Part shown: one piece after another, positions 1 to 64,000 of the stretch
Numbering within the stretch: the first letter of the stretch is position 1
Layout of the letters: each line of letters opens with the position of its first letter
Source: an uncultured Smithella sp.
Lineage (GTDB): Bacteria; Desulfobacterota; Syntrophia; Syntrophales; Smithellaceae
Direction: 5' to 3'
DNA: 64,000 nucleotides
Assembly: GCA_964491435.1 (NCBI GenBank)
Contig: CAZBGE010000003.1
Span: 3,644 to 67,643, forward strand
Position numbers and translations under genes: made by a program
The notes under the pieces: generated by a model
Told to the model about the DNA's origin: nothing
The model's database searches: none
Seen by the model: the letters and a program-made list of their open reading frames with translations, nothing else

Positions 1-167
1 TTTTTTCAAAGGATTTCGATTTAAAATCCATAAACGCCTCCCCAGATCAGCGAGGTGTGACGAGCGAAAAAAACGTCACCGATCGCTTAGCGCCTGTCAC
101 CCCTCGCCCTTTCTTTTTGCGATGAGCGAAGAGCTTTTCGCACATCGCCTATTGCCCATCGCCTATC

Positions 168-2602
<2,435 letters not shown>

Positions 2603-2613
2603 CTGTTTCTCTA

Positions 2614-2640
2614 TACGGCAATAGGCAATCGTTTGCCGTA
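2614..2640. promoter_or_regulatory. Inverted repeat TACGGCAA-N11-TTGCCGTA just downstream of the predicted nrpR -10 (candidate autoregulatory operator)
   Basis: 8-bp perfect arms read directly. An extra GGCAA half-site sits in the spacer. The repeat lies 12-38 nt upstream of the nrpR ATG (2602). Confidence 0.35.
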
Positions 2641-2669
2641 TTTCTACTTTTAAACGGTTATTTTGTCAA
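2641..2669 (-). promoter_or_regulatory. Candidate sigma-70 promoter of nrpR (TTGACA-17 nt-TAGAAA on the minus strand)
   Basis: The plus strand shows tttcta (2641-2646) and tgtcaa (2664-2669). The -35 is perfect, the -10 is weak, and the spacer is 17 nt. Confidence 0.35.
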
Positions 2670-2861
2670 ATAAAAATTTAATTTTTTCTCATGTTTTGAT
2701 AAATGATTGATTTTATTGAAAATAAATAATGAAGTGATCTTGCCCTGTTGTCGTCATTCCGGCCGGAGGCTAGGGAGAGGCGGCTGATTGCGGCAGATCA
2801 ATTTTGCTGTGGAAAATTTCCGTGTTCCGGGCGTGCGCAAGCGATAACGGGGTATGAAATC

Positions 2862-3173
2862 CTATTTGGGTTTTTTGCCGTCGATGCCCAGCTTGGCCAT
2901 TTTATCGGTAAAAGTATTCCGGTTTATGCCCAAATATGCCGCCGCCGCACTTTTTACGTTACCGGAACGTCTGAGGGCGATTTTGAACAGACCTTTTTCC
3001 ACCATGGCCATGACTTCCTCGTGAAGCTTGCTTTTACCGTTGCCGGAAGCAGCTAAGACCGTGGCCAGATCGTCTAATTTTGTTTCCAGTATTTCTTCGA
3101 TGGACGAGTGACATGTTTCTTGAACACAACTTGCCGCTTCTGTCCGGTTTTGCTTGTTATCCATCATGATCAT
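2862..3173 (-). CDS. Fis-family small DNA-binding protein
   Basis: 103 aa. The C-terminal Fis-type HTH is GNVKSAAAAYLGINRNTFTDKMAKLGI. Confidence 0.7.
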   Translation of the reverse strand: MIMMDNKQNRTEAASCVQETCHSSIEEILETKLDDLATVLAASGNGKSKLHEEVMAMVEKGLFKIALRRSGNVKSAAAAYLGINRNTFTDKMAKLGIDGKKPK

Positions 3174-3247
3174 GAAACTCCCGCGCTTGAATCCATTTTG
3201 TGAATCCGTTTCCTTGAAAATTTTTAATGTTCCCGGCGATGAATATA

Positions 3248-3760
3248 TTATAATTTTATCAATTTGCTCAGGACAATCGCGATGATGATGATCAGGGCGA
3301 TCCAGGTAATAACGATCAGGGAGGTCCGTTCAATGGGAGACTCCAAGTATTTTCCAACTTCCGTTTCCACTTTCTCATTTTTCAGTTGATCCGCCAAATA
3401 GCGGATCAGGATCGCATGATCCTGCAAGAGATTGGAAAGTATATAAAACCCCTTTGTCGTGTTCAGAAGAAAGTAGGCCTTGTTGCGCATGACAACAACG
3501 CCCAGATGCGTAATTTCCGCCCAGGTGAAATGTTTTACGCGGAAAAATTTTTTAATGCTCAAGCCATTTTCGGAAACTGCAACCTCCCGCTCAAATGCTT
3601 CCACGGCGATAGCCAGCGTGACGGCGCATAAAACCGCAATCAGAATTTGTTCCCAGGACTGTCCGTTGAAAAAACTCAGCGCCAGCAGCGCAAATAAAAG
3701 CGCCGCCGTCATCGTGAAAGGAACCATAAAGGCTTTTTTTGTTTTATAAATCTGCTTCAC
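3248..3760 (-). CDS. Membrane protein, possible bacterial PH-like domain between TM helices
   Basis: 170 aa with hydrophobic helices at the N and C termini. Its start overlaps the moaC stop by 4 nt, which suggests translational coupling. Confidence 0.65.
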
Positions 3761-4260
3761 GCATGCTCTCCGGATGATTCCAATGCTTTTCTGACAAAGT
3801 CGCCGCTTTTCCCGCCGCTTTTTTTCAGAAGCAAAATATCGCTGATGATCATTTCCTTATCCACGGCTTTGCACATGTCATAGATGGTCAGCGCGGCGAC
3901 ACTGACCGCCGTCAGCGCTTCCATTTCCACGCCAGTGGGGCCGATTGTCCGAACCACGGATTCAATGATCACTTGCGAATGATCGCCGTCCATGACAAAT
4001 TCCATGTCAATGCCGGTCAGCTCCAGCGGATGGCATAAGGGAATAAAATGGCCGGTTTTTTTTGCCGCCATAATGCCCGCGATTTTAGCGGTGGTCAGCA
4101 CGTTGCCCTTGGCTATCCGGCCTTCTTCAATCAAGGCGAGCGTACTGCTTTTCATTTTTACCCGGCCCTGCGCCACGGCTGTGCGGACGGTTTTGTTTTT
4201 GTCCGTCACATCCACCATTTGAATGTGGCCTGCATCATCAATGTGAGTAAACTTGTTCAT
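3757..4260 (-). CDS. moaC: Cyclic pyranopterin monophosphate synthase MoaC
   Basis: 167 aa with a typical MoaC N-terminus ([17 protein letters not shown]) and the core motif IPLCHPL. Confidence 0.93.
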
Positions 4261-4437
4261 GGCAGCTGCTGACTTTAATCTGTTTAAAATTTAGTTTAAT
4301 AAATTAAGCAGACCCTAGCATAGCGTCCTTTGCGAGTCAAGAAAGGCGGCAGAAATTTTTATCAATTAAAAAAACTTGATATAAATACATTGATTAGCTA
4401 GTACGTTGCCTCATCAATGCCTCCTTGGAGAAGAAAA

Positions 4438-5967
4438 GTGTTTATAAAAGTATTCAGCATGAGCGTAATCGGTATGGAATCTTATCCTGTGTCGGTAGAG
4501 GTGGATATTTCCCAGGGATTACCACAGTTTGCCACGGTCGGTCTGCCGGACGCCTCCGTGAAGGAAAGCCGGGACCGGATTAAGGCGGCCATCAAGAATT
4601 CCGGTTACTCTTTTCCACGTGATCATGTCACGGTTAATCTGGCGCCTGCGGATATTCGCAAGGAGGGAACAGGATTTGATTTGCCGATTGCCATTGGCAT
4701 TCTGGCGGCGGAAGAATTAATCCGGGAATCTGCTCTGGAGCGTTGTTTCTTTATCGGAGAATTGTCTCTGGACGGCAGCATTAAAGGCGTGCGGGGCGTC
4801 TTGCCTGCCGCGTTTAAGGCCAGAGAGCTGGGATTTCAATCGATTTTTGTGCCGGAAGAAAATGCGGCGGAAGCGGCGATGGTGGAGGGTATTCATGTCT
4901 ATGCCGTCGAAACTCTGCCAGATGTTGTTGAGTTTTTGGCGGAAAGGCGGATGATGGCGCCGCTTTCCCTGGATATTGGGGATCTTTTTCAGAAAAATCG
5001 TTCCTATGGCATTGATTTTTCTGAAATCAAGGGCCAGCAACAGGCGCTCAGAGCGCTGGAAATTGCGGCGGCCGGCGGCCATAATATTTTGATGATTGGT
5101 CCGCCGGGATCCGGCAAGAGCATGCTGGCTAAAAGATTGCCGACAATCCTGCCGGACCTTTCCTTTGAAGAAGCCATTGAAGTCACCAAAGTCTTTTCCG
5201 TGGCCGGCCTGCTGAATGCGGGGGAGACGCTGATTGCCGCGCGGCCTTTCCGTGCGCCTCATCATACTATTTCCGACGTCGGCCTGGTGGGCGGTGGTCA
5301 GATGCCGCATCCCGGAGAAATCAGCCTTGCTCATTTGGGGGTGCTTTTCCTGGACGAACTGCCGGAATTTAAAAGAAATACGCTGGAAGCGCTTCGTCAG
5401 CCGCTGGAAGATGGAACCATTACGATTACGCGCTCGGCTGTGACAGCCGGTTTCCCGGCGAAATTCATGCTGGTGGCGGCGATGAATCCCTGTCCCTGCG
5501 GCTATTTTGGCGATCGTGTCCGCCATTGCCGCTGTTCCCCCCAGCAGATCCGCCAATATCAGGCAAAAATATCCGGTCCTCTGCTGGATCGGATTGATTT
5601 GCATATTGAAGTTCCGTCAATCAAGTACCGGACCTTAACGGGAAAAGAGGGAGGAGAATCGTCCGCCGCAGTGAAAAAGCGTGTCGATGGCGCGCGGGAT
5701 CGGCAGAAGCGGCGTTTGGGAAATTCCGGTGTGGCAGTCAACGCCCGCATGACGGAAAAACAGATCCGATCCTTTTGCGTCATTGATGAGGAATCGCATC
5801 AATTGATGGAAATGGCCATTGAAAAACTGGGGCTTTCCGCTCGCGCCATGAACCGCATTCTGAAAGTCTCCCGCACGATCGCAGATCTGGACGGTATGGA
5901 AAACATTGCATCTTCACACATCGCTGAAGCAATTCAATATCGAAGCCTTGATCGCGGCATCGTTTAG
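4438..5967 (+). CDS. comM: Mg-chelatase-like ATPase YifB/ComM family
   Basis: Lon-like N-terminal domain (GLPDASVKESRDRIKAAIKNSGYSFP), Walker A GPPGSGKS, and a C-terminal ChlI-like domain. I preferred GTG 4438 with a GGAG RBS over the RBS-less ATG 4417 given in the ORF track. Confidence 0.88.
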   Translation: MFIKVFSMSVIGMESYPVSVEVDISQGLPQFATVGLPDASVKESRDRIKAAIKNSGYSFPRDHVTVNLAPADIRKEGTGFDLPIAIGILAAEELIRESALERCFFIGELSLDGSIKGVRGVLPAAFKARELGFQSIFVPEENAAEAAMVEGIHVYAVETLPDVVEFLAERRMMAPLSLDIGDLFQKNRSYGIDFSEIKGQQQALRALEIAAAGGHNILMIGPPGSGKSMLAKRLPTILPDLSFEEAIEVTKVFSVAGLLNAGETLIAARPFRAPHHTISDVGLVGGGQMPHPGEISLAHLGVLFLDELPEFKRNTLEALRQPLEDGTITITRSAVTAGFPAKFMLVAAMNPCPCGYFGDRVRHCRCSPQQIRQYQAKISGPLLDRIDLHIEVPSIKYRTLTGKEGGESSAAVKKRVDGARDRQKRRLGNSGVAVNARMTEKQIRSFCVIDEESHQLMEMAIEKLGLSARAMNRILKVSRTIADLDGMENIASSHIAEAIQYRSLDRGIV

Positions 5968-6041
5968 TGTTATGAAAAACTCGCTTAACCAATCTCCCGT
6001 TACGGGAAGGTTACCGGAAGATCTTTTATGAAGGGGACTCT

Positions 6042-7112
6042 ATGAAAATCAAAATTATTGAAGCGCTTCCCAAATACCTGAAGCCCAAACCTGATGAAAA
6101 AAAATTGGGATTCGGCCAGCATTTCACCGACCACATGTTTTCCATGAAATACAGGGAAGGCGACGGATGGTATGAACCGATCATCGAACCTTATCATTAC
6201 TTGCAGCTTGATCCGACCGCCATGTGTCTTCATTACGGCCAGGAAATATTTGAAGGCTTGAAAGCCTACCGCGGGAAAAACGACGAGATTTATCTTTTCC
6301 GTCCGATGGAGAACATCAGAAGAATGAATGTCTCAGCCGAAAGGCTGTGCATGGCGCCCATTGACGAAACAGTGTTTTTCGACGCCCTGAAAAAATTTGT
6401 TTTACTGGAGAAGGACTGGGTTCCCCGTGAGCCTGGTTCATCCCTTTACATCCGGCCGACCATGATCGCCACGGAGGCCGCTCTTGGCGTGCATCCGTCG
6501 AGGGAATACCTTTTCTTTGTCATTGCCGGACCGGTGGGCGCGTATTACGCGCATGGTTTCGGGCCTACGAAAATATTTGTGACCGAAGACTATGTGCGGG
6601 CGGCGCCGGGCGGCACGGGAAACATTAAATCGGCGGGTAATTACGCCATGAGCCTTTACGCCAGCCGTATCGCCAGCGATATGGGCTATACGCAGGTGCT
6701 CTGGCTGGACGCGCGGGAAAATAAGTATGTGGAAGAAGTGGGCACCAGCAATATCTTTTTTGTCATCGGAGATCAATTGATTACGCCGCCGCTTGGAGGG
6801 ACTATCCTGCCGGGTGTCACGCGTGATTCCGTGATTAAGCTGGCGACTCATCTGGGGGTGGATGTTGATGAAAGACGGTTGGCCATAACGGAAGTGATTG
6901 AGGCCATCGAAAAGGGAACGCTGAAGGAGGCTTTTGCCTCGGGAACAGCCGCCGTCATTTCGCCGGTGGGACAAATTTATTATCATAAGAAAGAATATCT
7001 GATCAATCAGGGAAAGACAGGGGAGCTTGCCGGTAAATTGTATAATGAAATCATTCAGATTCAGTATGGCGTCAAGGAGGATCCCTTTGGCTGGCGCATA
7101 CAGCTTGCTTAG
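6042..7112 (+). CDS. ilvE: Branched-chain amino acid aminotransferase
   Basis: 356 aa, long-form class IV aminotransferase (FGQHFTDHMF..., GTGNIKSAGNY, EEVGTSNIFFV). Confidence 0.92.
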   Translation: MKIKIIEALPKYLKPKPDEKKLGFGQHFTDHMFSMKYREGDGWYEPIIEPYHYLQLDPTAMCLHYGQEIFEGLKAYRGKNDEIYLFRPMENIRRMNVSAERLCMAPIDETVFFDALKKFVLLEKDWVPREPGSSLYIRPTMIATEAALGVHPSREYLFFVIAGPVGAYYAHGFGPTKIFVTEDYVRAAPGGTGNIKSAGNYAMSLYASRIASDMGYTQVLWLDARENKYVEEVGTSNIFFVIGDQLITPPLGGTILPGVTRDSVIKLATHLGVDVDERRLAITEVIEAIEKGTLKEAFASGTAAVISPVGQIYYHKKEYLINQGKTGELAGKLYNEIIQIQYGVKEDPFGWRIQLA

Positions 7113-7336
7113 GGGCGGCCTATGACGGTCAAGGCCGGTGCAGATTTTTCCCCCTGGATACAAGCACTTGAATTTGTATTCCACAATGTTGTGGAAAAGC
7201 CTGTTGATAACTTTGTTCATAAGGCCGGTAAGTCCGCCCTGACTAGGGTTTTAGACCGGATTGCTTAAGGTTTGGGCAATTATATATATCAATAATATCA
7301 ATATGTTATTTATATTGCCTGTAATCATGGTCACTT

Positions 7337-8116
7337 ATGGCTCCTTTTATTGCCGGGATGTCCACGATGCAAAAAAAGTATTTCTCCCGATCAATTTTTT
7401 TTATAAAAATGGTTAAAAAAAAATTTAGTAAAAATGCATTATTGCTCAACGCAAAGACGTTTGCGGTTTTTGCGGCCATCCTTTTCGTGATGGTTTTGGC
7501 TTCCGCTTCCGGAGCTGCGGAACCGCCCGCCATTGACGAAACCATCAACCGGTTGCAGCGGATTTATGAGCAGACGCGTGATTTTCAGGCGAATTTTGTC
7601 CAGGAAACCACTGTCAAATCGATCCGGAAAACGGATGTGGAAGCAGGAGTTGTCTATTTTAAAAATCCAAAACAGATGCTCTGGGATTATAAGAAGCCGC
7701 AGGCCAAGAAACTCATCATTAATTCACGAAAAGCCTGGCTTTATCTGCCCCAGGAAAAAACTGCCTATCTTCAGGAATCTGAGCAGATTTTTAAATCCGA
7801 GGCCTTAATCAAATTTTTGTCCGGGCTGGGAAAACTCAAGGATGACTTTACCATCAAGTATGCTATCCCCCATGCCTTCGACAAGGGCGGAAATTATCTG
7901 CTGCTGTTATATCCGAGGGAAAAAGGCGCCTCCTATCAGTACCTGCAAATGACGGTTGCCAAAAGCGATTTTCATATTCTGCGCGTCAGTTTTGATGATA
8001 TGATGGGCAATTCCACAGTCCTGAAATTTTCCGGCATTAAAATGAACGCCGGATTGCCATCGAAATTATTTCAGTTCCAGCTGCCGCCGGATGTCAGTAT
8101 CTTTAAAATGCCGTAA
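7337..8116 (+). CDS. lolA: LolA-like outer-membrane lipoprotein carrier protein
   Basis: Signal peptide (FAVFAAILFVMVLASASGA) followed by a LolA-like fold (FQANFVQETT..., GVVYFKNPKQMLWDY). The start is uncertain; ATG 7409 is an alternative. Confidence 0.72.
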   Translation: MAPFIAGMSTMQKKYFSRSIFFIKMVKKKFSKNALLLNAKTFAVFAAILFVMVLASASGAAEPPAIDETINRLQRIYEQTRDFQANFVQETTVKSIRKTDVEAGVVYFKNPKQMLWDYKKPQAKKLIINSRKAWLYLPQEKTAYLQESEQIFKSEALIKFLSGLGKLKDDFTIKYAIPHAFDKGGNYLLLLYPREKGASYQYLQMTVAKSDFHILRVSFDDMMGNSTVLKFSGIKMNAGLPSKLFQFQLPPDVSIFKMP

Positions 8117-8207
8117 TCTTTTGCATGGCCGGCAGGCAGCTGTTCCAGCGGTGAGCGTCAGGGGAGCTTGCTGAAGACAGAATGACGTTGCCTGGCCGCT
8201 GGCCTAC

Positions 8208-9578
8208 CTAATCCACCGGCATTTTCTTATAGAAGGCAAGAGAGATTCCCGCCACGATAAACATGCAGATGCTGTAAAGGGCCGCCGTCACAAACATGGA
8301 GCTGTAAAAGTCGCCCATGACATCCTGCATCAAAAGAGCAATCGCCATTGAGAGAGAGGTATTCCTGATCAGGCCCTGGTAGGTCATTGCCCGGTTTTGG
8401 CTGTTGCCCGATCCGCTCAATTTCGAACCGGCGATGCCCAGCATCAGGGCGCTGCAAGCCAGCAAAAACGACGCCAGGGCGGCCATGCCGTACCGTTGAA
8501 TTTCTTTAAACGTTTCCAGGTTGCTGATCACGCCCGCGCAAACCAGAAACAGGAGGGCCGCCAGTCCCAGCGCGGTAAATACTTTTCTGGTTTTTTGCGC
8601 AAAGTCCGGCCATTTGGCCCGCACCGTCATGCCGATGAGCAGGGGAATAACGACCAGCACGACAATAGTCATGACAATCAGTACCGCGGGAATTTCGACG
8701 TCCGGAACGTTGGAACAGTAAAAATTCAGCAGCAGCGGCGTGAAAACCAGGGAAAGAATGGTCGATATGGCCGTAAGAGAGATAGAAAGGGCCAGATCTC
8801 CTCTGGTCAACTGGGTAAACAGGTTGGACATGACTCCACCGGGCGAGGCCATGACCAGCACGATCCCGATAAAAACAAAAGGCATGGCGTCATAAAAACC
8901 CATCAGCCGTCCGATGAAAACGGCGGCCAGCGGCAGGAGACCGTACTGGAGAAAAAGACCAGCAACGATACTCAAAGGCTTTGTGAAAACTGCGACAAAA
9001 TCCTTGACCGTGAGCGTCAGTCCCATGCCCATCAGCACAAAGAACAGCATCAGGACGATGCAAATTTTAAAGATCCTGTCAAACGGAAGCTGATGGGGGC
9101 GTTCGATAAAACGGGCAAAGGACAAGCGCCGGCCGTCAATGTTTGCTTTGACCGTCTCGATCTTAAAAGCCATCTTGTCCTGTAGCATCTTTTCCAGACC
9201 GGCATACCGCGGATCGGCGCCTGCCTGCGGCGTAGCCAGGATAAATATTTCCCCGGAGTGTTTCCTGACCAGGAAAACACTGACGCCGCCGGAAGTCTTA
9301 TCGCCTTTCTGAGGCTTGAGCAAACGGAGGTGGCCTTCGAATTCGAGGGGCTGAGCCTTTGTCCAATCCAGTTTCGCCGTTTCCTCTTTCATCCTGAGAA
9401 GCAGATTGCCGTCGCCTTTGCCCTGAACGGCATCGGAGATCGCCTGGTAATTTTTCTCTCCCTCGGAGACGTCAACCGCTGCCCGCACGGAAGAGGCATG
9501 GAACAACAGCAGGAAAAAGAGAATAAAAAGAAAAGAAACCCGCAACCCCGTGTGTTTGATACTGTCTGTTTGAATCAT
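8208..9578 (-). CDS. Bile acid:Na+ symporter (BASS/SBF) family transporter with an N-terminal secreted extension
   Basis: 456 aa. A signal peptide plus ~150 non-membrane residues is followed by a multi-TM SBF-like core (MASPGGVMSNLFTQLTRGDLALS). Confidence 0.8.
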   Translation of the reverse strand: MIQTDSIKHTGLRVSFLFILFFLLLFHASSVRAAVDVSEGEKNYQAISDAVQGKGDGNLLLRMKEETAKLDWTKAQPLEFEGHLRLLKPQKGDKTSGGVSVFLVRKHSGEIFILATPQAGADPRYAGLEKMLQDKMAFKIETVKANIDGRRLSFARFIERPHQLPFDRIFKICIVLMLFFVLMGMGLTLTVKDFVAVFTKPLSIVAGLFLQYGLLPLAAVFIGRLMGFYDAMPFVFIGIVLVMASPGGVMSNLFTQLTRGDLALSISLTAISTILSLVFTPLLLNFYCSNVPDVEIPAVLIVMTIVVLVVIPLLIGMTVRAKWPDFAQKTRKVFTALGLAALLFLVCAGVISNLETFKEIQRYGMAALASFLLACSALMLGIAGSKLSGSGNSQNRAMTYQGLIRNTSLSMAIALLMQDVMGDFYSSMFVTAALYSICMFIVAGISLAFYKKMPVD

Positions 9579-9590
9579 AAGAATCCCTCT

Positions 9591-10577
9591 CTATTGGACT
9601 GTTAATAGATGACCGGATGTCTTGAGCAAGGCGGCAATGCCGGCGCGGTCCGCCTCCGTAACCTGGGGAAGCGGGCTGCGCACCTTTGCCGTGATCGGAT
9701 GCCCGAGCTGGCGCAGGGTTTCCTTGAAAACCGCCTGCCTCGGTTTCTTTCCGATCATGGTCGGAAAAGGCAGACGGGTGATCGCCTTGAAACCCTTCGT
9801 CTGAAGGGTTGCGGACATGCCGAAACTGTTCATCAGTCCGATATGCCCGAAGATAGCATTCTCGTATCGCCTGGCGGTTGCCTTGTCGCCCGCCATCCAG
9901 GCGTTGTAGCAGTCAATGACCAGACGCGGCGCAACGGAGGGAATGGAACACATGGTTCCCGAACCGCCGGATTCCAGAGCGGCCAGAAGAAGCTGGCAGG
10001 TGCCGCTGAAAAAGGAAAAATCTTTTCCGGCCAGAGATTTCAAATGACTCCTCAGTTCCGGAACGCACACAGCGCTTTCCTTGGCCCCGGCAATTCCTTC
10101 GATCCTGTAGAGCCTGGCCATCTGATCCGTATTGAAAAAATGTCCCGTAATCTGGGGGTAGTGGTAATACAGCACCTTCTTGCCGGTGCGCTGAACGGCT
10201 TCCCTGTAGAAGGAATAGACGTCTTCAAATTTCAGAGGGAAATAGGAGGGAAGGGCGGTAAGAAATGCATCTACTGCGGCGGACTCCGCTTTCTTGAAAA
10301 AATCTGTCAACTCCGCAAGGCTCATAAACGTGCATCCGGCAATGACGGAAATCCTTTTATTGACCTTTTGAACCACGGTATTGATGATATCGATTTTTTC
10401 ATCGATCGTGAAATACGGAGATTCTCCGCCGCTTCCCAGAATCAGCAGGCCGTGGCAGCCCTCCCGCACATAATAGTCCACAAGATGTTCCAGCCCGGCG
10501 AGATCAAGACTTTCATTTTCTTTTAACGGCGTGGGGACAACGGGATATACGCCATGGAATTGTGATAACCTGACCAT
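9591..10577 (-). CDS. DapA/DHDPS-family class I aldolase-like lyase
   Basis: 328 aa (GVYPVVPTPL..., LILGSGGESPY, YHYP, Schiff-base lysine context GAKES). AAGGAG RBS. Confidence 0.85.
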   Translation of the reverse strand: MVRLSQFHGVYPVVPTPLKENESLDLAGLEHLVDYYVREGCHGLLILGSGGESPYFTIDEKIDIINTVVQKVNKRISVIAGCTFMSLAELTDFFKKAESAAVDAFLTALPSYFPLKFEDVYSFYREAVQRTGKKVLYYHYPQITGHFFNTDQMARLYRIEGIAGAKESAVCVPELRSHLKSLAGKDFSFFSGTCQLLLAALESGGSGTMCSIPSVAPRLVIDCYNAWMAGDKATARRYENAIFGHIGLMNSFGMSATLQTKGFKAITRLPFPTMIGKKPRQAVFKETLRQLGHPITAKVRSPLPQVTEADRAGIAALLKTSGHLLTVQ

Positions 10578-10671
10578 GAAGAGTCTCCTTGCTAGATAAT
10601 TGCGATAATAATGACATTTTATACGACATAGCCGTAATAATATGCAAATATATTTTTATATAGTAAATTCA

Positions 10672-10699
10672 TTGACTATGTACAACAATGTAGTATAAT
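10672..10699 (+). promoter_or_regulatory. Candidate sigma-70 promoter (TTGACT-16 nt-TATAAT) for the frhB-like/iorAB/ilvD-like operon
   Basis: Read directly in the AT-rich divergent intergenic region, about 65 nt upstream of ATG 10765. Confidence 0.45.
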
Positions 10700-10764
10700 A
10701 CGCAAGATTATTTATCAAGTATTCATAACGATATCTGATGCATGATGACAGGAGGGTAAGATAG

Positions 10765-11895
10765 ATGGATGAAAATAAGGAAAGCGGAGGGCAGCAGGAA
10801 CTCGTCGAGATGGTCCAGAAGGCCGGTCTCTGCACTGGTTGCGGGGCTTGTGTCAGTCTTTGCCCTTACCAGGTGTCTTATCAGGACCGGACGGTGGTGC
10901 TCCATGCCTGTGACAAAAAAATCGGGCGCTGTTACCTTTTCTGCCCCCGCACTAAGTCGGATCTTGATGCTCTCAGGAAGGCTTTTTTTGCGGAGACCGA
11001 TTTGACTCCGGAGATCGGCGCCGTGAAAGGTTACTACATAGCGCGCGCCAGGGACGAAGAGGATAGAAAAGACGCCCAGCACGGCGGCGTGGTGACGGCG
11101 CTCATCAGCCTTGCCCTTGAGGAGGGACTGATCGATACGGCGGTTGTCGCCGAGGGAAAGGATGAATTTCTGCATCGGGGCGTGGCGGTGAAGGATCCGC
11201 AAGATGTCAGGAAAAGAGGCAAAAGCAAGTTTATTGTTTCGCCAACGGTTGCCGAATTCAACCGGGCTGCCAGAACGGACGCCGGAAAGATCGGCGTGGT
11301 GGCCACACCCTGCCAGGCTTTAGCTCTGGCCAAGATGCGCATGAAACCATTTCCCGAAAATGAAAGCAACATAGACAAACTGGGATTGGTGGTCGGCCTT
11401 TTCTGCGGATGGACCTTATCGTGGCGGCAGTTTTGCGAGCTGCTTTGCAAAAAAACCACTCTGGATGGGATTCAGGGGATGGATATCCCTCCGGGGAAAA
11501 GGTCCGTTGAAGTTTACACCAAGGGAGGTGTCATCGTCTTCTCCATGGATGAAATTGCCGCCATCACCAGGGAGGCCTGTCTGTACTGCGCCGATACGAC
11601 AGCGGAATTCAGTGATATTTCCGTAGGTTCCGCCAGAATTCCCGGCCGCTGGGAGGAGATCAGGAGTTGGAATCAGATTATCGTGAGAACAAAACAAGGT
11701 CAGGAACTACTGAATCTGGCCGGGAAAAAGGGTGTGCTCGAATTCAGGGAGGCAACCGGGGAGCTCAAGGAATTGAAGGATGCCGCCGCCGGAAAGAAGC
11801 GGGCCGCTTACAGGAAGCTAATTGAAAAAAGCGGAAGCGATGATGATTTGATTTACCTGGATCGCCGGGATGCGGTGGTTTCTGCTTTCATATAA
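10765..11895 (+). CDS. FrhB/FdhB-family (coenzyme F420 hydrogenase beta-like) Fe-S flavoprotein
   Basis: 376 aa. An N-terminal ferredoxin-like Cys motif (CTGCGACVSLCP...CPRT) is followed by FrhB-like N and C domains. GGAGGG RBS. Confidence 0.78.
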   Translation: MDENKESGGQQELVEMVQKAGLCTGCGACVSLCPYQVSYQDRTVVLHACDKKIGRCYLFCPRTKSDLDALRKAFFAETDLTPEIGAVKGYYIARARDEEDRKDAQHGGVVTALISLALEEGLIDTAVVAEGKDEFLHRGVAVKDPQDVRKRGKSKFIVSPTVAEFNRAARTDAGKIGVVATPCQALALAKMRMKPFPENESNIDKLGLVVGLFCGWTLSWRQFCELLCKKTTLDGIQGMDIPPGKRSVEVYTKGGVIVFSMDEIAAITREACLYCADTTAEFSDISVGSARIPGRWEEIRSWNQIIVRTKQGQELLNLAGKKGVLEFREATGELKELKDAAAGKKRAAYRKLIEKSGSDDDLIYLDRRDAVVSAFI

Positions 11896-11918
11896 CGAGA
11901 TGGATACGGGAGGTGGCG

Positions 11919-13856
11919 ATGTCACAACTTACAAATAGAAATGAGGGGATGCAGGTATTGCTCATGGGAAACGAAGCCATTGCCCGCGGCGCCCTGGAGG
12001 CTGGGGTCAGTGTCGCCAGCGGTTATCCCGGCACTCCTTCTTCCGAGATTATTGAAACCTTGTCGCAGGTTGCCGGGGAGATGGATGTTTATGTGGAGTG
12101 GTCGGTGAACGAAAAAGTGGCTATGGAGGTGGCGGCGGCCGCTTCCTTTGCCAAGCTTCGTTCCCTGTGTGTGATGAAACAAAACGGGGTGAATGTGGCT
12201 TCGGATTTTCTGCTGCATCTGGCTGGTTCCGGCGTTCGGGGAGGAATGGTCCTGGTGGCCTGCGACGATCCCGGCGCGCTTTCCAGCGTCAACGAAGGAG
12301 AATCGCGTCACTTCGCCAGGATGGTGGAGATCCCGCTTCTTGAACCGGGAGATTTCCAGGAGGCCAAGGATATGACCAAATGGGCCTTCGAGCTTTCTGA
12401 AAATTTGAAAAGCCTGGTCATGATCCGTTCCGTTACGCGCACGTCCCATGCGAGTGGAAACGTCGTACTGGGCAAGCTTTCCGATACCCCAAAAAAGGCG
12501 GAGTTCCGCTTCGATGGTTTCATTCTTGATCCCGATGAAGGGGTCATCATCAGCGCGCCTGTTACTTACAAGCATGAACTGCAGCAGGGAAAAGCCGCCC
12601 GCGCCAGGGAGCTTTTCGAGGCAAGTCCCTTCAATACCTATGAGGGACCGGACAAGCCGGAGCTTCTCATGATCACCAGCAGCGCCTGTAATCTTTATAG
12701 CCGTGAGGCGATCTGTCTTTTGGGATTGCAAGACAGGGTGGGACTTCTCAAGTTCGGCGCGACCTGGCCGTTGCCGCCCAAACTCTTGAAAAAGCGCCTG
12801 GCGGCCACGGACAAGGTGCTGATTGTGGAGGAAGTTATCCCGTTTTTGGAAGATAACGTGAAGATTATTGCCGCTGAAGAGGCCGCGGAAATCGGCTTGA
12901 AGACATTTTATGGAAAAAATGATGGAACGATTCCCATGACCGGGGAAATGAATCCTGATATCGTTACGGCGGCTCTCTGTAAAATCATGGGGATTGACTA
13001 TGCGGCCATGCCCGCCGCATACGAACAGAAGGTGCAGCCTCTGATTTTTACGATGGCGCCCCACCGGGAGCTTACCTTCTGTCCCGGCTGTCCCCACCGG
13101 GCTTCTTTCTGGAACATTCACGCCTCCCTGGAAAAAGACGGGCGGAAGGGATTTGTCTGCGGTGATATCGGCTGTTACTCCATGGGGCTTTTGCCTTGCG
13201 GTTATAACACAATGAAAACCCTGCATGCCATGGGGGCCGGCATGGGCGTCGCTTCCGGTTTCGGCAAACTGGGCCGGTTCGGCATGGCACAGCCGGTTTT
13301 AGCCGTCTGCGGTGATTCCACCTTTTTTCATGCCGTCATGCCCGCCCTGGTGAATGCCGTCCATCATAATGCCAATATCACGCTCGTGGTGCTCGACAAC
13401 AGCGGTACGGCCATGACTGGTTTCCAGTCCCACCCCGGACTGACCGTCAACGCCATGGGGGAAGCCGTTCCGGCGCTCGATATCGCCAATATCTGCCGGG
13501 CCATCGGCGCGAAGGTGACGATCAAGGATCCCTTCGACTTGGAAGACGCCCAGAATACTTTAAACCGCCTGATGGAGGATCAGCAAGGTGTGAAGGTCAT
13601 GATCATGCGCCAGCTTTGCGGATTGTCGCCTGAGAGGAAAGCCGGGAAACGCTATGAGGTGCGCGTTGATCAGTCTGTTTGCATAGGCGAAGATTGCGGT
13701 TGTAACAAATTGTGTACGCGCATCTTCCGCTGTCCGGGTCTGGTGTGGGACAAGAATAATAAAAAAGCGAGGATTGACGAGGTGATCTGCGCGGGATGCG
13801 GGGTATGCTCTTCCGTATGTCCGTCGGGTGCGATCAAGAAAGAGGAGGCGGCGTAA
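11919..13856 (+). CDS. iorA: Indolepyruvate/2-oxoacid:ferredoxin oxidoreductase alpha subunit
   Basis: Typical IorA N-terminus (LLMGNEAIARGALEAGVSVASGYPGTPSSEI), a TPP-binding region (GDSTFFH) and two C-terminal 4Fe-4S motifs (CAGCGVCSSVCP). I preferred ATG 11919, after a GGGAGG RBS, over GTG 11913. Confidence 0.9.
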   Translation: MSQLTNRNEGMQVLLMGNEAIARGALEAGVSVASGYPGTPSSEIIETLSQVAGEMDVYVEWSVNEKVAMEVAAAASFAKLRSLCVMKQNGVNVASDFLLHLAGSGVRGGMVLVACDDPGALSSVNEGESRHFARMVEIPLLEPGDFQEAKDMTKWAFELSENLKSLVMIRSVTRTSHASGNVVLGKLSDTPKKAEFRFDGFILDPDEGVIISAPVTYKHELQQGKAARARELFEASPFNTYEGPDKPELLMITSSACNLYSREAICLLGLQDRVGLLKFGATWPLPPKLLKKRLAATDKVLIVEEVIPFLEDNVKIIAAEEAAEIGLKTFYGKNDGTIPMTGEMNPDIVTAALCKIMGIDYAAMPAAYEQKVQPLIFTMAPHRELTFCPGCPHRASFWNIHASLEKDGRKGFVCGDIGCYSMGLLPCGYNTMKTLHAMGAGMGVASGFGKLGRFGMAQPVLAVCGDSTFFHAVMPALVNAVHHNANITLVVLDNSGTAMTGFQSHPGLTVNAMGEAVPALDIANICRAIGAKVTIKDPFDLEDAQNTLNRLMEDQQGVKVMIMRQLCGLSPERKAGKRYEVRVDQSVCIGEDCGCNKLCTRIFRCPGLVWDKNNKKARIDEVICAGCGVCSSVCPSGAIKKEEAA

Positions 13857-13858
13857 TC

Positions 13859-14488
13859 ATGGAAAGCATGCAATTGACAAAAGATCCGTTCAATATCATC
13901 ATTACCGGCGTCGGCGGACAGGGAAACGTCATGGCCTCGCGGATGCTGGCCAATGCGCTGGTCGGTAAAGGCTATCAAATTACCATTGGCGAAACGTTTG
14001 GAGCCTCACAGCGCGGCGGTTCCGTCATGAGCCATATCCGTGTTTCGGCAAAGTCCAGTTGGAGTCCCCAAATACCAAGGGGAAGGGCTGATGTGATTGT
14101 CGCCCTTGAGCCAATTGACGCCATCAGGGTTCTGATTACCTACGGCAACCCCTGCGTAAAGGTTTTAACCAACATGCGCGCCGTTTATCCCGTGGGCGTG
14201 ATCGCTGGAGAACTCAATTATCCGTCCCGGGAGGAGATCAAGAAAACTATCCGGGATATATCGTTGCAAACCTGGTTTCTCGATGCGACGGAAAAGGCCG
14301 TTGCATTAGGAAATCCCATTTTAGGAAATATGATTATGATGGGGGCTTTAACGGGTTTGGGAGTGCTCCCCGTGGATCGAGGGGACTTTGAAAAAGTCAT
14401 GGCGCAGAGCATGTCAGGGGGCAAACTGGCGCTCAATATGAAGGCGTTCGATGCGGGGGCGGCCCAGGTGCAAAATGAAAAGGGATAG
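13859..14488 (+). CDS. iorB: Indolepyruvate/2-oxoacid:ferredoxin oxidoreductase beta subunit
   Basis: FNIIITGVGGQGNVMASRMLA is the typical IorB/gamma-domain start. The ATG lies 3 nt after the iorA stop. Confidence 0.88.
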   Translation: MESMQLTKDPFNIIITGVGGQGNVMASRMLANALVGKGYQITIGETFGASQRGGSVMSHIRVSAKSSWSPQIPRGRADVIVALEPIDAIRVLITYGNPCVKVLTNMRAVYPVGVIAGELNYPSREEIKKTIRDISLQTWFLDATEKAVALGNPILGNMIMMGALTGLGVLPVDRGDFEKVMAQSMSGGKLALNMKAFDAGAAQVQNEKG

Positions 14489-14543
14489 GATTATTTTTAC
14501 GAGTTTGTCAGATTTAACCAACTAATTGCCGGGAGGAAGGAAT

Positions 14544-16187
14544 ATGAAAAAGCCGAAGAGCCAGCCGATTTTTGATACAAAGGATTTTCCGATCTGTGTG
14601 ACGCGGATGGGGTTTATGGAAGGATTGGGCGTGGACATGGAGGAATTGAAGCAAAAGCCGATCATCGGCGTCGCCAATTCCCAGACCGACATCAATCCGG
14701 GGCACATGCACCTCAAAACGCTTGCCGAGAGGGTCAAAGAAGGGGTGCACGCCGGCGGCGGGATACCGATGGAATTCAATGTTCCCGCCCCCTGCGACGT
14801 TCTGACCGAGGGAAATGACGGGATGCGCTTCATCCTGGCTCAGCGTGATTTAATCGCCGATATCATCGAAACCCATTGCCGCAGCATGCTCTATGACGCG
14901 CTGGTGATGATCGCCAGCTGCGATAAGATTATTCCCGGCATGATCATGGCCGCGGCGAGGCTCAATCTGCCCACGATCTTCATTACCGGCGGGCCCAGCG
15001 CCTTCCAGATCAGATTCAATCCCCAAAGAACAAACAGCATCTCCAATGTGGATTACGATGATCCCACCCGCAAGGCGGAGACGATCACCGTGGCCACCTG
15101 CGGTTCGTGTGAGGTGATTGGCACGGCCAATACGATGCAAAGCCTTGTTGAGGCGATAGGCCTCACCATTCCCGGTTCCTCCAACGTGCCGGCCTTTCAT
15201 TCGAAGAAACTCCTGCATGCCCGGAATGCGGGCAAGCGGATTGTCGCCATGGTGGAGGAAGAATTGACGATCCGGAAAATTGCGGATATGAAGGCGCTGG
15301 AGAACGCGCTCATGGTTGATCTCGCTATTGGCGGCTCCACCAATACGGCGCTCCATCTTCCCGCGATTGCGCAAAATCTTGGCCTGGAATTTCCGCTGAG
15401 CAAATTCAATGATTTCAATACAAAAATACCCACGCTCTGCAAACTGATGCCCAACGGTCCGCATGGGATGATTGATTTTTATATGGCCGGAGGCGTTCCC
15501 GCGGTCATGAAGGTCCTGGCCGGCGATATTCATCAGGATGCCAAAACCGCCCTCGGGTTGACATGGGCTAACCTGATGCCGTTTCTGACCGTGAAGGATT
15601 CCAATGTCATTCCGGAGAAAAAGGACGCTTTCCGGACCGAGGGAGGCACGGTGGTTCTTTACGGCAACCTTGCGCCGGAGGGAGCAGTCATCAAGCAGTC
15701 GGCCGTTGCGGAAGATATGCAGACATTTACGGGCCGCGCGCATGTGTTCGAGTCGGAACACGACGCTCTTGCGGCTTTGCGGGAGAGAAACATTCAGGAA
15801 GACGAGGTGCTGGTCATCCGGAACGAGGGACCGAAGGGCGGACCGGGCATGCCGGAAACCCTGGCCGTGACGATGGGCCTTACCTCTCTGGGCCTCAAGA
15901 GAGTCGGCGTGATCACGGACGGCCGGTTTTCGGGCGGAACCGAGGGGCCGTGTCTCGGCCACGTCTCGCCGGAGGCTTACGACGGCGGACCGATTGCGCT
16001 GGTGCGGGACGGCGACGAAATCACCATCGACATTCCCGGACGCAAGGTGCGGCTGCATGTCTCCGATGACGAACTGGCCGCGCGGAAGGCCGCCTGGAAG
16101 CCGTTCAGGCGGGAACTGCCTGATGGATACATCCGGAGATATGTAAAATACGTAGGTTCGGCCTCGCAAGGAGCAATTTTGTCATAA
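14544..16187 (+). CDS. IlvD/Edd-family dehydratase (dihydroxy-acid or sugar-acid dehydratase paralog)
   Basis: About 547 aa from ATG 14544 (GGAGG RBS). Family motifs are CDKIIPGM, GGSTNT and TDGRFSGG. The N-terminus differs from the canonical IlvD I remember, so the substrate is uncertain. Confidence 0.87.
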   Translation: MKKPKSQPIFDTKDFPICVTRMGFMEGLGVDMEELKQKPIIGVANSQTDINPGHMHLKTLAERVKEGVHAGGGIPMEFNVPAPCDVLTEGNDGMRFILAQRDLIADIIETHCRSMLYDALVMIASCDKIIPGMIMAAARLNLPTIFITGGPSAFQIRFNPQRTNSISNVDYDDPTRKAETITVATCGSCEVIGTANTMQSLVEAIGLTIPGSSNVPAFHSKKLLHARNAGKRIVAMVEEELTIRKIADMKALENALMVDLAIGGSTNTALHLPAIAQNLGLEFPLSKFNDFNTKIPTLCKLMPNGPHGMIDFYMAGGVPAVMKVLAGDIHQDAKTALGLTWANLMPFLTVKDSNVIPEKKDAFRTEGGTVVLYGNLAPEGAVIKQSAVAEDMQTFTGRAHVFESEHDALAALRERNIQEDEVLVIRNEGPKGGPGMPETLAVTMGLTSLGLKRVGVITDGRFSGGTEGPCLGHVSPEAYDGGPIALVRDGDEITIDIPGRKVRLHVSDDELAARKAAWKPFRRELPDGYIRRYVKYVGSASQGAILS

Positions 16188-16221
16188 GAAAGCGCAAACA
16201 TCTTAACAAAGCGCGAAGAAA

Positions 16222-17094
16222 ATGATACAGCCGAGCCGTCCGGGTATGCTGATATCAAGCATAGACCAGTACAATGATGAAGGAGCAGATGAATTGCCGC
16301 CGTCGGAATCCCGCAATCCATGTCTTGAATATACGCCGAAACGATTGATCCAGTCGATAAAACGGGCGTCTGATATTCTCGAATTATTTCTGAAAGAAAA
16401 AAAAACGCTGGGCATTACGGAATTTTCGCAGCGGCTTCTTCTTTCCAAAAACACGGTGCAGGGTATCGTCAATACGCTTGTGGAACTGAACTATCTGGAA
16501 AGAGAGCCCCAGACGAAAAAATACCGTCTAGGCCCGATGCTCTTCCGCCTGGGGATTGTCTATGCGGAAAATATTGATTTTATCAGCAGTTCCAAGGTGT
16601 GGCTGGAACGGCTCTGTTACAAATTTCATCTTCCCGTCAGTGTCGGAATCCTTTCTTACGACAAGGTGATCATTTTGGCCAGAATTGAACCAGGCGCCGG
16701 CTTTATGACCTCCTCCAAAACAGGTTCATTTGCTCCCGTGTTTAACTCCAGTCTTGGTAAAATTCTCTGCGCCTTTATGGATCATCAGGCATTGCTGGAA
16801 ATTGTTCATTCATTGAAATTTGAATCATTTACGGAAAAATCAATTACCTCACCCGAGGTTTTTCTGAAGGAAATCGAACGGGTAAAAAAAGATCAGGTGA
16901 GTTTTGACAATGAAGAGGCGTTGCAGGGAATTTCGTGTATCGCGGGACCGATCTTTAATCAGAACGGGGAGGTTCTGGCGGCTTTTTCCGTGACGGGCGA
17001 GGCGGAGGTCATATACAAAAACAAGAAGAATATCGTGGATGAGATTAAGTACACGTCTGCGGAAATATCAAAAATATTCGGTTATAAAGCATAA
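16222..17094 (+). CDS. IclR-family transcriptional regulator
   Basis: wHTH (IQSIKRASDILELF...LGITEFSQRLLLSKNTVQGIVNTLVELNYLE) plus an IclR effector domain. The start may be downstream at 16246. Confidence 0.85.
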   Translation: MIQPSRPGMLISSIDQYNDEGADELPPSESRNPCLEYTPKRLIQSIKRASDILELFLKEKKTLGITEFSQRLLLSKNTVQGIVNTLVELNYLEREPQTKKYRLGPMLFRLGIVYAENIDFISSSKVWLERLCYKFHLPVSVGILSYDKVIILARIEPGAGFMTSSKTGSFAPVFNSSLGKILCAFMDHQALLEIVHSLKFESFTEKSITSPEVFLKEIERVKKDQVSFDNEEALQGISCIAGPIFNQNGEVLAAFSVTGEAEVIYKNKKNIVDEIKYTSAEISKIFGYKA

Positions 17095-17144
17095 CATGAT
17101 GATGGCTGGTGGTGACGGGTCAAGAAAAAGTTGAAGCGGCTGGT

Positions 17145-17777
17145 TCAGGTCTCTTTGCCGGAAGCCGGTTTCGCCACAGTCATCCACAGAAAAGTTTCAC
17201 CGCCAATTTTGCGGTATTGGGCGGATTCTATTGCAAACCCGATGGATGCCAGGTCCCCGGACAGGTGGTCAGGCGTTGTGTGACTGTAGAATAATTGTTC
17301 TCCCATGAATTCCTTGTAGCCGTTAAAAACCTCGGCGCCGGTGTATTCCTTCGTGGCGTAAGTAAAGAGGGATTTACCGCCGGGTTTCAGCCAGCGATAT
17401 ACTTTCTGAAAAATATGGCGATGCCTTGTATATTCAATATGAAAGAGGCAATAAATCATGGTCGCCGCATCGAATTGTTCGCCCGGAAATTCCACTTTGC
17501 GGATATCGGCGAAGATGGTTTTCATCTTCGGTTGAAAGCGATGGGCCATCTCCAGCATCCTTGATGAAAAATCCACGCCGGTTACCTGCCAGCCCTGATT
17601 AATAAAGTGAGCGGGGAAAGGTTCTCCCGCCCCGCAGCCCAGGTCGAGCATTTTCCCCGGTTGTCTGGGCAATTGCTGGGAGAAATCGGCGATCACTTCC
17701 GTCATGTCGAACAAATTACGATTTTGCTCGTATGTTTCGGCAAACCGGTTATAAATATTCCGCAGGTCATTTTGCAT
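17145..17777 (-). CDS. Class I SAM-dependent methyltransferase
   Basis: 210 aa with motif I, MLDLGCGAGEP. Its start overlaps the stop of the upstream radical SAM gene. Confidence 0.8.
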   Translation of the reverse strand: MQNDLRNIYNRFAETYEQNRNLFDMTEVIADFSQQLPRQPGKMLDLGCGAGEPFPAHFINQGWQVTGVDFSSRMLEMAHRFQPKMKTIFADIRKVEFPGEQFDAATMIYCLFHIEYTRHRHIFQKVYRWLKPGGKSLFTYATKEYTGAEVFNGYKEFMGEQLFYSHTTPDHLSGDLASIGFAIESAQYRKIGGETFLWMTVAKPASGKET

Positions 17778-18706
17778 TATTTGCCTCTTGACGGATCAAA
17801 AGGATTTTTCAGATGAAAATCCGGCGTCAGGGCGTCGTCATTGACCTCCTGAATAAAAAGATTTTCGAAACCCAGATCGAGGGCGTAATCCACGATCCGG
17901 TGGTATTCCGCGGCGGTGATTCTTCGTTTCAGCTGGGGATGGGATTGAACCCGGGGGACCGGTGTGTATTGCGACATCAGACTGATCGGGATGCTGGTGG
18001 ATATTTTCATTTTCAAAAGTTTCAGCGCTTGCCGCGAATTTTCCACTGCGCCGGGCAGGACCAGATGGCGGATAATGACGCCCCGTGAAGCAATTCCATG
18101 TTCCAAGGTTAAATCATCGCCTACCTGCCGGACCATTTCCCGTATGGAAGCCAGGGCGAAACGGGGATATTCCGGCGCGTCGGAGAAACGCAGAGCATCT
18201 TCTGCGAGCCCGTATTTAAAATCCGGCAGGTAAATATCAACCATGCCGTCGAGCATCCGGATAACGCCGGGATTTTCATAGCCGCCGCAGTTATACACCA
18301 ACGGGACGGTGAGCCCCTGCATGCGGGCCATGCACAGGGCTTCCATCACGAGCGGCGTTTGCGGCGTCGGAGTGACCGGTTCGACGTTATGGCAGCCGCT
18401 TGTTTGCAGATCGAGCATAACTTTCGCCAGTTCCAGCACGGTTAAATGACGTCCTTCAACGCTGTGTGAAATCTGATAGTTCTGGCAGTAAATACATCCC
18501 AGATTGCAGGAAGAAAGGAAAATCGTACCGGCTCCGCCGGTTCCAGAAAGAGGCGGCTCTTCGCCGGGATGAGATAAAGCGCAGTCCATGACGATATCGG
18601 CCGGAAGACGGCAGTAACCAAACTCGCCTTTGGTCCGGTCCACCCGGCAGGCTCGCGGACAAAGCGTGCAGGATTTATAGATGTCCAACATTTCCTGAAT
18701 AATCAT
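17777..18706 (-). CDS. Radical SAM protein, PflX-like (putative glycyl-radical activase-like family)
   Basis: 309 aa with the CxxxCxxC motif CNLGCIYCQN and an N-terminal Cys cluster (CTLCPRACRVDR...YC). Confidence 0.85.
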   Translation of the reverse strand: MIIQEMLDIYKSCTLCPRACRVDRTKGEFGYCRLPADIVMDCALSHPGEEPPLSGTGGAGTIFLSSCNLGCIYCQNYQISHSVEGRHLTVLELAKVMLDLQTSGCHNVEPVTPTPQTPLVMEALCMARMQGLTVPLVYNCGGYENPGVIRMLDGMVDIYLPDFKYGLAEDALRFSDAPEYPRFALASIREMVRQVGDDLTLEHGIASRGVIIRHLVLPGAVENSRQALKLLKMKISTSIPISLMSQYTPVPRVQSHPQLKRRITAAEYHRIVDYALDLGFENLFIQEVNDDALTPDFHLKNPFDPSRGK

Positions 18707-18727
18707 GATCTGCCAAAATGGTGAAAG

Positions 18728-19732
18728 CTATTTAATGAGTTCGTCCTGTAAAAACTGCTTGACGATGATCGCCGTTAAATACGAGAGCATCAGGACGAGC
18801 AACAGCGAAATGAATAAATTATTAATGGATAACCATTTGACTAAAAACACAAAGTAAATATGTAAACAATACAGCGATAGACTTTTATTGGACATGAACA
18901 GTACGACGGCATTCTGCTTTAAGTTTGCCCTTATTGCATAAGATAGCACCGCCATGGCAATCAGTACGAGCGACGGCCTGGAATACACGGGAAGCGCAGC
19001 CGGACTCAAGCGAAAAAAACCCTCGTTAACATATATCGTCCAATCCAGGGCCATGAAGAGCAGAATGATCAATCCCGCAAGCACTATGTGCAGGGGTTTT
19101 ATGTTAGCCCTGTCTGATCCGGCGAGCTGCGTCACCAGGATGGCGGCAAATGGATAAGGAAGAAAGTTTAAGGGGTTACAATGTGCGATCAGATAAAATT
19201 TTCCAGTGGCCACGGACAGGATGGGAAGCATCGCGACAATGATGGTGGAGATGATAAAGAACGCTATGACATGGAAAATGTGAAGTCTTCTGGCAAAATG
19301 GGTCATGACCGTCAGTCCCAGCAACGTGATAAAAAACCAATAGGGCGTCTCGCCTCCGGATAAAATGAAATAAGGGATGTCTTTGAGGGCGCCGGGGAAT
19401 CCTTTGAAAATTTCCCAGCCGTGAAAGATGAATATTTTGAGCATGATCGTCCAAAACAAGGCAATTTTCCCGATACGTTTAAGATATGCGAACAGGGTGG
19501 ATTCATCACCCGGTTTCCGTAGAAACAAATAATTGGAGATTAAAAAGAAAATGGGGACGGCCAGCAGCAAAACATAAAAATTGATGAAGTCGGAGATTGT
19601 AAATATGTGCTGCGAATAAAGATCTTTATTACAAATCAGCGACGGCGATATTAAGCCCAGGTGCACCAAAACAACGCATACGGAGAAAAACGCTTTTAAA
19701 TAGTCAATGCCCGTAAGTCTTTCCGTTTGCAC
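18728..19732 (-). CDS. Acyltransferase family 3 integral membrane protein
   Basis: 334 aa and polytopic. The N-terminus (GIDYLKAFFSVCVVLVHL) is typical of acyltransferase_3. The gene looks more A+T-rich than its neighbours; this was not computed. Confidence 0.72.
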   Translation of the reverse strand: MQTERLTGIDYLKAFFSVCVVLVHLGLISPSLICNKDLYSQHIFTISDFINFYVLLLAVPIFFLISNYLFLRKPGDESTLFAYLKRIGKIALFWTIMLKIFIFHGWEIFKGFPGALKDIPYFILSGGETPYWFFITLLGLTVMTHFARRLHIFHVIAFFIISTIIVAMLPILSVATGKFYLIAHCNPLNFLPYPFAAILVTQLAGSDRANIKPLHIVLAGLIILLFMALDWTIYVNEGFFRLSPAALPVYSRPSLVLIAMAVLSYAIRANLKQNAVVLFMSNKSLSLYCLHIYFVFLVKWLSINNLFISLLLVLMLSYLTAIIVKQFLQDELIK

Positions 19733-19833
19733 CGCAGCTCCTTTTTGCAGCTAAATTCATGCCCCTGGAATGGTAAAAAGTTTTTCCATCCGTTCCTTGC
19801 TCACAAATAACGAGCGCTAACCTGCCTGCGCCC

Positions 19834-20901
19834 TTAAAACTTTTCCACCACGCTTCTGATCCTGCCGCTTTGCGCCAATTCCAGAAAATCCTCGCCGAGC
19901 GGCGCGGACAGTTCCACGGCCTTGTTCCAGTTTTGAATTCTCTGTTTTCCGTTGTCGATGTATCTTTTAAAGTCGTCACGGTCGGGAACTTTGCCCGCGG
20001 GGAGTCTGTCAATGAAACTTGCCGATGGAAAAACCATCACTACATTGCTTAATGTCTGCGCATCCGGAACGCGCCGTTTAATTTTTTTATCCAGCCAGCC
20101 GGGAATAATCCGTTCCTGATGATGGAAAAAAAGCACCAGTTCATCATCTTGCGCGGCAAATTGATGAGAAAGGTGATAATCGATCAAACCGCCATCCCGG
20201 TAAATTCCGCGGGGCGCGTTGAAAATGTTTTGCACTCCGGCCACGGCCATCGGGATCGCGCCGGAGGCCATGACGGCGTATTTGAAATTAGCTTCGTTCA
20301 GCCGCACATATTTGCCGCGGAATTGCGGTTGAAAGCAAAAAGGCGGCGGCTTGACGCCGCTGTAAAAAACAACTCTTTCGGCGAAATGGCGGAGATTGCC
20401 GCGGCTCAATAAATTCAGGAGATAGCAGACGGCCAGAGCACTGGTCTGCAGGGCGAGTGTTTCGGAGGCGATGAGATGCCGCGCGCGGGCCGTGATCACG
20501 GATAAACGGTAACGCTTGCTGGCTAGAGCAAAAGGCAGAGCATCGTCTTCGATGTATTGATTCATGATTTCGGTGAATTTCTTCAGAATGGTTTTGGGTG
20601 TGTCCTTGCGGGTAAAATTGGCTGTGATATAAGCGAAAAGCAATTTCCGGTAAGCGTCGGCGGCCTGCGGTTGAAGCCAGGCGGCGAAACGCCAGGCGCC
20701 GGCGGACGATCCGACTAAATGCGTGATCCGGGAACGTCCCAGAAGGTTCTGCGTCAGAAGCGTTAGATCAAATCCGCTGGACACGAGCCAGCGCGGTCCG
20801 ACCGCTGCTCCGAAATAAGCGGAAACGGCGTCGAAGTTGAAGCCGCCGTCTTGAATGATTTCGTATGCTTTTTTTCCGGCTTTGATGCGCAATCGGCTCA
20901 T
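19834..20901 (-). CDS. Patatin-like phospholipase family protein
   Basis: GxSxG nucleophile elbow (VGSSAGAW) and a catalytic Asp motif (YRDGGLIDY). I chose the start at ATG 20901 (MSRLRIKAG...), but its RBS is weak and the ORF is open up to 21009. Confidence 0.72.
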   Translation of the reverse strand: MSRLRIKAGKKAYEIIQDGGFNFDAVSAYFGAAVGPRWLVSSGFDLTLLTQNLLGRSRITHLVGSSAGAWRFAAWLQPQAADAYRKLLFAYITANFTRKDTPKTILKKFTEIMNQYIEDDALPFALASKRYRLSVITARARHLIASETLALQTSALAVCYLLNLLSRGNLRHFAERVVFYSGVKPPPFCFQPQFRGKYVRLNEANFKYAVMASGAIPMAVAGVQNIFNAPRGIYRDGGLIDYHLSHQFAAQDDELVLFFHHQERIIPGWLDKKIKRRVPDAQTLSNVVMVFPSASFIDRLPAGKVPDRDDFKRYIDNGKQRIQNWNKAVELSAPLGEDFLELAQSGRIRSVVEKF

Positions 20902-21093
20902 AGGAGTTACCAGGCCAAAGACCTTGACACACTTTCTTTTGTCTTGTAAATAAAAAAAGCACCGTTGGACACAGACAGGCAAAAGATAGCCTGAGGCATC
21001 TGGCGCCAATGGCCATTTTATTTAAAATTGATGCGGCTTTTATCAATAATTGCAGAAATTGCAAGTCATTTTAATATATTCAGATAGAGGGGA

Positions 21094-22353
21094 ATGATGA
21101 ATATTCAAGAAACAGTAGCAAAAATAGCTCAGGATGCACTGGCGGCGTCACGCCGCCTTTCCCGTATTTCCGCCAGCGAAAAGAATACCGCCCTGTTGCG
21201 CATGGCCGATGAACTGGGCAGGCGCCGCGGGATGATTCTGTCGGAAAACAGCACAGATGTGGCGGTGGCCCGTGAGAAAGGGCTTTCCTCCGCCATGATG
21301 GACCGGCTGACGGTTAAGGAGTCCACCATCGATGCCATGGCGCAGGGGCTGCGTGAAGTCGCCGCCCTGCCCGATCCGGTAGGAAAGGTGACGTCCATGT
21401 GGCGGCGGCCCAACGGCCTTTTAGTCGGCCGGATGCGGATTCCCCTGGGCGTGATTGGCATGATCTACGAGTCACGCCCCAATGTGACGGTGGATGCGTC
21501 CGCCCTGTGTCTTAAATCAGGCAACGCCGTCATTCTGCGCGGCGGTTCGGAAGCGATTCGCTCCAATCTGGCCATTGCCTCCGTGTTGCAGGATGTCCTG
21601 CGGGAGAGTCCGCTGCCCGACAAGGCTGTTCAGGTCATCCCGTTGACGGAGCGCGAAGCTGTTTCGGCGATGCTGCAGCTTGATGATTACATAGACTTGA
21701 TTATTCCCCGGGGCGGCGAAGAATTGATTCGCGCCGTGGTCGCCCAGTCCAGGATCCCAGTGATTAAACATTACAAAGGCGTTTGCCATATCTTTGTGGA
21801 CGCCACGGCCGACAGCGACATGGCGGTGAATATCTGCGCCAACGCCAAAGTGCAGCGTCCCGGTGTCTGTAACGCGCTGGAAACCCTGCTGGTACATGAG
21901 GACGTCGCGCCCTCGTTCCTGCCGAAGCTTGCCGGAAAACTGCAAAAGGCGGGCGTTTTGCTCAAAGGTTGCGACCGGACAAGAAAGATTCTGAGCGATA
22001 TTGATGCCGCAACCGAAGAAGACTGGTACGCGGAATACCTGGACTTGATTCTGTCCGTGAAAGTTGTTGCCTCGATCGACGAAGCCATCGCGCATATTGA
22101 AAAATACGGATCTCTGCATACGGAATCCATTATTACAAAGGATTATGCAAACTCGCAGCGGTTCTTGAACGAGGTGAATTCTTCCACGGTGGTGGTGAAC
22201 GCCTCCACACGCTTCAGCGACGGTTTTGAGCTTGGTTTGGGCGCGGAAATCGGTATCTCGACCACGAAGCTGCATGCTTTCGGGCCGATGGGGCTGGAAG
22301 AGCTGACCACGTCCAAGTTTATCATTTACGGCGACGGCCAGGTTCGGGGATGA
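21094..22353 (+). CDS. proA: Gamma-glutamyl phosphate reductase
   Basis: 419 aa, full-length ProA-like aldehyde dehydrogenase fold (IYESRPNVTVDA, ILRGGSEA, NASTRF). Confidence 0.95.
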   Translation: MMNIQETVAKIAQDALAASRRLSRISASEKNTALLRMADELGRRRGMILSENSTDVAVAREKGLSSAMMDRLTVKESTIDAMAQGLREVAALPDPVGKVTSMWRRPNGLLVGRMRIPLGVIGMIYESRPNVTVDASALCLKSGNAVILRGGSEAIRSNLAIASVLQDVLRESPLPDKAVQVIPLTEREAVSAMLQLDDYIDLIIPRGGEELIRAVVAQSRIPVIKHYKGVCHIFVDATADSDMAVNICANAKVQRPGVCNALETLLVHEDVAPSFLPKLAGKLQKAGVLLKGCDRTRKILSDIDAATEEDWYAEYLDLILSVKVVASIDEAIAHIEKYGSLHTESIITKDYANSQRFLNEVNSSTVVVNASTRFSDGFELGLGAEIGISTTKLHAFGPMGLEELTTSKFIIYGDGQVRG

Positions 22354-22994
22354 ACTGGGGGCTTTTCGGCGGGACATTTGACCCGATTCATTTTGGACAT
22401 CTGCGGGCGGCGGAGGAACTGGCCGCGCGCCTGAATCTGGATCGGGTGATTTTTATCCCCGCAGCCCAGCCGCCGCATAAAACCGTCCGTGCGATCACGC
22501 CTTTTGAACATCGTTTGCGCATGGTGCAACGGGCCATCGCCGGCAATGAATCCTTTTCTCTTTCGGATGTGGAATTTCAGAGGCGGGGGACATCCTATTC
22601 GATCGATACAGTCCGCTGTTTCCTGGATTCCTGTGCTCATGAGACCGCCCTGTATTTTATCACGGGCCAGGACGCGTTTGACGCCATCACAACCTGGCGC
22701 GAGTGGGACAAGCTTTTGTCTCTGTGCCATTTTGCGGTGATGACCAGGCCGGGCTATGAAAACAAAGGGCTCAAGAGTATTCTGCCCGCAGACCTGGCTT
22801 CCCGGTTCGTTTACGAACAGGCGAGCGACGGTTTCCGGGGACCAACCGGACAGGTGATTTATTTCCGGAGCGTCACTTTTTTGGATATCTCATCTTCCCA
22901 GATCCGGGAGAATATCAAGACCGGCCGATCGGTCCGCTATCTTTTGCCGGACGGCGTTAAAAATTATATCGACGAGTATTTTCTGTACAGATAA
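22350..22994 (+). CDS. nadD: Nicotinate-nucleotide adenylyltransferase
   Basis: GLFGGTFDPIHFGH (the HxGH motif). It overlaps the proA stop by 4 nt. Confidence 0.93.
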   Translation: MNWGLFGGTFDPIHFGHLRAAEELAARLNLDRVIFIPAAQPPHKTVRAITPFEHRLRMVQRAIAGNESFSLSDVEFQRRGTSYSIDTVRCFLDSCAHETALYFITGQDAFDAITTWREWDKLLSLCHFAVMTRPGYENKGLKSILPADLASRFVYEQASDGFRGPTGQVIYFRSVTFLDISSSQIRENIKTGRSVRYLLPDGVKNYIDEYFLYR

Positions 22995-23139
22995 CCATCA
23001 AACGCAGACGGGAAGCTGAAAATAATTGAGAATACTGGCTTCCCGCCTGTGCGGGATTGGCGCAGATTGCGGATCTGGCGCAGTTATGCAAAGTTCTCCT
23101 CTCCGTTTTCCGGTTCATGTTTCATGATCACGGAAAAAC

Positions 23140-23442
23140 TTATTGAGCCATAATTGAGAAGATGGTGTCGAGTTTTAATTCCCTGAATAATCTCAAAATA
23201 TCCGGTTGCAGATTGGTTACGGACATGGTTCCGCCGTGAACGGCCAGGTTCTTATAAAACAGCAGTAATTTGCCGATGCCGGAACTGCCGATGTATCCAA
23301 CGTTCCGGAAATCGATTTCAACCTTTTTCAGCTGGCTCAGCTCGGAGAGTTTCGCCTTTAACAGCTCGGCTCCTTTTTCATCAATATCGCCAATAATCTC
23401 AAGGCGTCCCCGGTCGTCTTCCTGCGTTATCTTAAAGTCCAT
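23140..23442 (-). CDS. STAS-domain anti-sigma-factor antagonist (canonical phosphorylatable Ser motif)
   Basis: 100 aa. The motif DFRNVGYIGSSGIGKLL matches the SpoIIAA/RsbV DSSGLG-type phospho-serine loop. Confidence 0.85.
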   Translation of the reverse strand: MDFKITQEDDRGRLEIIGDIDEKGAELLKAKLSELSQLKKVEIDFRNVGYIGSSGIGKLLLFYKNLAVHGGTMSVTNLQPDILRLFRELKLDTIFSIMAQ

Positions 23443-23539
23443 GTCTATATCTCCTTTGCCTCAATTGTTAATTTGCCTGTTCCATTTTGCCGTAAGGGAT
23501 AATCATCCGCCGTTTCAGGGGGGTCAAATCCGCGTCGCC

Positions 23540-26500
23540 TCAATCTGTGATAAACCGCCGCCACAGGTCGAATCCTGAAAAAGACCTCATTTCGCGTTTT
23601 TTGCTGTCCTCTCTTGAAAAGTAAGCGATCAAATGCCGGCCGTCATCCGTCCATTGCGTCTCTTCCGTCCAATAACGCATGATAAAGATGCCGCGGCCGA
23701 CAGGTTTTAATAAGTTTTCCCGGCAGGTCGGATCATAAAACGTTTTATAGTCAAAACCGTTGCCCTCATCAATGACTTCCAGAACTGCGTCGTTTCCATA
23801 ACGCCGGCGGACGACAATCATTTTACGAGGATCTTTCCCGTTGCCGTGACTCCAGGCATTCATCATGGCTTCATCCAGAACCATGCGCAATCTGGTTTGC
23901 GGTGAGGGAAAACCACTGCTTTCCCATTCCTCGCTGATCTTGTAAAACAGGTGATTGACGCAAGCATCCAGGTCTTCCAGGTTTTTCGGGCGGACAATGT
24001 CTTCATACTCATGGCCCGCATCTTCCAGCTCCAGGCCCATCAGGGTGATGTCGTCATAAAAACTCCTGGGAATCACCACGCTGTCTCCCTCCCTCCCGTT
24101 GATGCGGTTGAACAGCCGCGCCATGAGGATGGAAACGGGAAGATGAGGTTCGTTTTGGACAATGGATAAAATCAAGTCTTTCACGTTTTGCGCGCTCAAG
24201 ACCGGCTTGCCGGACATATGCGGCATGTCCGTGAGCCCGTCCGTGAAAAAAATCAGCTTGTCGCCTTGCTGAAGCTGAATTTCTTCGCTTCTGAAATCCA
24301 GACTCCGCTCAATCCCCACGGGAAGGTTTCTGCCCTGGCCGTCGATGGACGGGAGGCAAACGATCTCTTGTTCCCGAATCAGCAGGAAGGGGGGGTGTCC
24401 CGCTGAAACATAGCGCATTCTCAGGTTATCATGATTAATCTCGGCGTCCACCGAGGTAAAAAAATTATCATCGCCGAAAAAACGCAGTTCGCAGATTTCG
24501 TGATTGAGACGGCTGATGGTCTCTTCCACCGGCAACGACGGCGTGTGGAGCAGAAGGGCGTTATGGATCAGATCGGTGATGATGCTCCGGAGAATGCAGC
24601 TGACCTCGTGTCCCGACTGATCCTTCAGGCTGACCGCCGTTTTGTGGATGGCGGGATATTGTTCCGAAAGATTTTTGACGAAAAAATGATCGCCGCCCTC
24701 GGCGTAACAGGGCAGGTAGCAGGCGGTAAAAAAGAGGCCTGTATCGCCTGGAAGAAGCGTGTGGCGGTTCGGACGGTAATTGATCATGGACAGGATGTTT
24801 TTGGCCAGATCGATATTCATTTCCTGTTTCAGAAACAACTCTTTCAAGTTGTTGTTGGCGGCGGTCAACTCGTAAGTCCTTTCGGCGACCCGCTGTTCCA
24901 GTTCGGCATGCGCCCTTTGCAGAGCCTCCCGGGTCCGGCGGCGCTCAGTGATGTCGCGGCTCACCGTGAGAATGCCGACCGGTTCGTTTTGGCGGTTGCG
25001 CAACGCGGAAATGCTGCTTTCCAGCCAGACCGTTGAGCCGTCTTTTTTGTATTCCTCAACCTCCAAAACGCGGATGCGGCCGGGATCGGCGGCGCCAGAT
25101 GCTTCCAGTTTCATCTCTTTGTCGAAAACCTCAAGCAGGACTTCCATGGATGCGGGAGTCATGAAACGGTCCAGGGGAGTTTGCATGGCCTCCTCAACAG
25201 TGTATCCGTGGGTTCGCGCAATGGACGGACTGATGTAGGTAAACCGTAAATGCAAATCCGTGACCGTAATGAGCTCTCCGGTATTTTCCGCAATCAGACG
25301 GTATTTTTCTTCACTTTGGCGCAGCGCCTCCTCCACCTGCTTTCGCTGAGTGATGTCGGTGTCGCTGCCGCGGTAGCCCAGGAGGTTTCCGTTGATGTCC
25401 AGTACGGGCAGGCAATTTGTGGAGAGCCATACGGGACGGCCGTCTTTGGTTAAGGCGGGGTTCTCCAGATTTACGAATGCTTCCTGGCGCTGGAAGCCCT
25501 CTAATACAGCTGTTTTGAAAGCCTCTCGTCCGTTTTCGGGATGCAGATCGTAAAAGTGCATCCGGCCCGTCAGTTCGTCCGGATGGTAGCCCAGAACTTT
25601 TGTGGAAACCTCGCTGACATAGGTGTAAAGGCCCTGGGCGTTTACTTCCCAGACGATGGTGCCGCTCTGTTTGGCCATCTGGTCGAAGCGCGCCTCGCTT
25701 TTCCGCAGCGCTTTCTCCACATGCTTGCGCAGGGTAATATCCCTGGAGACGCCGGACAATCCGGTCAACACGCCTTGAGCATTGCGTATTCCGGTGACGA
25801 CTGTCTCCATCCAGCGGGTTGAACCTTGCTTGTGATAATATTCCAGCTCAATGGTGACTGACCGGCGGGGATCGCCAAGCCCCTGCCTTTCCATTTCCAG
25901 CTCCATTGCCAGCTCCTTCGCCAGGGTTTCGTAAACATGGGACAGCGACGCGGGCGTCAATTGTTGTTCAAGGGGCTGGCGCATTCGTTCCTCCGGAGTA
26001 AATCCGAGCACGGTTTGAATGGAGGGGCTGACATATTGTTCCTTCAGATTCATATCCGCTGTCCAGACAATGTCGGATATTCTTTCCGTCAGCAGCCGGA
26101 ATTTGTTTTCGCTTTCCCGGAGCTCATTCTCCATGCGCTTGCGATCGGAAATGTCAATAAAACTTTCCAGATAGCAGTTCCGTCCCTTGATGGCGAGCGG
26201 ATGAACGGTTTTCAAAATATCTTTCTGCAATCCTCCGGCGCAGAGGAGGATTCGTTCCGATTGATCGATAATCTGGCCCAGATCTTTTACGGGGCAGCGG
26301 CCCCTTTCGGCGGGACAAACCAGCGTATGACAGATCTGTCCGATCATTTTCTCCCTGGAGGATCCGATCATTTCGGCCGCGCGGTTATTGGCATCCACAA
26401 TGGTTTGCGATGCGGCGTCAATGATCATGATTCCCGTGTCAATTTGGTTGAAAATGGCCTGCAATTTGGATTCGCTGTCCCGCAATTCCTCCTGCGCCCG

Positions 26501-28201
26501 CTTTTGTCCGGTGATGTCTCTGGAGACGCCGTGAATTCCGGTCAGAACGCCCTGATCGTCGCGCAAGCCGCTGATGGTGGTTTCCATCCAGCGTGTTGAT
26601 CCATCCTTATGATAATATTCCAGTTCTAGGATGGCCACTCTTCCGGGATCAGCATTTCCCTGTTTTTCAATTTCCATTTCCCGCTCCAGCGCCTTCAGTC
26701 CGTAAGCAAGCGAATCCGGGGGAAACTGCTGTTCAATGGATTGCCGCATCCTTTCTTCCTGCGTGAAGCCCAAAATGGTCTGGACGGACGGCGTGACGTA
26801 AACCGTCTGCAAATTCATGTCTGCAATCCAGACAATGTCCGACATTTTTTCTGTAATGAGCCGGTATTGCCTCTCACTTTGCCGCAGCGCCTCCTCCATC
26901 TGCCGGCGTTTGGTCGTATCCCGGGAGATGCCCAGTATCCCGGCGGGAACGCCCTGCTGGTTCCGAAGCAGCGTAAAAACCGTATCGGCCCAGAAAAAGG
27001 AGCCGTCTTTGCGGTAAAATTCCAGCTCCGCCTTGACCGAGATTTCTTCCCGGCTATTTTCCAGCTTTTCCGGAGCGAGATATTGATGGACCAGGCTGAT
27101 GGCCGTTGCGAGCGATGACGGCGTAAACTGCTTTTCCAGGGGCAGTTTTCTAAGTTCATCCAGGCTGTAACCGCGCGCTTGTTCGACGGACGGAGAGATC
27201 CAGGTAATCCGCAGATTCATATCCATGAGCCAGACCGTGTCTTGAATGTGATCCGTGATCAGCCGGAATCGCTTCTCATTTTGCCTGATGATTTCCTCGG
27301 TCCGCATGCGTTCGGTGATGTCCCGGCAAACGTGGACGATGCCAAAGGCGGTGCCGTCTTCGTTACGCAGGATATCGCTGTTCACTTCAAAGAATCCTTC
27401 CCTGCCGTTTTTCATGATCAGCCGGTATTCCTGCGGACCGATTTTCTGCTTCATCATGCGAGCCGTGTTTTGCAACACCCTTTTCCGGTCCTGGGGAGCG
27501 ACCAGCATAATCGCGTTTTGGCCTTCAATTTCATCAAGGCTGTAACCGCTGCTTTGCAGGCCGTATTCATTCACGAAGATGATGTTGCCCGCCAGGTCGG
27601 TGCGCCCGACCAGATCAGGTATGGCGTTGACCAGCCTGTTATAAATTTCCTCGCTTTTTCTCAGGGCGCTTTGCGCGTCTTTCCGATCCGTAATATTGCG
27701 AATGATGATAATGACCTGGTCTTCCAGAAGGGGGATGAATCTGGCTTCATAGAAAATTTCAGTTTCGTGACGCGGCAGATAATATTCAAAACTTGCTGAG
27801 GTGTTTGTGTTTTTGACGTCCTCGATGGCTTTCCGGAATTTATCGGCGGCGGGGACCAGAGGAATATCATATATTTTCCCCCCGAGGATGTCCCGGCGGG
27901 AAACGGGCAGATCGGAAATATGGCCCGTTTTACAGTCCAGGATTGTCCCGGCCTGGTCGATTCTGAAGAAAATATCGGGAACAGCCTCAAAGATGGCCCT
28001 CATTTCCGAATTGGCCTGCAACAGCTCCTGAGAGCTCAATTCCAGTGAACGCTCCAGCATGTTCCGGTCCATGTCCGATTCATGATAGGCGTTGTTGACC
28101 ATATCGATAAAACCGCGCCATTCATCCGGCGCTTCAAACGAATCTCCGAAGAAACTTTTCAGCTGACGCTTCAGAAGACTGTGCATTTTTCCCGATGTCA
28201 T
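23540..28201 (-). CDS. Multi-PAS sensor fused to a PP2C (SpoIIE-type) phosphatase and an RsbW-like HATPase serine kinase
   Basis: 1553 aa.
- About nine PAS/PAC units, each ending in an (S)RDIT.. motif.
- A coiled coil.
- A PP2C domain at about 24026-24820 (GGDHFF, SGH, SAGHPP, FTDGLTD, DDITLM).
- A GHKL ATPase domain at about 23609-23980 (LDEAMMNAWSHGN, VIDEGNGFD, GRGIFIM). Confidence 0.9.
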   Translation of the reverse strand: MTSGKMHSLLKRQLKSFFGDSFEAPDEWRGFIDMVNNAYHESDMDRNMLERSLELSSQELLQANSEMRAIFEAVPDIFFRIDQAGTILDCKTGHISDLPVSRRDILGGKIYDIPLVPAADKFRKAIEDVKNTNTSASFEYYLPRHETEIFYEARFIPLLEDQVIIIIRNITDRKDAQSALRKSEEIYNRLVNAIPDLVGRTDLAGNIIFVNEYGLQSSGYSLDEIEGQNAIMLVAPQDRKRVLQNTARMMKQKIGPQEYRLIMKNGREGFFEVNSDILRNEDGTAFGIVHVCRDITERMRTEEIIRQNEKRFRLITDHIQDTVWLMDMNLRITWISPSVEQARGYSLDELRKLPLEKQFTPSSLATAISLVHQYLAPEKLENSREEISVKAELEFYRKDGSFFWADTVFTLLRNQQGVPAGILGISRDTTKRRQMEEALRQSERQYRLITEKMSDIVWIADMNLQTVYVTPSVQTILGFTQEERMRQSIEQQFPPDSLAYGLKALEREMEIEKQGNADPGRVAILELEYYHKDGSTRWMETTISGLRDDQGVLTGIHGVSRDITGQKRAQEELRDSESKLQAIFNQIDTGIMIIDAASQTIVDANNRAAEMIGSSREKMIGQICHTLVCPAERGRCPVKDLGQIIDQSERILLCAGGLQKDILKTVHPLAIKGRNCYLESFIDISDRKRMENELRESENKFRLLTERISDIVWTADMNLKEQYVSPSIQTVLGFTPEERMRQPLEQQLTPASLSHVYETLAKELAMELEMERQGLGDPRRSVTIELEYYHKQGSTRWMETVVTGIRNAQGVLTGLSGVSRDITLRKHVEKALRKSEARFDQMAKQSGTIVWEVNAQGLYTYVSEVSTKVLGYHPDELTGRMHFYDLHPENGREAFKTAVLEGFQRQEAFVNLENPALTKDGRPVWLSTNCLPVLDINGNLLGYRGSDTDITQRKQVEEALRQSEEKYRLIAENTGELITVTDLHLRFTYISPSIARTHGYTVEEAMQTPLDRFMTPASMEVLLEVFDKEMKLEASGAADPGRIRVLEVEEYKKDGSTVWLESSISALRNRQNEPVGILTVSRDITERRRTREALQRAHAELEQRVAERTYELTAANNNLKELFLKQEMNIDLAKNILSMINYRPNRHTLLPGDTGLFFTACYLPCYAEGGDHFFVKNLSEQYPAIHKTAVSLKDQSGHEVSCILRSIITDLIHNALLLHTPSLPVEETISRLNHEICELRFFGDDNFFTSVDAEINHDNLRMRYVSAGHPPFLLIREQEIVCLPSIDGQGRNLPVGIERSLDFRSEEIQLQQGDKLIFFTDGLTDMPHMSGKPVLSAQNVKDLILSIVQNEPHLPVSILMARLFNRINGREGDSVVIPRSFYDDITLMGLELEDAGHEYEDIVRPKNLEDLDACVNHLFYKISEEWESSGFPSPQTRLRMVLDEAMMNAWSHGNGKDPRKMIVVRRRYGNDAVLEVIDEGNGFDYKTFYDPTCRENLLKPVGRGIFIMRYWTEETQWTDDGRHLIAYFSREDSKKREMRSFSGFDLWRRFITD

Positions 28202-28207
28202 GAACCG

Positions 28208-29347
28208 CTAATCCTCGGCCAGTGTTGTGATGGTCATGGTCTGGTTATGGAGCGTACTGGGATCGTCCGCCGTAAATGGAGAAATTTCTCCATAGGAATA
28301 AAATCCCGCAAGTTTCGGAGCGCACCGGAAGACATCGTTGGCGGCTTCCACTTCTTCCTCGATTCTTTGTTTCAGCACAAGCTTGCGGCCGACGCAGCTG
28401 ATGAGGATGGCCAGTTCGGGAGAGCTTCCCCGGAGCCCCTCGAGGCTTCTGACGGCCGCTCCGCTGGCCCCGTCAATGAGCCGTTCGAAGTTGGCTTTCA
28501 TGAAACGGGCGTAAGCCCCCTGGGGGACATCACCGGCGAAAGTCATGCTGCTGTCTTCTTCGTTTACGGACAGGATGGTTCTCACGATGCCCTTTTCGCC
28601 GCTTCTGGCGCGGATGCTCAAAGGAAAAAGCAGGCCGGCGGCGGGGAGCCCCTTGGCGTATTCACCCAGATACTTCTTGTACAGGCTCAATGCCGTCTGT
28701 CCGTCCAATTCATAGAGGATGTTTTCTTTTGACTTGGTAATGATCCGGTCCGGGCCGAAGGGATCCCACCCTCCCATGGAGCCATAGCCGATCTTCAGGT
28801 TTTTTCCATATAAGCCCACAATCGCCAGGGTGTTTTTTGACGGAGGATTGTCCCAGAAAACATAGGTTTCCGTAAAATGAGAGCCATTGCCTGCCAGGCC
28901 GCCGGTAATGGGCACTCCTGCGGGAAGGGCGCCGGACAGGCCTTTGACCAGTTCGCTTCCGTTGACGCCCAAGCCGTCGGACAGGACGAACACATGGCGC
29001 AGGCCTTTATTTTCGATGGATTGCGCCAGCATCCGGCCTGCGTCAAAACTGCCGGAAGTCTTTTTCAGGGCAAGCTCGGCCCCCATGAATTCCGTTTTTT
29101 CGAAATGGATCGCCGTGGCGACCAGAGAATCATCCGAAACACGGGTGCCGCATATCTCACCGGCCGTGGAACAGCCGAAAAAATGCGCTCCCGGATACAT
29201 TTTTTTCACCTCTGCAAAAAAGATTTGATCTTTTAAAATTTCCGTTGCGGCGAAAATAATGACCAGCTGAATTTTCTTTTCCATGGCAGGTCCGTTTTGC
29301 AGAGACCAGCCCTTTGCTTTGGTCCATATCCTTTGTTCGATTTTCAT
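28208..29347 (-). CDS. Stand-alone FIST (FIST_N + FIST_C) sensory-domain protein
   Basis: 379 aa with no TM helix and no output domain (FFGCSTAGEI, VLSDGLGVNGSELV, GFYSYGEISP). Its start overlaps the upstream kinase stop by 4 nt. Its stop lies 6 nt before the PAS-PP2C start. Confidence 0.83.
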   Translation of the reverse strand: MKIEQRIWTKAKGWSLQNGPAMEKKIQLVIIFAATEILKDQIFFAEVKKMYPGAHFFGCSTAGEICGTRVSDDSLVATAIHFEKTEFMGAELALKKTSGSFDAGRMLAQSIENKGLRHVFVLSDGLGVNGSELVKGLSGALPAGVPITGGLAGNGSHFTETYVFWDNPPSKNTLAIVGLYGKNLKIGYGSMGGWDPFGPDRIITKSKENILYELDGQTALSLYKKYLGEYAKGLPAAGLLFPLSIRARSGEKGIVRTILSVNEEDSSMTFAGDVPQGAYARFMKANFERLIDGASGAAVRSLEGLRGSSPELAILISCVGRKLVLKQRIEEEVEAANDVFRCAPKLAGFYSYGEISPFTADDPSTLHNQTMTITTLAED

Positions 29348-32079
29348 TGATAATTCTCCCGGTTGGCCGATGATTCTTCCTCACTCCGGCATTGCCTCAT
29401 GTTTTCTTCCAGAACCCTTCGGATCAGCCGGGTAAATTCGTTCATGATAATGGGTTTTAAGACGTATTCCCGGACGCCGATGACTTTGGCCTGCTCCGGC
29501 GAAACAGTGGCGCTGAAACCAGTGCATAAAATAATGGGGAGTTCCGGCCGGATCCGCAGCATGGTTTTAGCCAGGTCCGCTCCGGTCAGATAAGGCATCG
29601 TCTGATCGGTGATGACCAGATCATAAGCAAAAGGATCGGCTTGAAAAAGCTGCAGCGCTTCCAGAGAACTGTTCCGGGCCGTCATTTTGTATCCGAGGCG
29701 GGACAGGGACTTGGACATCATCTCCACCATGAAATCCTGATCGTCAATCAGGAGAATCCGTTCCGTGCCTCCGACGGCGGGAACAACCTTCGCCTCCTGA
29801 AGTTGCGCGCTCTGTTGCGCCAGCATGGGCAAATAAATAAAAAAGACGGTTCCTTTGCCGACTGTGCTTTCCAGACAAATATGCCCTCCGTAGCTTTTCA
29901 CAATGCCATGGACGACGGCCAGGCCCATGCCCGTTCCTTCTCCTGTTTTTTTCGTCGTGAAGAAAGGATCGAATATTTGGCTCTGAATTTTTTCATTGAT
30001 GCCGTGCCCGTCGTCAGCCACTTGAAGTTCCAGGTAGTCGCCCGCGTTTAAATGCTCACGCAGAGATGGATGTTCCTCAGAGATCGCCATTTGCTTGAGC
30101 CCGATGGTTAACGTGCCGCCTTTCTCGCTCATGGCGTGCGCGGCATTGGTGCATAAATTCAGCAATACTTGATGCACCTGAGTCGCATCCGCCAGAATGA
30201 ATGCGTCATGGACCTGGATGTTTTGCCTGATGAAGATGGTGGAAGGCAGCATGGCGCGCAGCAGCTTGATGATTTCCTTAATCACGGGGGCGATCATTAA
30301 AGGCTTCCTGGCTGTCGCGTCGCGGCGGCTGAAAGCCAGAATCTGCGCAACCAGATTTTTGGCCCGGTCGCTGGCGCGGAAGATCTCGTCGATACATTCG
30401 CCCGCAGGGCTTTCCGCCGGCAATTCTTCCAGGGCCATGCCCGCATAACCGATGATGGCGCCTAAAATATTGTTGAAATCATGGGCGATTCCTCCGGCCA
30501 GGGTTCCAATGGCTTCCATCTTCTGGGCCTGGATCAATTGCGCTTCCATTTTCTTGCGCTCGGTGATGTCGTTAAATAAAATGGCGAATTGTCCCTTTTG
30601 CGGACAAAACGCATGAATCTGATAATGGCGCTCCGATTCTTTGACATAATTTTCAAAAGAAAGGGGTTCCCCGGTTAAGGCGACCTTTCCATAGATGGCG
30701 ATGTTGCCGGTTTCCGAAGGAGGCAAGACCTGCCGGCAGCATTTGCCGATGACTTGCGCGGCCTTCAGATTGGTTATGGTCTCGAATGCCGGATTGATAT
30801 CCAGAAAACGGTAGTCAACGGGATCGCCGTGATGATCGCAAATGATTTCATGAAGCGCAAAGCCTTCCAGCATTTCCGTAAACAGGGAGCGATACTTCTG
30901 CTCGCTTTCCCGCAACTTGTCTTCGGCTTGTTTGTATCCGGTGATGTCATAGCTGATGCCGATCATATGCAAGGGAGCGCCGTTGGCGTCTCTGGTTACT
31001 TTGCCGTAAGAACGGATGTGTTTCAGGGTTCCGTCAGGATGGATGACCCGGAAAGCGGTATGATAGTTTTTGTCGCCCCTCAGCGCTTGCTGAATTTCAG
31101 CTTCGTTCGAGGCAGCGTCATCCGGGTGGAGACTGTTTCGCCAGGCCTCCTGCATGTCAACAATATTTTCCTTGTTCATGCCGTGGAGTTCATACATCCG
31201 GTCATTCCACACCACATGATTATTCCGCAGATCTTTGTCCCACACGCCCAGATTCGCCGCTTTGGTGGCCAGATCAAGTCTTTCCAATAAATTTTTCTTT
31301 GCTTCCGCCTCCTTTTTGCGCTCGGTGATGTTGCGGGCGATAAATAAGACGCCGGCCGGTTTTCCGTTTTCCTGAAATAATTGCGAAAGAATATCCAGGA
31401 TGACTCTCTGGCCTTTTGCGTCAACGATTTCCCATTCATAGGCGGAAATGCCGGCATAGCCGTCCATCCTCCTTTGCATCATGGCTTGCTGCATCTCCAG
31501 AAGTTCCGGGGGGGTAAAGGCGGTGATGCTCATTCCGGTGGGGTCAACATCTCCCAGCAAGTCCCGGACCGCTTTGTTGACGTAAGTGATCTTCCAGCTG
31601 AAATCAGAAGTAATAATAAGATCTTGTATCGTTTCCGTAATCAGGCGGTAGTTTTCCCAGCTTTTGTGCCATTCCCGTTCGATGCGTTTGAGCGCATTGC
31701 GCACCCTGGCTTCGGTCAATTCTCTGTTAATGGCCGGGAGCAGACGGTGCAGATTTTCCTTCCGGATGTAATCGCGCGCTCCCAGACGCATGCATTCCAC
31801 GGCCGCTTCTTCATCAATGACGCCGGAGACAATGATCAGGGGAATATCCAGATCCTCTTCCGTTAACAGATTGATCGCGTCATGCACATTGAATCCGGGC
31901 AGATTGTAGTCGCACAAAATGACATCCCACTGTTTTCCGTCAAGCGCCTTGCGCATGGTTTTGGCCGTTTCGACCCGTAAAAAGTCGGGATCGTAACCGC
32001 CCTTTTTCAGGGCGCGCGCAATGAGCGAAACATCATCTTTATTATCTTCGATAATCAGAACCCGCAGGGGTGTCAGCAT
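29344..32079 (-). CDS. Hybrid sensor histidine kinase (REC-PAS x3-HisKA-HATPase-REC)
   Basis: 911 aa.
- N-terminal canonical receiver (VLIIEDNKDD...ILCDYNLPG...DYIRK).
- H-box GIAHDFNNILGAI.
- G-boxes DDGHGI and GTGMGLAV.
- C-terminal receiver (ILLIDDQ...VITDQTMP). Confidence 0.9.
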   Translation of the reverse strand: MLTPLRVLIIEDNKDDVSLIARALKKGGYDPDFLRVETAKTMRKALDGKQWDVILCDYNLPGFNVHDAINLLTEEDLDIPLIIVSGVIDEEAAVECMRLGARDYIRKENLHRLLPAINRELTEARVRNALKRIEREWHKSWENYRLITETIQDLIITSDFSWKITYVNKAVRDLLGDVDPTGMSITAFTPPELLEMQQAMMQRRMDGYAGISAYEWEIVDAKGQRVILDILSQLFQENGKPAGVLFIARNITERKKEAEAKKNLLERLDLATKAANLGVWDKDLRNNHVVWNDRMYELHGMNKENIVDMQEAWRNSLHPDDAASNEAEIQQALRGDKNYHTAFRVIHPDGTLKHIRSYGKVTRDANGAPLHMIGISYDITGYKQAEDKLRESEQKYRSLFTEMLEGFALHEIICDHHGDPVDYRFLDINPAFETITNLKAAQVIGKCCRQVLPPSETGNIAIYGKVALTGEPLSFENYVKESERHYQIHAFCPQKGQFAILFNDITERKKMEAQLIQAQKMEAIGTLAGGIAHDFNNILGAIIGYAGMALEELPAESPAGECIDEIFRASDRAKNLVAQILAFSRRDATARKPLMIAPVIKEIIKLLRAMLPSTIFIRQNIQVHDAFILADATQVHQVLLNLCTNAAHAMSEKGGTLTIGLKQMAISEEHPSLREHLNAGDYLELQVADDGHGINEKIQSQIFDPFFTTKKTGEGTGMGLAVVHGIVKSYGGHICLESTVGKGTVFFIYLPMLAQQSAQLQEAKVVPAVGGTERILLIDDQDFMVEMMSKSLSRLGYKMTARNSSLEALQLFQADPFAYDLVITDQTMPYLTGADLAKTMLRIRPELPIILCTGFSATVSPEQAKVIGVREYVLKPIIMNEFTRLIRRVLEENMRQCRSEEESSANRENYQ

Positions 32080-32098
32080 GGCATGCTCCTCTTTGACG

Positions 32099-32497
32099 TT
32101 AAGTGATTAATCCAAAAGATCTCAAATAGTCCAATAATTTTGATTTATTCACCGGTTTTACCAGATATGCGTCGCAGAGGGATTTAAAAGCGCCGATGAC
32201 GTTTTTGGGATCGCCCAGGGCCGTTGTCATAATGATTTTCACGCCGGCGCTGGAATTGATTCCCATTTCTTCCTCCAGAGAGCGTATTTTTTTGAGCGCT
32301 TCCATGCCGTCCACCTCCGGCATCATTACATCCAGGCATATGAGCTGATAGGGTTTTCCTTCTTCGAGGGCAAGGGCGAAAGCATCTATGGCTTCCTTTC
32401 CGTTGACGGCGATGTGGCATTCGCCGTATGCGGATAAAATGGTCTGCAGCAACAACCGGCTGGTGAAATCATCCTCTACAATCAGTATTTTCATCAT
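32099..32497 (-). CDS. Single-domain CheY-like response regulator
   Basis: 132 aa (KILIVEDD...LICLDVMMPEVDG...YLVKP). Its start overlaps the 3' end of the upstream hybrid kinase by 29 nt. Confidence 0.9.
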   Translation of the reverse strand: MMKILIVEDDFTSRLLLQTILSAYGECHIAVNGKEAIDAFALALEEGKPYQLICLDVMMPEVDGMEALKKIRSLEEEMGINSSAGVKIIMTTALGDPKNVIGAFKSLCDAYLVKPVNKSKLLDYLRSFGLIT

Positions 32498-35294
32498 GAT
32501 GCCTCCCTTTCTTATGATATTGTTTTAGCCAGGGTGATTTTTCTATTACTCTTTTATACATTTCCAATTGTTTTTCAAGCTGTGGAAAAAGCCCTGCGGC
32601 TTTCGCGAGCGCTTTTTTTCCGCCCGCTTCTTCCATCCGCTCCGCCGCCTTCCGCAGGGAAGCCGCTCCGGCGTTTGCCGCGGCTCCCTTGATGGCATGG
32701 GCTTGCCTTTTTACCCCGGTGATATCGTTTTTTTCAAGATAAGTTCTCAGCGTGCAGAACTGCGCGGGCATGTCCTTCAAAAATGCGTCAATGATGACGC
32801 CCGCCAGCCGCCCGTCATTCATCAACCGCTCAATCATGTCCTGTTCGTCAAAAATAATCCGCCGGGCGTCCGGAACTTTATTCGGCAAGCCGGGGCGGAA
32901 CCGGTCTGCATTTTTTTCTTCAGCTCCCTTTGCCTGATTCAGCCACCGGGAGAGGGTTTTGGTCAGCGTTTGCAGTTGCAGGGGTTTGGCCAGGTAATCG
33001 TTCATCCCCGCCTCCAGATATCCTCGCCGGCCGTTGACCGGCGCGCGAGCCGTGACGGCGATGATGGGGATGTCCGGATTCAGGGCGCCTGTTTCCCGCC
33101 TGCGGATGAGACGAGTGAGATCGCAGCCGTCCATTTCGGGCATTTGGCAATCCATCAGCACCGCATCATACTGAATTGTCCGCAGCGCGTCAATCGCCGT
33201 GACGCCGTCGGACGCAATATCGGCCAGGCAGCCGAGTTTTTTCAGTAAAGCCAGCATGACGGTTTGACTGGTTGCGTTGTCTTCGACTACCAGAATTTTT
33301 CTTTCCGTTATATGCGCATGTGGCGCGGCGGCGCCTTGTTCCGCGGCGGTTTTGCCGCTGTTTCCCCGGCGCATGGCCGCGGCGATGGCGTCATGAAGAC
33401 ACGCGCGCCGGATCGGTTTGGTGCAGTATCCGTCGAAGCCGGTTTGCGCGAAGCGTGATGCGTCGCTCCCTTTGCCCAGAACAGCCATCGCAATCAGGCG
33501 GGTTTGGCTGAGCGTCTGGTCTTCCCTGATCCGGCGGCACAGGGTTTCCTCATCCATGTCCGGCATCCCCGCATCCAGAAGAGCAATCTGAAAAGGGTCC
33601 TTGTCCCGCAGCGCCTTGCGCAGGGCGGCCAGGGCGGAAGCCCCGTCCGGGACGGAAACAGCGCGGCATTGCCATTTTTGCAGCAGTGCGGCCGCCGCCA
33701 TCCGGCTGTCGGCGTGCTCATCGGCCACCAGAACTTTGATGCCGCTCAGATCCGCCGGCTCGTCCGTTGCCGTGTCCGTCTCCCGGGGCTGATTTTCAAA
33801 AACGGCGGTAAACCAGAAAGAGGAACCTTCGCCGATTTCACTTTCACAGCCGGCCCGGCCGTTCATTAATTCCGCCAGCCGCCGGGTAATGGCCAGGCCA
33901 AGTCCCGATCCCCCGTATTTGCGCGTGGTGGAACTGTCCACCTGTACAAAAGGCGAAAAAAGAGCGCCTTGCCGATCCCGTGGAATGCCGATTCCCGTAT
34001 CGGATACCGTAAAACGCAGTGTCACGGAAGGCGCGTTTTCACAGATTTTGGAGACCCTGATCATGACCCGGCCTTTTGGCGTGAATTTTACGGCATTGCC
34101 GGTCAGGTTGAGCAGGGCCTGACGCAGGCGTCCGGGATCGCCCCTGAGCTGCGCCGGCACGTCTGGTTCCATAAAAGCCGTGATTTCCAAATCTTTATTC
34201 TGGGCGCAGACGGCGGTCATTTCGGCGATATCCTCCAGGGTGTTTTGCAGATTGAAGTTCAACTTTTCCAGAGCCATTTTTTGCGCGTCCATTTTGGACA
34301 GGTCAAGAATATCATTAAGCAGGCCCAGCAGGGAAATGCCGCACTGCTGGATAATTTCGGCGAACCGCCTCTGTTCGCCGGTCAGTCTGGTATCCAGAAG
34401 CAGGTCTCCCATGCCGATAATGCCGTTCATGGGCGTGCGGATTTCATGGCTCATATTGGCGAGAAATTCGCTTTTTGCGGCGTTGGCGGCTTCGGCGGCG
34501 ATTTTCGCTTTCTGCAAATCATGCCGGGCCTGCGTCAGTTCGGTTATGTCGCGGGCCACAAACATCACGCCGGCCGGCTTCCCGTCTTCGGTGAGCAGCT
34601 GCGACCGCGCATCCATAATCAATGGCCGGCCGTTGATGTCCGGCAGGCGCCATTCAAACGGCAGAACTTCGCTGAAACCATCCCGTCTTTTTTGCATCAT
34701 TTCCATCTGCGAGGGGTGCATCGCGGCGGGTGTGAAGTCGGTCAGCTTTCGCCCGATCGGTTCTGCACCGCCCAGTAGTGCTCGCGCCGCTTTATTGACA
34801 TATCTGATCTCAAAATCCAGATTGGTGATCAAAATCAGATCCGGGGTGGTTTCGGCGATCAGGCGGTATTTTTCCCAGCTTCTTCCCCATTCCAGCTCCA
34901 CCTGCCTGAGAGCATGCCTGATTTTGGCTTCCGCCAGCTCCCTTTCAATGGCCGGCTTCAGCCCTGCCTCGTCATCCTTCAGGATGTAATCACGGGCGCC
35001 CTGACGCATGCATTCCACAATTGTTTCCCGGCTGGCCTTTCCGTCGATGATGAGCAGGGGAATATCGAGATGTTTTTCCTTGAGCAATTTGAGGATGGCC
35101 AATACGTTCGCGGCGGGCAGGTCCTTGCACAAAATAATGTCCCAGGAATTGTTTCCGAGGGCGTCGCCCAGGGCTTCGGGAGTATTTACCCGCAAGCAAC
35201 CGGGACGGTATCCTCCGTCCGCCAGCAGATTCAAGAGCGGTGGAAGGCCTTTTGCCGCCCCGGCCGCAATCAGGACGCGCGGAATATTTTCCAT
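32469..35294 (-). CDS. Hybrid sensor histidine kinase with degenerate N-terminal receiver (pseudo-REC-PAS-HisKA-HATPase-REC-REC-Hpt)
   Basis: - H-box MSHEIRTPMNGIIGM and G-boxes DTGIGI and GSGLGLAI.
- Two receivers (VLVADEH...ALLDAGMPDM; ILVVEDN...VLMDCQMPEMDG).
- Hpt histidine at QAHAIKGAAANAG (about 32686-32707).
- I set the start at ATG 35294 (MENIPRV, GGTGGAG RBS). The in-frame extension to 35663 overlaps the real receiver gene 35311-35682. Confidence 0.88.
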   Translation of the reverse strand: MENIPRVLIAAGAAKGLPPLLNLLADGGYRPGCLRVNTPEALGDALGNNSWDIILCKDLPAANVLAILKLLKEKHLDIPLLIIDGKASRETIVECMRQGARDYILKDDEAGLKPAIERELAEAKIRHALRQVELEWGRSWEKYRLIAETTPDLILITNLDFEIRYVNKAARALLGGAEPIGRKLTDFTPAAMHPSQMEMMQKRRDGFSEVLPFEWRLPDINGRPLIMDARSQLLTEDGKPAGVMFVARDITELTQARHDLQKAKIAAEAANAAKSEFLANMSHEIRTPMNGIIGMGDLLLDTRLTGEQRRFAEIIQQCGISLLGLLNDILDLSKMDAQKMALEKLNFNLQNTLEDIAEMTAVCAQNKDLEITAFMEPDVPAQLRGDPGRLRQALLNLTGNAVKFTPKGRVMIRVSKICENAPSVTLRFTVSDTGIGIPRDRQGALFSPFVQVDSSTTRKYGGSGLGLAITRRLAELMNGRAGCESEIGEGSSFWFTAVFENQPRETDTATDEPADLSGIKVLVADEHADSRMAAAALLQKWQCRAVSVPDGASALAALRKALRDKDPFQIALLDAGMPDMDEETLCRRIREDQTLSQTRLIAMAVLGKGSDASRFAQTGFDGYCTKPIRRACLHDAIAAAMRRGNSGKTAAEQGAAAPHAHITERKILVVEDNATSQTVMLALLKKLGCLADIASDGVTAIDALRTIQYDAVLMDCQMPEMDGCDLTRLIRRRETGALNPDIPIIAVTARAPVNGRRGYLEAGMNDYLAKPLQLQTLTKTLSRWLNQAKGAEEKNADRFRPGLPNKVPDARRIIFDEQDMIERLMNDGRLAGVIIDAFLKDMPAQFCTLRTYLEKNDITGVKRQAHAIKGAAANAGAASLRKAAERMEEAGGKKALAKAAGLFPQLEKQLEMYKRVIEKSPWLKQYHKKGRHHDENTDCRG

Positions 35295-35310
35295 CTTTTC
35301 TCCACCCGTA

Positions 35311-35682
35311 TCATTCCGCAAGCAGCTCTTTGACCGCCGCGAGAATTTCACTGTGTGTAAACGGTTTGACCAATGTTTTCTGTGCTCCCAGGTTTCCGGC
35401 CAATTCCAAATAATACTCTCCGGAATTGAGCTGGCCGCCGCCGGAGATGGCGATAATCCTTGTCGCCGGATATTTCTTGTGGAATTCCATAATGGTTTCA
35501 ATTCCTTCCTTTTCGGGCATGACCAGGTCCGTGACGATGAGATCGAATGGACCTTCTTCCTGACGCCGGACAGCCTCTTTGCCGTTTTCAGCGACGGACA
35601 CGTCAAATCCGTTGGCGGTAAAGAGCTTCCGCAGCATGGCTCTGATAGCGTCGTCGTCGTCAATGACCAAAATGCGTTTCAT
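35311..35682 (-). CDS. Single-domain CheY-like response regulator
   Basis: 123 aa (ILVIDDDD...LIVTDLVMPEKEG...TLVKP). It sits 16 nt downstream of cheB and 16 nt upstream of the hybrid kinase. Confidence 0.9.
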   Translation of the reverse strand: MKRILVIDDDDAIRAMLRKLFTANGFDVSVAENGKEAVRRQEEGPFDLIVTDLVMPEKEGIETIMEFHKKYPATRIIAISGGGQLNSGEYYLELAGNLGAQKTLVKPFTHSEILAAVKELLAE

Positions 35683-35698
35683 GGCGTTATCCTTTCCG

Positions 35699-36775
35699 TT
35701 ATGATTCCCTGCATTGCCGCAGCACTTTGTCGGGAATGTTTTCCAGAGGTTGTATTGTTTTCACCGCTCCCAGTTTGACGGCCTCCTGCGGCATGCCGTA
35801 AACGACGCAGGTAGCCTCATCCTGTGCAATAGTGTAAGCGCCGGATTCTTTCATTTCCAGCATGCCTTTGGCTCCGTCATCGCCCATGCCGGTCATGATG
35901 ACGCCGACGGCATTTGGCCCGGCGTAACGGGCGGCGGAGCGGAACAAAACGTCCACGGAGGGACGATGCCGGGAGATCAGGGGGCCGGATTTGATCTCCA
36001 CGTAATAGCGGGCGCCGCTGCGCTTGAGCAGCATGTGATAGTTGCCGGGAGCAATCAGCGCCCGTCCCGTAATGACGGTGTCGTCATCCGAGGCCTCCTT
36101 CACGGAGACGCGGCAAATCGAATCAAGTCTGGCGGCGAACGACTTGGTGAAGTTTTCGGGCATGTGTTGCACAATGACGATGCCGGGGGCGTCCAGCGGC
36201 ATTTTTTCCAGGAAAATGCGGATGGCCTCGGTGCCGCCCGTCGATGCGCCGACCACGATTACTTTTTCCGTTGTTTCTATCATGGCGTTTGTTTTAGGTT
36301 TTGGCATCATCGCGTCCGCCGTGAGCTTCGGCTCAATGTGGGGGCGCGCCGAAAGGCGCCGGAGCTTTGCCTGTACCGCCGCCTTGACGGAGTCGCAGAT
36401 GCGGATTTTCGACTCTTCCAGAAATTGCCGGGAGCCCAGCTTTGGTTTCTGGATGATATCCACCGCCCCGTATTCAAGCGCTTTAAGAGCGGAGCCGGAA
36501 TTTTCTTCCGTCAGTGATGAGCAGATGACGACCGGAAGAGGATGCTGAGTCATGATTTTCTGCAAAAAAGTAATTCCGTCCATCCGCGGCATTTCCACAT
36601 CAAGCATAATGACATCGGGCGCTTGTTCCCTCATCCGCTGAGCGGCAATGAGCGGATCCGCTGCTGCCGCCATGACTTCAAGATCCGGATCGGAATTGAA
36701 GATTTCCGTCAAGGCTTGCCGTACCACGGCGGAGTCGTCAACGATCAGAATGCGGATTTTCTTTTTTTGCGCCAT
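35699..36775 (-). CDS. cheB: Chemotaxis response regulator protein-glutamate methylesterase
   Basis: REC domain ([13 protein letters not shown]...[12 protein letters not shown]) plus methylesterase domain (GASTGG, IVQHMP, GMGDDGA). I chose the start at ATG 36775 (MAQKKK), which has an AAGGAAA RBS. Confidence 0.92.
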
Positions 36776-36832
36776 GAGGATTTCCTTTTGCCGTCTTTTT
36801 GGTTTCCGGAACATGAGCGGGGTGGCTCATGC

Positions 36833-37348
36833 TTATTGCCTCAGCACGACAATTCCTGTTTTCGTATTGAAGCTGATTTTCCGCCCTGCCGTTCCGCCGA
36901 CGTCGCAGCAGTGAATGGTGAAGCCGTGATCCGCGATGACTTTTTTGGCCGCGATCAAATTTTGCAGTCCGACGGGCTTTATGCCTGCGGACTGCTTTGG
37001 CGAGGCGATCATCTTCGCGCCGCCGAAAAGCTGGACTTGTGTTTCCGATGCGGCGATGCCGGAGCGGGAAAACGCTTCGATCATCATGGAAACGGAGCAG
37101 TCCACGTACCTGTATGCTTCCGGGCACTTTGCGCAGTCTTCGTTCAAAAGATCCCCGGCGTAATTTTTATAGACATGCCGTTTACAATGCGGCAGGAGCG
37201 CATGGCTGATGGCCGCCATCCCCAGTCGCTTGTTGAAGAGCGTCACCGCAATGCACGAACCGAGAATCGTGGTGATGATGGCCGGCCTTTCGATGATGGA
37301 TATTTCTCCCGGCTTCAGATACAAATGAACGTTCCCTGTTTTATTCAT
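36833..37348 (-). CDS. cheD: Chemoreceptor glutamine deamidase
   Basis: LKPGEISIIERPAIITTILGSCIAVTLF...HALLP is the CheD signature. The start at ATG 37348 overlaps the cheR stop by 8 nt. Confidence 0.88.
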   Translation of the reverse strand: MNKTGNVHLYLKPGEISIIERPAIITTILGSCIAVTLFNKRLGMAAISHALLPHCKRHVYKNYAGDLLNEDCAKCPEAYRYVDCSVSMMIEAFSRSGIAASETQVQLFGGAKMIASPKQSAGIKPVGLQNLIAAKKVIADHGFTIHCCDVGGTAGRKISFNTKTGIVVLRQ

Positions 37349-38213
37349 GATCTCGGATCTTCCTGTAGATGGATGACGCGACAAGCTGCAGGGGCAGGTT
37401 CATTCCGTTCAGCGTTTCCGAATGGCCCGTAAACAGCAAGCCGCCCGGCGCCAGATGGCGGCAAATCCTGCCCAGAATAGCCTCCTGAGTTTCGCGGTTG
37501 AAGTAAATCATGACGTTGCGGCAAAAGACAACATCAATGTTGTTTTGCAGATTATAATATGCGTCCATGAAATTCAAGCGCGCGAAAGTGACGCGGGCGC
37601 GCAGTTCCGGGACAATGCGCACCTCGCGGCCGTCCTTGCTTTTCAGGAGATATTTTTTGCGCAACGGCATCGGCACCGGTTCGGCCTTTTCGTGCGGGTA
37701 AATGGCCGTTGCCGCCTGACGAAGAACTTTTGTGGAAATATCTGTGGCCAATATGGAAAAGTGAAATAACGGATCGGTCAAGGCGTGTTCGGCCAGAACC
37801 ATCGCCAGGGTATAAGGCTCTTCGCCCGTGGAACATCCGGCCGACCAGAATTTCATATCGCGGACTCCGCGTCTTGATCCGTCACGCTGCAGGACGGCAA
37901 GCAAATGATTGCCAAGAAATTCAAAATGTCCGGATTCACGGAAAAAATCCGTCTTGTTGGTCGTGACGGCGTCAATCATGTGATAAAGTTCTTCTTCGGC
38001 GCCCGCCGGGCTGAACACGTAATCGGCGTAGGCGCCAAAAGAAAGGAGACGAAGCAGACGCAGGCGCTTGTGAAGGCGGGTCTGCAGCATCGTCTTTTTG
38101 GACAGAGGCATCTTGATGCCGCATTGTTTCTGAATAAACCCGCCAATGCGTAAAAAATCGGAGTCGGTCATGTTGCCGAACGCTATGTCTTGCCCTTTTT
38201 CATTCAATTCCAT
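37341..38213 (-). CDS. cheR: Chemotaxis protein methyltransferase
   Basis: 290 aa. CheR N-terminal helical domain plus SAM domain (FWSAGCSTGEEPYTLAM, ILATDIS, VFCRNVMIYF). Confidence 0.92.
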   Translation of the reverse strand: MELNEKGQDIAFGNMTDSDFLRIGGFIQKQCGIKMPLSKKTMLQTRLHKRLRLLRLLSFGAYADYVFSPAGAEEELYHMIDAVTTNKTDFFRESGHFEFLGNHLLAVLQRDGSRRGVRDMKFWSAGCSTGEEPYTLAMVLAEHALTDPLFHFSILATDISTKVLRQAATAIYPHEKAEPVPMPLRKKYLLKSKDGREVRIVPELRARVTFARLNFMDAYYNLQNNIDVVFCRNVMIYFNRETQEAILGRICRHLAPGGLLFTGHSETLNGMNLPLQLVASSIYRKIRDHE

Positions 38214-38225
38214 ACACTCACTGTG

Positions 38226-38720
38226 TCATGCGGCTTCGGTTTTTAATGCGTTTGCGGCCGTCATCTCTTCCAGCGAAAAGACCTTATCGATATCCAGAAT
38301 GATGACAAACGAATCATCGCGTTTCCCCATGCCCAGGATAAAGTCCGTGTTCAGTTTTGCGCCGATTCTGGGCGCCGGCTCAATCTGGGATGGTTCCAGT
38401 TCAAACACTTCCTGAACGGAATCCACCAGCGCGCCGAGGATGGTTGGTTCGTTGTCAATGGCTATTTCCACGACGATGATGCAGGTGTCGACGGTGCGTT
38501 CCTGCGTTAACATATTGAACTTCTGGCGCATATCGACAACCGGCACGACCGCTCCCCGGAGGTTGATGACGCCCTTCATGAATTCCGGCGTCTGCGGCAC
38601 TTTGGTGATAGCCGTATAGTCCAGTATTTCCCGGACCTTACCCACGTCCAGGGCGAATATTTCCTCGTCCAGTTTAAAAGTCAGATAAGGTCGAATTTCC
38701 GTTATTTTGGATATTGCCAT
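38226..38720 (-). CDS. cheW: Chemotaxis coupling protein
   Basis: 164 aa, CheW-like domain (YLTFKLDEEIFALDVGKVREIL, GVINLRGAVVPVVDMR). Confidence 0.92.
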   Translation of the reverse strand: MAISKITEIRPYLTFKLDEEIFALDVGKVREILDYTAITKVPQTPEFMKGVINLRGAVVPVVDMRQKFNMLTQERTVDTCIIVVEIAIDNEPTILGALVDSVQEVFELEPSQIEPAPRIGAKLNTDFILGMGKRDDSFVIILDIDKVFSLEEMTAANALKTEAA

Positions 38721-38807
38721 GGTCTAGTTCTCCCTTCCGGCCATTTTGGTGACATTCCGATTCAAAATTTCCTCATGAAAAAGGCGTCCGTCTGGAATCC
38801 GCGTTTG

Positions 38808-40652
38808 TCAGTACCTGTCGAATTCCGTATCCAGATGCTCTTCGCTGTCTGTCATGTTCAGGTGAATGCCGGAGCTTTCCTGCTTTGCCGCCTGCGGTGA
38901 ATGATGCTTCCCCGTCGCCGTGAACAGCCTGGCGTGGCCGGGATGTCCTTTGGGTGCGGGGTTGCCCTTCAATAGCTTTAAGGTTGCGGCCGCGGCGAAT
39001 TTATGATGGGCGGCCCCTCCGTCGCCTTGATCCGTTTCCTCGATTTTAAAGAAGGCGACGGATTCCTGCAGTTGCTGAGCCTGGCTCGACAGCTCCTCCG
39101 CGGTTGAGGATAATTCTTCGGAAGCGGATGCATTTTGTTGAATCACTTGATCGAGTTGTTGAATGGCTTTGTTGATTTGTTCGGCTCCGGCATCCTGTTC
39201 TTTGCTGGCGGCGCTGATTTCCTGGACAAGGTCCGCGGTTTTTTGAATGTCCGGCACCATTCTGTCCAGCATTTGGCCTGCCTGTTCGGCAATCAGGACG
39301 CTGCTGGCGGACAACTTGTTGATTTCCCCGGCCGCCGTCTGACTGCGCTCCGCAAGTTTGCGGACTTCCGAGGCGACGACGGCGAAACCTTTGCCGTGGT
39401 CGCCTGCCCGGGCCGCTTCGATGGCGGCGTTCAGCGCCAGCAGATTGGTTTGGCGCGCGATTTCTTCAATGATGGAAATCTTGCCGGCGATTTCCTTCAT
39501 GGCTTTTACGGTATCCCCGACGGCCTTGCCGCCCTCCTTGGCGTCCTGCGCCGACTTGATGGCGATTTTTTCAGTCTGCTGGGCGTTATCGGCATTCTGC
39601 TTGATGTTGGAAATCATCTGCTCCATGGAGGAGGAAACTTCTTCCGCCGACGCGGCCTGTTCCGTCGCCCCTTGCGACATTTCAACGGAGGATGAACTCA
39701 ATTGCTCTGAGCCCGACGCCACATTGTTCGCCGCCGATTTGACATCATGAAAAACGTTCCGGAGCCTGGTGACCATGTTCAGCATGCTGACGGCCGCCAG
39801 ATCTTTTTCGGAATGGGGCTTGATCTCCACGGTTAAATCCCCGTCGGCGATCCGCGCGACCGATTGCGCCGACTGCCGGATGTTTTCGATCATATCACGA
39901 AAAGCCTGCGCCAGCATGCCGATTTCATCCTTGGAATTGACATCCACCTGAACGTCAATATCGCCGGTCGCAAGTTTCTTGGACACGGCGACCATTTTAT
40001 TGACGGGAACGGTAATGCTGCGCGTCACTAAAAAGGCGAGGAGCAGACTTCCCAAGACAACCAGAATGATGACGCCGCCGATGATGTAAGTGACCTTGGC
40101 CAGATCTTTCTGGACGTCATCGATATAAATTCCCGAACCGATGATCCATCCCCAGGGTTTATAGAGGGCGATATAGGAGATTTTATCAGAGGGGATGGTT
40201 TCTCCCGCTTTCGGCCATTGATATTCCACCATGCCTTCTCCTTTTTCCCTGGCCACATTGACAAATTCCATGAAAAATCTTTTTCCAGTCGGATCTTTCT
40301 TATCCGAGACATCCACGCCGTTTAATTCCGGATTGAAGGGATGCATGATCATTCTGGGCGTCAAATCATTAATCCAGAAATATTCATTCTTGTCGTAACG
40401 CAGATTTTGTACGTCCCGGAGGGCCAGTTTTTGCGCGTCAGCCAGTTTCATGGCGCCTTTTTTCACGCTTTCGTCGTATTGAGCCACAAGACTGTATGCC
40501 ACATGTACGACGTGCTTTGTCGCCAGCATTTTTTCCTGGTAAACACGTTCCCGGAATTGCAGAAAAGTCCACGCCAGCACCAATGAAAAGCACAGTAAAA
40601 TGATGGTTACCTGTAAAATCAGCTTTGTTGATAATTTCAGTCTTGATAGCAT
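38808..40652 (-). CDS. Methyl-accepting chemotaxis protein with a single-Cache-type periplasmic sensor and HAMP
   Basis: 614 aa.
- TM1, a Cache-like domain ([15 protein letters not shown]...YQWPK...[10 protein letters not shown]) and TM2.
- HAMP domain.
- Signalling tip [40 protein letters not shown].
- No C-terminal NWETF-type pentapeptide. Confidence 0.92.
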
Positions 40653-40769
40653 ATTTTAAGGCTCCTTTATTTTATTTGGCCATGTTGGATCAATATGGCC
40701 ATTTGCGTTCATCCGGCATTTTCATGTTTCCGCGAATCGGGAGATGCTTCCCGTGTAAAAAAGCGCTTT

Positions 40770-42854
40770 TTAATGCTGACGGGCTTTCCCGGCGGCCTGT
40801 TGCGTCAATTGCGGGATGTCAATGATCAGGGCGACCGTTCCGTCTCCAAGGATGGTGGCGCCTGATAATTCCCTGGTGTGCCGGTAGAATTTGCCCAGAT
40901 TCTTGATTACCGTCTGATGTTCTCCGATGACCTGATCAACGGCCAGTCCGATCCGGTCGTCTCCCACGCGGTTAATGATGATCTGTTCAATATCCGGCGC
41001 TTTTCCGGGGATGGCGAAGCGCTCGCGAAGCGGAATGTAAGGCACCATTTCCCCGCGAATTTGAATCAGGTGACGGCCGTGCGCTTTTTCGATGGCTGCG
41101 CGGGTCAGCTCCACGCATTCTTCAATGGCGGCCAGCGGAATGACAAAGAAGGATTCTCCGGTTTTGACAAGCAATCCGTCGATGATCGCCAGCGTCAGCG
41201 GAAGTTTGAGGGTGAAGGTCGCGCCCTGTTCCGGCTGGCTGACAATATCGATTGCGCCGCCAAGGGAATCGATGCTTCTTTTCACGACGTCCATGCCGAC
41301 GCCCCGGCCTGAAACGCTGGTAACGGTTTTGGCGAGCGAAAACCCGGGAGAAAAAATAAGCGCGAGGATTTCCTTTTCTGATAGATTAGCGTCACCGGCG
41401 ATGATGTTTTTGTCCAATGCTTTACGGCGAACCGCTTCGGCGTCGATGCCCGCTCCGTCATCGGAAATATGGATTAAAACGTGTGAACCGGAATGTTCGG
41501 CAATGAGCCGCACCGTGCCGGCCGCCGGTTTTCCCTTGCCGCGCCGGACATCGGGCGCTTCGATGCCATGATCGACGCTGTTGCGAATCAAATGCACCAG
41601 CGGATCATTTAGTTTTTCAATAACGGTTTTGTCCAGTTCCGTTTCGCCGCCCTTGGTGACAAGGTTGATTTCCTTGCCCAGTTCCGCCGCAAGATCATGA
41701 ACCAGTCTTTTAAATTTGCTGAACGTGTTGCCGATGGGCAGCATGCGGATACTCATGGTGTTGTCACGCAATTCGGCAACCAGCCGTTCCACTTCCTCCG
41801 CCACCAGCAGAAGGTCCGTATTATGCGCGCCGGATGATATCTGGGACAAACGAGACTGGATGGTGACCATTTCTCCGACCAGATTGACGAGCGCGTCCAG
41901 CCTCTGGGCCGGCACGCGGATGGTTGCCGATATGTCCGCGTTGCGACGCATTTCCCGGACTTCCCTGATGTGTTGCTGTTCCGCCAGCGCCGCATGAATC
42001 TTATCCGGAGCGACGATTCCCGATTCCACCAGCAGCTCGCCGAATTTTTTATGGCTGCTTAACGCCTGATTAACGTCGTCCTGGCCGAGATAGCCTCTTT
42101 CGACGAGGATTTCACCCAGCTTTTTGTATTCAGGGGAGGATTTTTCCCTTCCTTCATCGATTACTTCAATTTTCAACAGGCTTTCATCTTCGACAAAAAT
42201 GAAAACATCACGGATGGCGTTGATGCTCTGGCTGGTAGTTAAAATAATATCCCAGTAAGTATAACAAGCTTCCGGATCCATTTCGTGGAGGAGGGGAATG
42301 TTGTCCGTCTGGGCAATGATGATGCATTCTCCAAGTTCCCGCAGCTCCCGCAGCAGCAGGGATGGTTTGGCGCCGCTGCTGAAGATATTGCTCGCCGGCG
42401 CAAAGCGGATCCGGTAAACGATCAGACGGCCGGTGTCGGGAGTTTCTTTCCTCCGATCTTTTCGCGCCGCCGGCGTTTTTTCTTCCGTTACGGGAATAAA
42501 TTCTTTAAAGGCCGCCGTCTGTGCTTCAATGTTATGGCGATCGATTTCTTCCCTGCCTTCCACCATTTTTCGAATCTGGTCGCAGGCGGTCAGGGTCAGA
42601 CCGACCAGCGCTTTGTCCGCGACAATTTTTTTGTTTCTCAGCAGGTCATAGACTGTTTCAATATCATGGGTGAATGAGGCGACCTCGTCAAATCCAAACA
42701 TGGCGCCTGAACCCTTGATCGTATGCATGGAACGGAAGATGCCTGCAATCAGCTCGGCGTCCTCCGGGTTTTTTTCCAGCGCCAGCAGGGAGCTTTCCAA
42801 TTCCGTCAGCAGTTCAAAAGCCTCTTCTTTAAATGCATCCGCATGCGGGTCCAT
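40770..42854 (-). CDS. cheA: Chemotaxis histidine kinase
   Basis: 694 aa. P1 Hpt (SMHTIKGSGAMFGF), P3/P4 (HLIRNSVDHGIE, DDGAGID, GRGVGMDVV) and P5 CheW-like domains. The start overlaps the cheY stop (TAATG). Confidence 0.95.
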   Translation of the reverse strand: MDPHADAFKEEAFELLTELESSLLALEKNPEDAELIAGIFRSMHTIKGSGAMFGFDEVASFTHDIETVYDLLRNKKIVADKALVGLTLTACDQIRKMVEGREEIDRHNIEAQTAAFKEFIPVTEEKTPAARKDRRKETPDTGRLIVYRIRFAPASNIFSSGAKPSLLLRELRELGECIIIAQTDNIPLLHEMDPEACYTYWDIILTTSQSINAIRDVFIFVEDESLLKIEVIDEGREKSSPEYKKLGEILVERGYLGQDDVNQALSSHKKFGELLVESGIVAPDKIHAALAEQQHIREVREMRRNADISATIRVPAQRLDALVNLVGEMVTIQSRLSQISSGAHNTDLLLVAEEVERLVAELRDNTMSIRMLPIGNTFSKFKRLVHDLAAELGKEINLVTKGGETELDKTVIEKLNDPLVHLIRNSVDHGIEAPDVRRGKGKPAAGTVRLIAEHSGSHVLIHISDDGAGIDAEAVRRKALDKNIIAGDANLSEKEILALIFSPGFSLAKTVTSVSGRGVGMDVVKRSIDSLGGAIDIVSQPEQGATFTLKLPLTLAIIDGLLVKTGESFFVIPLAAIEECVELTRAAIEKAHGRHLIQIRGEMVPYIPLRERFAIPGKAPDIEQIIINRVGDDRIGLAVDQVIGEHQTVIKNLGKFYRHTRELSGATILGDGTVALIIDIPQLTQQAAGKARQH

Positions 42855-43219
42855 TATCCCAGCACCTTTCTGACAACCGCCAAGAGCTGATCCGGCTTAA
42901 ACGGTTTCACAATCCAGCCGGTTGCGCCGGCTTGTTTGCCTTCCTGTTTTTTTTCGATCTGAGATTCCGTCGTCAGCATGACAATGGGGATGAATTTATA
43001 AACCGCCTGCGCCCGCACGCCTTTGATCAGACCGATGCCGTCCAGCCTGGGCATGTTCAAATCGGTGATAATCATGTGGATGGCGGTGCCCGTCATCCTG
43101 TTTAATGCATCCTGGCCGTCGCACGCCTCCAGAACTTCAAAACCTGCTTGTTTCAGGGTGAAGGAAACCATCTGTCTTACTGATGCGGAATCATCCACCG
43201 TCATAATTACTTTGCCCAT
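42854..43219 (-). CDS. cheY: Chemotaxis response regulator
   Basis: 121 aa, canonical receiver (VIMTVDDSASVR...MIITDLNMPRLDG...MLTTES...WIVKPF). Confidence 0.93.
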   Translation of the reverse strand: MGKVIMTVDDSASVRQMVSFTLKQAGFEVLEACDGQDALNRMTGTAIHMIITDLNMPRLDGIGLIKGVRAQAVYKFIPIVMLTTESQIEKKQEGKQAGATGWIVKPFKPDQLLAVVRKVLG

Positions 43220-43284
43220 TTTCTTTTCCTTCTGAAAAGATCTACGTCAGTTTTGCTCCTCCGGAACGAAGGGGCGCTACAACA

Positions 43285-43623
43285 CTATCTTCTCACCCAT
43301 AAACATGTTTTTCCGGCGTCGAGGCTGCAGCCGCTTTGCCGGGAATATCCGTTGTCATCCATGGCTTGCTGGAAGACTTTTGGCGGCCCTCCGGCCAGTT
43401 TCAATGTTTTGCCCGTTTTCATTGCCGTCCGGTGGGCCGCGCAGAGGATCTGTAAAAAAGACAGGTCGATTTCCGTAACGTCTTCCATATCAATATCCAG
43501 GCTGCGCACCGTGTCCAGTGCATTCTTCAGGCTGTCTTGCAGCGGCCGGATGTGGTCCAGGGTAAGTTCTCCCTGTAATACCAGTTTTCCCAGGTCATCA
43601 TCGTTTTTTTGCAGGAAAGTCAT
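43285..43623 (-). CDS. STAS-domain protein (divergent; phospho-serine loop not conserved)
   Basis: 112 aa with a STAS-like pattern (LVLQGELTLDHIRPLQDSL...IDMEDVTEIDLSFLQIL...LKLAG). The loop reads IDLSFL instead of DSSGLG. Confidence 0.72.
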   Translation of the reverse strand: MTFLQKNDDDLGKLVLQGELTLDHIRPLQDSLKNALDTVRSLDIDMEDVTEIDLSFLQILCAAHRTAMKTGKTLKLAGGPPKVFQQAMDDNGYSRQSGCSLDAGKTCLWVRR

Positions 43624-44009
43624 TGGAGCGCCTCATTCGTACACATTTTTTCTTTCATCTTAATTAAGACGGATGCGACATCCAGAAAATCGCTGTCGGC
43701 GAAAGTGATAAACCTGGGCCGCAAGTGGTGTCCCAGAGAAATGGTTTCCGCGTCCTTATCCTTCAGGATCAAGATAATACTTGTGTCTTCAAGCAGTTTT
43801 TGAATGGAAAAAAGACTCTGCAGTCTTGTTTTGCCGACATGTAAAATGACGGCGAGTGACAGTTTATGGCTGGATGTCCGCAGATTTTTTTCAAGCTCTT
43901 TCACCGATTTGATATATTTAATGTTTTTTTTCGGCAGCATGTACTGCAACACCCTTTGAAGCCGCTTCCGGGTGTCGCTTTTCATGTCGGAGAGAAAAAA
44001 AACGTTCAT
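43620..44009 (-). CDS. Hypothetical protein with a receiver-like alternating beta/alpha pattern but no phospho-acceptor Asp
   Basis: The ORF is open to 44081. I chose ATG 44009 (MNVFFLSD...) because it has an AGGAG RBS 9 nt upstream. Its stop overlaps the STAS start by 4 nt. The fold assignment is inference from the hydrophobic periodicity. Confidence 0.5.
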   Translation of the reverse strand: MNVFFLSDMKSDTRKRLQRVLQYMLPKKNIKYIKSVKELEKNLRTSSHKLSLAVILHVGKTRLQSLFSIQKLLEDTSIILILKDKDAETISLGHHLRPRFITFADSDFLDVASVLIKMKEKMCTNEALQ

Positions 44010-44272
44010 GGAATCTTTCTCCTCAATTGAAGACCAATACAAATGTTTCATGCCGACAGAGTGCTGCAATAACGACGCCATTTTGTAAGACGAGCTGCAT
44101 TTGAGTCGTAAGATATTGAATTAGTTGTTATTCACATGTGTTGTGGTGTGTTCGTCTTCCTGCCTGAGGCGCTTTTCCGCGGACTGATTTTCTTGCGCCT
44201 TGAGAAATAATTGTTGTTGGGCAAGAAGAAATACCGGTCAGGAGTTGTTTTACTGCAACGAAGGAATTATTC

Positions 44273-44283
44273 CCGCGATGATG
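44273..44283. promoter_or_regulatory. GGAATTATTCC palindrome, candidate enhancer (UAS) site about 130 nt upstream of the 44406 sigma-54 promoter
   Basis: Read directly. A second GGAATTAT copy lies at 44293-44300. A near-identical GGAATATTTCC occupies the equivalent position upstream of the second sigma-54 promoter. Confidence 0.3.
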
Positions 44284-44405
44284 GAATTATGCGGCGCGCG
44301 GAACATAAGCATTTGCCGGGATCAAACCGGTTTTCGTGAAGCATAGAAAATGTATTCCATCGTAATAATGCCGCTTTTTTTAATGGCGGGAAATGTTGTT
44401 GCTTC

Positions 44406-44421
44406 TGGCATGGTCAATGCT
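44406..44421 (+). promoter_or_regulatory. Candidate sigma-54 (-24/-12) promoter TGGCATggtcaATGCT
   Basis: The GG and GC are separated exactly as in the TGGCAC-N5-TTGC consensus. It lies about 70 nt upstream of ATG 44490 and next to a sigma-54 activator gene. Confidence 0.6.
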
Positions 44422-44489
44422 TTTTCCTGTATAGCTGCAAACAAATACATCAGCCGGGAATTGCATCGTTGAATAAGGAATGGAATCCG

Positions 44490-44732
44490 ATGATTTCTAT
44501 CGTATGTGATGTCTGTGGTTGTGAGGGAAAAGCGGGAAATCTGTTCGTGCATCATAAATCGGACGCATCTTTATTGTTTTTGCATTTGGGACATGATCCT
44601 TACCGTTGCAGAATGCACTATCGCTGCCCATTCTGCGGATCTTTGCTTTCCGTTGATCCGATGGACATGTTGCAGGGCTTTCGCGCCAGGGGAATTCATT
44701 GTCCGCGCAAACTCAAGCTTTGCCGGGGATGA
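44490..44732 (+). CDS. Small Cys-rich (zinc-ribbon-like) hypothetical protein
   Basis: 80 aa from ATG 44490 (AAGGAA RBS). Contains CDVCGC...CPFCG...HCPRKLKLC. Support is the ORF, the RBS and the upstream sigma-54 promoter only. Confidence 0.45.
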   Translation: MISIVCDVCGCEGKAGNLFVHHKSDASLLFLHLGHDPYRCRMHYRCPFCGSLLSVDPMDMLQGFRARGIHCPRKLKLCRG

Positions 44733-44790
44733 AATATGCCGGTTCAATGCAGGCGTTTTGTTCCGGCGGACGAAAAGCCATGACGGGCCG

Positions 44791-46200
44791 TTACGAAAAT
44801 TTAATATGATATTTTTTCAGTAGTGAATACAGCCGGGATTGGGAGAGGCCAGAAATGACGCAGGCCTTGTCGATATTATTTCCGGATACTACTTTCAGCT
44901 CATGCAAATAGTCTTTCTCGGCGCTGCGGACGGCGGCCTCCCGGACTTCTTGAAGGCTGGCGCGGACGGAACTTTGGGAAGGCGCCTCATTTTTCTGATC
45001 TGCCGGCTGCTCAACGTTTCTGCTCAGATTTGATTGCGAGAGTCTGATGCGGATGTGATCGGGCAAGTCGATGGGAAATAAGACGGAACGGTTTTTCGCC
45101 ATGAGGATGGACTGTTCAACGGCGCTGAAGAGCTCCCGGACATTGCCGGGCCAGTCATAGGCCTTGAGCGCCTGCAAAAAGTCGGAAGACGGATTCATCA
45201 TTTTTGTGCCGTGGCGTTCGAAATTAATGCCGATTTTATAGGTGACCAGCTCCTCGATATCATCCATGCGCTCTCTTAAGGGTTTCAGTTGAATGACGAA
45301 AGAACGGATGCGGAACAGAAGATCTTCGCGGAATTCGCCTGCCGCAACCATTTTGTCGAGATCGCGGTTTGTCGCCGCGACAAGGCGAAAATCACTGGAT
45401 AATTCATGTTTACTGCCCAGCGGCCGGAAACGATGCTCCTGCAGTACGCGCAGAAATGACTTCTGCACGGAATAGGGAAGCTCTCCAACTTCGTCGAGGA
45501 AAAGCGTGCCGCCGTCCGCCTGTTCGATCAAGCCTTCCCGCATCCGGTCTGCGCTGGTAAACGCTCCTTTCTCATGTCCGAACAGGATGCCTTCCACCAG
45601 TGTTTCCGTCAGGATGGTGCAATCCACAATGACAAAATTCCTGTGGGCGCGTGATGAATTCTGATGAATCGCCCAGGCGAACAGTTCTTTTCCCGTGCCT
45701 GTCTCTCCGGTGATCAGCACATTGGCATCGGATGGGGCGACCTGGCCCACCTGTCCCAGGCTATTTTTGATTCCCTGGCTTTTGCCGATAATCCCGTTCC
45801 TTTTCAGGGCTAACCGCTCTTCCGGCATTGTGGAGGCTTCCTTATATTGCAGGATTCTGAGCAGCGGCAAAACCATCAGATTAATGGTGGACGGCTTCTC
45901 AATATAATCCCAGGCGCCGTTCTTAATTGCCAGTTCTGCGCCTTTGTGGTCGCCCAGGCCGGTGATGATAATAACCTCGCCGGAAGGCAATGCTTTTCTA
46001 ATCGGAGGCAGGGCGTCAAGGCCGTTTCCGTCAGGCAGATGGACATCGAGATAGGCGACATCATAGGGTGAAGCCGATATCATTTTCATGCTTTCGTCTA
46101 TCGTCTGCGCGCAATCCACCTCATGCCCCATGGATTTGATTTTGCGGGACAGCATCTTGCACATGCCTTGATCATCATCAATGATCAGAATCCTTGCCAT
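44791..46200 (-). CDS. Sigma-54-dependent response regulator (NtrC family: REC-AAA+-Fis HTH)
   Basis: REC domain (ILIIDDD...AYLDVHLPDGNG), Walker A GETGTGKE, the GAFTGA-type loop GHEKGAFTSA, and a C-terminal HTH (ACVISGLSQSRLYSLLKKY). The start at ATG 46200 has a GGAGG RBS. Confidence 0.92.
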   Translation of the reverse strand: MARILIIDDDQGMCKMLSRKIKSMGHEVDCAQTIDESMKMISASPYDVAYLDVHLPDGNGLDALPPIRKALPSGEVIIITGLGDHKGAELAIKNGAWDYIEKPSTINLMVLPLLRILQYKEASTMPEERLALKRNGIIGKSQGIKNSLGQVGQVAPSDANVLITGETGTGKELFAWAIHQNSSRAHRNFVIVDCTILTETLVEGILFGHEKGAFTSADRMREGLIEQADGGTLFLDEVGELPYSVQKSFLRVLQEHRFRPLGSKHELSSDFRLVAATNRDLDKMVAAGEFREDLLFRIRSFVIQLKPLRERMDDIEELVTYKIGINFERHGTKMMNPSSDFLQALKAYDWPGNVRELFSAVEQSILMAKNRSVLFPIDLPDHIRIRLSQSNLSRNVEQPADQKNEAPSQSSVRASLQEVREAAVRSAEKDYLHELKVVSGNNIDKACVISGLSQSRLYSLLKKYHIKFS

Positions 46201-46326
46201 CTGGTTTAAATCCTCCGCCTGGTTCCTGATTTCATAATCAAAACTGACTATTATGAAAAAATATTTACACGCATGTTCCCGGAGAGTCAAGTCAATATCC
46301 TTGTTAATTCAGTGTCCTGCAATGCT

Positions 46327-46337
46327 GGAATATTTCC
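46327..46337. promoter_or_regulatory. GGAATATTTCC near-palindrome, candidate UAS about 135 nt upstream of the 46467 sigma-54 promoter
   Basis: Read directly. It has the same core and a similar distance to its promoter as the 44273 site. Confidence 0.3.
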
Positions 46338-46461
46338 TCGAAGATTGGAAAAATCAATATGAAGAAGAAAAATAATAGACGGCGGTACGGCTCAGGAACA
46401 GTCCGTCCTGTATATATTGATGCAATATCATTATATTTTTTTATTTTCTGCCATTTGTGAC

Positions 46462-46507
46462 GGTTATGGCATTTAAAATGCTTAAGTCCATCCTGGTTAT
46501 GGCATTT
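46462..46507. repeat. Direct repeat of GGTTATGGCATTT (46462-46474 and 46495-46507) flanked by inverted TGACGG/CCGTCA
   Basis: Read directly. The first copy contains the -24 element of the sigma-54 promoter. The second lies in the predicted 5' leader. Confidence 0.5.
46467..46482 (+). promoter_or_regulatory. Candidate sigma-54 (-24/-12) promoter TGGCATttaaaATGCT
   Basis: Correct GG-N10-GC spacing, with the same TGGCAT and ATGCT(T) elements as the 44406 promoter. It lies about 100 nt upstream of ATG 46583 and is divergent from the activator gene. Confidence 0.6.
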
Positions 46508-46582
46508 GCCGTCAATCAGTTGCGGCGGTTTGATATCAGTTGGCTGTCCGCAGCCTTTTTTACAGTCAGCAAAGGGTAAAAG

Positions 46583-48466
46583 ATGATGATTTCCAATATC
46601 CTGAAACGGTTTCATTTAAGCGGCGCGCGATTGATCATCGGCGAATTGGAGCCTAATATTCGCATTCTGGAAACAATTGTTTCTTCGACGGAAAAAGAAT
46701 TTCTGGCCATCGGCGAAAAAATACAGGAGTTTCATCAACGGGCAAACGATCTTTCCTGTATGGCGTCGCAAATCGCGGGAAAAATTTCCGGCCGGGAGAT
46801 GAAGGATGTTTATGAAAAATTCAGCGGAATATCAACCATTACCGGCAGTCTTTCCGGAGGCATGTTCGAAGAAAAAAATACGATTCGCGTGATTTTAGAG
46901 CATTTTGACGCGCTCCGGAAACCGCTTGAGGATTTTGAAAAAGTTGTCCGTAATTTGAATGTGTTATGTAATTTTATCAAAATTGAGATCGCCCGTCTCG
47001 GGCTGGATGATACATCGTTTCACAAACTCTCGGAAGATGTCGGACGGCTTGCCAATGTTATCGGCCGGATCATCAAATCTCTGGCCGATCAGGCCGGCTC
47101 GGCTGTTTTTTCTCTGAAGGATGATATCGCCTTGATTGAAAAAAGTGATGAGCGGCAGAAAGTTCAGGCCACGCTGATTTCGAAAAAAATCAACGCCAAC
47201 CTGTCGGCAATCTCGGAGAAGAATATCGTGTCGTCCAAAACGATTTCCGGCATTTCTCAGACGTGGGATCGTATATCACAAAATGTCGGCGAAGTGGTTC
47301 AGTCTCTGCAATTTCATGATATCACCCGTCAACGCGTGGACCATGCCCGCGAAGCGCTGGAAGGCCTGCCGCAAAAACTGGATGTCTGGGAAAGGGAAAA
47401 AAAGACGCTGCCTTTCCTGAGAATATTAAATCATCAGGCAGCGCCAGCCAGAGGCGCAACTTCAGGCGTTTACCGGCGAACGGATTTGATCGCCGATCTG
47501 TTTGATTTGCAGGCGGCGCAGATCTCGAGCGCCGAGCAAGGTCTGATGGAGGCGATGGAAAGAATTTTACAAAGCCTCCGTTTGGTTATGAAAGATGCCG
47601 TGGAGATTTCCAGGAATATTCTGCTGGTTACCGGCCACAATGGCGGCGGGAAAGATACGTTTCTTGCTCAGGTGGAAAAAGATGTCAACGTTCTTGCCGG
47701 CTACGCGGACGAAGTGGCGCGCATCAAACAGGATTTGACGGCGGCCATGTCCGCTTTGTCCAAAACGGCGATGGGCATGTCTGCTTTTGTGAAAGATATG
47801 GAAAAAATCGGCATTGAAATGCAGCGTCTGGCTGTCAACGCCCGCGTCCATGCGGCGCATCTCGGAGAACGTGGGGCTACCCTGGGAGTGCTGGCGGAAG
47901 CCATTCATCAACTGTCGATGGAAACATCATCGATGGTGCAAAGCATCATGTCCTCGCTGCAGGAGGTTGCGGAGAACGCCGGGCGGCTGTCCGGCATGGC
48001 GGACGCCGAAGGCGGCGGGCAGTTAACGCGAATCCGCGCAGATTTTGTCACGATACTGGCTCCCCTGAAGAAAATGGAATCGGAGCTTGCCGCCCTGTTG
48101 CCGCGCATGGAACAATCCGGCGTATTGCTGGCGAACGATATCGGAGATCTTGTGGACGGTGTGCATGTTCATGAAAAAATAAGTTCAGGGCTTGTGCAAG
48201 TCGTAAACTATCTGCGCGCGACAGTTCATGGAGTAAGGGCGGCCGGAGAAAAAAGAACGGAAGGGCGGAAGGACGGTTATCTCGAAGAGGTATCCGGAAA
48301 ATATACGATGCACAGCGAAAGGGCCACGCATATGGCTTCCACGGGAGGACAGGCGCAAAAGCCGGGAGCAGCGGCAGACGTCGCGCAACCGGAGAAAATT
48401 TCACCCGCAACTCAAGCAGCCGGAAATGACGGCGGCGATCTGGGGGATAATGTTGAGCTGTTTTAA
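46583..48466 (+). CDS. Soluble coiled-coil protein with two degenerate MCP-signalling-tip-like segments and a DxxxQ (CheZ-like) motif
   Basis: 627 aa, no TM helix, highly helical.
- Tip-like segment at 46961-47062: VLCNFIKIEIARLGLDDTSFHKLSEDVGRLA.
- Tip-like segment at 47819-47917: MQRLAVNARVHAAHLGERGATLGVLAEAIHQLS.
- Compare the true MCP tip [30 protein letters not shown].
- QFHDITRQ at 47309-47332.
- A low-complexity tail ending GDNVELF. Confidence 0.8.
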   Translation: MMISNILKRFHLSGARLIIGELEPNIRILETIVSSTEKEFLAIGEKIQEFHQRANDLSCMASQIAGKISGREMKDVYEKFSGISTITGSLSGGMFEEKNTIRVILEHFDALRKPLEDFEKVVRNLNVLCNFIKIEIARLGLDDTSFHKLSEDVGRLANVIGRIIKSLADQAGSAVFSLKDDIALIEKSDERQKVQATLISKKINANLSAISEKNIVSSKTISGISQTWDRISQNVGEVVQSLQFHDITRQRVDHAREALEGLPQKLDVWEREKKTLPFLRILNHQAAPARGATSGVYRRTDLIADLFDLQAAQISSAEQGLMEAMERILQSLRLVMKDAVEISRNILLVTGHNGGGKDTFLAQVEKDVNVLAGYADEVARIKQDLTAAMSALSKTAMGMSAFVKDMEKIGIEMQRLAVNARVHAAHLGERGATLGVLAEAIHQLSMETSSMVQSIMSSLQEVAENAGRLSGMADAEGGGQLTRIRADFVTILAPLKKMESELAALLPRMEQSGVLLANDIGDLVDGVHVHEKISSGLVQVVNYLRATVHGVRAAGEKRTEGRKDGYLEEVSGKYTMHSERATHMASTGGQAQKPGAAADVAQPEKISPATQAAGNDGGDLGDNVELF

Positions 48467-48470
48467 AAAA

Positions 48471-49613
48471 TCAGTCCTGCGACGGCAGAAATTCCTTTGG
48501 ATTTTCCTGGTAAATCGCAATACAAGCATCGACGACTTGGGGATCGTAAAGGATGCCGCGATGAATGGTGATTTCTTCCATGGCGGCTTCAATGCCCAGT
48601 GCGGGGCGGTAAGGGCGATGCGCGGACATGGCTTCAATCACGTCGGCGACAGCGACAATCCGTGCTTCCAGAATAATGTCGTCCCCTTTCAATCCCTGCG
48701 GATAGCCGGAGCCGTCTAATCGTTCATGATGCTGCAGGATAATCTGCTCAATGGGATAGGGGAACTCAATAGGTTTGATGATATCATGGGCATTTTGAGA
48801 GTGGGTTTTGACCATCTCCAGTTCCAGACGGCTTAAACGTCCGGGTTTGGTCAGAATTTCGGAGGGGACGGACATTTTGCCGATATCATGAAGCTGCCCG
48901 GCGATCCGGATGGTTTCCACCTGGTGTTCGGGCAAGGCCATTTTCTGCGCGATAATGCAGGCGATGCGGGCGACCTGTTGCTCATGGCCTGCTGTGTAGG
49001 GGTCCCGGCTTTCCACAATTTTGGACATGGCCAGCACGGTTCCTTCCAGAATGAGCCTCGTCTTTTCGAAACTGGCTTTGAGCTCCTCCGCCCTTTGACT
49101 TAAATGCAGCGTTTTGATGCGTACTTTTTCTTCCAGACTTTTATTGAGTTCGAGCAATTCCGCATTCTGCTTTCTGACCAGTTCATTGAGCAGCCGGTTT
49201 TCGATCATCAGTTCCGCCTTGGCCAGTAACTGGTTTATCGCGTAAATTAACTCGCTTTTTTGCCAGGGCTTGGTGATATACAGATGAATGCCGCCGTTGT
49301 TGATGGCGTCGATGATCGCATCCGTGTCAGTGTAACCGGTTAAAAGCACGCGCAGGGCGTTCGGGCAGATTTTCCGGGCCTGTGTGAAAAACTGAACGCC
49401 CGTCATGCCCGGCATCATCTGATCGGAGATAATCAGGGAAAAAATAGGGGATTCCTTTAAAATTTTAAGCCCTTCTTCAGCGGAATGCGCCGTGTGCAAG
49501 TCATATCCTTCATCTTCCAGCATCATGGTCATGATATCCAGAATGGCTTCTTCGTCATCGATCAGCAAAAGGGAATGCCTGTATTTTAATTTATTGAATG
49601 GTAATGAATTCAT
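48471..49613 (-). CDS. Response regulator with HD-GYP domain (c-di-GMP phosphodiesterase, RpfG family)
   Basis: REC domain (LLIDDEE...LIISDQMMPGMTG), a coiled-coil linker, and an HD-GYP domain (GQLHDIGK, HHERLDGSGYPQG). Confidence 0.9.
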   Translation of the reverse strand: MNSLPFNKLKYRHSLLLIDDEEAILDIMTMMLEDEGYDLHTAHSAEEGLKILKESPIFSLIISDQMMPGMTGVQFFTQARKICPNALRVLLTGYTDTDAIIDAINNGGIHLYITKPWQKSELIYAINQLLAKAELMIENRLLNELVRKQNAELLELNKSLEEKVRIKTLHLSQRAEELKASFEKTRLILEGTVLAMSKIVESRDPYTAGHEQQVARIACIIAQKMALPEHQVETIRIAGQLHDIGKMSVPSEILTKPGRLSRLELEMVKTHSQNAHDIIKPIEFPYPIEQIILQHHERLDGSGYPQGLKGDDIILEARIVAVADVIEAMSAHRPYRPALGIEAAMEEITIHRGILYDPQVVDACIAIYQENPKEFLPSQD

Positions 49614-49805
49614 ATATTTATTTTCACATAGCCCCTTGTTGTTTTTTGCCTGCTATTTTTGAACTTTATCCTTTTGGTAAATAGGAAAAAACCTTAGCAG
49701 AATACGCCAGAGAAAAAAAGCATAAAATGGGCTGACGAAACCCCTTGCCCCGGCAACATTGATTGATGAAGCGGCAGGGCGCTGCCGGGGGCCGGCTTAT
49801 GCCGT

Positions 49806-52655
49806 TTACTTCCTGCCGGGAAGTCTGTCTGGACGGTTTTTCTGTTCAGCGAGAATGTTTTTTAAAAAACAACCGGTTGCGGATTGTTCGTGGCCCGCTA
49901 TGTCCTCAACCGTCCCCGCAGCAACGATCCGGCCTCCGCCCGGGCCGCCTTCGGGACCCAGGTCAATCACATGATCCGCGTTCTTGATGACGTCCAGATT
50001 ATGCTCGATGATCACCATGGTGTTGCCCATGTCCACCAGCCGCATCAGTACGTCGAGCAGTCTCTGGATATCGGCAAAGTGCAGGCCGATCGTGGGTTCG
50101 TCCAGAATATAAAGAGTATTGCTGTTCGTTTTTTTGCCCAGTTCCCGCGCCAGTTTGATGCGCTGCGCCTCGCCGCCGGACAGGGTTGTGGCCGGCTGTC
50201 CCAGGCGGATGTACCCTAGTCCCACGTCAGCCAGTAATTGCAGATGCGCTTTGAGGGACGGGATATTGGAAAAGAAGTCCAGCGCCTGCGAGACGGTCAT
50301 GTCCAGCACGTCGGCGATGCTTTTGTCCTTGTATTTGATGTCCAGCGTATCTGAGTTAAAGCGCTTGCCCCGGCAGACATCGCAGGTGACATAGACATCC
50401 GGCAGGAAGTGCATTTCAATTTTGAGCAACCCGTTGCCTTCGCAGGCTTCACATCTTCCGCCTTTGACGTTGAAGCTGAAGCGCCCCGGCTGGAAGCCGC
50501 GCATGCGCGCTTCCGGAAGACCGGTGAAAAGATCGCGTATGTAGGAAAAGATGCCGGTATAAGTGACGGGATTGGACCGGGGCGTCCGTCCGATCGGCTG
50601 CTGATTGATCATGATGACCCGATCGATGCCTCCCATGTCTTTGACCCGTTTGATTTTTCCCATGGAGCCGCTCTGTCCGGTCAAACGCCGCGCCATGACT
50701 TTGTAAAGCGTTTCAATCACCATAGTGCTTTTACCAGAACCGGATACGCCCGTGACCGCCGTCAAAACGCCCGTCGGAATCTTGATGTCAATGTTTTGAA
50801 GATTGTTTTCCGAAGCGCCTTCCAGAATGATATGGCGTCCTGAGGGGAAGCGCCTTTTGGCGGGAGGGGCGATGGATTTTCTGCCGGACAGATATTGGCC
50901 GGTGAGCGACGCTTCGCTTTGCCGCGCCTCAGCGGGCGCGCCCTGAAAAATTACTTCGCCGCCGTGCACGCCCGCGCCCGGCCCCATATCGACAATATGA
51001 TCGCAGGCCAGCATCATATCCGCGTCATGTTCCACCACCAAAACGGTGTTGCCCATGTCGCGCAGTTTTTTCAGCGTGTCAATCAGCCGCAGATTGTCTC
51101 TTTGGTGAAGGCCGATGGTCGGCTCGTCGAGCACATACAAAACACCCATCAGGCCGGAGCCGATTTGCGTGGCCAGCCGGATGCGCTGGGACTCGCCGCC
51201 GGAAAGCGTGGCAGTGGAACGCGCCAGGCTTAAATAATCCAGGCCGACGTTGAGGAGAAAGGAAAGTCTGCTTTTGATTTCCTTGAGGACGCGTTCGGTG
51301 ATCAACGCCTCCTGCGCGGAAATGGTCAGGCTTTCAAAAAACTGGAAGCATGCGCGGATGGGCATCAGGCAGAGATCGTAAATATTCTTGCCGCCCACCG
51401 TTACGGCCAGGGTTTCCTTTTTCAGCCGCGCGCCCTGGCAGGCTTCGCAGGGCCGCAAGTCGATAAAACGGGCCAGGTCGTTGCGCACCGCCGTGGAGGT
51501 TGTTTCTTTCCAGCGGCGTTCCAGTTGTTTGATAACTCCTTCAAACGGGCGTTCAGCGAAATAGCGCGTGTTGTCCCGGTCGTAATGAAACTTGACGGCT
51601 TCCGTTCCGGATCCGTAAAGCAGCGCATGGCGGATTCTTTCCGGCAGTTGATGAAACGGCAGATCCAGATCGAATTGATAGTGCGAGGACAGAGAATCAA
51701 GAAAGCTGGCATAGTAGGGCGAGTTGCGGTTTGCCCAGGGCGCGATCGCGCCTTCACGCAATGACAGGCTCACATCCGGCGTCACCAGATCCTCGGCGAA
51801 GTGCATGCGCGATCCCAGGCCGTTGCATTGCGGACAAGCGCCGTAGGGCGTATTGAAAGAAAACATGCGGGGGGCAAGCGACGGCATGCTGACGCCGCAG
51901 TCGGGGCAGGCGTATTTTTCCGAATAAAGGGTTTCAGAGCCTTCCGTGGTGACGATCCGGACCAGACCGTCACTTTTGGCCATGGCGATTTCCAGGGAGT
52001 CCCGCAGCCTTTTGCGGATTCCGTTTTTGAGGATCAGGCGGTCGACAATCAAGTCAATGTGATGGCGTTTGGTTTTTGCCAGGACAATGTCTTCGGACAG
52101 GTCGCGGATTTCACCGTCAATGCGGACGCGGGCGAATCCTTCCTTTTGCAGTTTTTTCAGTTCTTTGGCGAACTCGCCTTTTTTTCCGCGCACCAGCGGC
52201 GCCAAAACACTGAAACGCGCGCCTTCGGGCAAGCTGAGAATGTTTTGCAGAATAACGTCAATGGTTTGCGATTGAATTTCCCGTCCGCATTCAGGGCAGT
52301 GGCAGACGCCGATGCCGGCGAACAGCAGACGGAAGTAATCGTATATTTCAGTCACCGTTCCCACGGTGGAACGCGGGTTATGGCTGGCCGCGCGCTGTTC
52401 GATGGCGATGGCGGGCGAAAGGCCTTCGATGGATTCCACGTCCGGTTTGTCCATCTGGCCGATAAACTGGCGCGCATAGGTCGAGAGGGATTCGACATAG
52501 CGGCGCTGGCCCTCGGCGTAAATGGTGTCGAATGCCAGGGATGACTTGCCCGAACCGGAAACGCCGGTGATGACTACCAGCTTGTCGCGGGGAATATCCA
52601 GACTGACCTTTTTCAGATTATGCTGGGACGCGCCCTTGATTCTTATGGAATCCAT
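49806..52655 (-). CDS. uvrA: Excinuclease ABC subunit A
   Basis: 949 aa with two ABC ATPase modules ([23 protein letters not shown]; GVSGSGKST) and zinc-finger Cys motifs. Confidence 0.96.
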
Positions 52656-52673
52656 CGGATGCTTGACTGTTTC

Positions 52674-53651
52674 CTAAAGCCGGATGTCAATGAAGGATTT
52701 TTTACGGAGGCCTTCAATCCATTCATCATATTTTTTAGAGACTTTTTCGTCTTCAATTTTTGCTTTAATTTCATTGCGCACCATGGGCAGGGGTTTAAAT
52801 CCTTCTCCCCGCTTATCGACAACGGCGATAATGTGGAATCCCATATCTGATTCAATGACCTCGCTTAGCTGGCCCGGAGAAAGGGCAAAAGCGGCCTGCT
52901 CCACCTGCGGCAGGATCACGCCTCTTTCCACAAAGCCGATATCTCCGCCCTGGGCCGCGGCCGGTTCTTTGGAATATTGCGCCGCCAGCATTTCAAACGG
53001 CTCGCCTTGAAGAATGCGTTCCCGCAACTGCCTGGCCTGCTGTCTGACACTTTCCCGCATCATGGTTCCCGCCTCTTTGGAGGCCGGCAGTAAGATCTGG
53101 CGGATATGGACCGCTTCCTTTCCCTCATAATCCTGGCGGTGTTTGTTGTAATACTCGCCGATTTCTTCGTCGGTGACCAGAATTTTGGACTGCACTTCTC
53201 TCCTGAGCAGCCTCATGCGCAGCATCTGCGCGGTGATCTCCTTTTTGACGTTGTCCAGAGAGCTTCCTTCCTCAACCAATTTTTTTAAGTAGTTTTCCAT
53301 GGATACGTTGTTTTTGGCCAGCATGTTTCTAAGCACGTCCATCACTTCCTCGTCTTTGATGGAGGCGACGCCCAAGCCCGCCTTTTTTGCTTCATGTTCA
53401 ATCAGGATCTGATCGATCAGCCGTTGCAGGAAAGCGGCTTTGTTCTGCTTCAAAACAGCTTCCTTGTCGTTGCCGTGATAGGTGGCCTCAATTCTTTTGG
53501 CATATGGTTCAAACGCCCGGTTGAGTTCGCTGAGCGTGATGATGTCGTCATTGACCACGGCGACGATTCTGTCCGTCACTTCGGCGGTAACCATTCCATT
53601 CATCAATAAAATTGCTAAGATGATCGTGACGCCTGTTTTCAAAACCTTCAC
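52674..53651 (-). CDS. SurA-like periplasmic chaperone / parvulin-type peptidyl-prolyl isomerase
   Basis: 325 aa. Signal peptide, SurA N-terminal-type domain ([16 protein letters not shown]) and parvulin domain ([10 protein letters not shown]...GFHIIAV). Confidence 0.85.
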
Positions 53652-53682
53652 GGTATGTCCCCCTGCTTCATTTATTTTTGAG

Positions 53683-54663
53683 TCATCCGCCGGAGAATGT
53701 GCGTTCTTTTCTGACAGCGGCCCTGAGCTTCAATTCTTCCAGCCAGGCGGCAAACGCCGCGTCTTCCTTTTGCGCCCGGAGACCGGCCATAATATCTTTC
53801 CGGCAATCGGCAAAAGACCTTGTTCCGGCCGGATGGATTTCGGTCACCTTAAAAATGTGCCATCCATAGGCGCTTCTGACAATCGGGCTTATTTTGCCCG
53901 CCGGCAGCTTAAAAAGCGTTTTGTCCAGCGGTTCCGGGAGGGTCCGCCGCGCAATCAAGCCCAGGTTGCCTCCGCGGGACGCTTCCGGTCCCAGGGATTC
54001 CCGGGCCGCGACGGCGGAAAAATCCTCGCCCTGATCCAGGCGGGTCTTAATTTCCCCGGCTTTATGCGGGTCCCGCACAACAATTTGCAGTGCCCGGATA
54101 CGCATTTCCGTCCGGCAAGCGCCGGGATGGGCGTGAAAATAATTCTCCGCTTCTTTTTCCGAAACACTGATCCGCGCATTGACGTCTGCGGCCACCAGCT
54201 TGTCCATCAGCATCTCTTTTTTGAGTTCTTCACGCCATGATTCATATCGCACATTTTGCGCGCGGAGCAAATCAAAAAAATTGTCGCCGTAGTCTTTGCG
54301 CATATTCATTAATTTTCCGTCCAGCTCCGTTTGGCTGACGGAGAGGTTCAGCTCTCGGGCGCGCTGGAGGACAATTTTTTCCGTGATCATGGATTCCAGA
54401 ATTTCCTCTTCCAGAAGACGCTGTTTTTTCAGTGAATCCGGAAAGAACTGGGGAGAAAGAATGCCTTTTTGGGCGTTCAAACGCTCACGATATTCATCCA
54501 GATAGATTTTTTCACCATTAACCGTGGCGACGGTTTTCCGGCTGCGGAATTTTTCATTATCGCAGGATGCCGTCAGGCACAGGGCGCCCAGCAAGGCCAG
54601 AGGCATTAACCATTTGATTTGTTTTATTAATTTATTTGATCCGGACGGCGGTATGTTTTTCAT
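53683..54663 (-). CDS. Lipoprotein parvulin-type peptidyl-prolyl isomerase (SurA/PrsA-like)
   Basis: 326 aa. Lipobox LTASC, SurA_N-like region, and parvulin domain (GGNLGLIARR...GWHIFKV). Confidence 0.8.
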   Translation of the reverse strand: MKNIPPSGSNKLIKQIKWLMPLALLGALCLTASCDNEKFRSRKTVATVNGEKIYLDEYRERLNAQKGILSPQFFPDSLKKQRLLEEEILESMITEKIVLQRARELNLSVSQTELDGKLMNMRKDYGDNFFDLLRAQNVRYESWREELKKEMLMDKLVAADVNARISVSEKEAENYFHAHPGACRTEMRIRALQIVVRDPHKAGEIKTRLDQGEDFSAVAARESLGPEASRGGNLGLIARRTLPEPLDKTLFKLPAGKISPIVRSAYGWHIFKVTEIHPAGTRSFADCRKDIMAGLRAQKEDAAFAAWLEELKLRAAVRKERTFSGG

Positions 54664-54686
54664 GGCGCTGTATATCGTGATAATGA

Positions 54687-57600
54687 TTATTGGGCAAGCA
54701 TCTTTAAAAGATGCTCGGCCTGATCCAGAATTTCCGGCGCGGTCGCCGCAGCGGCGGGCAAAAACAGCCGGAAATCGGGCGTGAAGCGTAAGCCCTTGAT
54801 TTTCTTTCGGGAGATGGCGATAATTTTGCCCGGATCAATCGGCGATGTTTCCCGGAAAAACAGATAAAAGTATTTGCCGTCGTATCCCATTTTTTTTGCT
54901 TTCAGCGGCGTTAAATAATTGCGGATGCCAATCACGCGCAAAAGATTATCCGCCGTCTGGGGCGGAGGGCCATAGCAGTCTGCCAGTTCGTTGCGAATCT
55001 CCTGGAGGTCTTCGGGAGTCGCCGCCAGGGAAATCCTTTTATAGAGCATCAGACGTTGGTGAACGTCCTGCACATAATCTTCGGGGAGAAAGGCGGAAAT
55101 GCCCATTTGAATTTCCGGGGGCGCTTCTTCGACCGGCGCCGCGTTTCCCTGGATTTCCCGGACTGTTTTTTCCATCAGTTCGGTATAAAGCTCGTAGCCG
55201 ACGGCGGAGATATGCCCCGCCTGCGAAAGGCCCAGCAGATTGCCGCCCCCGCGGATTTCCAGATCGTTGTAAGCGATGCGGAACCCGGAGCCAGGTTCGG
55301 AAAATTCCTTGATGGACTGAAGCCTTCTTAAGGCGTCGCGCGACAGGAGAGCGCCCTTCGGCAAGAGCAGATAGGCGCAGGCTTCCTGATTGCCCCGGCC
55401 CACGCGGCCCCGGATCTGGTAAAGCTGCGCCAGGCCGAAACGATCGGCGCGGTTGATGATGATGGTGTTGGCCGACGGAATATCCAGTCCCGAGCCGATA
55501 ATTGTTGTGCAAACCAGCACGTCCATTTCCCGGCGGATAAACTGCGACATGGCTTTCTCGATCTCCGCCGGTTTCATCTGTCCGTGGACAACTCCGACTC
55601 TGGCCTGCGGCGCCAGCCGCTGCACCAGGCGGGCGATGGAATAAATGGAGCGCACCCGGTCGTGGACAAAAAACACCTGTCCGGCGCGCGCCAGTTCGCT
55701 TTCCACCGCAGACTTGATGGTGTCTTCATCGAATTCGAGAACATAGGTTTTAATCGGCTGGCGTTCTTCCGGCGGCGTATTGATAATGGACAGATCGCGG
55801 ATGCCGACCAGCGAAAGATGCAGTGTGCGCGGAATCGGGGTGGCCGAGAGGGTCAGCACATCGACGAGGGCCCGCATCTTTTTCAATTTTTCTTTGTGCG
55901 ACACGCCGAAGCGCTGCTCTTCATCGATAATCACCAGCCCCAGATCTTTGAATTCCACATCCTTCTGGAGCAGCCGGTGCGTGCCGACGACGATGTCCAC
56001 TTTCCCCAGGCGCAGATCCGCCAGTGTCTTTTTGATGTCGGCGGAGCTTTTAAAGCGGTTGAGCGCTTCCACGCGAACGGGAAAATCGCCCAGACGCTGC
56101 GAGAAAGTCGCATGATGCTGTTCGGCCAGAATGGTGGTGGGCGCCAGGAGCGCCGCCTGCCTGCCGTCCATCACCGCCCGGAACGCCGCCCGGAGCGCGA
56201 CTTCTGTTTTGCCGAACCCGGCGTCTCCGCAGATCAGCCGGTCCATCGGTTTGGCGTCATCCATGTCGGCGTGGATGTCTTCAATGGCTTTGAGCTGATC
56301 GGGTGTTTCTTCAAAAGCAAAGGTTGAACAGAACTCTTCATAGACGCGATCGGGAGGCGCAAAGGATTTTCGCTCCATCGCCTCGCGCGTGGCGTAAATC
56401 GCCACCAGTTCCTCGGCCACGTCGCGGACGGACTTTTTGACCCTTTCCTTGACCGCGTTCCAGGACGTTCCGCCCATTTTGTCGATTTTCGGCGCGCAAC
56501 CGTCCGGTCCGAGATAGCGCTGAATCTTTTCCAGGGAATTGACCGGCAGATAAAGTTTGTCGGCGTCAAGATATTCAATGAGGAGAAAATCATTTTCGAT
56601 TGCGCCCACGGTTATTTTTTGCAGGCCCCGGTAAACCCCGATGCCGAAATCCGTGTGCACGACAAAATCCCCCTCTGTCAAATCACCGAAAGATTTCAGG
56701 AAATAACCTTCACGTGGCGGACGTAGGCGGCGGCGCGTCTTTTTGACAAAAATGTCCTCCTCGCTGAAAAACGCCAGGCCCATCGTTTCGAAGACAAAAC
56801 CGCCGGACAGTTTTCCTTCCTGTAACAGAAGCGAGGCGGCGTCATCCGGATGATCGATAGTTTGCAGAAGATGGTTGTCCGCAGGGAGAATTTGCGCCGG
56901 CAGATCATAGCCCGCCAGCAGATGTTTCATCCTGGCGGCGTCTTCCGGAGTGGGCGAGATCAGGAAGACTTGCATGCCTTGAGCCAGCCAGTGTTTGATT
57001 CCATCCGCGGTCTTGCGCAGCAGCGCCTCTTCCTTGACTTCGCCGGCTGCGGTTTCGGCGGTCACCTTGTTCCGGGCGGCGGCCAGGGTGACACAGGGAG
57101 CTGGCGTGGATCCGCCGTCCAGCGTCAGGCCGGAAAACCGGATCTGCTGAAAGGCCGCCAGACGGGCGTGCAGCGCTTCTTCGTCCAGATAAACGCCGGC
57201 GTTTTCCAGATAAAACTTTCCGCCCGCTTTCGCCTTATAGAGCAGCTTATCGATATTGGCGGCGGCGTTTTGCGCGGCCTGATTGATCGCCGGGGGATCG
57301 TTAAAGACAAACAGGGAGTTTTGCGGCAGGTAATCAAAAAGGCTTGAAAGTTTTTGACGGAGAGCTCCGTCCGCAACATCATAATCTTCATAAAACAGGG
57401 GAAGAAAGATCGGGTTGACAGAAGTTGCGGACTGCTGCCGCAGTGTTTCGACAAGCCGGCTGCGCAGATCGCGCGGCAGATCCAGATCGTCGGCCCGGCG
57501 TTTGACATTACGGACGGCGATTTGCAATCTTGCCTCGTCGATCAGAATTTCACCGGCCGGACCGAGAACGAAAGCATCCACGGCAAGTCCTGAGCGCTGC

Positions 57601-58238
57601 GATAAGCAATCAAAGCGGCGCATGGATTCAACCTCGTCGCCAGCCATTTCCAGACGCAGCGGTTTTAGCTCCGTGGGCGGGAAAATATCCAGAATGTTGC
57701 CGCGGAGGCTGAATTCGCCAGGGTTTTCCACAAGCGAAACCCGCTGATAGCCGCCGGCCAGAAGTCTGGCGGGAAATTCCTCCATCAGGAGAATATCCCC
57801 CGTCGAGATAATTTTCAGGTATTGATTAAATTCGGCAAACGGCATGATTTTCTGACGGCAGGCCGAAAGGCAGGTGACGATAATTTTGCGGCTGTCCACC
57901 TGCAGCCGGGTCAGCACATTCAGCCGGGCCAGTTCTTCCTCCCGCTGGAGGGCGAACATGTCGATGGAAAGAAAATCCAGCGGCGGGTAGTGCAGGATTG
58001 CATCTTCATCCAGAAAGAGCGTCAGATCGCTGACAAACAAGGCTGCTTCTTTGGGTGTCGGGCAAATAACCGTGAGAGGCGCGGCCAGCCGGTCAAACAA
58101 AAGCGCCGCCGTAAGCGGACGGGACGCGCCTGCCAGCCCGTGCACGTCGATGACCGGTGTCTTTTTTTCAATTAAATCCAGAAGGTATTTGACGGGCAGG
58201 GCTTCTTGCCGGATTTTTTTATCAATAATTTTTCTCAA
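54687..58238 (-). CDS. mfd: Transcription-repair coupling factor
   Basis: 1183 aa. UvrB-homology N-terminus, CarD/RID domain (DFVVHTDFGIGVY), SF2 helicase motifs (GDAGFGKTEVA, DEEQRFG) and a TRCF C-terminal domain. Confidence 0.95.
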   Translation of the reverse strand: MRKIIDKKIRQEALPVKYLLDLIEKKTPVIDVHGLAGASRPLTAALLFDRLAAPLTVICPTPKEAALFVSDLTLFLDEDAILHYPPLDFLSIDMFALQREEELARLNVLTRLQVDSRKIIVTCLSACRQKIMPFAEFNQYLKIISTGDILLMEEFPARLLAGGYQRVSLVENPGEFSLRGNILDIFPPTELKPLRLEMAGDEVESMRRFDCLSQRSGLAVDAFVLGPAGEILIDEARLQIAVRNVKRRADDLDLPRDLRSRLVETLRQQSATSVNPIFLPLFYEDYDVADGALRQKLSSLFDYLPQNSLFVFNDPPAINQAAQNAAANIDKLLYKAKAGGKFYLENAGVYLDEEALHARLAAFQQIRFSGLTLDGGSTPAPCVTLAAARNKVTAETAAGEVKEEALLRKTADGIKHWLAQGMQVFLISPTPEDAARMKHLLAGYDLPAQILPADNHLLQTIDHPDDAASLLLQEGKLSGGFVFETMGLAFFSEEDIFVKKTRRRLRPPREGYFLKSFGDLTEGDFVVHTDFGIGVYRGLQKITVGAIENDFLLIEYLDADKLYLPVNSLEKIQRYLGPDGCAPKIDKMGGTSWNAVKERVKKSVRDVAEELVAIYATREAMERKSFAPPDRVYEEFCSTFAFEETPDQLKAIEDIHADMDDAKPMDRLICGDAGFGKTEVALRAAFRAVMDGRQAALLAPTTILAEQHHATFSQRLGDFPVRVEALNRFKSSADIKKTLADLRLGKVDIVVGTHRLLQKDVEFKDLGLVIIDEEQRFGVSHKEKLKKMRALVDVLTLSATPIPRTLHLSLVGIRDLSIINTPPEERQPIKTYVLEFDEDTIKSAVESELARAGQVFFVHDRVRSIYSIARLVQRLAPQARVGVVHGQMKPAEIEKAMSQFIRREMDVLVCTTIIGSGLDIPSANTIIINRADRFGLAQLYQIRGRVGRGNQEACAYLLLPKGALLSRDALRRLQSIKEFSEPGSGFRIAYNDLEIRGGGNLLGLSQAGHISAVGYELYTELMEKTVREIQGNAAPVEEAPPEIQMGISAFLPEDYVQDVHQRLMLYKRISLAATPEDLQEIRNELADCYGPPPQTADNLLRVIGIRNYLTPLKAKKMGYDGKYFYLFFRETSPIDPGKIIAISRKKIKGLRFTPDFRLFLPAAAATAPEILDQAEHLLKMLAQ

Positions 58239-58270
58239 GGGGCGCCATCCAAATGAATAAAACAGCCGGA

Positions 58271-59176
58271 TTATGAAATCGCCAGCATTTTATCGAGAGC
58301 CTTTTTGGCGGCCAGGCTCACCTCTTGAGAAACGGTGATCACCGGCTGCATGGCCGTTAGCGATTGTTCGATATTATCCAGCGTGATTTTTTTCATGTCC
58401 GCGCAGAAAAGGGCGGGGGAGGCAAGAATAAAGGTTTTCTCCGGATGGTGTTTTTTCAGCCGGGCCAGGATGCCTTCTTCGGTGCCGATAATGATTTCCT
58501 TTACGTTCGATTCACGGATGAACTGAAGGATCGCCGAGGTGCTGCCGACAAAATCGGCCAGCGCCAGCACTTCGGAACGGCATTCCGGGTGCGCGGCAAA
58601 CAGCGCCCGCGGGTATTCCCGCTTGCGCGCCGCGACATCCTCAGCGGTCAGCGCCTGATGGATCGGACAGCAGCCTTCCCACGCGATGATTTCTTTGCCG
58701 GTGACGGAGGAGACATGTCTTGCCAGATTGCCGTCGGGCAGCATGACGACTTTCCGTTCCGGAGGCAATGATTGAATGATTTTCAGCGCATTGGATGAGG
58801 TGCAGCAGATGTCGCAGGCGGCTTTCACTTCCGCGGTGGAATTGATGTAGGTGACAAAAAGAGCCTCCGGTTGTTCCTGTCTCATTTTTTTGACCGCGTC
58901 CGGGCTGGCCATGTCGGCCAGTGGACAGCCGGCGTCCAGCCGGGGCAGCAGGACGGTTTTTTGAGGCGAGAGCACGGCCGCGCTTTGCGCCATGAAGTGC
59001 ACGCCCGCAAAGACGATGACCTGCGCCTCGGATTTCGCCGCCGCCTGGGCCAGCGCCAGCGAGTCGCCAAGCACGTCGGCGATTTCCTGAATTTCGGGTC
59101 TGACGTAGTAATGAGCCAGTAAAATCCCCTGTTTGCCGGACAGCATGTGCCGGATTTTTTTCTGCTGGAAATTCAT
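58271..59176 (-). CDS. nadA: Quinolinate synthase
   Basis: 301 aa, NadA family (ILLAHYYVRPEIQEIAD, VHFMAQSA, conserved Cys residues for the 4Fe-4S cluster). Confidence 0.93.
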   Translation of the reverse strand: MNFQQKKIRHMLSGKQGILLAHYYVRPEIQEIADVLGDSLALAQAAAKSEAQVIVFAGVHFMAQSAAVLSPQKTVLLPRLDAGCPLADMASPDAVKKMRQEQPEALFVTYINSTAEVKAACDICCTSSNALKIIQSLPPERKVVMLPDGNLARHVSSVTGKEIIAWEGCCPIHQALTAEDVAARKREYPRALFAAHPECRSEVLALADFVGSTSAILQFIRESNVKEIIIGTEEGILARLKKHHPEKTFILASPALFCADMKKITLDNIEQSLTAMQPVITVSQEVSLAAKKALDKMLAIS

Positions 59177-59316
59177 AAACCGTATCCTTCCATAATTTGC
59201 AGTCTTCCTAGCGCAAATATTTATTTAGTTCAAGAGGGAAAGGGCCGCCGTTTGATGCGCCATGAAGGAAATGCTTCCATTGTCGGCAATTTCATCCGGT
59301 TCAATAAAAAGCCCCT

Positions 59317-59352
59317 TTTTGAAGGAACAAAAAGGGGCTTTTGTTTAAGTTG
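59317..59352 (-). terminator. Rho-independent terminator downstream of the thiolase gene (potentially bidirectional)
   Basis: Perfect 13-bp stem AAAAGCCCCTTTT / AAAAGGGGCTTTT with a 10-nt loop. The stem-loop is followed by a T-run in both orientations. It lies 24 nt past the thiolase stop. Confidence 0.78.
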
Positions 59353-59375
59353 AACGCCTGCTTAAAGTTGGAAAA

Positions 59376-60629
59376 TTAGAGAATTTCAATCGCCGTGGCC
59401 AGGGATACGCCACCGCCGCCGCAGATGGTGGCCAGACCGAGGGTCTTGCCGCGTTTTTTCATGGCATGAATCAGCGTGACCATGATGCGGCTGCCGGTGG
59501 AGCCGACCGGGTGTCCCAGACCGATGCCCGATCCGTTGACATTGGTGATTTCGCGCTTCAATCCCAGCTCTTTTTCGCAGCCGAGGTACTGACCGGCAAA
59601 TGCCTCATTAAGTTCAATCAGCTCAAAAGCATCCATCGAAAGCCCCGGATCTCTCTTGAACAGATCCTTGACGGCCGGAACCGGGCTCAAGCCCATCACG
59701 GAAGGATGGCAGGCACCATATCCGGCGGACCTGATTCTGGCAATCGGCTTCAAACCAAGTTCTTTGGCTTTTTCCGCCGACATGATGATCATGGCGGATG
59801 CGCCGTCGTTCAGTCCCGAAGCGTTGCCTGCCGTGACTTTGCCGGTTTTGGGGATGAAGGCCGGCGGCAGGGCCTGCAGCTGCTCCATGGTCATACCGGG
59901 ACGGAAGTGTTCGTCTTTGTCGAAAACCAGGGGCGGTTTGCCTTTTTTCTGGGGAATTTCCACCGGGACGATTTCGTCTTTGAAATCACCTTCTTTGGTG
60001 GCGCGCTCGACATTGTTATGGCTGCGCAGGGCCACTTCATCCATTTCCTCGCGGCTGATGTTCAAAAGCTGGGCAATCATTTCCGCGGTGTGACCCATGA
60101 TATAAGGCTTGCCCTTCAGGCTTTCAAAAGGCTGGCCGGATTTGAGGGGACCGTCGTCGGACAGGGGGATGACGTGCGAGCCGCAATGCAGGCCGCGGAT
60201 CATTGAATCGATGAAAACATTGTCCTGAAGGCGGCAGCCCCAGCGAGCGTCAAAATTGACATAGGGCGTGTTGGACATGCTCTCCACGCCGCCGGCCAGA
60301 ATCACGTCGGCCATTCCGGCTTTGATCATGGCCACACCGCTGACGACGGCCTCCATGCCGGAAATGCACACGCGGTTCATCGTCACGGCGGGTACGCTGT
60401 CCGGAATGCCGGCCAGCAGAGCGCCTACGCGGGCGGTGTTCAGGGTATTGCAGGATTCCAGACAGCAGCCGAATCTGACATCATTAATAATGGCCGGATC
60501 GATGCCGGCGCGCTTCACGGCCTCTTTCATAACGACCGCGGCAAGCTTTGCGCCGATGACGCTCTTTAACGATCCTCCAAATGTTCCGATAGCCGTTCTG
60601 CATGCTGAAACAATAACTACATCTTTCAT
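59376..60629 (-). CDS. Acetyl-CoA C-acetyltransferase (thiolase II family)
   Basis: VVIVSACRTAIGTFGG, active-site Cys context NRVCISGMEA, and C-terminal GLATICGGGG. The start at ATG 60629 has a GGAG RBS. Confidence 0.92.
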   Translation of the reverse strand: MKDVVIVSACRTAIGTFGGSLKSVIGAKLAAVVMKEAVKRAGIDPAIINDVRFGCCLESCNTLNTARVGALLAGIPDSVPAVTMNRVCISGMEAVVSGVAMIKAGMADVILAGGVESMSNTPYVNFDARWGCRLQDNVFIDSMIRGLHCGSHVIPLSDDGPLKSGQPFESLKGKPYIMGHTAEMIAQLLNISREEMDEVALRSHNNVERATKEGDFKDEIVPVEIPQKKGKPPLVFDKDEHFRPGMTMEQLQALPPAFIPKTGKVTAGNASGLNDGASAMIIMSAEKAKELGLKPIARIRSAGYGACHPSVMGLSPVPAVKDLFKRDPGLSMDAFELIELNEAFAGQYLGCEKELGLKREITNVNGSGIGLGHPVGSTGSRIMVTLIHAMKKRGKTLGLATICGGGGVSLATAIEIL

Positions 60630-60653
60630 AAAATCTCCTTTCATTATCTAAAT

Positions 60654-60687
60654 CTTAATCGGAGAAACATGGTTCTCCGGCATTAAG
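60654..60687. promoter_or_regulatory. Imperfect 13-bp-arm palindrome/hairpin in the thiolase 5' leader
   Basis: The sequence cttaat-cggagaa-acatgg-ttctccg-gc-attaag, read directly, lies 25-58 nt upstream of the thiolase ATG. Confidence 0.25.
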
Positions 60688-60906
60688 TCAAATCATCTGC
60701 GGATTTTCCGTTTCCGCCTTACGGCGCAGTTCTCCATACAAAACATACGGGTGTATGTCAATTACAGAATGCTGATAGTTTCCGATTGAACCGTGGACCT
60801 GAACTTGCTATAAGCGCGAAGTCCCGCGCGTCCAAATAATCATGGAAAGACGCCTGGTTTCATCCAGGCCATTGAAAAACAAAAAATGCCGGGACAAGGG
60901 AATCCG

Positions 60907-62136
60907 ATGAAACTTCTCCATACTTCCGACTGGCATATTGGCCGCGCTCTTTACGGGCGCAAGCGCTATGAGGAATTTGACGCTTTCCTGAACTGGCTGG
61001 CGGACCTGATTGAGCGGGAGGATATTGATGTCCTTCTGGTGGCGGGTGATGTGTTTGACGGCAGTACGCCCAGCAACCGCGCGCAGGAGCTTTATTACCG
61101 GTTTTTATGCCGGGTGGCGGCTTCTTCAAACCGCCATATTGTTGTCACCGCCGGGAATCACGATTCGCCGTCATTTTTAAATGCTCCGAAGGAACTCTTG
61201 AAATTTCTCAATATCCATGTTGTCGGTTATGCGACTGAGCAGCCGGAAGAGGAAGTCATTGTTCTTGCCGGCGCCGACGGCGATCCCTGTTTGATTGTAT
61301 GCGCGATTCCGTATCTTCGGGACCGCGATATCCGCACCGCCGAGGCCGGGGAAAGCATCGAAGACAAGGAAAGAAAAATCCTTGAAGGGATTAAAGAACA
61401 TTACTGTCAGGTATGCGAAGCGGCCCTGCAAAAGCGGACGACGCTTGAAAAAACCATTCCGATTGTTGCGATGGGCCATTTGTTTGCCGCGGGCGGCCAA
61501 ACGGTAGAAGGCGACGGCACACGCGAGCTTTACATCGGGTCGCTTGCTCAGGTTCGAAAAGACGTTTTTCCGGACGATATTGATTACGTGGCGCTTGGGC
61601 ATTTGCATGTTCCTCAGCGTGTTGGCGGCTCGGATGTTGTCCGCTATTCGGGTTCGCCTTTACCGATTGGTTTTGGCGAGGCAAGCCAGGAGAAGGATGT
61701 TATTCTGGTGGAATTTTTGGATCGGCAACCGGAAGTTACAAGTGTTGTCGTTCCCCGGTTTCAGGAACTCAAAACATTGCGCGGCGACTGGCCGACGCTG
61801 GCCCGGACTCTCGATGAGTTGAAATTGCAGAAATGCAGAGCCTGGCTGGAAATAATCTACGAAGGCGATGAAGTTGCCGCCAGCCTTCAGGAGCGATTGA
61901 CGGAAGCGACCACGGGAACTGGCCTGGAAATTCTGCGCACCAAGAACAACCGCATTGTCGAAAAAGCGCTGCGTTCGAAAGAAGCGGAAGAAACACTCGA
62001 CGATTTGGATGCCACGGATGTCTTTATGCGCTGTCTAGATGCGCATAATGTTCCGGAAGAGCAGCGGGCGGGGTTGCTCGATACGTATCGGGAAGTGCTG
62101 GCGGCGCTGAACGAGGCCGATCCGCTGGCTGATTAG
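60907..62136 (+). CDS. sbcD: Exonuclease SbcCD, nuclease subunit D
   Basis: Mre11-type phosphoesterase motifs (LLHTSDWHIG, VAGDVFD, VTAGNHD, GHLH). Start at ATG 60907. Confidence 0.9.
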   Translation: MKLLHTSDWHIGRALYGRKRYEEFDAFLNWLADLIEREDIDVLLVAGDVFDGSTPSNRAQELYYRFLCRVAASSNRHIVVTAGNHDSPSFLNAPKELLKFLNIHVVGYATEQPEEEVIVLAGADGDPCLIVCAIPYLRDRDIRTAEAGESIEDKERKILEGIKEHYCQVCEAALQKRTTLEKTIPIVAMGHLFAAGGQTVEGDGTRELYIGSLAQVRKDVFPDDIDYVALGHLHVPQRVGGSDVVRYSGSPLPIGFGEASQEKDVILVEFLDRQPEVTSVVVPRFQELKTLRGDWPTLARTLDELKLQKCRAWLEIIYEGDEVAASLQERLTEATTGTGLEILRTKNNRIVEKALRSKEAEETLDDLDATDVFMRCLDAHNVPEEQRAGLLDTYREVLAALNEADPLAD

Positions 62137-62143
62137 GAGATAT

Positions 62144-64000
62144 ATGAGGATCCTGGGCGTTCGCTTTCAAAATCTCAATTCGCTTGCCGGAGAATGGCAA
62201 ATCGATTTGACTCATCCCGATTATACATCCAACGGTATCTTTGCGATTACCGGCCCCACCGGATCGGGAAAGACGACGATTCTGGACGCCATCAGTCTCG
62301 GGCTGTATGGCCGGACGCCGCGTCTGGACAAGGTGACCAAAACCACCAATGAGATCATGTCGCGACAGGCCGGTGGTTGCTTTGCCGAAGTGACGTTTGA
62401 GACGCAACGGGGCCGCTTCCGCTGCCACTGGAGCCAGCATCGGTCCAGAAAAAAACCGGATGGGGAATTGCAACCCGCAAAGCATGAAATCGCGGACGTC
62501 CAGACCGGCGAAATTCTGGAAAATAAATTGAATGCGGTGGCCGGAGTTGTCGAGAATGTCACGGGAATGGATTTTGACCGCTTCACCCGGTCAATGCTGC
62601 TTGCTCAGGGAGGCTTTGCGGCATTTCTTTCGGCATCCCCCGATAAGCGCGCGCCGATTCTGGAGCAGATCACCGGAACGGAAATTTACAGCAACATTTC
62701 GATCAAAGTCCACGAGCGCAGCCGTGAAGAATCGGAAAAACTCGATTTGTTGCAGGCCGAACTCCAGGGAGTAAAGATTTTAACGGACGAGGAAGAAACG
62801 CGGATTCAAACCGGTCTTCAGGAAAAACAATCCCGTGAAAACGGCATGACGGAGATGTTGAATGGTTTGAGGCGGGCGCTGGCCTGGATGGAAGGCATAG
62901 CCTTGCTTGAGAAGGAACTTGCCGTTCTGGAGAGCAAGGCGCAGGAATGGGAGCGCCGCCATCTTGCATTTGAGCCCGAAGCGATTAAACTGGATAAAGC
63001 CCGCCGGTCGTTTTTGCTGGAAGGAGCTTACAAGGAAGTTGCCGCATTTCGCCGCCATCAGGAAACGGATGCGGACGCTTTGGAAAAGACAAAGGCGCTT
63101 TTGCCGGATAAAGAAAAAGGAATGGCGGATGCCGGAGCAGCAAGAGATCAGGCGGCGCAACTTCTTCAGGAGAGTAAGACCAGACAGGCGGCGGAAGCTG
63201 AGACGCTTAAAAAAGTGCGCGAACTCGATGCCCGTCTGGCTGAGAAGAAAAAGCAGATCGATGAGGCGGACAAGGCGCTGGCCGGTATGGGCAGGCAGGT
63301 GAAAAGTTTTCAAGATGGCATCGGGAAAACCAATCTGGCTTTGAAGCAATCGCAGGAAGATCTGGAAACCGTTTGTGTTTATCTGACAGGGCATGCTGCG
63401 GACGAGGCGCTGACCGTTCATCTTTCCGGCATTATGAAATCCTTTGCAGCGCTTGGCGACACTGAATTCAAGTATGGAAAGATCGGCAAGGATTTAACAG
63501 CCGTTGCCGGAAAAAAAGAAAAAGCCACCGCCGCCTTGAAGAAAATCAAGGTTGATCATGAAAAAAGCCGCGCAGACTTCGAAAAGAAACAAACGGTGTT
63601 GGCAGCGCTGGCAAACGATGTTCAAGTCATTCTCAAAGGCCGCGAACCCGCCCGGTGGCGAAGCGATCTTGATGCCCTCCGGGAACGAAGCAGGCTGTTG
63701 CTTCAAGTCAGTGAACGTCTTGCTCAAATCGACGCCCACCGGAAAACTCTGGAGGGTCTGAGCAGTGAACTCAAAACATTTCAGACCGAACGCGAACGGA
63801 TGCTGACTGATGTCAAAGAAGCTGCTCTGCGGAAGGCAGCTCTCGAAAAAGACGCAGAAAATATGGAAACGCAGGTTGCGTTGCTTGCCCGCATCCGGGC
63901 GCTGGAAGAGGAAAGAAAGTGTCTGGAGGATGGCAAGCCCTGCCCGTTGTGCGGATCGACCGATCACCCATTTGCCCGGGGGAATGTTCCGGAACTAAAC
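62144..64000 (+). CDS. sbcC: Exonuclease SbcCD, ATPase subunit C (3' partial, continues past the window end)
   Basis: This ORF is absent from the ORF track because there is no stop codon in the window. I translated from ATG 62144: MRILGVRFQNLNSLAGEWQIDL...ITGPTGSGKTTILDAISLGLYG (Walker A). A long coiled coil follows, then the Rad50/SbcC zinc hook C-P-L-C at 63941-63952. I checked the frame by eye as open from about 63000 to 64000. Confidence 0.88.
   Translation, partial: MRILGVRFQNLNSLAGEWQIDLTHPDYTSNGIFAITGPTGSGKTTILDAISLGLYGRTPRLDKVTKTTNEIMSRQAGGCFAEVTFETQRGRFRCHWSQHRSRKKPDGELQPAKHEIADVQTGEILENKLNAVAGVVENVTGMDFDRFTRSMLLAQGGFAAFLSASPDKRAPILEQITGTEIYSNISIKVHERSREESEKLDLLQAELQGVKILTDEEETRIQTGLQEKQSRENGMTEMLNGLRRALAWMEGIALLEKELAVLESKAQEWERRHLAFEPEAIKLDKARRSFLLEGAYKEVAAFRRHQETDADALEKTKALLPDKEKGMADAGAARDQAAQLLQESKTRQAAEAETLKKVRELDARLAEKKKQIDEADKALAGMGRQVKSFQDGIGKTNLALKQSQEDLETVCVYLTGHAADEALTVHLSGIMKSFAALGDTEFKYGKIGKDLTAVAGKKEKATAALKKIKVDHEKSRADFEKKQTVLAALANDVQVILKGREPARWRSDLDALRERSRLLLQVSERLAQIDAHRKTLEGLSSELKTFQTERERMLTDVKEAALRKAALEKDAENMETQVALLARIRALEEERKCLEDGKPCPLCGSTDHPFARGNVPELN

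Follow-up and report, generated by a model that had tools for sequence, protein, structure and literature searches.

Organization of a gene block joining a chemosensory core, a phosphorelay and a FIST-associated partner switch in an uncultured Smithella species

Within the window, the whole 64-kb stretch of uncultured Smithella sp. DNA analysed here, 16 minus-strand ORFs lie head to tail between positions 23140 and 44009, and an ORF check returned the coordinates given in the initial annotation. In gene order, the intergenic gaps are -4, 65, -1, 117, 87, 12, -8, 18, 16, 16, -29, 19, -4, 6 and 97 nt; the claim of co-directional ORFs with gaps of at most 117 nt was borne out, as 117 nt is the largest gap and every listed overlap was reproduced, and Pfam confirmed the domain composition and order assigned to all genes but the first. 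A search for strong intrinsic terminators that might split the block found none in the gaps between the 16 genes. The 16-ORF block is real, but the functional unit reaches further upstream, where a sigma-54 promoter motif, an activator gene, a soluble MCP-like gene and a REC-HD-GYP gene had been missed, as had an MshEN insert in CheA and two pseudo-receivers within the block.

The first gene of the block (43620..44009) encodes a 129-aa protein with no Pfam or NCBIfam match, a member of a family of ~130-aa proteins with 1505 representatives. It had been called receiver-like, and a receiver fold is indeed predicted, with (beta-alpha)5 topology in the AF2 model (pLDDT 83) and Foldseek matches to REC domains and CpaE/TadZ-type receivers, but the catalytic residues, the phospho-acceptor Asp among them, are absent, making it a pseudo-receiver. 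The following gene encodes STAS1 (43285..43623; STAS_2 type, Pfam), which has DLSF in place of the SpoIIAA DSSG and hence no canonical phosphorylatable Ser; a STAS gene immediately upstream of CheY/CheA is kept in most of 80 related loci. CheY (42854..43219; Pfam) retains the equivalents of D12, D13, D57, T87 and K109. CheA (40770..42854; Pfam Hpt, dimerisation, HATPase and CheW domains) has the layout P1-[MshEN insert]-P3-P4-P5, and its PDB matches are the E. coli and T. maritima CheA proteins, with E. coli slightly nearer. The insert (aa 245-293; 41976..42122) scores 41.7 bits against NCBIfam NF053729 (MshEN), above the cut-off of 38, has a PDB match to the N-terminal region of PilF and carries one exact and one near copy of the 24-residue MshEN motif KFGELLVESGIVAPDKIHAALAEQ, a motif present in 28 of the 85 ORFs that match the CheA core in loci L089-L174 (a few of them not CheA). 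By both model cut-off and motif the insert is of MshEN type, and c-di-GMP binding is predicted. The chemoreceptor (38808..40652; sCache_2-HAMP-MCPsignal, Pfam) has two TM segments and belongs to the 34-heptad class, lacking two symmetrically placed 7-residue segments of Tsr, the receptor nearest to it, and it ends in the pentapeptide EFDRY. Pfam likewise identified CheW (38226..38720), CheR (37341..38213), CheD (36833..37348), which matches the NCBIfam CheD models below their cut-offs, and CheB (35699..36814), for which a start at 36775 is more likely because it gives 358 aa, as in the orthologs of loci L002 and L092.

Directly after CheB come four relay genes, all recognized by Pfam. REC2 (35311..35682) is a single-domain receiver with intact catalytic residues, and it keeps this position in four related loci (L091, L092, L094 and L177). 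The hybrid kinase HK2 (32469..35294) consists of a pseudo-REC, PAS, HisKA, HATPase, two REC domains and an Hpt domain; its N-terminal receiver is degenerate by both Pfam and residue check, and orthologs with 51-66% identity follow the Che genes in the same four loci. The single-domain receiver REC3 (32099..32497) is 75-89% identical in L091, L092 and L177, and a REC3-like gene follows an Hpt in L174. A second hybrid kinase, HK1 (29344..32079), is composed of REC, three PAS domains, HisKA, HATPase and REC, and has orthologs with 59-69% identity in L091, L092 and L177.

The block ends with a FIST protein and the components of a partner switch. The NosP-like FIST sensor (28208..29347; Pfam) is a stand-alone FIST_N + FIST_C protein in the ~370-390 aa range, co-cistronic with a signalling protein, which is the NosP layout; aligned over its full length, it scores 76.6 bits against the NCBIfam model of the NO-sensing FIST protein NosP (NF041558), far below the equivalog cut-off of 450, with scores of 45-82 bits for members of the family in other phyla. 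The family is very conserved, with 53-79% identity in no fewer than 598 species genomes drawn from many phyla. The next gene (23540..28201) encodes a 1553-aa fusion of a conserved N-terminal module, ~8 PAS domains, a PP2C phosphatase of the SpoIIE family and a HATPase_c_2 domain, in which Pfam found no receiver. The nearest architectures elsewhere are REC-PP2C-HATPase_c_2, and homologs at ~45% identity carry a receiver. The PP2C motifs (GGDHF, DQSGHE, AGHPP, TDGLTD and DDITL) and the RsbW-like kinase motifs (EAMMNAWSHGN, DEGNGF and GRGIF) are intact. The N-terminal module (~70-75 residues; 27977..28201) was found by phmmer in 80 of 82 FIST-downstream genes, irrespective of whether the output was HK, HD-GYP or PP2C. 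The last gene encodes STAS2 (23140..23442; Pfam), of the anti-sigma-antagonist type, whose GSSG motif offers a phosphorylatable Ser, scoring 52.3 bits against TIGR00377, close to the cut-off of 53.45, and 70-75% identical in L087 and L092. The hallmarks of an RsbU/RsbW/RsbV set, namely PP2C metal-binding motifs, kinase N and G boxes and the phosphorylatable STAS Ser, are all present, and every true receiver, the PP2C domain, the RsbW-like domain and STAS2 retain their phospho-acceptor and catalytic residues. No target of the switch, a sigma factor or other, is encoded in the 64-kb window.

Upstream of the block, a sigma-54 (-24/-12) promoter-like site, TGGCGT-N5-TTGCA (44065..44080, minus strand), lies 57 nt before the ATG at 44009; a search of both strands of the window for the strict motif TGGC-N7-TTGCW gave just two matches, and the site is identical in loci L001-L003. 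Adjoining the motif, next to the first operon gene, is a gene for a sigma-54 enhancer-binding response regulator (44791..46290, minus strand; Pfam Response_reg, Sigma54_activat and AAA_lid_14; REC-AAA+) with intact REC residues, to which AtoC/NtrC-type NCBIfam models are nearest at scores below their cut-offs. Related Che clusters, those of L095 and others, also have a homolog of this gene upstream, and no rpoN gene lies within the 64-kb window. The plus-strand gene at 46583..48466 encodes a divergent 627-aa MCP-like protein with a weak Pfam MCPsignal match, a degenerate hairpin tip and no predicted TM segment; homologs occur directly upstream of STAS-CheY-CheA in many related Che loci, and L095 and L177 have one too. 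Next to it and outside the operon, a REC-HD-GYP response regulator (48471..49613, minus strand; Pfam Response_reg and HD_5/HD) resembles the NosR family of c-di-GMP phosphodiesterases, scoring 346.5 bits against NF053512, under its cut-off of 400. HD-GYP genes adjoin HK2 homologs in L093, L094 and L177, making this protein a candidate output of the Hpt relay.

Linkage of the Che genes to the PP2C/STAS genes in related genomes was a check on the block, and this link, by way of the relay and FIST, persists in no fewer than two further species: one (L092) retains the full gene order, and the other (L091) has a variant order that keeps CheY-CheA-MCP and the relay but is missing CheW, CheR, CheD and CheB. 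Only three species-level lineages showed the arrangement in full, and the recurrence of the same gene order in other species indicates that it did not arise by chance. The block is also modular, as its three signalling modules exist apart in relatives. Two loci (L177 and L094) carry the Che genes and the relay without FIST, PP2C or STAS and are adjoined by HD-GYP genes instead, and another (L087) carries FIST, PAS-PP2C-RsbW, STAS and an HK1-like kinase without Che genes. These four genes are an autonomous module, in which the HK1 ortholog (58% identity) lies behind STAS, and HK1 is a "hinge" shared by the Che relay and the FIST module.

Several of these associations have precedents. Clusters that combine Che genes, STAS and a serine phosphatase have already been described as the "stage 1" ancestral F7 type (PMC7184735), with V. 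cholerae cluster III, S. oneidensis Che1 and M. alcaliphilum as examples (Ortega et al. 2020, PMC7184735; PMC9855816), and S. oneidensis Che1 with CrsR/CrsA is such a pathway (PMC9855816). Like these clusters, the Smithella block has STAS directly upstream of cheY-cheA, cheR-cheD-cheB behind a receptor and cheW, a second STAS with a PP2C phosphatase bearing an RsbW-like domain at the 3' end, and a proposed non-motility role (stress/RpoS). Unlike them, it has five extra genes (REC2, HK2-Hpt, REC3, HK1 and FIST) between cheB and the phosphatase, one CheW instead of two, and a transmembrane sCache_2 receptor of the 34H class in place of a soluble Aer2-like PAS-HAMP receptor of the closely related 36H class. 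In addition, the phosphatase begins with ~8 PAS domains rather than a receiver and precedes STAS2 rather than following it; the sigma-54 promoter-like site, the adjacent activator gene and the MshEN insert in CheA go beyond the stage 1 layout, and the host belongs to the Syntrophales, unlike the stage 1 hosts.

The distal half of the block recalls a second described system, the P. aeruginosa NosP-NahK-HptB-HsbR-HsbA pathway (10.1101/2025.09.24.678285), together with B. pseudomallei nosRPK (PMC12570481; 10.1101/2025.09.24.678285). The likeness includes a stand-alone FIST protein encoded ahead of its signalling partner, hybrid kinases, an Hpt step, a PP2C enzyme with an RsbW-like domain, a phosphorylatable STAS and a REC-HD-GYP protein. 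In Smithella, however, a single operon and its immediate flank carry all parts along with a Che core, the gene behind FIST encodes the PP2C-RsbW enzyme rather than a kinase, the Hpt is a domain of HK2 rather than a separate protein (HptB), and the enzyme is without an HsbR-type receiver, so that the REC-PP2C-HATPase_c_2 architecture of HsbR and CrsR is not matched. PAS, PP2C and RsbW-like kinase domains are also combined in one polypeptide in M. tuberculosis Rv1364c (PDB 3ke6), although in Smithella the STAS is a separate gene and the N-terminus comprises about eight PAS domains and the FIST-partner module. Rv1364c is the only PDB sequence match covering both catalytic parts, a weak one (E = 2e-4). 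R. centenum Che3/CheS3 and M. xanthus Che3/CrdA combine a Che core with a PAS hybrid kinase or a sigma-54 activator and do not control motility; neither is known to include a STAS/PP2C switch or a FIST protein. The initial annotation knew of no described pathway of this full composition: the combination is new, but Che with STAS and phosphatase (PMC7184735, PMC9855816) and the NosP-to-HsbA part (10.1101/2025.09.24.678285) were known.

What the sequences show directly is which domains are encoded, that the catalytic motifs are intact, where the promoter motif lies and how far gene order is conserved; on these we build a wiring in which phosphotransfer partners are assigned by gene adjacency and we infer all phosphotransfer and binding steps. 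We give roughly even credence to a model in which a sigma-54-dependent operon of three modules forms a multi-input decision circuit with non-motility outputs. The first module would be an F7-like, STAS-associated chemosensory core, classed by resemblance, with a receptor nearest to Tsr and a CheA slightly nearer to that of E. coli as indirect signs, in which the sCache_2 34-heptad receptor, the upstream soluble MCP-like protein, CheW and CheA with its MshEN insert would act with CheR, CheD and CheB for adaptation, and CheY, CheB and probably REC2 would receive phosphate from CheA~P. The second, which accompanies the Che genes, would be a relay of REC2, HK2, REC3 and HK1. The HK2 Hpt would probably pass phosphate to REC3, the N-terminal receiver of HK1 and the neighbouring REC-HD-GYP phosphodiesterase; this would change c-di-GMP, which CheA could then sense. 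In the third, the shared N-terminal module follows FIST in 80 of 82 loci, which makes direct gating of the PP2C-RsbW enzyme by FIST probable: FIST would bind the module and set the balance of kinase and phosphatase activities at Ser53/54 of STAS2, and the target of the switch, be it a sigma factor, an anti-sigma factor or some other effector, would be encoded elsewhere. HK1, present with either module, probably connects the relay to the switch, although a physical link is hypothetical, as the PP2C-RsbW enzyme has no receiver.

A strictly linear chain, in which the array acts through CheA, REC, HK2-Hpt, REC and HK1 on PP2C-RsbW and all signals end in one readout, the phosphorylation of STAS2, seems unlikely to us. 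The composition and linkage on which this earlier wiring was built hold, with no strong intrinsic terminator interrupting the tightly packed, co-directional genes and their order kept in L092 and L091, and the HptB-HsbR-HsbA and CrsR/CrsA systems do end in a partner switch (PMC9855816; 10.1101/2025.09.24.678285). However, the PP2C-RsbW enzyme has PAS domains where its homologs carry a receiver and thus offers the phosphorelay no site for direct phosphotransfer, and FIST with the conserved N-terminal module would serve as its own input. The modules are also separable, the switch occurring without Che in L087 and the Che relay without the switch, with HD-GYP genes instead, in L177 and L094. The REC-HD-GYP protein, the sigma-54 activator with its promoter motif and the MshEN insert of CheA point to inputs and outputs besides STAS phosphorylation.

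The same separability is consistent with modules that share only their location and transcription within a variable "signalling island" and act in parallel, without cross-talk: every module is found alone elsewhere, FIST homologs at 75-79% identity lie mostly away from Che genes, and the syntenic site in L093 (Mfd-SurA-SurA-UvrA-REC-HD-GYP ... nadD-proA) holds another kinase set and no Che, FIST or PP2C gene. Recurrence in several species of the CheB-REC2-HK2-REC3-HK1 junctions and the HK1-FIST overlap, with translational coupling, and the pairing of HK1 orthologs with both modules argue against such independence, which we regard as improbable. Ordinary taxis, in which CheY would control flagella or type IV pili whose genes lie elsewhere and the additional genes would be modulators, is very unlikely: nothing is missing from the Che core, which includes adaptation enzymes, a canonical CheY and a CheR-tether pentapeptide, and the view extends over only 64 kb of the genome, but L091 retains CheY-CheA-MCP and the relay without CheW, CheR, CheD and CheB, the STAS-linked F7-type clusters of gamma-proteobacteria are not motility systems (PMC7184735, PMC9855816), and a Pfam scan of the window's other ORFs of at least 150 aa found no flagellar, pilus or sigma-factor gene, as initially claimed.

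By analogy with the STAS-linked F7 clusters, a non-motility role for the block is plausible. As modules of every kind seen here were known before and two of their pairings have already been described, the block is a new combination rather than a new kind of system, in which one long operon of an uncultured syntrophic bacterium joins a chemoreceptor pathway, a multi-step phosphorelay and a phosphatase/kinase switch that is probably sensor-gated.

The 16 minus-strand genes at 23140-44009 form a feature that is real and beyond chance and that is kept in a small group of Syntrophales; the block is built from known kinds of modules and is new as a combination, not as a category. An ORF check recovered all 16 genes at the coordinates of the initial annotation, and the recomputed spacings, which use the start codons chosen there, reproduced every overlap that it had quoted (in gene order, -4, 65, -1, 117, 87, 12, -8, 18, 16, 16, -29, 19, -4, 6 and 97 nt). 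Its gene order likewise agreed with Pfam from the first STAS gene to the final one: STAS1 and CheY are followed by CheA (Hpt, dimerisation, HATPase and CheW-like domains), an MCP (sCache_2-HAMP-MCPsignal), CheW, CheR, CheD, CheB, a receiver (REC2), a hybrid kinase with Hpt (HK2), a further receiver (REC3), a second hybrid kinase (HK1), FIST (FIST_N and FIST_C; 28208-29347), a 1553-aa protein (23540-28201) with about eight PAS domains, a SpoIIE-family PP2C domain and an RsbW-like HATPase_c_2 domain, and STAS2 (23140-23442). Sub-segment scans resolved HK2 into degenerate REC, PAS, HisKA, HATPase, REC, REC and Hpt, and HK1 into REC, three PAS domains, HisKA, HATPase and REC; HK2 is the source of the sole Hpt domain besides the P1 (Hpt-type) domain of CheA itself. 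On motif inspection, the PP2C domain keeps its motifs, the RsbW-like domain its N and G boxes and STAS2 its GSSG phospho-serine motif, and by this measure the switch enzymes look active; STAS1 is without the canonical serine.

Catalytic residues are kept in all receivers except the product of gene 1 (43620-44009) and the N-terminal receiver of HK2, which is degenerate too. Gene 1 had been described as receiver-like, and the fold part of this description stood, whereas the phospho-acceptor Asp and the acidic pocket are absent, leaving a pseudo-receiver. No Pfam or NCBIfam model matched it; its predicted fold has (beta-alpha)5 receiver topology (pLDDT 83), with receiver domains as structural neighbours. 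The members of its family, pseudo-receivers of about 130 aa (1505 cluster representatives), are unannotated, share the conserved motif ILILPDR..TI..GH.LRPRFLTY.DSDF and are without the phospho-acceptor Asp. A possible origin as a remnant of the HEAT-REC gene found at the same position in L092, a locus of another species, was rejected after BLASTP showed no significant similarity.

The Che core has two further distinguishing elements. Between P1/P2 and P3, CheA carries a predicted MshEN-type c-di-GMP-binding insert (residues 245-293; 41976-42122, minus strand), which scored 41.7 bits against a curated cut-off of 38 with the NCBIfam model of the MshE-related c-di-GMP-binding domain and in which a motif search found the 24-residue MshEN motif. 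This motif has been published, and CheA is already among the listed MshEN fusion partners (PMC5013675). It was present in 28 of 85 ORFs with CheA-core hits, a set that includes a few other kinases, being kept in the closer CheA relatives and missing from a more distant group. The receptor can be aligned with E. coli Tsr over its entire length save for two symmetric 7-residue deletions, and it is therefore a 34-heptad (34H) receptor if Tsr is taken as 36H. Its C-terminus, EFDRY, lies behind a long linker and fits the CheR-tether motif xF/YxxF/Y, which is known for 34H receptors from the E. coli-like clusters of Geobacter (PMC2577667). Among PDB relatives, the CheA proteins of E. coli and T. maritima scored nearly equally, and no CheA class was called on this basis.

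The initial annotation had considered that strong internal promoters or terminators might split the block, and a scan for such sites gave no evidence for a split operon. Sigma-70-like sites were somewhat enriched (24 observed versus 13.5 +/- 3.9 expected), weak and mostly intragenic; terminator-like sites showed no enrichment, and the CheA-MCP gap contains hairpins without a U tract. Directly upstream on the same strand lies a gene for a sigma-54 activator of REC-AAA+ type (44791-46290, minus strand), and the 700-nt gap between it and gene 1 holds a sigma-54-type promoter-like site, the -24/-12 motif TGGCGT-N5-TTGCA (44080-44065, minus strand), which precedes the start codon (ATG, 44009) by 57 nt. 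The position of this motif argues for a gene 1 start at 44009, not 44081, and the activator may turn on the whole operon. With both strands searched, the window contains just two copies of the strict motif; the second, nearly identical one (TGGCGTCGTTTTTGCT; 8461-8476, minus strand) lies within an SBF-family transporter ORF (8208-9578) and was treated as a probable chance occurrence.

Divergent from the activator gene is a gene for a soluble MCP-like protein of 627 aa with a degenerate MCP hairpin (46583-48466, plus strand). A weaker sigma-54-type motif, TGGCAT-N5-ATGC, is found about 100 nt upstream of it (46467-46481, plus strand), and the C-terminus of the protein, ...DNVELF, loosely recalls a CheR-tether pentapeptide, the hairpin tip being strongly degenerate. 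A REC-HD-GYP regulator gene adjoins the MCP-like gene, and its product reached 346.5 bits with the NosR-family model of NCBIfam, below the cut-off of 400. Apart from these neighbouring signalling genes, the other scanned ORFs of at least 150 aa in the window are mostly housekeeping genes, such as those for glutamate dehydrogenase, MoaC, IlvD, NadD, a ProA-like protein, UvrA, Mfd, SurA, NadA and thiolase; the ORFs at 19834-21009 and 62780-63421 had no confident Pfam assignment. An NrpR-type regulator (HTH_12 and NRD1_2; 1601-2602, minus strand) is encoded beside the glutamate dehydrogenase gene of this bacterial window; NrpR proteins are known chiefly as nitrogen repressors of archaea.

Comparison with related loci revealed a modular gene order. 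Fifteen metagenome contigs from this organism carry an identical CheA, and the best named matches are uncultured Syntrophales (Smithellaceae/Syntrophaceae). The initial annotation had named conservation of the gene order as a check, and the whole order from STAS1 to STAS2 recurs in L092 (4.78-Mb contig; protein identities 42-89%), with the HEAT-REC protein in the pseudo-receiver's place, while L091 is a natural variant without the coupling protein CheW and the adaptation genes CheR, CheD and CheB, in which (at 2793-5164 of L091) MCP is followed directly by REC2 within the order STAS, CheY, CheA, MCP, REC2, HK2, REC3, HK1, FIST and the beginning of the PP2C protein. Further loci hold only parts of the block: L177 (MCP, CheW, CheR, CheB, REC2, two HD-GYP genes, HK2, REC3 at 75%, HK1 at 68% and an MCP-like gene) is without FIST, PP2C and STAS2; L094 has CheB, REC2, an HD-GYP fragment and an HK2 homolog, then other kinases; and L087 has FIST (79%), PAS-PP2C-RsbW (61%), STAS (75%) and an HK1-like kinase (58%), isolated amid housekeeping genes. 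At the syntenic site of a relative (L093; flanks Mfd-SurA-SurA-UvrA-REC-HD-GYP and NadD-ProA), an Hpt kinase resembling HK2 is accompanied by further kinases but by no Che, FIST or PP2C genes, and the region (22350-49613 in the window) behaves as a variable signalling island. From the compared loci, the best-kept junction is that between Che core and relay (window, L091, L092 and L177), the relay-switch junction is kept in three lineages, and no gene but HK1 goes with both relay and switch. A CheA-anchored metagenome scan (80 loci, 46-63% identity) further showed the cluster type STAS-(CheY)-CheA-(MCP)-CheW-CheR-CheD-CheB to be widespread. Many of its members have an MCP-like gene directly before STAS and a sigma-54 activator upstream; 3' of CheB, a receiver resembling CheY is often found together with a PAS protein, kinase or Hpt protein. 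The closest, L095, reads MCP-like gene, activator, pseudo-receiver, STAS, CheY, CheA, MCP, CheW, CheR, CheD and CheB.

The FIST protein (379 aa) belongs to an unusually conserved family: at least 598 species-representative genomes encode proteins with 53-79% identity to it, and these genomes come from many phyla, including Nitrospirota, Chloroflexota, Bacteroidota, Acidobacteriota, Cyanobacteria and Proteobacteria. As a marker of the supercluster it was discarded, with Che or PP2C genes beside FIST in none of 80 species genomes; the same FIST-anchored scan brought out a rule linking FIST to a downstream partner. Invariably in the 80 loci, the same-strand gene immediately downstream encodes a PAS-containing signalling protein, the output of which varies (HK, HD-GYP or PP2C). 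FIST homologs of 75-79% identity (L007, L089, L175 and L176) precede a PAS-HK-REC kinase, in loci without Che genes. The first 75 residues of the PP2C-RsbW protein (27977-28201, minus strand) comprise a shared module of about 70 residues that matches the start of the FIST-downstream protein in 80 of 82 loci (E 1e-44 to 5e-8), is common to many phyla irrespective of the output domain, has no Pfam model and follows the consensus H.LL.RQ...G....P..W..F...V..AY...D.DR.MLERSLELSS.EL..ANS.MRA. From this pattern we infer that FIST would act on the next-encoded protein through the N-terminal module, and because of the shared module FIST is probably a dedicated input of PP2C-RsbW rather than a general component of the Che pathway. 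Stand-alone FIST proteins are known as NosP, which senses NO through heme and is encoded in one cistron with a kinase and, in many cases, with a REC-HD-GYP regulator as well (PMC12570481). The window FIST aligned along the whole NCBIfam NosP equivalog model yet reached only 76.6 bits (cut-off 450), and scores were similar for family members of other phyla (45-82 bits), so that the family looks like a distinct, NosP-like sister family; a PDB sequence search gave no match to FIST.

Our best-supported reading, to which we would give an even chance, is a modular, multi-input circuit, all of its signal flows being deduced from domain logic, conserved adjacency and analogy. A receptor array of the transmembrane sCache_2 receptor, the soluble MCP-like protein, CheW and CheA, adapted by CheR, CheB and CheD, would phosphorylate CheY, CheB and probably REC2, with CheA possibly modulated by c-di-GMP. 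The Hpt of HK2 would probably serve REC3, the phosphorylatable N-terminal receiver of HK1 and the REC-HD-GYP enzyme, and FIST would gate the PP2C/RsbW enzyme and so set the phosphorylation state of STAS2; no target of this partner switch is encoded in the window. We regard a more ambitious form as possible but tentative: one operon may hard-wire four layers, namely an adapting array with a c-di-GMP-sensing CheA, an Hpt phosphorelay, a c-di-GMP phosphodiesterase and a FIST-gated PP2C/RsbW-STAS switch. Chemoeffector gradients and an intracellular FIST ligand would then jointly determine the choice of lifestyle or sigma factor made by a syntrophic anaerobe, and HK1 would physically bridge relay and switch; the FIST family would form a sensor class of its own, new and spread across phyla, with the conserved 70-residue N-terminal module of interchangeable effectors as its docking site. 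A strict linear chain with STAS2 at its end, which the initial annotation had favoured, would suit the order kept in L092 and sits poorly with the STAS2-less L177; we consider it rather unlikely. Equally doubtful are modules that work in parallel without cross-talk, a reading for which the solitary switch of L087 speaks and against which the kept junctions and the double company of HK1 count. A genuine taxis pathway, for all the completeness of the Che core, is very improbable. Pfam found no flagellar, pilus or sigma-factor gene among the scanned window ORFs of at least 150 aa, as the initial annotation had stated, and a search of the literature on motility in Syntrophus yielded nothing of use.

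The multi-input circuit has precedents for its parts. The block has the skeleton of the stage-1 ancestral F7 cluster, the function of which has been linked to stress (PMC7184735), and of the equivalent Che1 locus of S. oneidensis, which includes CrsR/CrsA, partner-switching regulators of RpoS (PMC9855816). In contrast to that skeleton, the window has one CheW, a transmembrane sCache_2 34H receptor, five inserted genes (REC2, HK2-Hpt, REC3, HK1 and FIST), a phosphatase with PAS domains where the receiver would be, predicted sigma-54 control and the MshEN insert in CheA. In P. aeruginosa, NosP controls NahK, from which the signal runs via HptB and HsbR (REC-PP2C-RsbW) to HsbA (STAS) (10.1101/2025.09.24.678285); NosP, hybrid kinases, Hpt, PP2C/RsbW, STAS and HD-GYP are scattered in Pseudomonas, whereas the window groups them with a Che core. 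Beyond its own clade, the PP2C-RsbW part has its nearest homologs (about 45% identity) among proteins of REC-PP2C-HATPase_c_2 architecture, of which some carry a fused STAS, and Rv1364c is the only PDB relative that spans both catalytic parts. The claim that no such pathway had been described holds for the full combination, which, like a receiver-less, FIST-coupled phosphatase, was not found in the literature searched, but not for its halves, each of which is already known.

These results touch on how STAS-linked (ancestral F7) chemosensory systems, including those of Vibrio and Shewanella, are wired and what their output is. For such systems the block offers a natural wiring diagram: a probable single transcription unit, together with natural variants without single modules, provides a compact and testable map of likely talking partners. 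They also draw attention to a pair of elements that have received little study: the FIST family that is sister to NosP, along with the module of its partners, and the clade of CheA kinases with an MshEN insert. If the proposed wiring is true, it would show how chemoreceptor arrays can drive switches in gene expression or lifestyle in bacteria that depend on metabolic partners.

Follow-up and report, generated by a model that had tools for sequence, protein, structure and literature searches.

The window analysed in this work, i.e., the whole 64-kb stretch of DNA, harbors on its minus strand an intact open reading frame (23540..28201) encoding a protein of 1553 aa, in which a leader of 65 residues is followed by eight PAS domains, a helical linker, a PP2C/SpoIIE serine phosphatase domain and an RsbW-type GHKL serine kinase domain. 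A separate gene located 97 bp downstream on the same strand (23140..23442) codes for a STAS protein of 100 aa (PF01740, E 1.1e-11; TIGR00377, E 4e-14), the presumed substrate and switch of the system. Immediately upstream lies a gene (28208..29347, minus strand) for a stand-alone FIST_N+FIST_C protein of 379 aa (PF08495, E 3e-49; PF10442, E 7e-36); the junction sequence places its stop codon 6 nt ahead of the start codon of the 1553-aa ORF. The FIST gene had been overlooked in the original prediction made on this DNA.

Further upstream, and always on the minus strand, Pfam assigned a hybrid histidine kinase with the organization REC-PAS x3-HisKA-HATPase_c-REC (29344..32079), a single-domain response regulator (32099..32497), a second hybrid histidine kinase with at least two REC domains and a C-terminal Hpt (32469..35663), and a Che gene set (35699..43219) separated by short gaps and comprising CheB (35699-36814), CheD (36833-37384), CheR (37341-38213), CheW (38226-38720), a sCache-HAMP chemoreceptor (38808-40652), CheA (40770-42854) and CheY (42854-43219). 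The chemoreceptor resembles the Cache-type receptors flanking other members of the PP2C-kinase family. The synteny with the locus L009 spans all six genes, with identities of 60-82%; those of the first hybrid kinase, the response regulator and the HK-Hpt are 63%, 82% (the highest of the block) and 60%, respectively. The tight FIST-PP2C-kinase gene pair recurs in L001, L008, L009 and L088, and the STAS protein shares 74-78% identity with its counterparts in L001, L008 and L009, which are FIST-linked, and also in L007. In L001, relatives of the first hybrid kinase (58% identical) are located downstream of the STAS gene.

The phosphatase domain (aa 1187-1390; 24032..24643, minus strand) matches PF07228 with an E-value of 4.4e-21 and 76 bits (cutoff 25), covering profile positions 4-189 of 192, and the anti-sigma-type kinase domain of the RsbW/SpoIIAB type (aa 1429-1525; 23627..23917, minus strand) matches HATPase_c_2 (PF13581) with an E-value of 4.3e-13 and 49.8 bits against a cutoff of 27.4. 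The metal-binding aspartates of the former are D1171 (GGDH), just upstream of the Pfam envelope, D1194 (KDQSGH), D1321 (TDG) and D1383/D1384 (DDIT). The latter exhibits a complete N box (E1444/N1448/H1452/G1453) as well as the G1 (D1478-G1480-G1482) and G2 (G1502-G1504) boxes; the motifs ExxxNAxxHG, DxGxGF and GxG are conserved in the alignment with RsbW and SpoIIAB (profile alignment, 6m36, E 1.6e-7, and 1l0o, E 3.3e-7, respectively). All these residues are invariant in 36 homologues sharing 37-72% identity (two alignments). This invariance, in turn, suggests that selection acts on catalysis, and the motifs predict both a kinase and a phosphatase activity, with the STAS protein as their likely substrate. 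The AlphaFold2 model of the last 438 residues (pLDDT 88.4, pTM 0.88) retrieved with Foldseek, as the top PDB match, the structure 3KE6 ("RsbU and RsbW domains of Rv1364c"; E 1e-18, 386-393 aligned columns); the fold matches of the PP2C domain include RssB, SpoIIE and RsbX.

Concerning the STAS protein, its GSSGIG motif contains Ser53, which in the alignment occupies the position of the phospho-serine in the DS[ST]GLG motif of SpoIIAA, RsbV and TM1442, with a glycine in place of the aspartate preceding the serine; Ser53 is thus the predicted phospho-acceptor. The original prediction had proposed that the two opposing activities of a partner switch, a SpoIIE/PP2C domain and then a GHKL kinase, are fused at the C-terminus behind a PAS array and next to a canonical GSSGIG STAS protein. 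Pfam detected all three domains, no more than about 60 aa away from the approximate boundaries proposed for the two catalytic ones, and the search for degenerate residues found the PP2C aspartates and the three kinase boxes intact, so that the fusion is well supported at the sequence level.

The design of this C-terminal module is already known. A single matched stretch covering both domains (E<=1e-30) was retrieved from 148 cluster representatives, which form a small family composed mostly of REC-PP2C-kinase proteins built like CrsR and HsbR; a REC domain is fused in 33 family loci. The closest relatives outside the clade are REC-PP2C-HATPase_c_2 proteins as well, with 38-47% identity, in agreement with the proposal of CrsR/CrsA as the nearest analogue. 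PAS-PP2C-anti-sigma-kinase fusions have also been described, e.g., Rv1364c (PMC12143880), and family members with long PAS arrays, up to 1723 aa, occur in at least 21 species genomes. A STAS gene is adjacent or fused in 43 of the 49 fully flanked family loci (the fused form being found in 10 family loci), and a chemoreceptor gene lies within 1.5 kb in 45 of these 49, which answers the suggestion to survey the PAS(n)-SpoIIE-HATPase_c_2 architecture and its Che linkage.

The input region is organized differently. Pfam PAS_9 identified eight stretches (E 1.6e-86) between aa 66 and 1087 (24941..28006, minus strand), and a separate manual delimitation of the units gave the same number. PAS3, 4, 6 and 8 are internal duplicates (pairwise identity 33-62%), and PAS5 carries the motif CHTLVCPAERGRCP. 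Pfam revealed no Response_reg (REC) domain in the protein, nor is any other known phospho-acceptor present. The syntenic orthologue from L009 lacks PAS5 and PAS7, and in the L001 relative the input is reduced to the leader and PAS1 plus about one further unit; hence, across the orthologues, the leader with PAS1 and the linker-PP2C-kinase portion are kept, and the inner PAS units are gained and lost. The linker that connects PAS8 to the phosphatase (aa 1088-1186; 24644..24940, minus strand) also contributes the N-terminal strands to the PP2C fold, shares 63-79% identity with Smithellaceae relatives and contains a helix at residues 2-25 of the modelled fragment (aa 1117-1140). For PPM phosphatases, a coiled-coil linker mechanism under the control of PAS, REC and GAF inputs has been described (PMC12143880).

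The leader (aa 1-65; 28007..28201, minus strand) does not match any Pfam or NCBIfam model, and it is conserved across the FIST-linked proteins, with the consensus mHsLLkRQLkr..F..avn.AY...D.DR.MLERSLeLSSqELLqaN (79 sequences) and an identity of 37-90% (median 62%) among ORFs downstream of FIST genes. In 76 of 78 loci, the ORF directly following the FIST gene has this leader at its N-terminus, irrespective of its output domain, and PAS1 co-travels with the leader. Among the 85 PP2C-kinase loci, only three, all of them FIST-linked, possess it. The value of the N-terminal 65-185 residues as a hallmark of FIST-partnered transducers had escaped the original prediction. In the 64 metagenome FIST loci with downstream room, the following ORF is a histidine kinase in 34 cases and a PP2C-kinase in one. 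On the basis of this gene neighbourhood, we propose that FIST docks on the leader, and the leader-FIST association represents the best clue to the actual input of the 1553-aa protein. Since the leader and PAS1 are typical of proteins encoded downstream of FIST genes, the protein would be a chimera of a FIST-partner input and a partner-switch output, and this FIST-to-PP2C-kinase connection appears to be a new wiring. The paralogues of L006 and L007 have neither FIST nor leader, and their C-terminal module is equally similar (74%); therefore, the output module works with other inputs too. A tentative extension, to which we assign somewhat less than even odds, is that FIST and the leader of about 65 aa (with PAS1) represent a portable docking cassette, normally found on histidine kinases and grafted in one clade of Smithellaceae onto a PP2C/anti-sigma-kinase switch. 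If so, a NosP-like FIST sensor would set STAS phosphorylation directly, without a His-Asp relay.

The FIST protein itself seems to be only a distant relative of NosP: the NCBIfam model NF041558 matches it over the full length with an E-value of 1.8e-21, and the score (76.6 bits) is far below the equivalog cutoff of 450, so that a role in heme or NO sensing should not be taken for granted. No solved FIST structure was found through a sequence search.

The interpretation that best explains these data as a whole, with a probability of roughly 0.7, is that the 1553-aa protein acts on the STAS protein encoded downstream as a bifunctional regulator with a dual FIST/PAS input. The GHKL domain would phosphorylate Ser53 using ATP, and the PP2C domain, dependent on Mn/Mg, would strip the phosphate; the N-terminal input would set the balance of these activities via the long helical linker, as in the RsbU/RsbP-type PPM phosphatases. 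Two kinds of input are most likely combined: FIST, co-translated with the 1553-aa protein, may dock on the module formed by the leader and PAS1, and the other, evolutionarily labile PAS domains may supply further cues. The phosphorylation state would decide between kinase-bound and free STAS, and the output would pass through the binding of either STAS or the kinase domain to a partner encoded elsewhere, candidates being a sigma or anti-sigma factor, a c-di-GMP enzyme and the chemosensory machinery. The protein would thus join a FIST-partnered N-terminus, which normally drives a histidine kinase, to a CrsR/HsbR-like output, collapsing a relay of the NosP-NahK-HptB-HsbR-HsbA type into a direct link, and the flanking hybrid kinases, Hpt and response regulator would represent a conserved companion phosphorelay.

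The comparison with CrsR/CrsA and HsbR/HsbA, based on architectures reported in the literature, reveals the same PP2C domain followed by an anti-sigma-type GHKL kinase in one polypeptide, an adjacent and separate STAS gene, and links to chemosensory genes and hybrid HK/Hpt phosphorelays (e.g., HptB-HsbR). The described targets are RpoS for CrsR and FlgM, HsbD and RpoS for HsbA/HsbR. CrsR and HsbR possess a REC domain, whereas the 1553-aa protein has the 65-aa leader and the eight PAS domains instead (the replacement of the receiver by PAS domains had been noticed in the original prediction); moreover, unlike them, it has a FIST gene coupled directly upstream. On the other hand, the embedding among Che genes does not set it apart from CrsR, since crsR and crsA themselves lie inside the Shewanella che1 locus, adjoining an MCP (PMC9855816). 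Hence, within that earlier interpretation, the fusion, the motifs, the STAS protein, the lack of a local sigma factor (see below) and the CrsR analogy stand, whereas the Che contrast and the count of about nine PAS domains have to be abandoned, and the FIST partner was missing from it.

The NosP-NahK(NosK)-HptB pathway of Pseudomonas aeruginosa, Burkholderia pseudomallei and, as VpsV/VpsS, Vibrio offers a parallel for the input. NosP binds and controls its co-cistronic kinase (PMC12570481), and the signal proceeds from NahK to HptB, HsbR and HsbA (PMC11784011; bioRxiv 10.1101/2025.09.24.678285), so that in Pseudomonas it terminates in the HsbR/HsbA partner switch. In both cases, a stand-alone FIST gene lies directly upstream of a cytoplasmic multi-PAS transducer that its product presumably controls, and the "near_NosP" kinase model (near_NosP_CTERM, NCBIfam NF041832) gives a weak match to the HK-Hpt of the window (168 bits, under the cutoff of 400). 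However, the FIST partner is a histidine kinase in that pathway and carries the PP2C-kinase output here, the FIST score remains at 76.6 versus 450 bits, and no match was obtained between the leader and the NahK model of Pseudomonas.

Rv1364c of Mycobacterium tuberculosis (PAS-PP2C-RsbW-RsbV) is the best PDB match by sequence (family profile, E 3e-11) as well as by fold, with an identity of about 18-19%; it has one PAS domain and a STAS domain in the same chain, whereas in our case PAS, PP2C and kinase are fused and STAS is separate, and it belongs to the actinobacterial SigF network, without any FIST or Che context. SypE of Vibrio fischeri likewise combines an RsbW-like kinase and a PP2C domain acting on a STAS protein (SypA), but with a kinase-REC-PP2C order, a REC input and a polysaccharide locus. 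The Bacillus subtilis RsbP/RsbQ pair shares the PAS-linked PPM phosphatase, the helical linker and a separately encoded partner docking on PAS and linker (PMC12143880), and RsbW-RsbV the same STAS phospho-serine chemistry; in contrast, RsbP and RsbW are separate proteins, SigB is encoded in the same operon and the partner is an alpha/beta hydrolase rather than a FIST protein.

As regards the output, STAS itself may be the effector, as in the HsbA/SypA/BtrV model, although we consider this less likely than not. The kinase domain would then be only a kinase, and free STAS, in either phosphorylation state, would have a target other than a sigma factor, for instance an anti-sigma factor, a diguanylate cyclase or the chemoreceptor array. 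Unphosphorylated HsbA binds FlgM, and its phosphorylated form binds HsbD and HsbR (PMC6482189; bioRxiv 10.1101/2025.09.24.678285). SypA acts on a non-sigma target (PMC8256260), and no known sigma factor has been assigned as the output of either SypA or the STAS protein of the window. The MCP, PP2C-kinase and STAS genes occur together in nearly all of the family loci, including those of PAS-type members without REC, and the operon of the window contains a Cache-type MCP and the full Che set. The client of the switch could be the chemoreceptor machinery, a companion of this family at nearly every locus, and not a sigma factor. Nevertheless, gene adjacency is no demonstration of a physical interaction, the neighbouring MCPs show no extra domain or tail marking them as targets, and neither a FlgM nor a GGDEF gene adjoins the module in the window.

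A CrsR-type anti-sigma switch, in which the GHKL domain sequesters a distant sigma factor (RpoS-like or of group 2-3) until dephosphorylated STAS displaces it, looks rather unlikely; if real, it would place a stress regulon under the PAS/FIST input. The kinase domain aligns with RsbW and SpoIIAB, the D3 domains of CrsR and HsbR bind RpoS without any linkage to the rpoS gene (PMC6482189), and the organism has sigma-dependent regulators, e.g., the sigma-54 activator encoded at 44791-46290. Yet, in agreement with the original prediction, no sigma-70-family ORF was detected in the window by Pfam (nearly all ORFs >=120 aa) or by probing all its ORFs with RpoS in phmmer, and the RpoS query did not retrieve any sigma-factor gene near the 85 family loci; ECF sigmas might escape the RpoS query. 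Furthermore, the constant neighbour of the family is a chemoreceptor and not a sigma factor, and a sigma-binding surface cannot be judged from sequence.

As to the input, we regard as improbable the hypothesis that the Che/phosphorelay genes provide it in place of FIST, with the response regulator (32099-32497) or the Hpt/REC domains of the hybrid kinases acting in trans as a substitute for the fused REC of CrsR/HsbR, and FIST regulating only the neighbouring hybrid kinase. HptB phosphorylates HsbR in Pseudomonas (PMC6482189), most family members have a fused REC, and the block of HK-Hpt, response regulator and hybrid kinase is syntenic with the module in L009, the response regulator being its most conserved product; the distant locus L085 also has HK-Hpt and response regulator genes after the PP2C-kinase. 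However, the 1553-aa protein has no site known to receive a phosphoryl group, L001 retains FIST-PP2C-kinase-STAS without the HK-Hpt and response regulator genes, and the stand-alone response regulator, with 32-35% identity, resembles the REC domains of the family no more than it does others. The leader and FIST co-occur strictly, which favors FIST over the phosphorelay as the input. Lastly, it is very improbable that one catalytic domain is a binding-only pseudo-enzyme and the protein not truly bifunctional, since, although the common GGDxxD motif is incomplete in the PP2C domain (GGDHFFV, without the second Asp), RssB is among the fold matches and Rv1364c-type and RssB-type relatives include inactive domains, that Asp is missing from SpoIIE too and the four metal-ligand positions and the kinase boxes do not vary across the homologues aligned.

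Two additional observations concern the locus as a whole. Other assemblies hold an identical copy of the 1553-aa protein. The head of the gene string (43285..44081, minus strand; Pfam, NCBIfam) consists of two ORFs, i.e., a STAS_2 protein (43285-43623) that lacks the DS[ST]G phospho-loop and a 153-aa ORF (43620-44081) that has no family match in either database and whose homologue in the locus L015 precedes a CheW-MCP-PP2C-kinase arrangement.

The analysis of the unbroken ORF located at 23540..28201 on the minus strand, coding for 1553 aa, revealed that the domain-level reading of the original prediction is correct, with one adjustment in the number of sensory units. An identical copy of the protein is on record on an NCBI contig (cluster look-up), and two further 1553-aa proteins with at least 90% identity come from independent read-archive assemblies. 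According to Pfam and to our own delimitation of the units, a leader of 65 aa is followed by eight PAS units, PAS1-PAS8 (aa 66-1087; eight stretches of PAS_9, E 1.6e-86), instead of the approximately nine claimed, and by a linker of about 100 aa; the complete SpoIIE/PP2C domain and the subsequent GHKL kinase domain were both found by Pfam, the former at aa 1187-1390 (E 4.4e-21, the profile being covered almost fully) and the latter, an RsbW-type HATPase_c_2, at aa 1429-1525 (E 4.3e-13). The same search did not retrieve any receiver domain from the protein. PAS3, PAS4, PAS6, and PAS8 are internal duplicates (33-62% identity).

The catalytic residues, whose degeneration had been considered as a possible objection, are intact. 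The four PPM metal-ligand positions (GGD1171H, KD1194QSGH, TD1321G, and D1383-D1384) are invariant in 36 aligned homologues sharing 37-72% identity, as are the N box (E1444xxxN1448AxxH1452G), the G1 box (D1478xGxGF), and the G2 box (G1502xG1504) of the kinase. In a PDB profile search, the profile of the whole module aligned with Rv1364c (3ke6, E 3.3e-11), and RsbW (6m36, E 1.6e-7) and SpoIIAB (1l0o, E 3.3e-7) matched the C-terminal portion of the profile; a trimmed alignment was used for this search, receiver-domain matches having dominated with the full-length homologue alignment. A confident AlphaFold2 model built for the C-terminal 438 aa (pLDDT 88.4, pTM 0.88) had its top PDB match in the RsbU-RsbW domain pair of Rv1364c (E 1e-18 over about 390 aligned columns), followed by the PP2C domains of RssB, SpoIIE, and RsbX. 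The model opens with a 24-residue helix extending the one that exits PAS8; such linkers transmit PAS, REC, and GAF inputs to PPM phosphatases (PMC12143880).

The predicted substrate is encoded 97 bp downstream (23140..23442, minus strand): this 100-aa STAS protein carries the GSSGIG loop initially described, and its Ser53 occupies the alignment position of the serine that is phosphorylated in TM1442, RsbV, and SpoIIAA.

The STAS gene closes a string of genes running from 44081 to 23140, all on the minus strand and separated by gaps of no more than 117 bp. In this order, Pfam assigns them to a 153-aa ORF and a STAS_2 protein lacking the phospho-loop; CheY, CheA, a Cache-HAMP chemoreceptor, CheW, CheR, CheD, and CheB; a hybrid histidine kinase with Hpt, a single-domain response regulator, and a second hybrid histidine kinase; and, lastly, the FIST, 1553-aa, and STAS proteins. 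The closest relatives of the PP2C-kinase module belong to Smithellaceae/Smithella MAGs (Syntrophales), with 71-74% identity.

The original prediction contrasted this arrangement with Shewanella CrsR, in that PAS domains replace the receiver and the module is embedded in a Che/phosphorelay operon; it also raised the matter of how often the architecture occurs and whether it is Che-linked. When 1.84 billion cluster representatives were scanned in full, 148 were retrieved at E<=1e-30, nearly all of which match PP2C and kinase in one stretch; many exceed 1000 aa, up to 1721 aa. In a word-indexed search, most matches showed the REC-(PAS)-SpoIIE-HATPase_c_2 architecture of CrsR/HsbR, the top three being PAS/GAF-SpoIIE-HATPase_c_2, and STAS was also fused in some. 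The gene neighbourhoods were then surveyed by scanning one genome per species (80 loci), annotated by phmmer with the window proteins as queries. The family loci, i.e., the relatives of window positions 23543-24856 (L001-L085), comprise 33 with a REC-type N-terminus, 21 of the PAS-array type, and 30 with another or undetected one. The PAS-array proteins, averaging 1227 aa with a maximum of 1723 aa, were found in Smithellaceae, Syntrophaceae, Opitutaceae, and other Verrucomicrobia; this form is recurrent, with dozens of genomes harboring it.

Among the 49 fully flanked loci, a STAS gene is adjacent or fused in 43 and a chemoreceptor gene lies within 1.5 kb in 45, while CheA is absent within 10 kb from all of them. 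The adjoining receptors are MCPs of the ordinary kind, most of which have a Cache sensor resembling that of the window operon, and the linkage with chemoreceptor and STAS genes is also present in PAS-type members without a receiver domain. Moreover, Shewanella crsR and crsA lie within the che1 locus, beside an MCP gene (PMC9855816). Hence, both features of the contrast with CrsR hold for the window, but neither the replacement of REC by PAS nor the Che/phosphorelay setting is unique; what is unusual is the complete Che set within the same gene string. More generally, the design class is already known from CrsR/HsbR, SypE, Rv1364c, and OsaC.

The new element is the predicted coupling of a FIST protein and a leader to a partner switch. 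The FIST gene ends 6 nt ahead of the 1553-aa ORF and codes for a stand-alone FIST_N+FIST_C protein. NosP-type FIST proteins are hemoprotein NO sensors that bind and control a histidine kinase encoded by an adjacent gene (PMC12570481), VpsV/VpsS being another FIST-histidine kinase pair. The window protein aligns end to end with the NCBIfam NosP model but reaches only 76.6 bits versus a cutoff of 450, and is best classified as a distant NosP relative, not an equivalog. No solved structure related to it by sequence was found, and a literature search for the NosP heme ligand gave nothing usable. A metagenome scan retrieved more than 587 FIST relatives with 55-74% identity; at the 64 loci with downstream room, the following gene codes for a histidine kinase in 34 cases, a truncated PAS protein in six, and a PP2C-kinase in one.

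In 76 of 78 loci, the product of the gene directly after FIST begins with the leader of about 65 aa (identity 37-90%, median 62%), irrespective of the output domain, which among these FIST loci (L086-L165) is mostly a histidine kinase. Its motif is HsLLkRQLk...F..avn.AY...D.DR.MLERSLeLSSqELLqaN (window 28007-28201, aa 1-65); PAS1, up to aa 185, is conserved alongside it, but less so. Leader plus PAS1 gave no Pfam or NCBIfam match beyond generic PAS, nor did they match the Pseudomonas NahK model. The leader occurs in just three of the 85 PP2C-kinase loci, namely those linked to FIST (L001, L008, and L009). The leader looks like an undescribed signature of FIST partners, and it represents a candidate FIST docking code.

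Within this FIST-linked clade, leader plus PAS1 and the linker-PP2C-kinase part are constant and the inner PAS units variable: PAS5 and PAS7 are missing from L009, and the array of L001 comprises only about two PAS units. The same Smithellaceae genomes also harbor paralogues without FIST or leader (L006 and L007), whose C-terminal modules are equally similar (74%). The distribution of the leader, together with this comparison of orthologues and paralogues, indicates that the 1553-aa protein is a recent chimera joining the input head of a FIST partner to a partner-switch output. Six genes are syntenic with locus L009 of a Smithellaceae MAG: the histidine kinase with Hpt (60% identity), the response regulator (82%), the hybrid histidine kinase (63%), FIST (70%), the PP2C-kinase (71%), and STAS (78%). 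L001 keeps FIST, PP2C-kinase, and STAS, with a relative of the hybrid kinase next in line, and harbors no Che genes within 10 kb. These layouts indicate that the phosphorelay accompanies the module in a conserved manner; the Che genes are dispensable.

PAS5 contains a Cys-rich motif, CHTLVCPAERGRCP, at aa 624-637 (window 26291-26332), which none of the eight close relatives inspected shares; a metal, Fe-S, or redox site, gained along with PAS5 and PAS7, is conceivable.

In principle, we can depict the following scenario, whose core, a bifunctional STAS kinase/phosphatase with FIST/PAS input, we hold with a probability of roughly 0.7. The GHKL domain would phosphorylate Ser53 of the STAS protein and the PP2C domain would remove the phosphate, the balance being set by the N-terminal region via the helical linker. 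The FIST protein would dock on leader plus PAS1 as a principal input, and we regard such direct coupling as fairly probable; the PAS units that come and go, among them PAS5 with CHTLVCPAERGRCP, may contribute further cues.

As for the output, free STAS might act on another client, as in the HsbA/SypA model, which we consider a tentative option; since a chemoreceptor neighbour is near-universal in the family, the chemosensory machinery is a candidate client of the switch. Alternatively, the kinase domain might hold a remote sigma factor, according to the CrsR model. This appears slightly less likely still: the absence of a local sigma factor gene, as predicted, was borne out in the window by Pfam on nearly all ORFs of at least 120 aa and by phmmer with an RpoS query, validated by a match elsewhere at 3.6e-60, and no such gene lies near any family locus. 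The window is bacterial: its Mfd, UvrA, SurA, LolA, and NtrC-type activator genes led us to reject an archaeal origin and, with it, a genome devoid of sigma factors.

In P. aeruginosa, NosP-NahK signals through HptB to the HsbR/HsbA partner switch (PMC11784011; bioRxiv 10.1101/2025.09.24.678285), HptB passing phosphate from hybrid kinases to HsbR (PMC6482189); the FIST-leader-partner switch reads as a short-circuit of that logic. Partner switches are widespread, as are FIST/NosP sensors, and signal entry into the former and partner recognition by the latter are poorly understood; the same putative FIST-recognition leader on a serine phosphatase/kinase in place of a histidine kinase represents a natural experiment. 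Should the leader be the docking site of FIST, the motif of about 65 aa would be a predictive marker of FIST-controlled proteins in metagenomes; it would also help to map where NosP contacts its kinase in pathogens, in which biofilm formation is governed by the NosP-NahK-HptB-HsbR-HsbA route. The family-wide triad of chemoreceptor, PP2C-kinase, and STAS, without CheA or sigma factor, poses the question of the regulated target.

No tRNA or Rfam features were found in the window. The sigma-54 promoter pattern gave 46 matches versus 73 expected by chance, none convincing upstream of the gene string, and scanning both of its ends for sigma-70 promoters and terminators gave no informative signal; the 710-bp gap at 44082-44790 contains no convincing match to either promoter type. 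The STAS_2 protein that begins the Che string (43285-43623, minus strand) was set aside as a second substrate, being without the phosphorylatable DS[ST]G loop. The preceding 153-aa ORF (43620-44081, minus strand) has no family match and a sequence pattern resembling a degenerate receiver; a homologue stands ahead of CheW-MCP-PP2C-kinase at another family locus (L015). Directly upstream of the string lies a response-regulator sigma-54 activator (44791-46290, minus strand), near a REC-HD-GYP-type (HD_5) response regulator (48471-49613, minus strand); a 627-aa ORF diverging from the activator gene (46583-48466, plus strand) gave only a sub-threshold MCPsignal match (27.4 bits versus a cutoff of 34.6) and may encode a chemoreceptor-like protein of degenerate or atypical form.

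A full-length NrpR-type regulator (1601-2602, minus strand; NRD1/2 domains, E 1.5e-81, plus HTH) adjoins a glutamate dehydrogenase gene (168-1586). The NrpR family is best known as a nitrogen repressor of methanogenic archaea; the bacterium bearing this regulator probably lives syntrophically with methanogens. Downstream of the PP2C-kinase locus of Desulfonema magnum (CP061800.1, 18960-20910), about 12 called ORFs of 38 aa, spaced by about 171 bp, suggest a tandem DNA repeat array. Lastly, the region 10765-14488 (plus strand) encodes an F420-hydrogenase/dehydrogenase beta-like Fe-S protein, followed by a 2-oxoacid:ferredoxin oxidoreductase-like gene pair (POR_N/TPP_enzyme_C/Fer4, then POR), and a similar POR pair occurs near another family member (L005).
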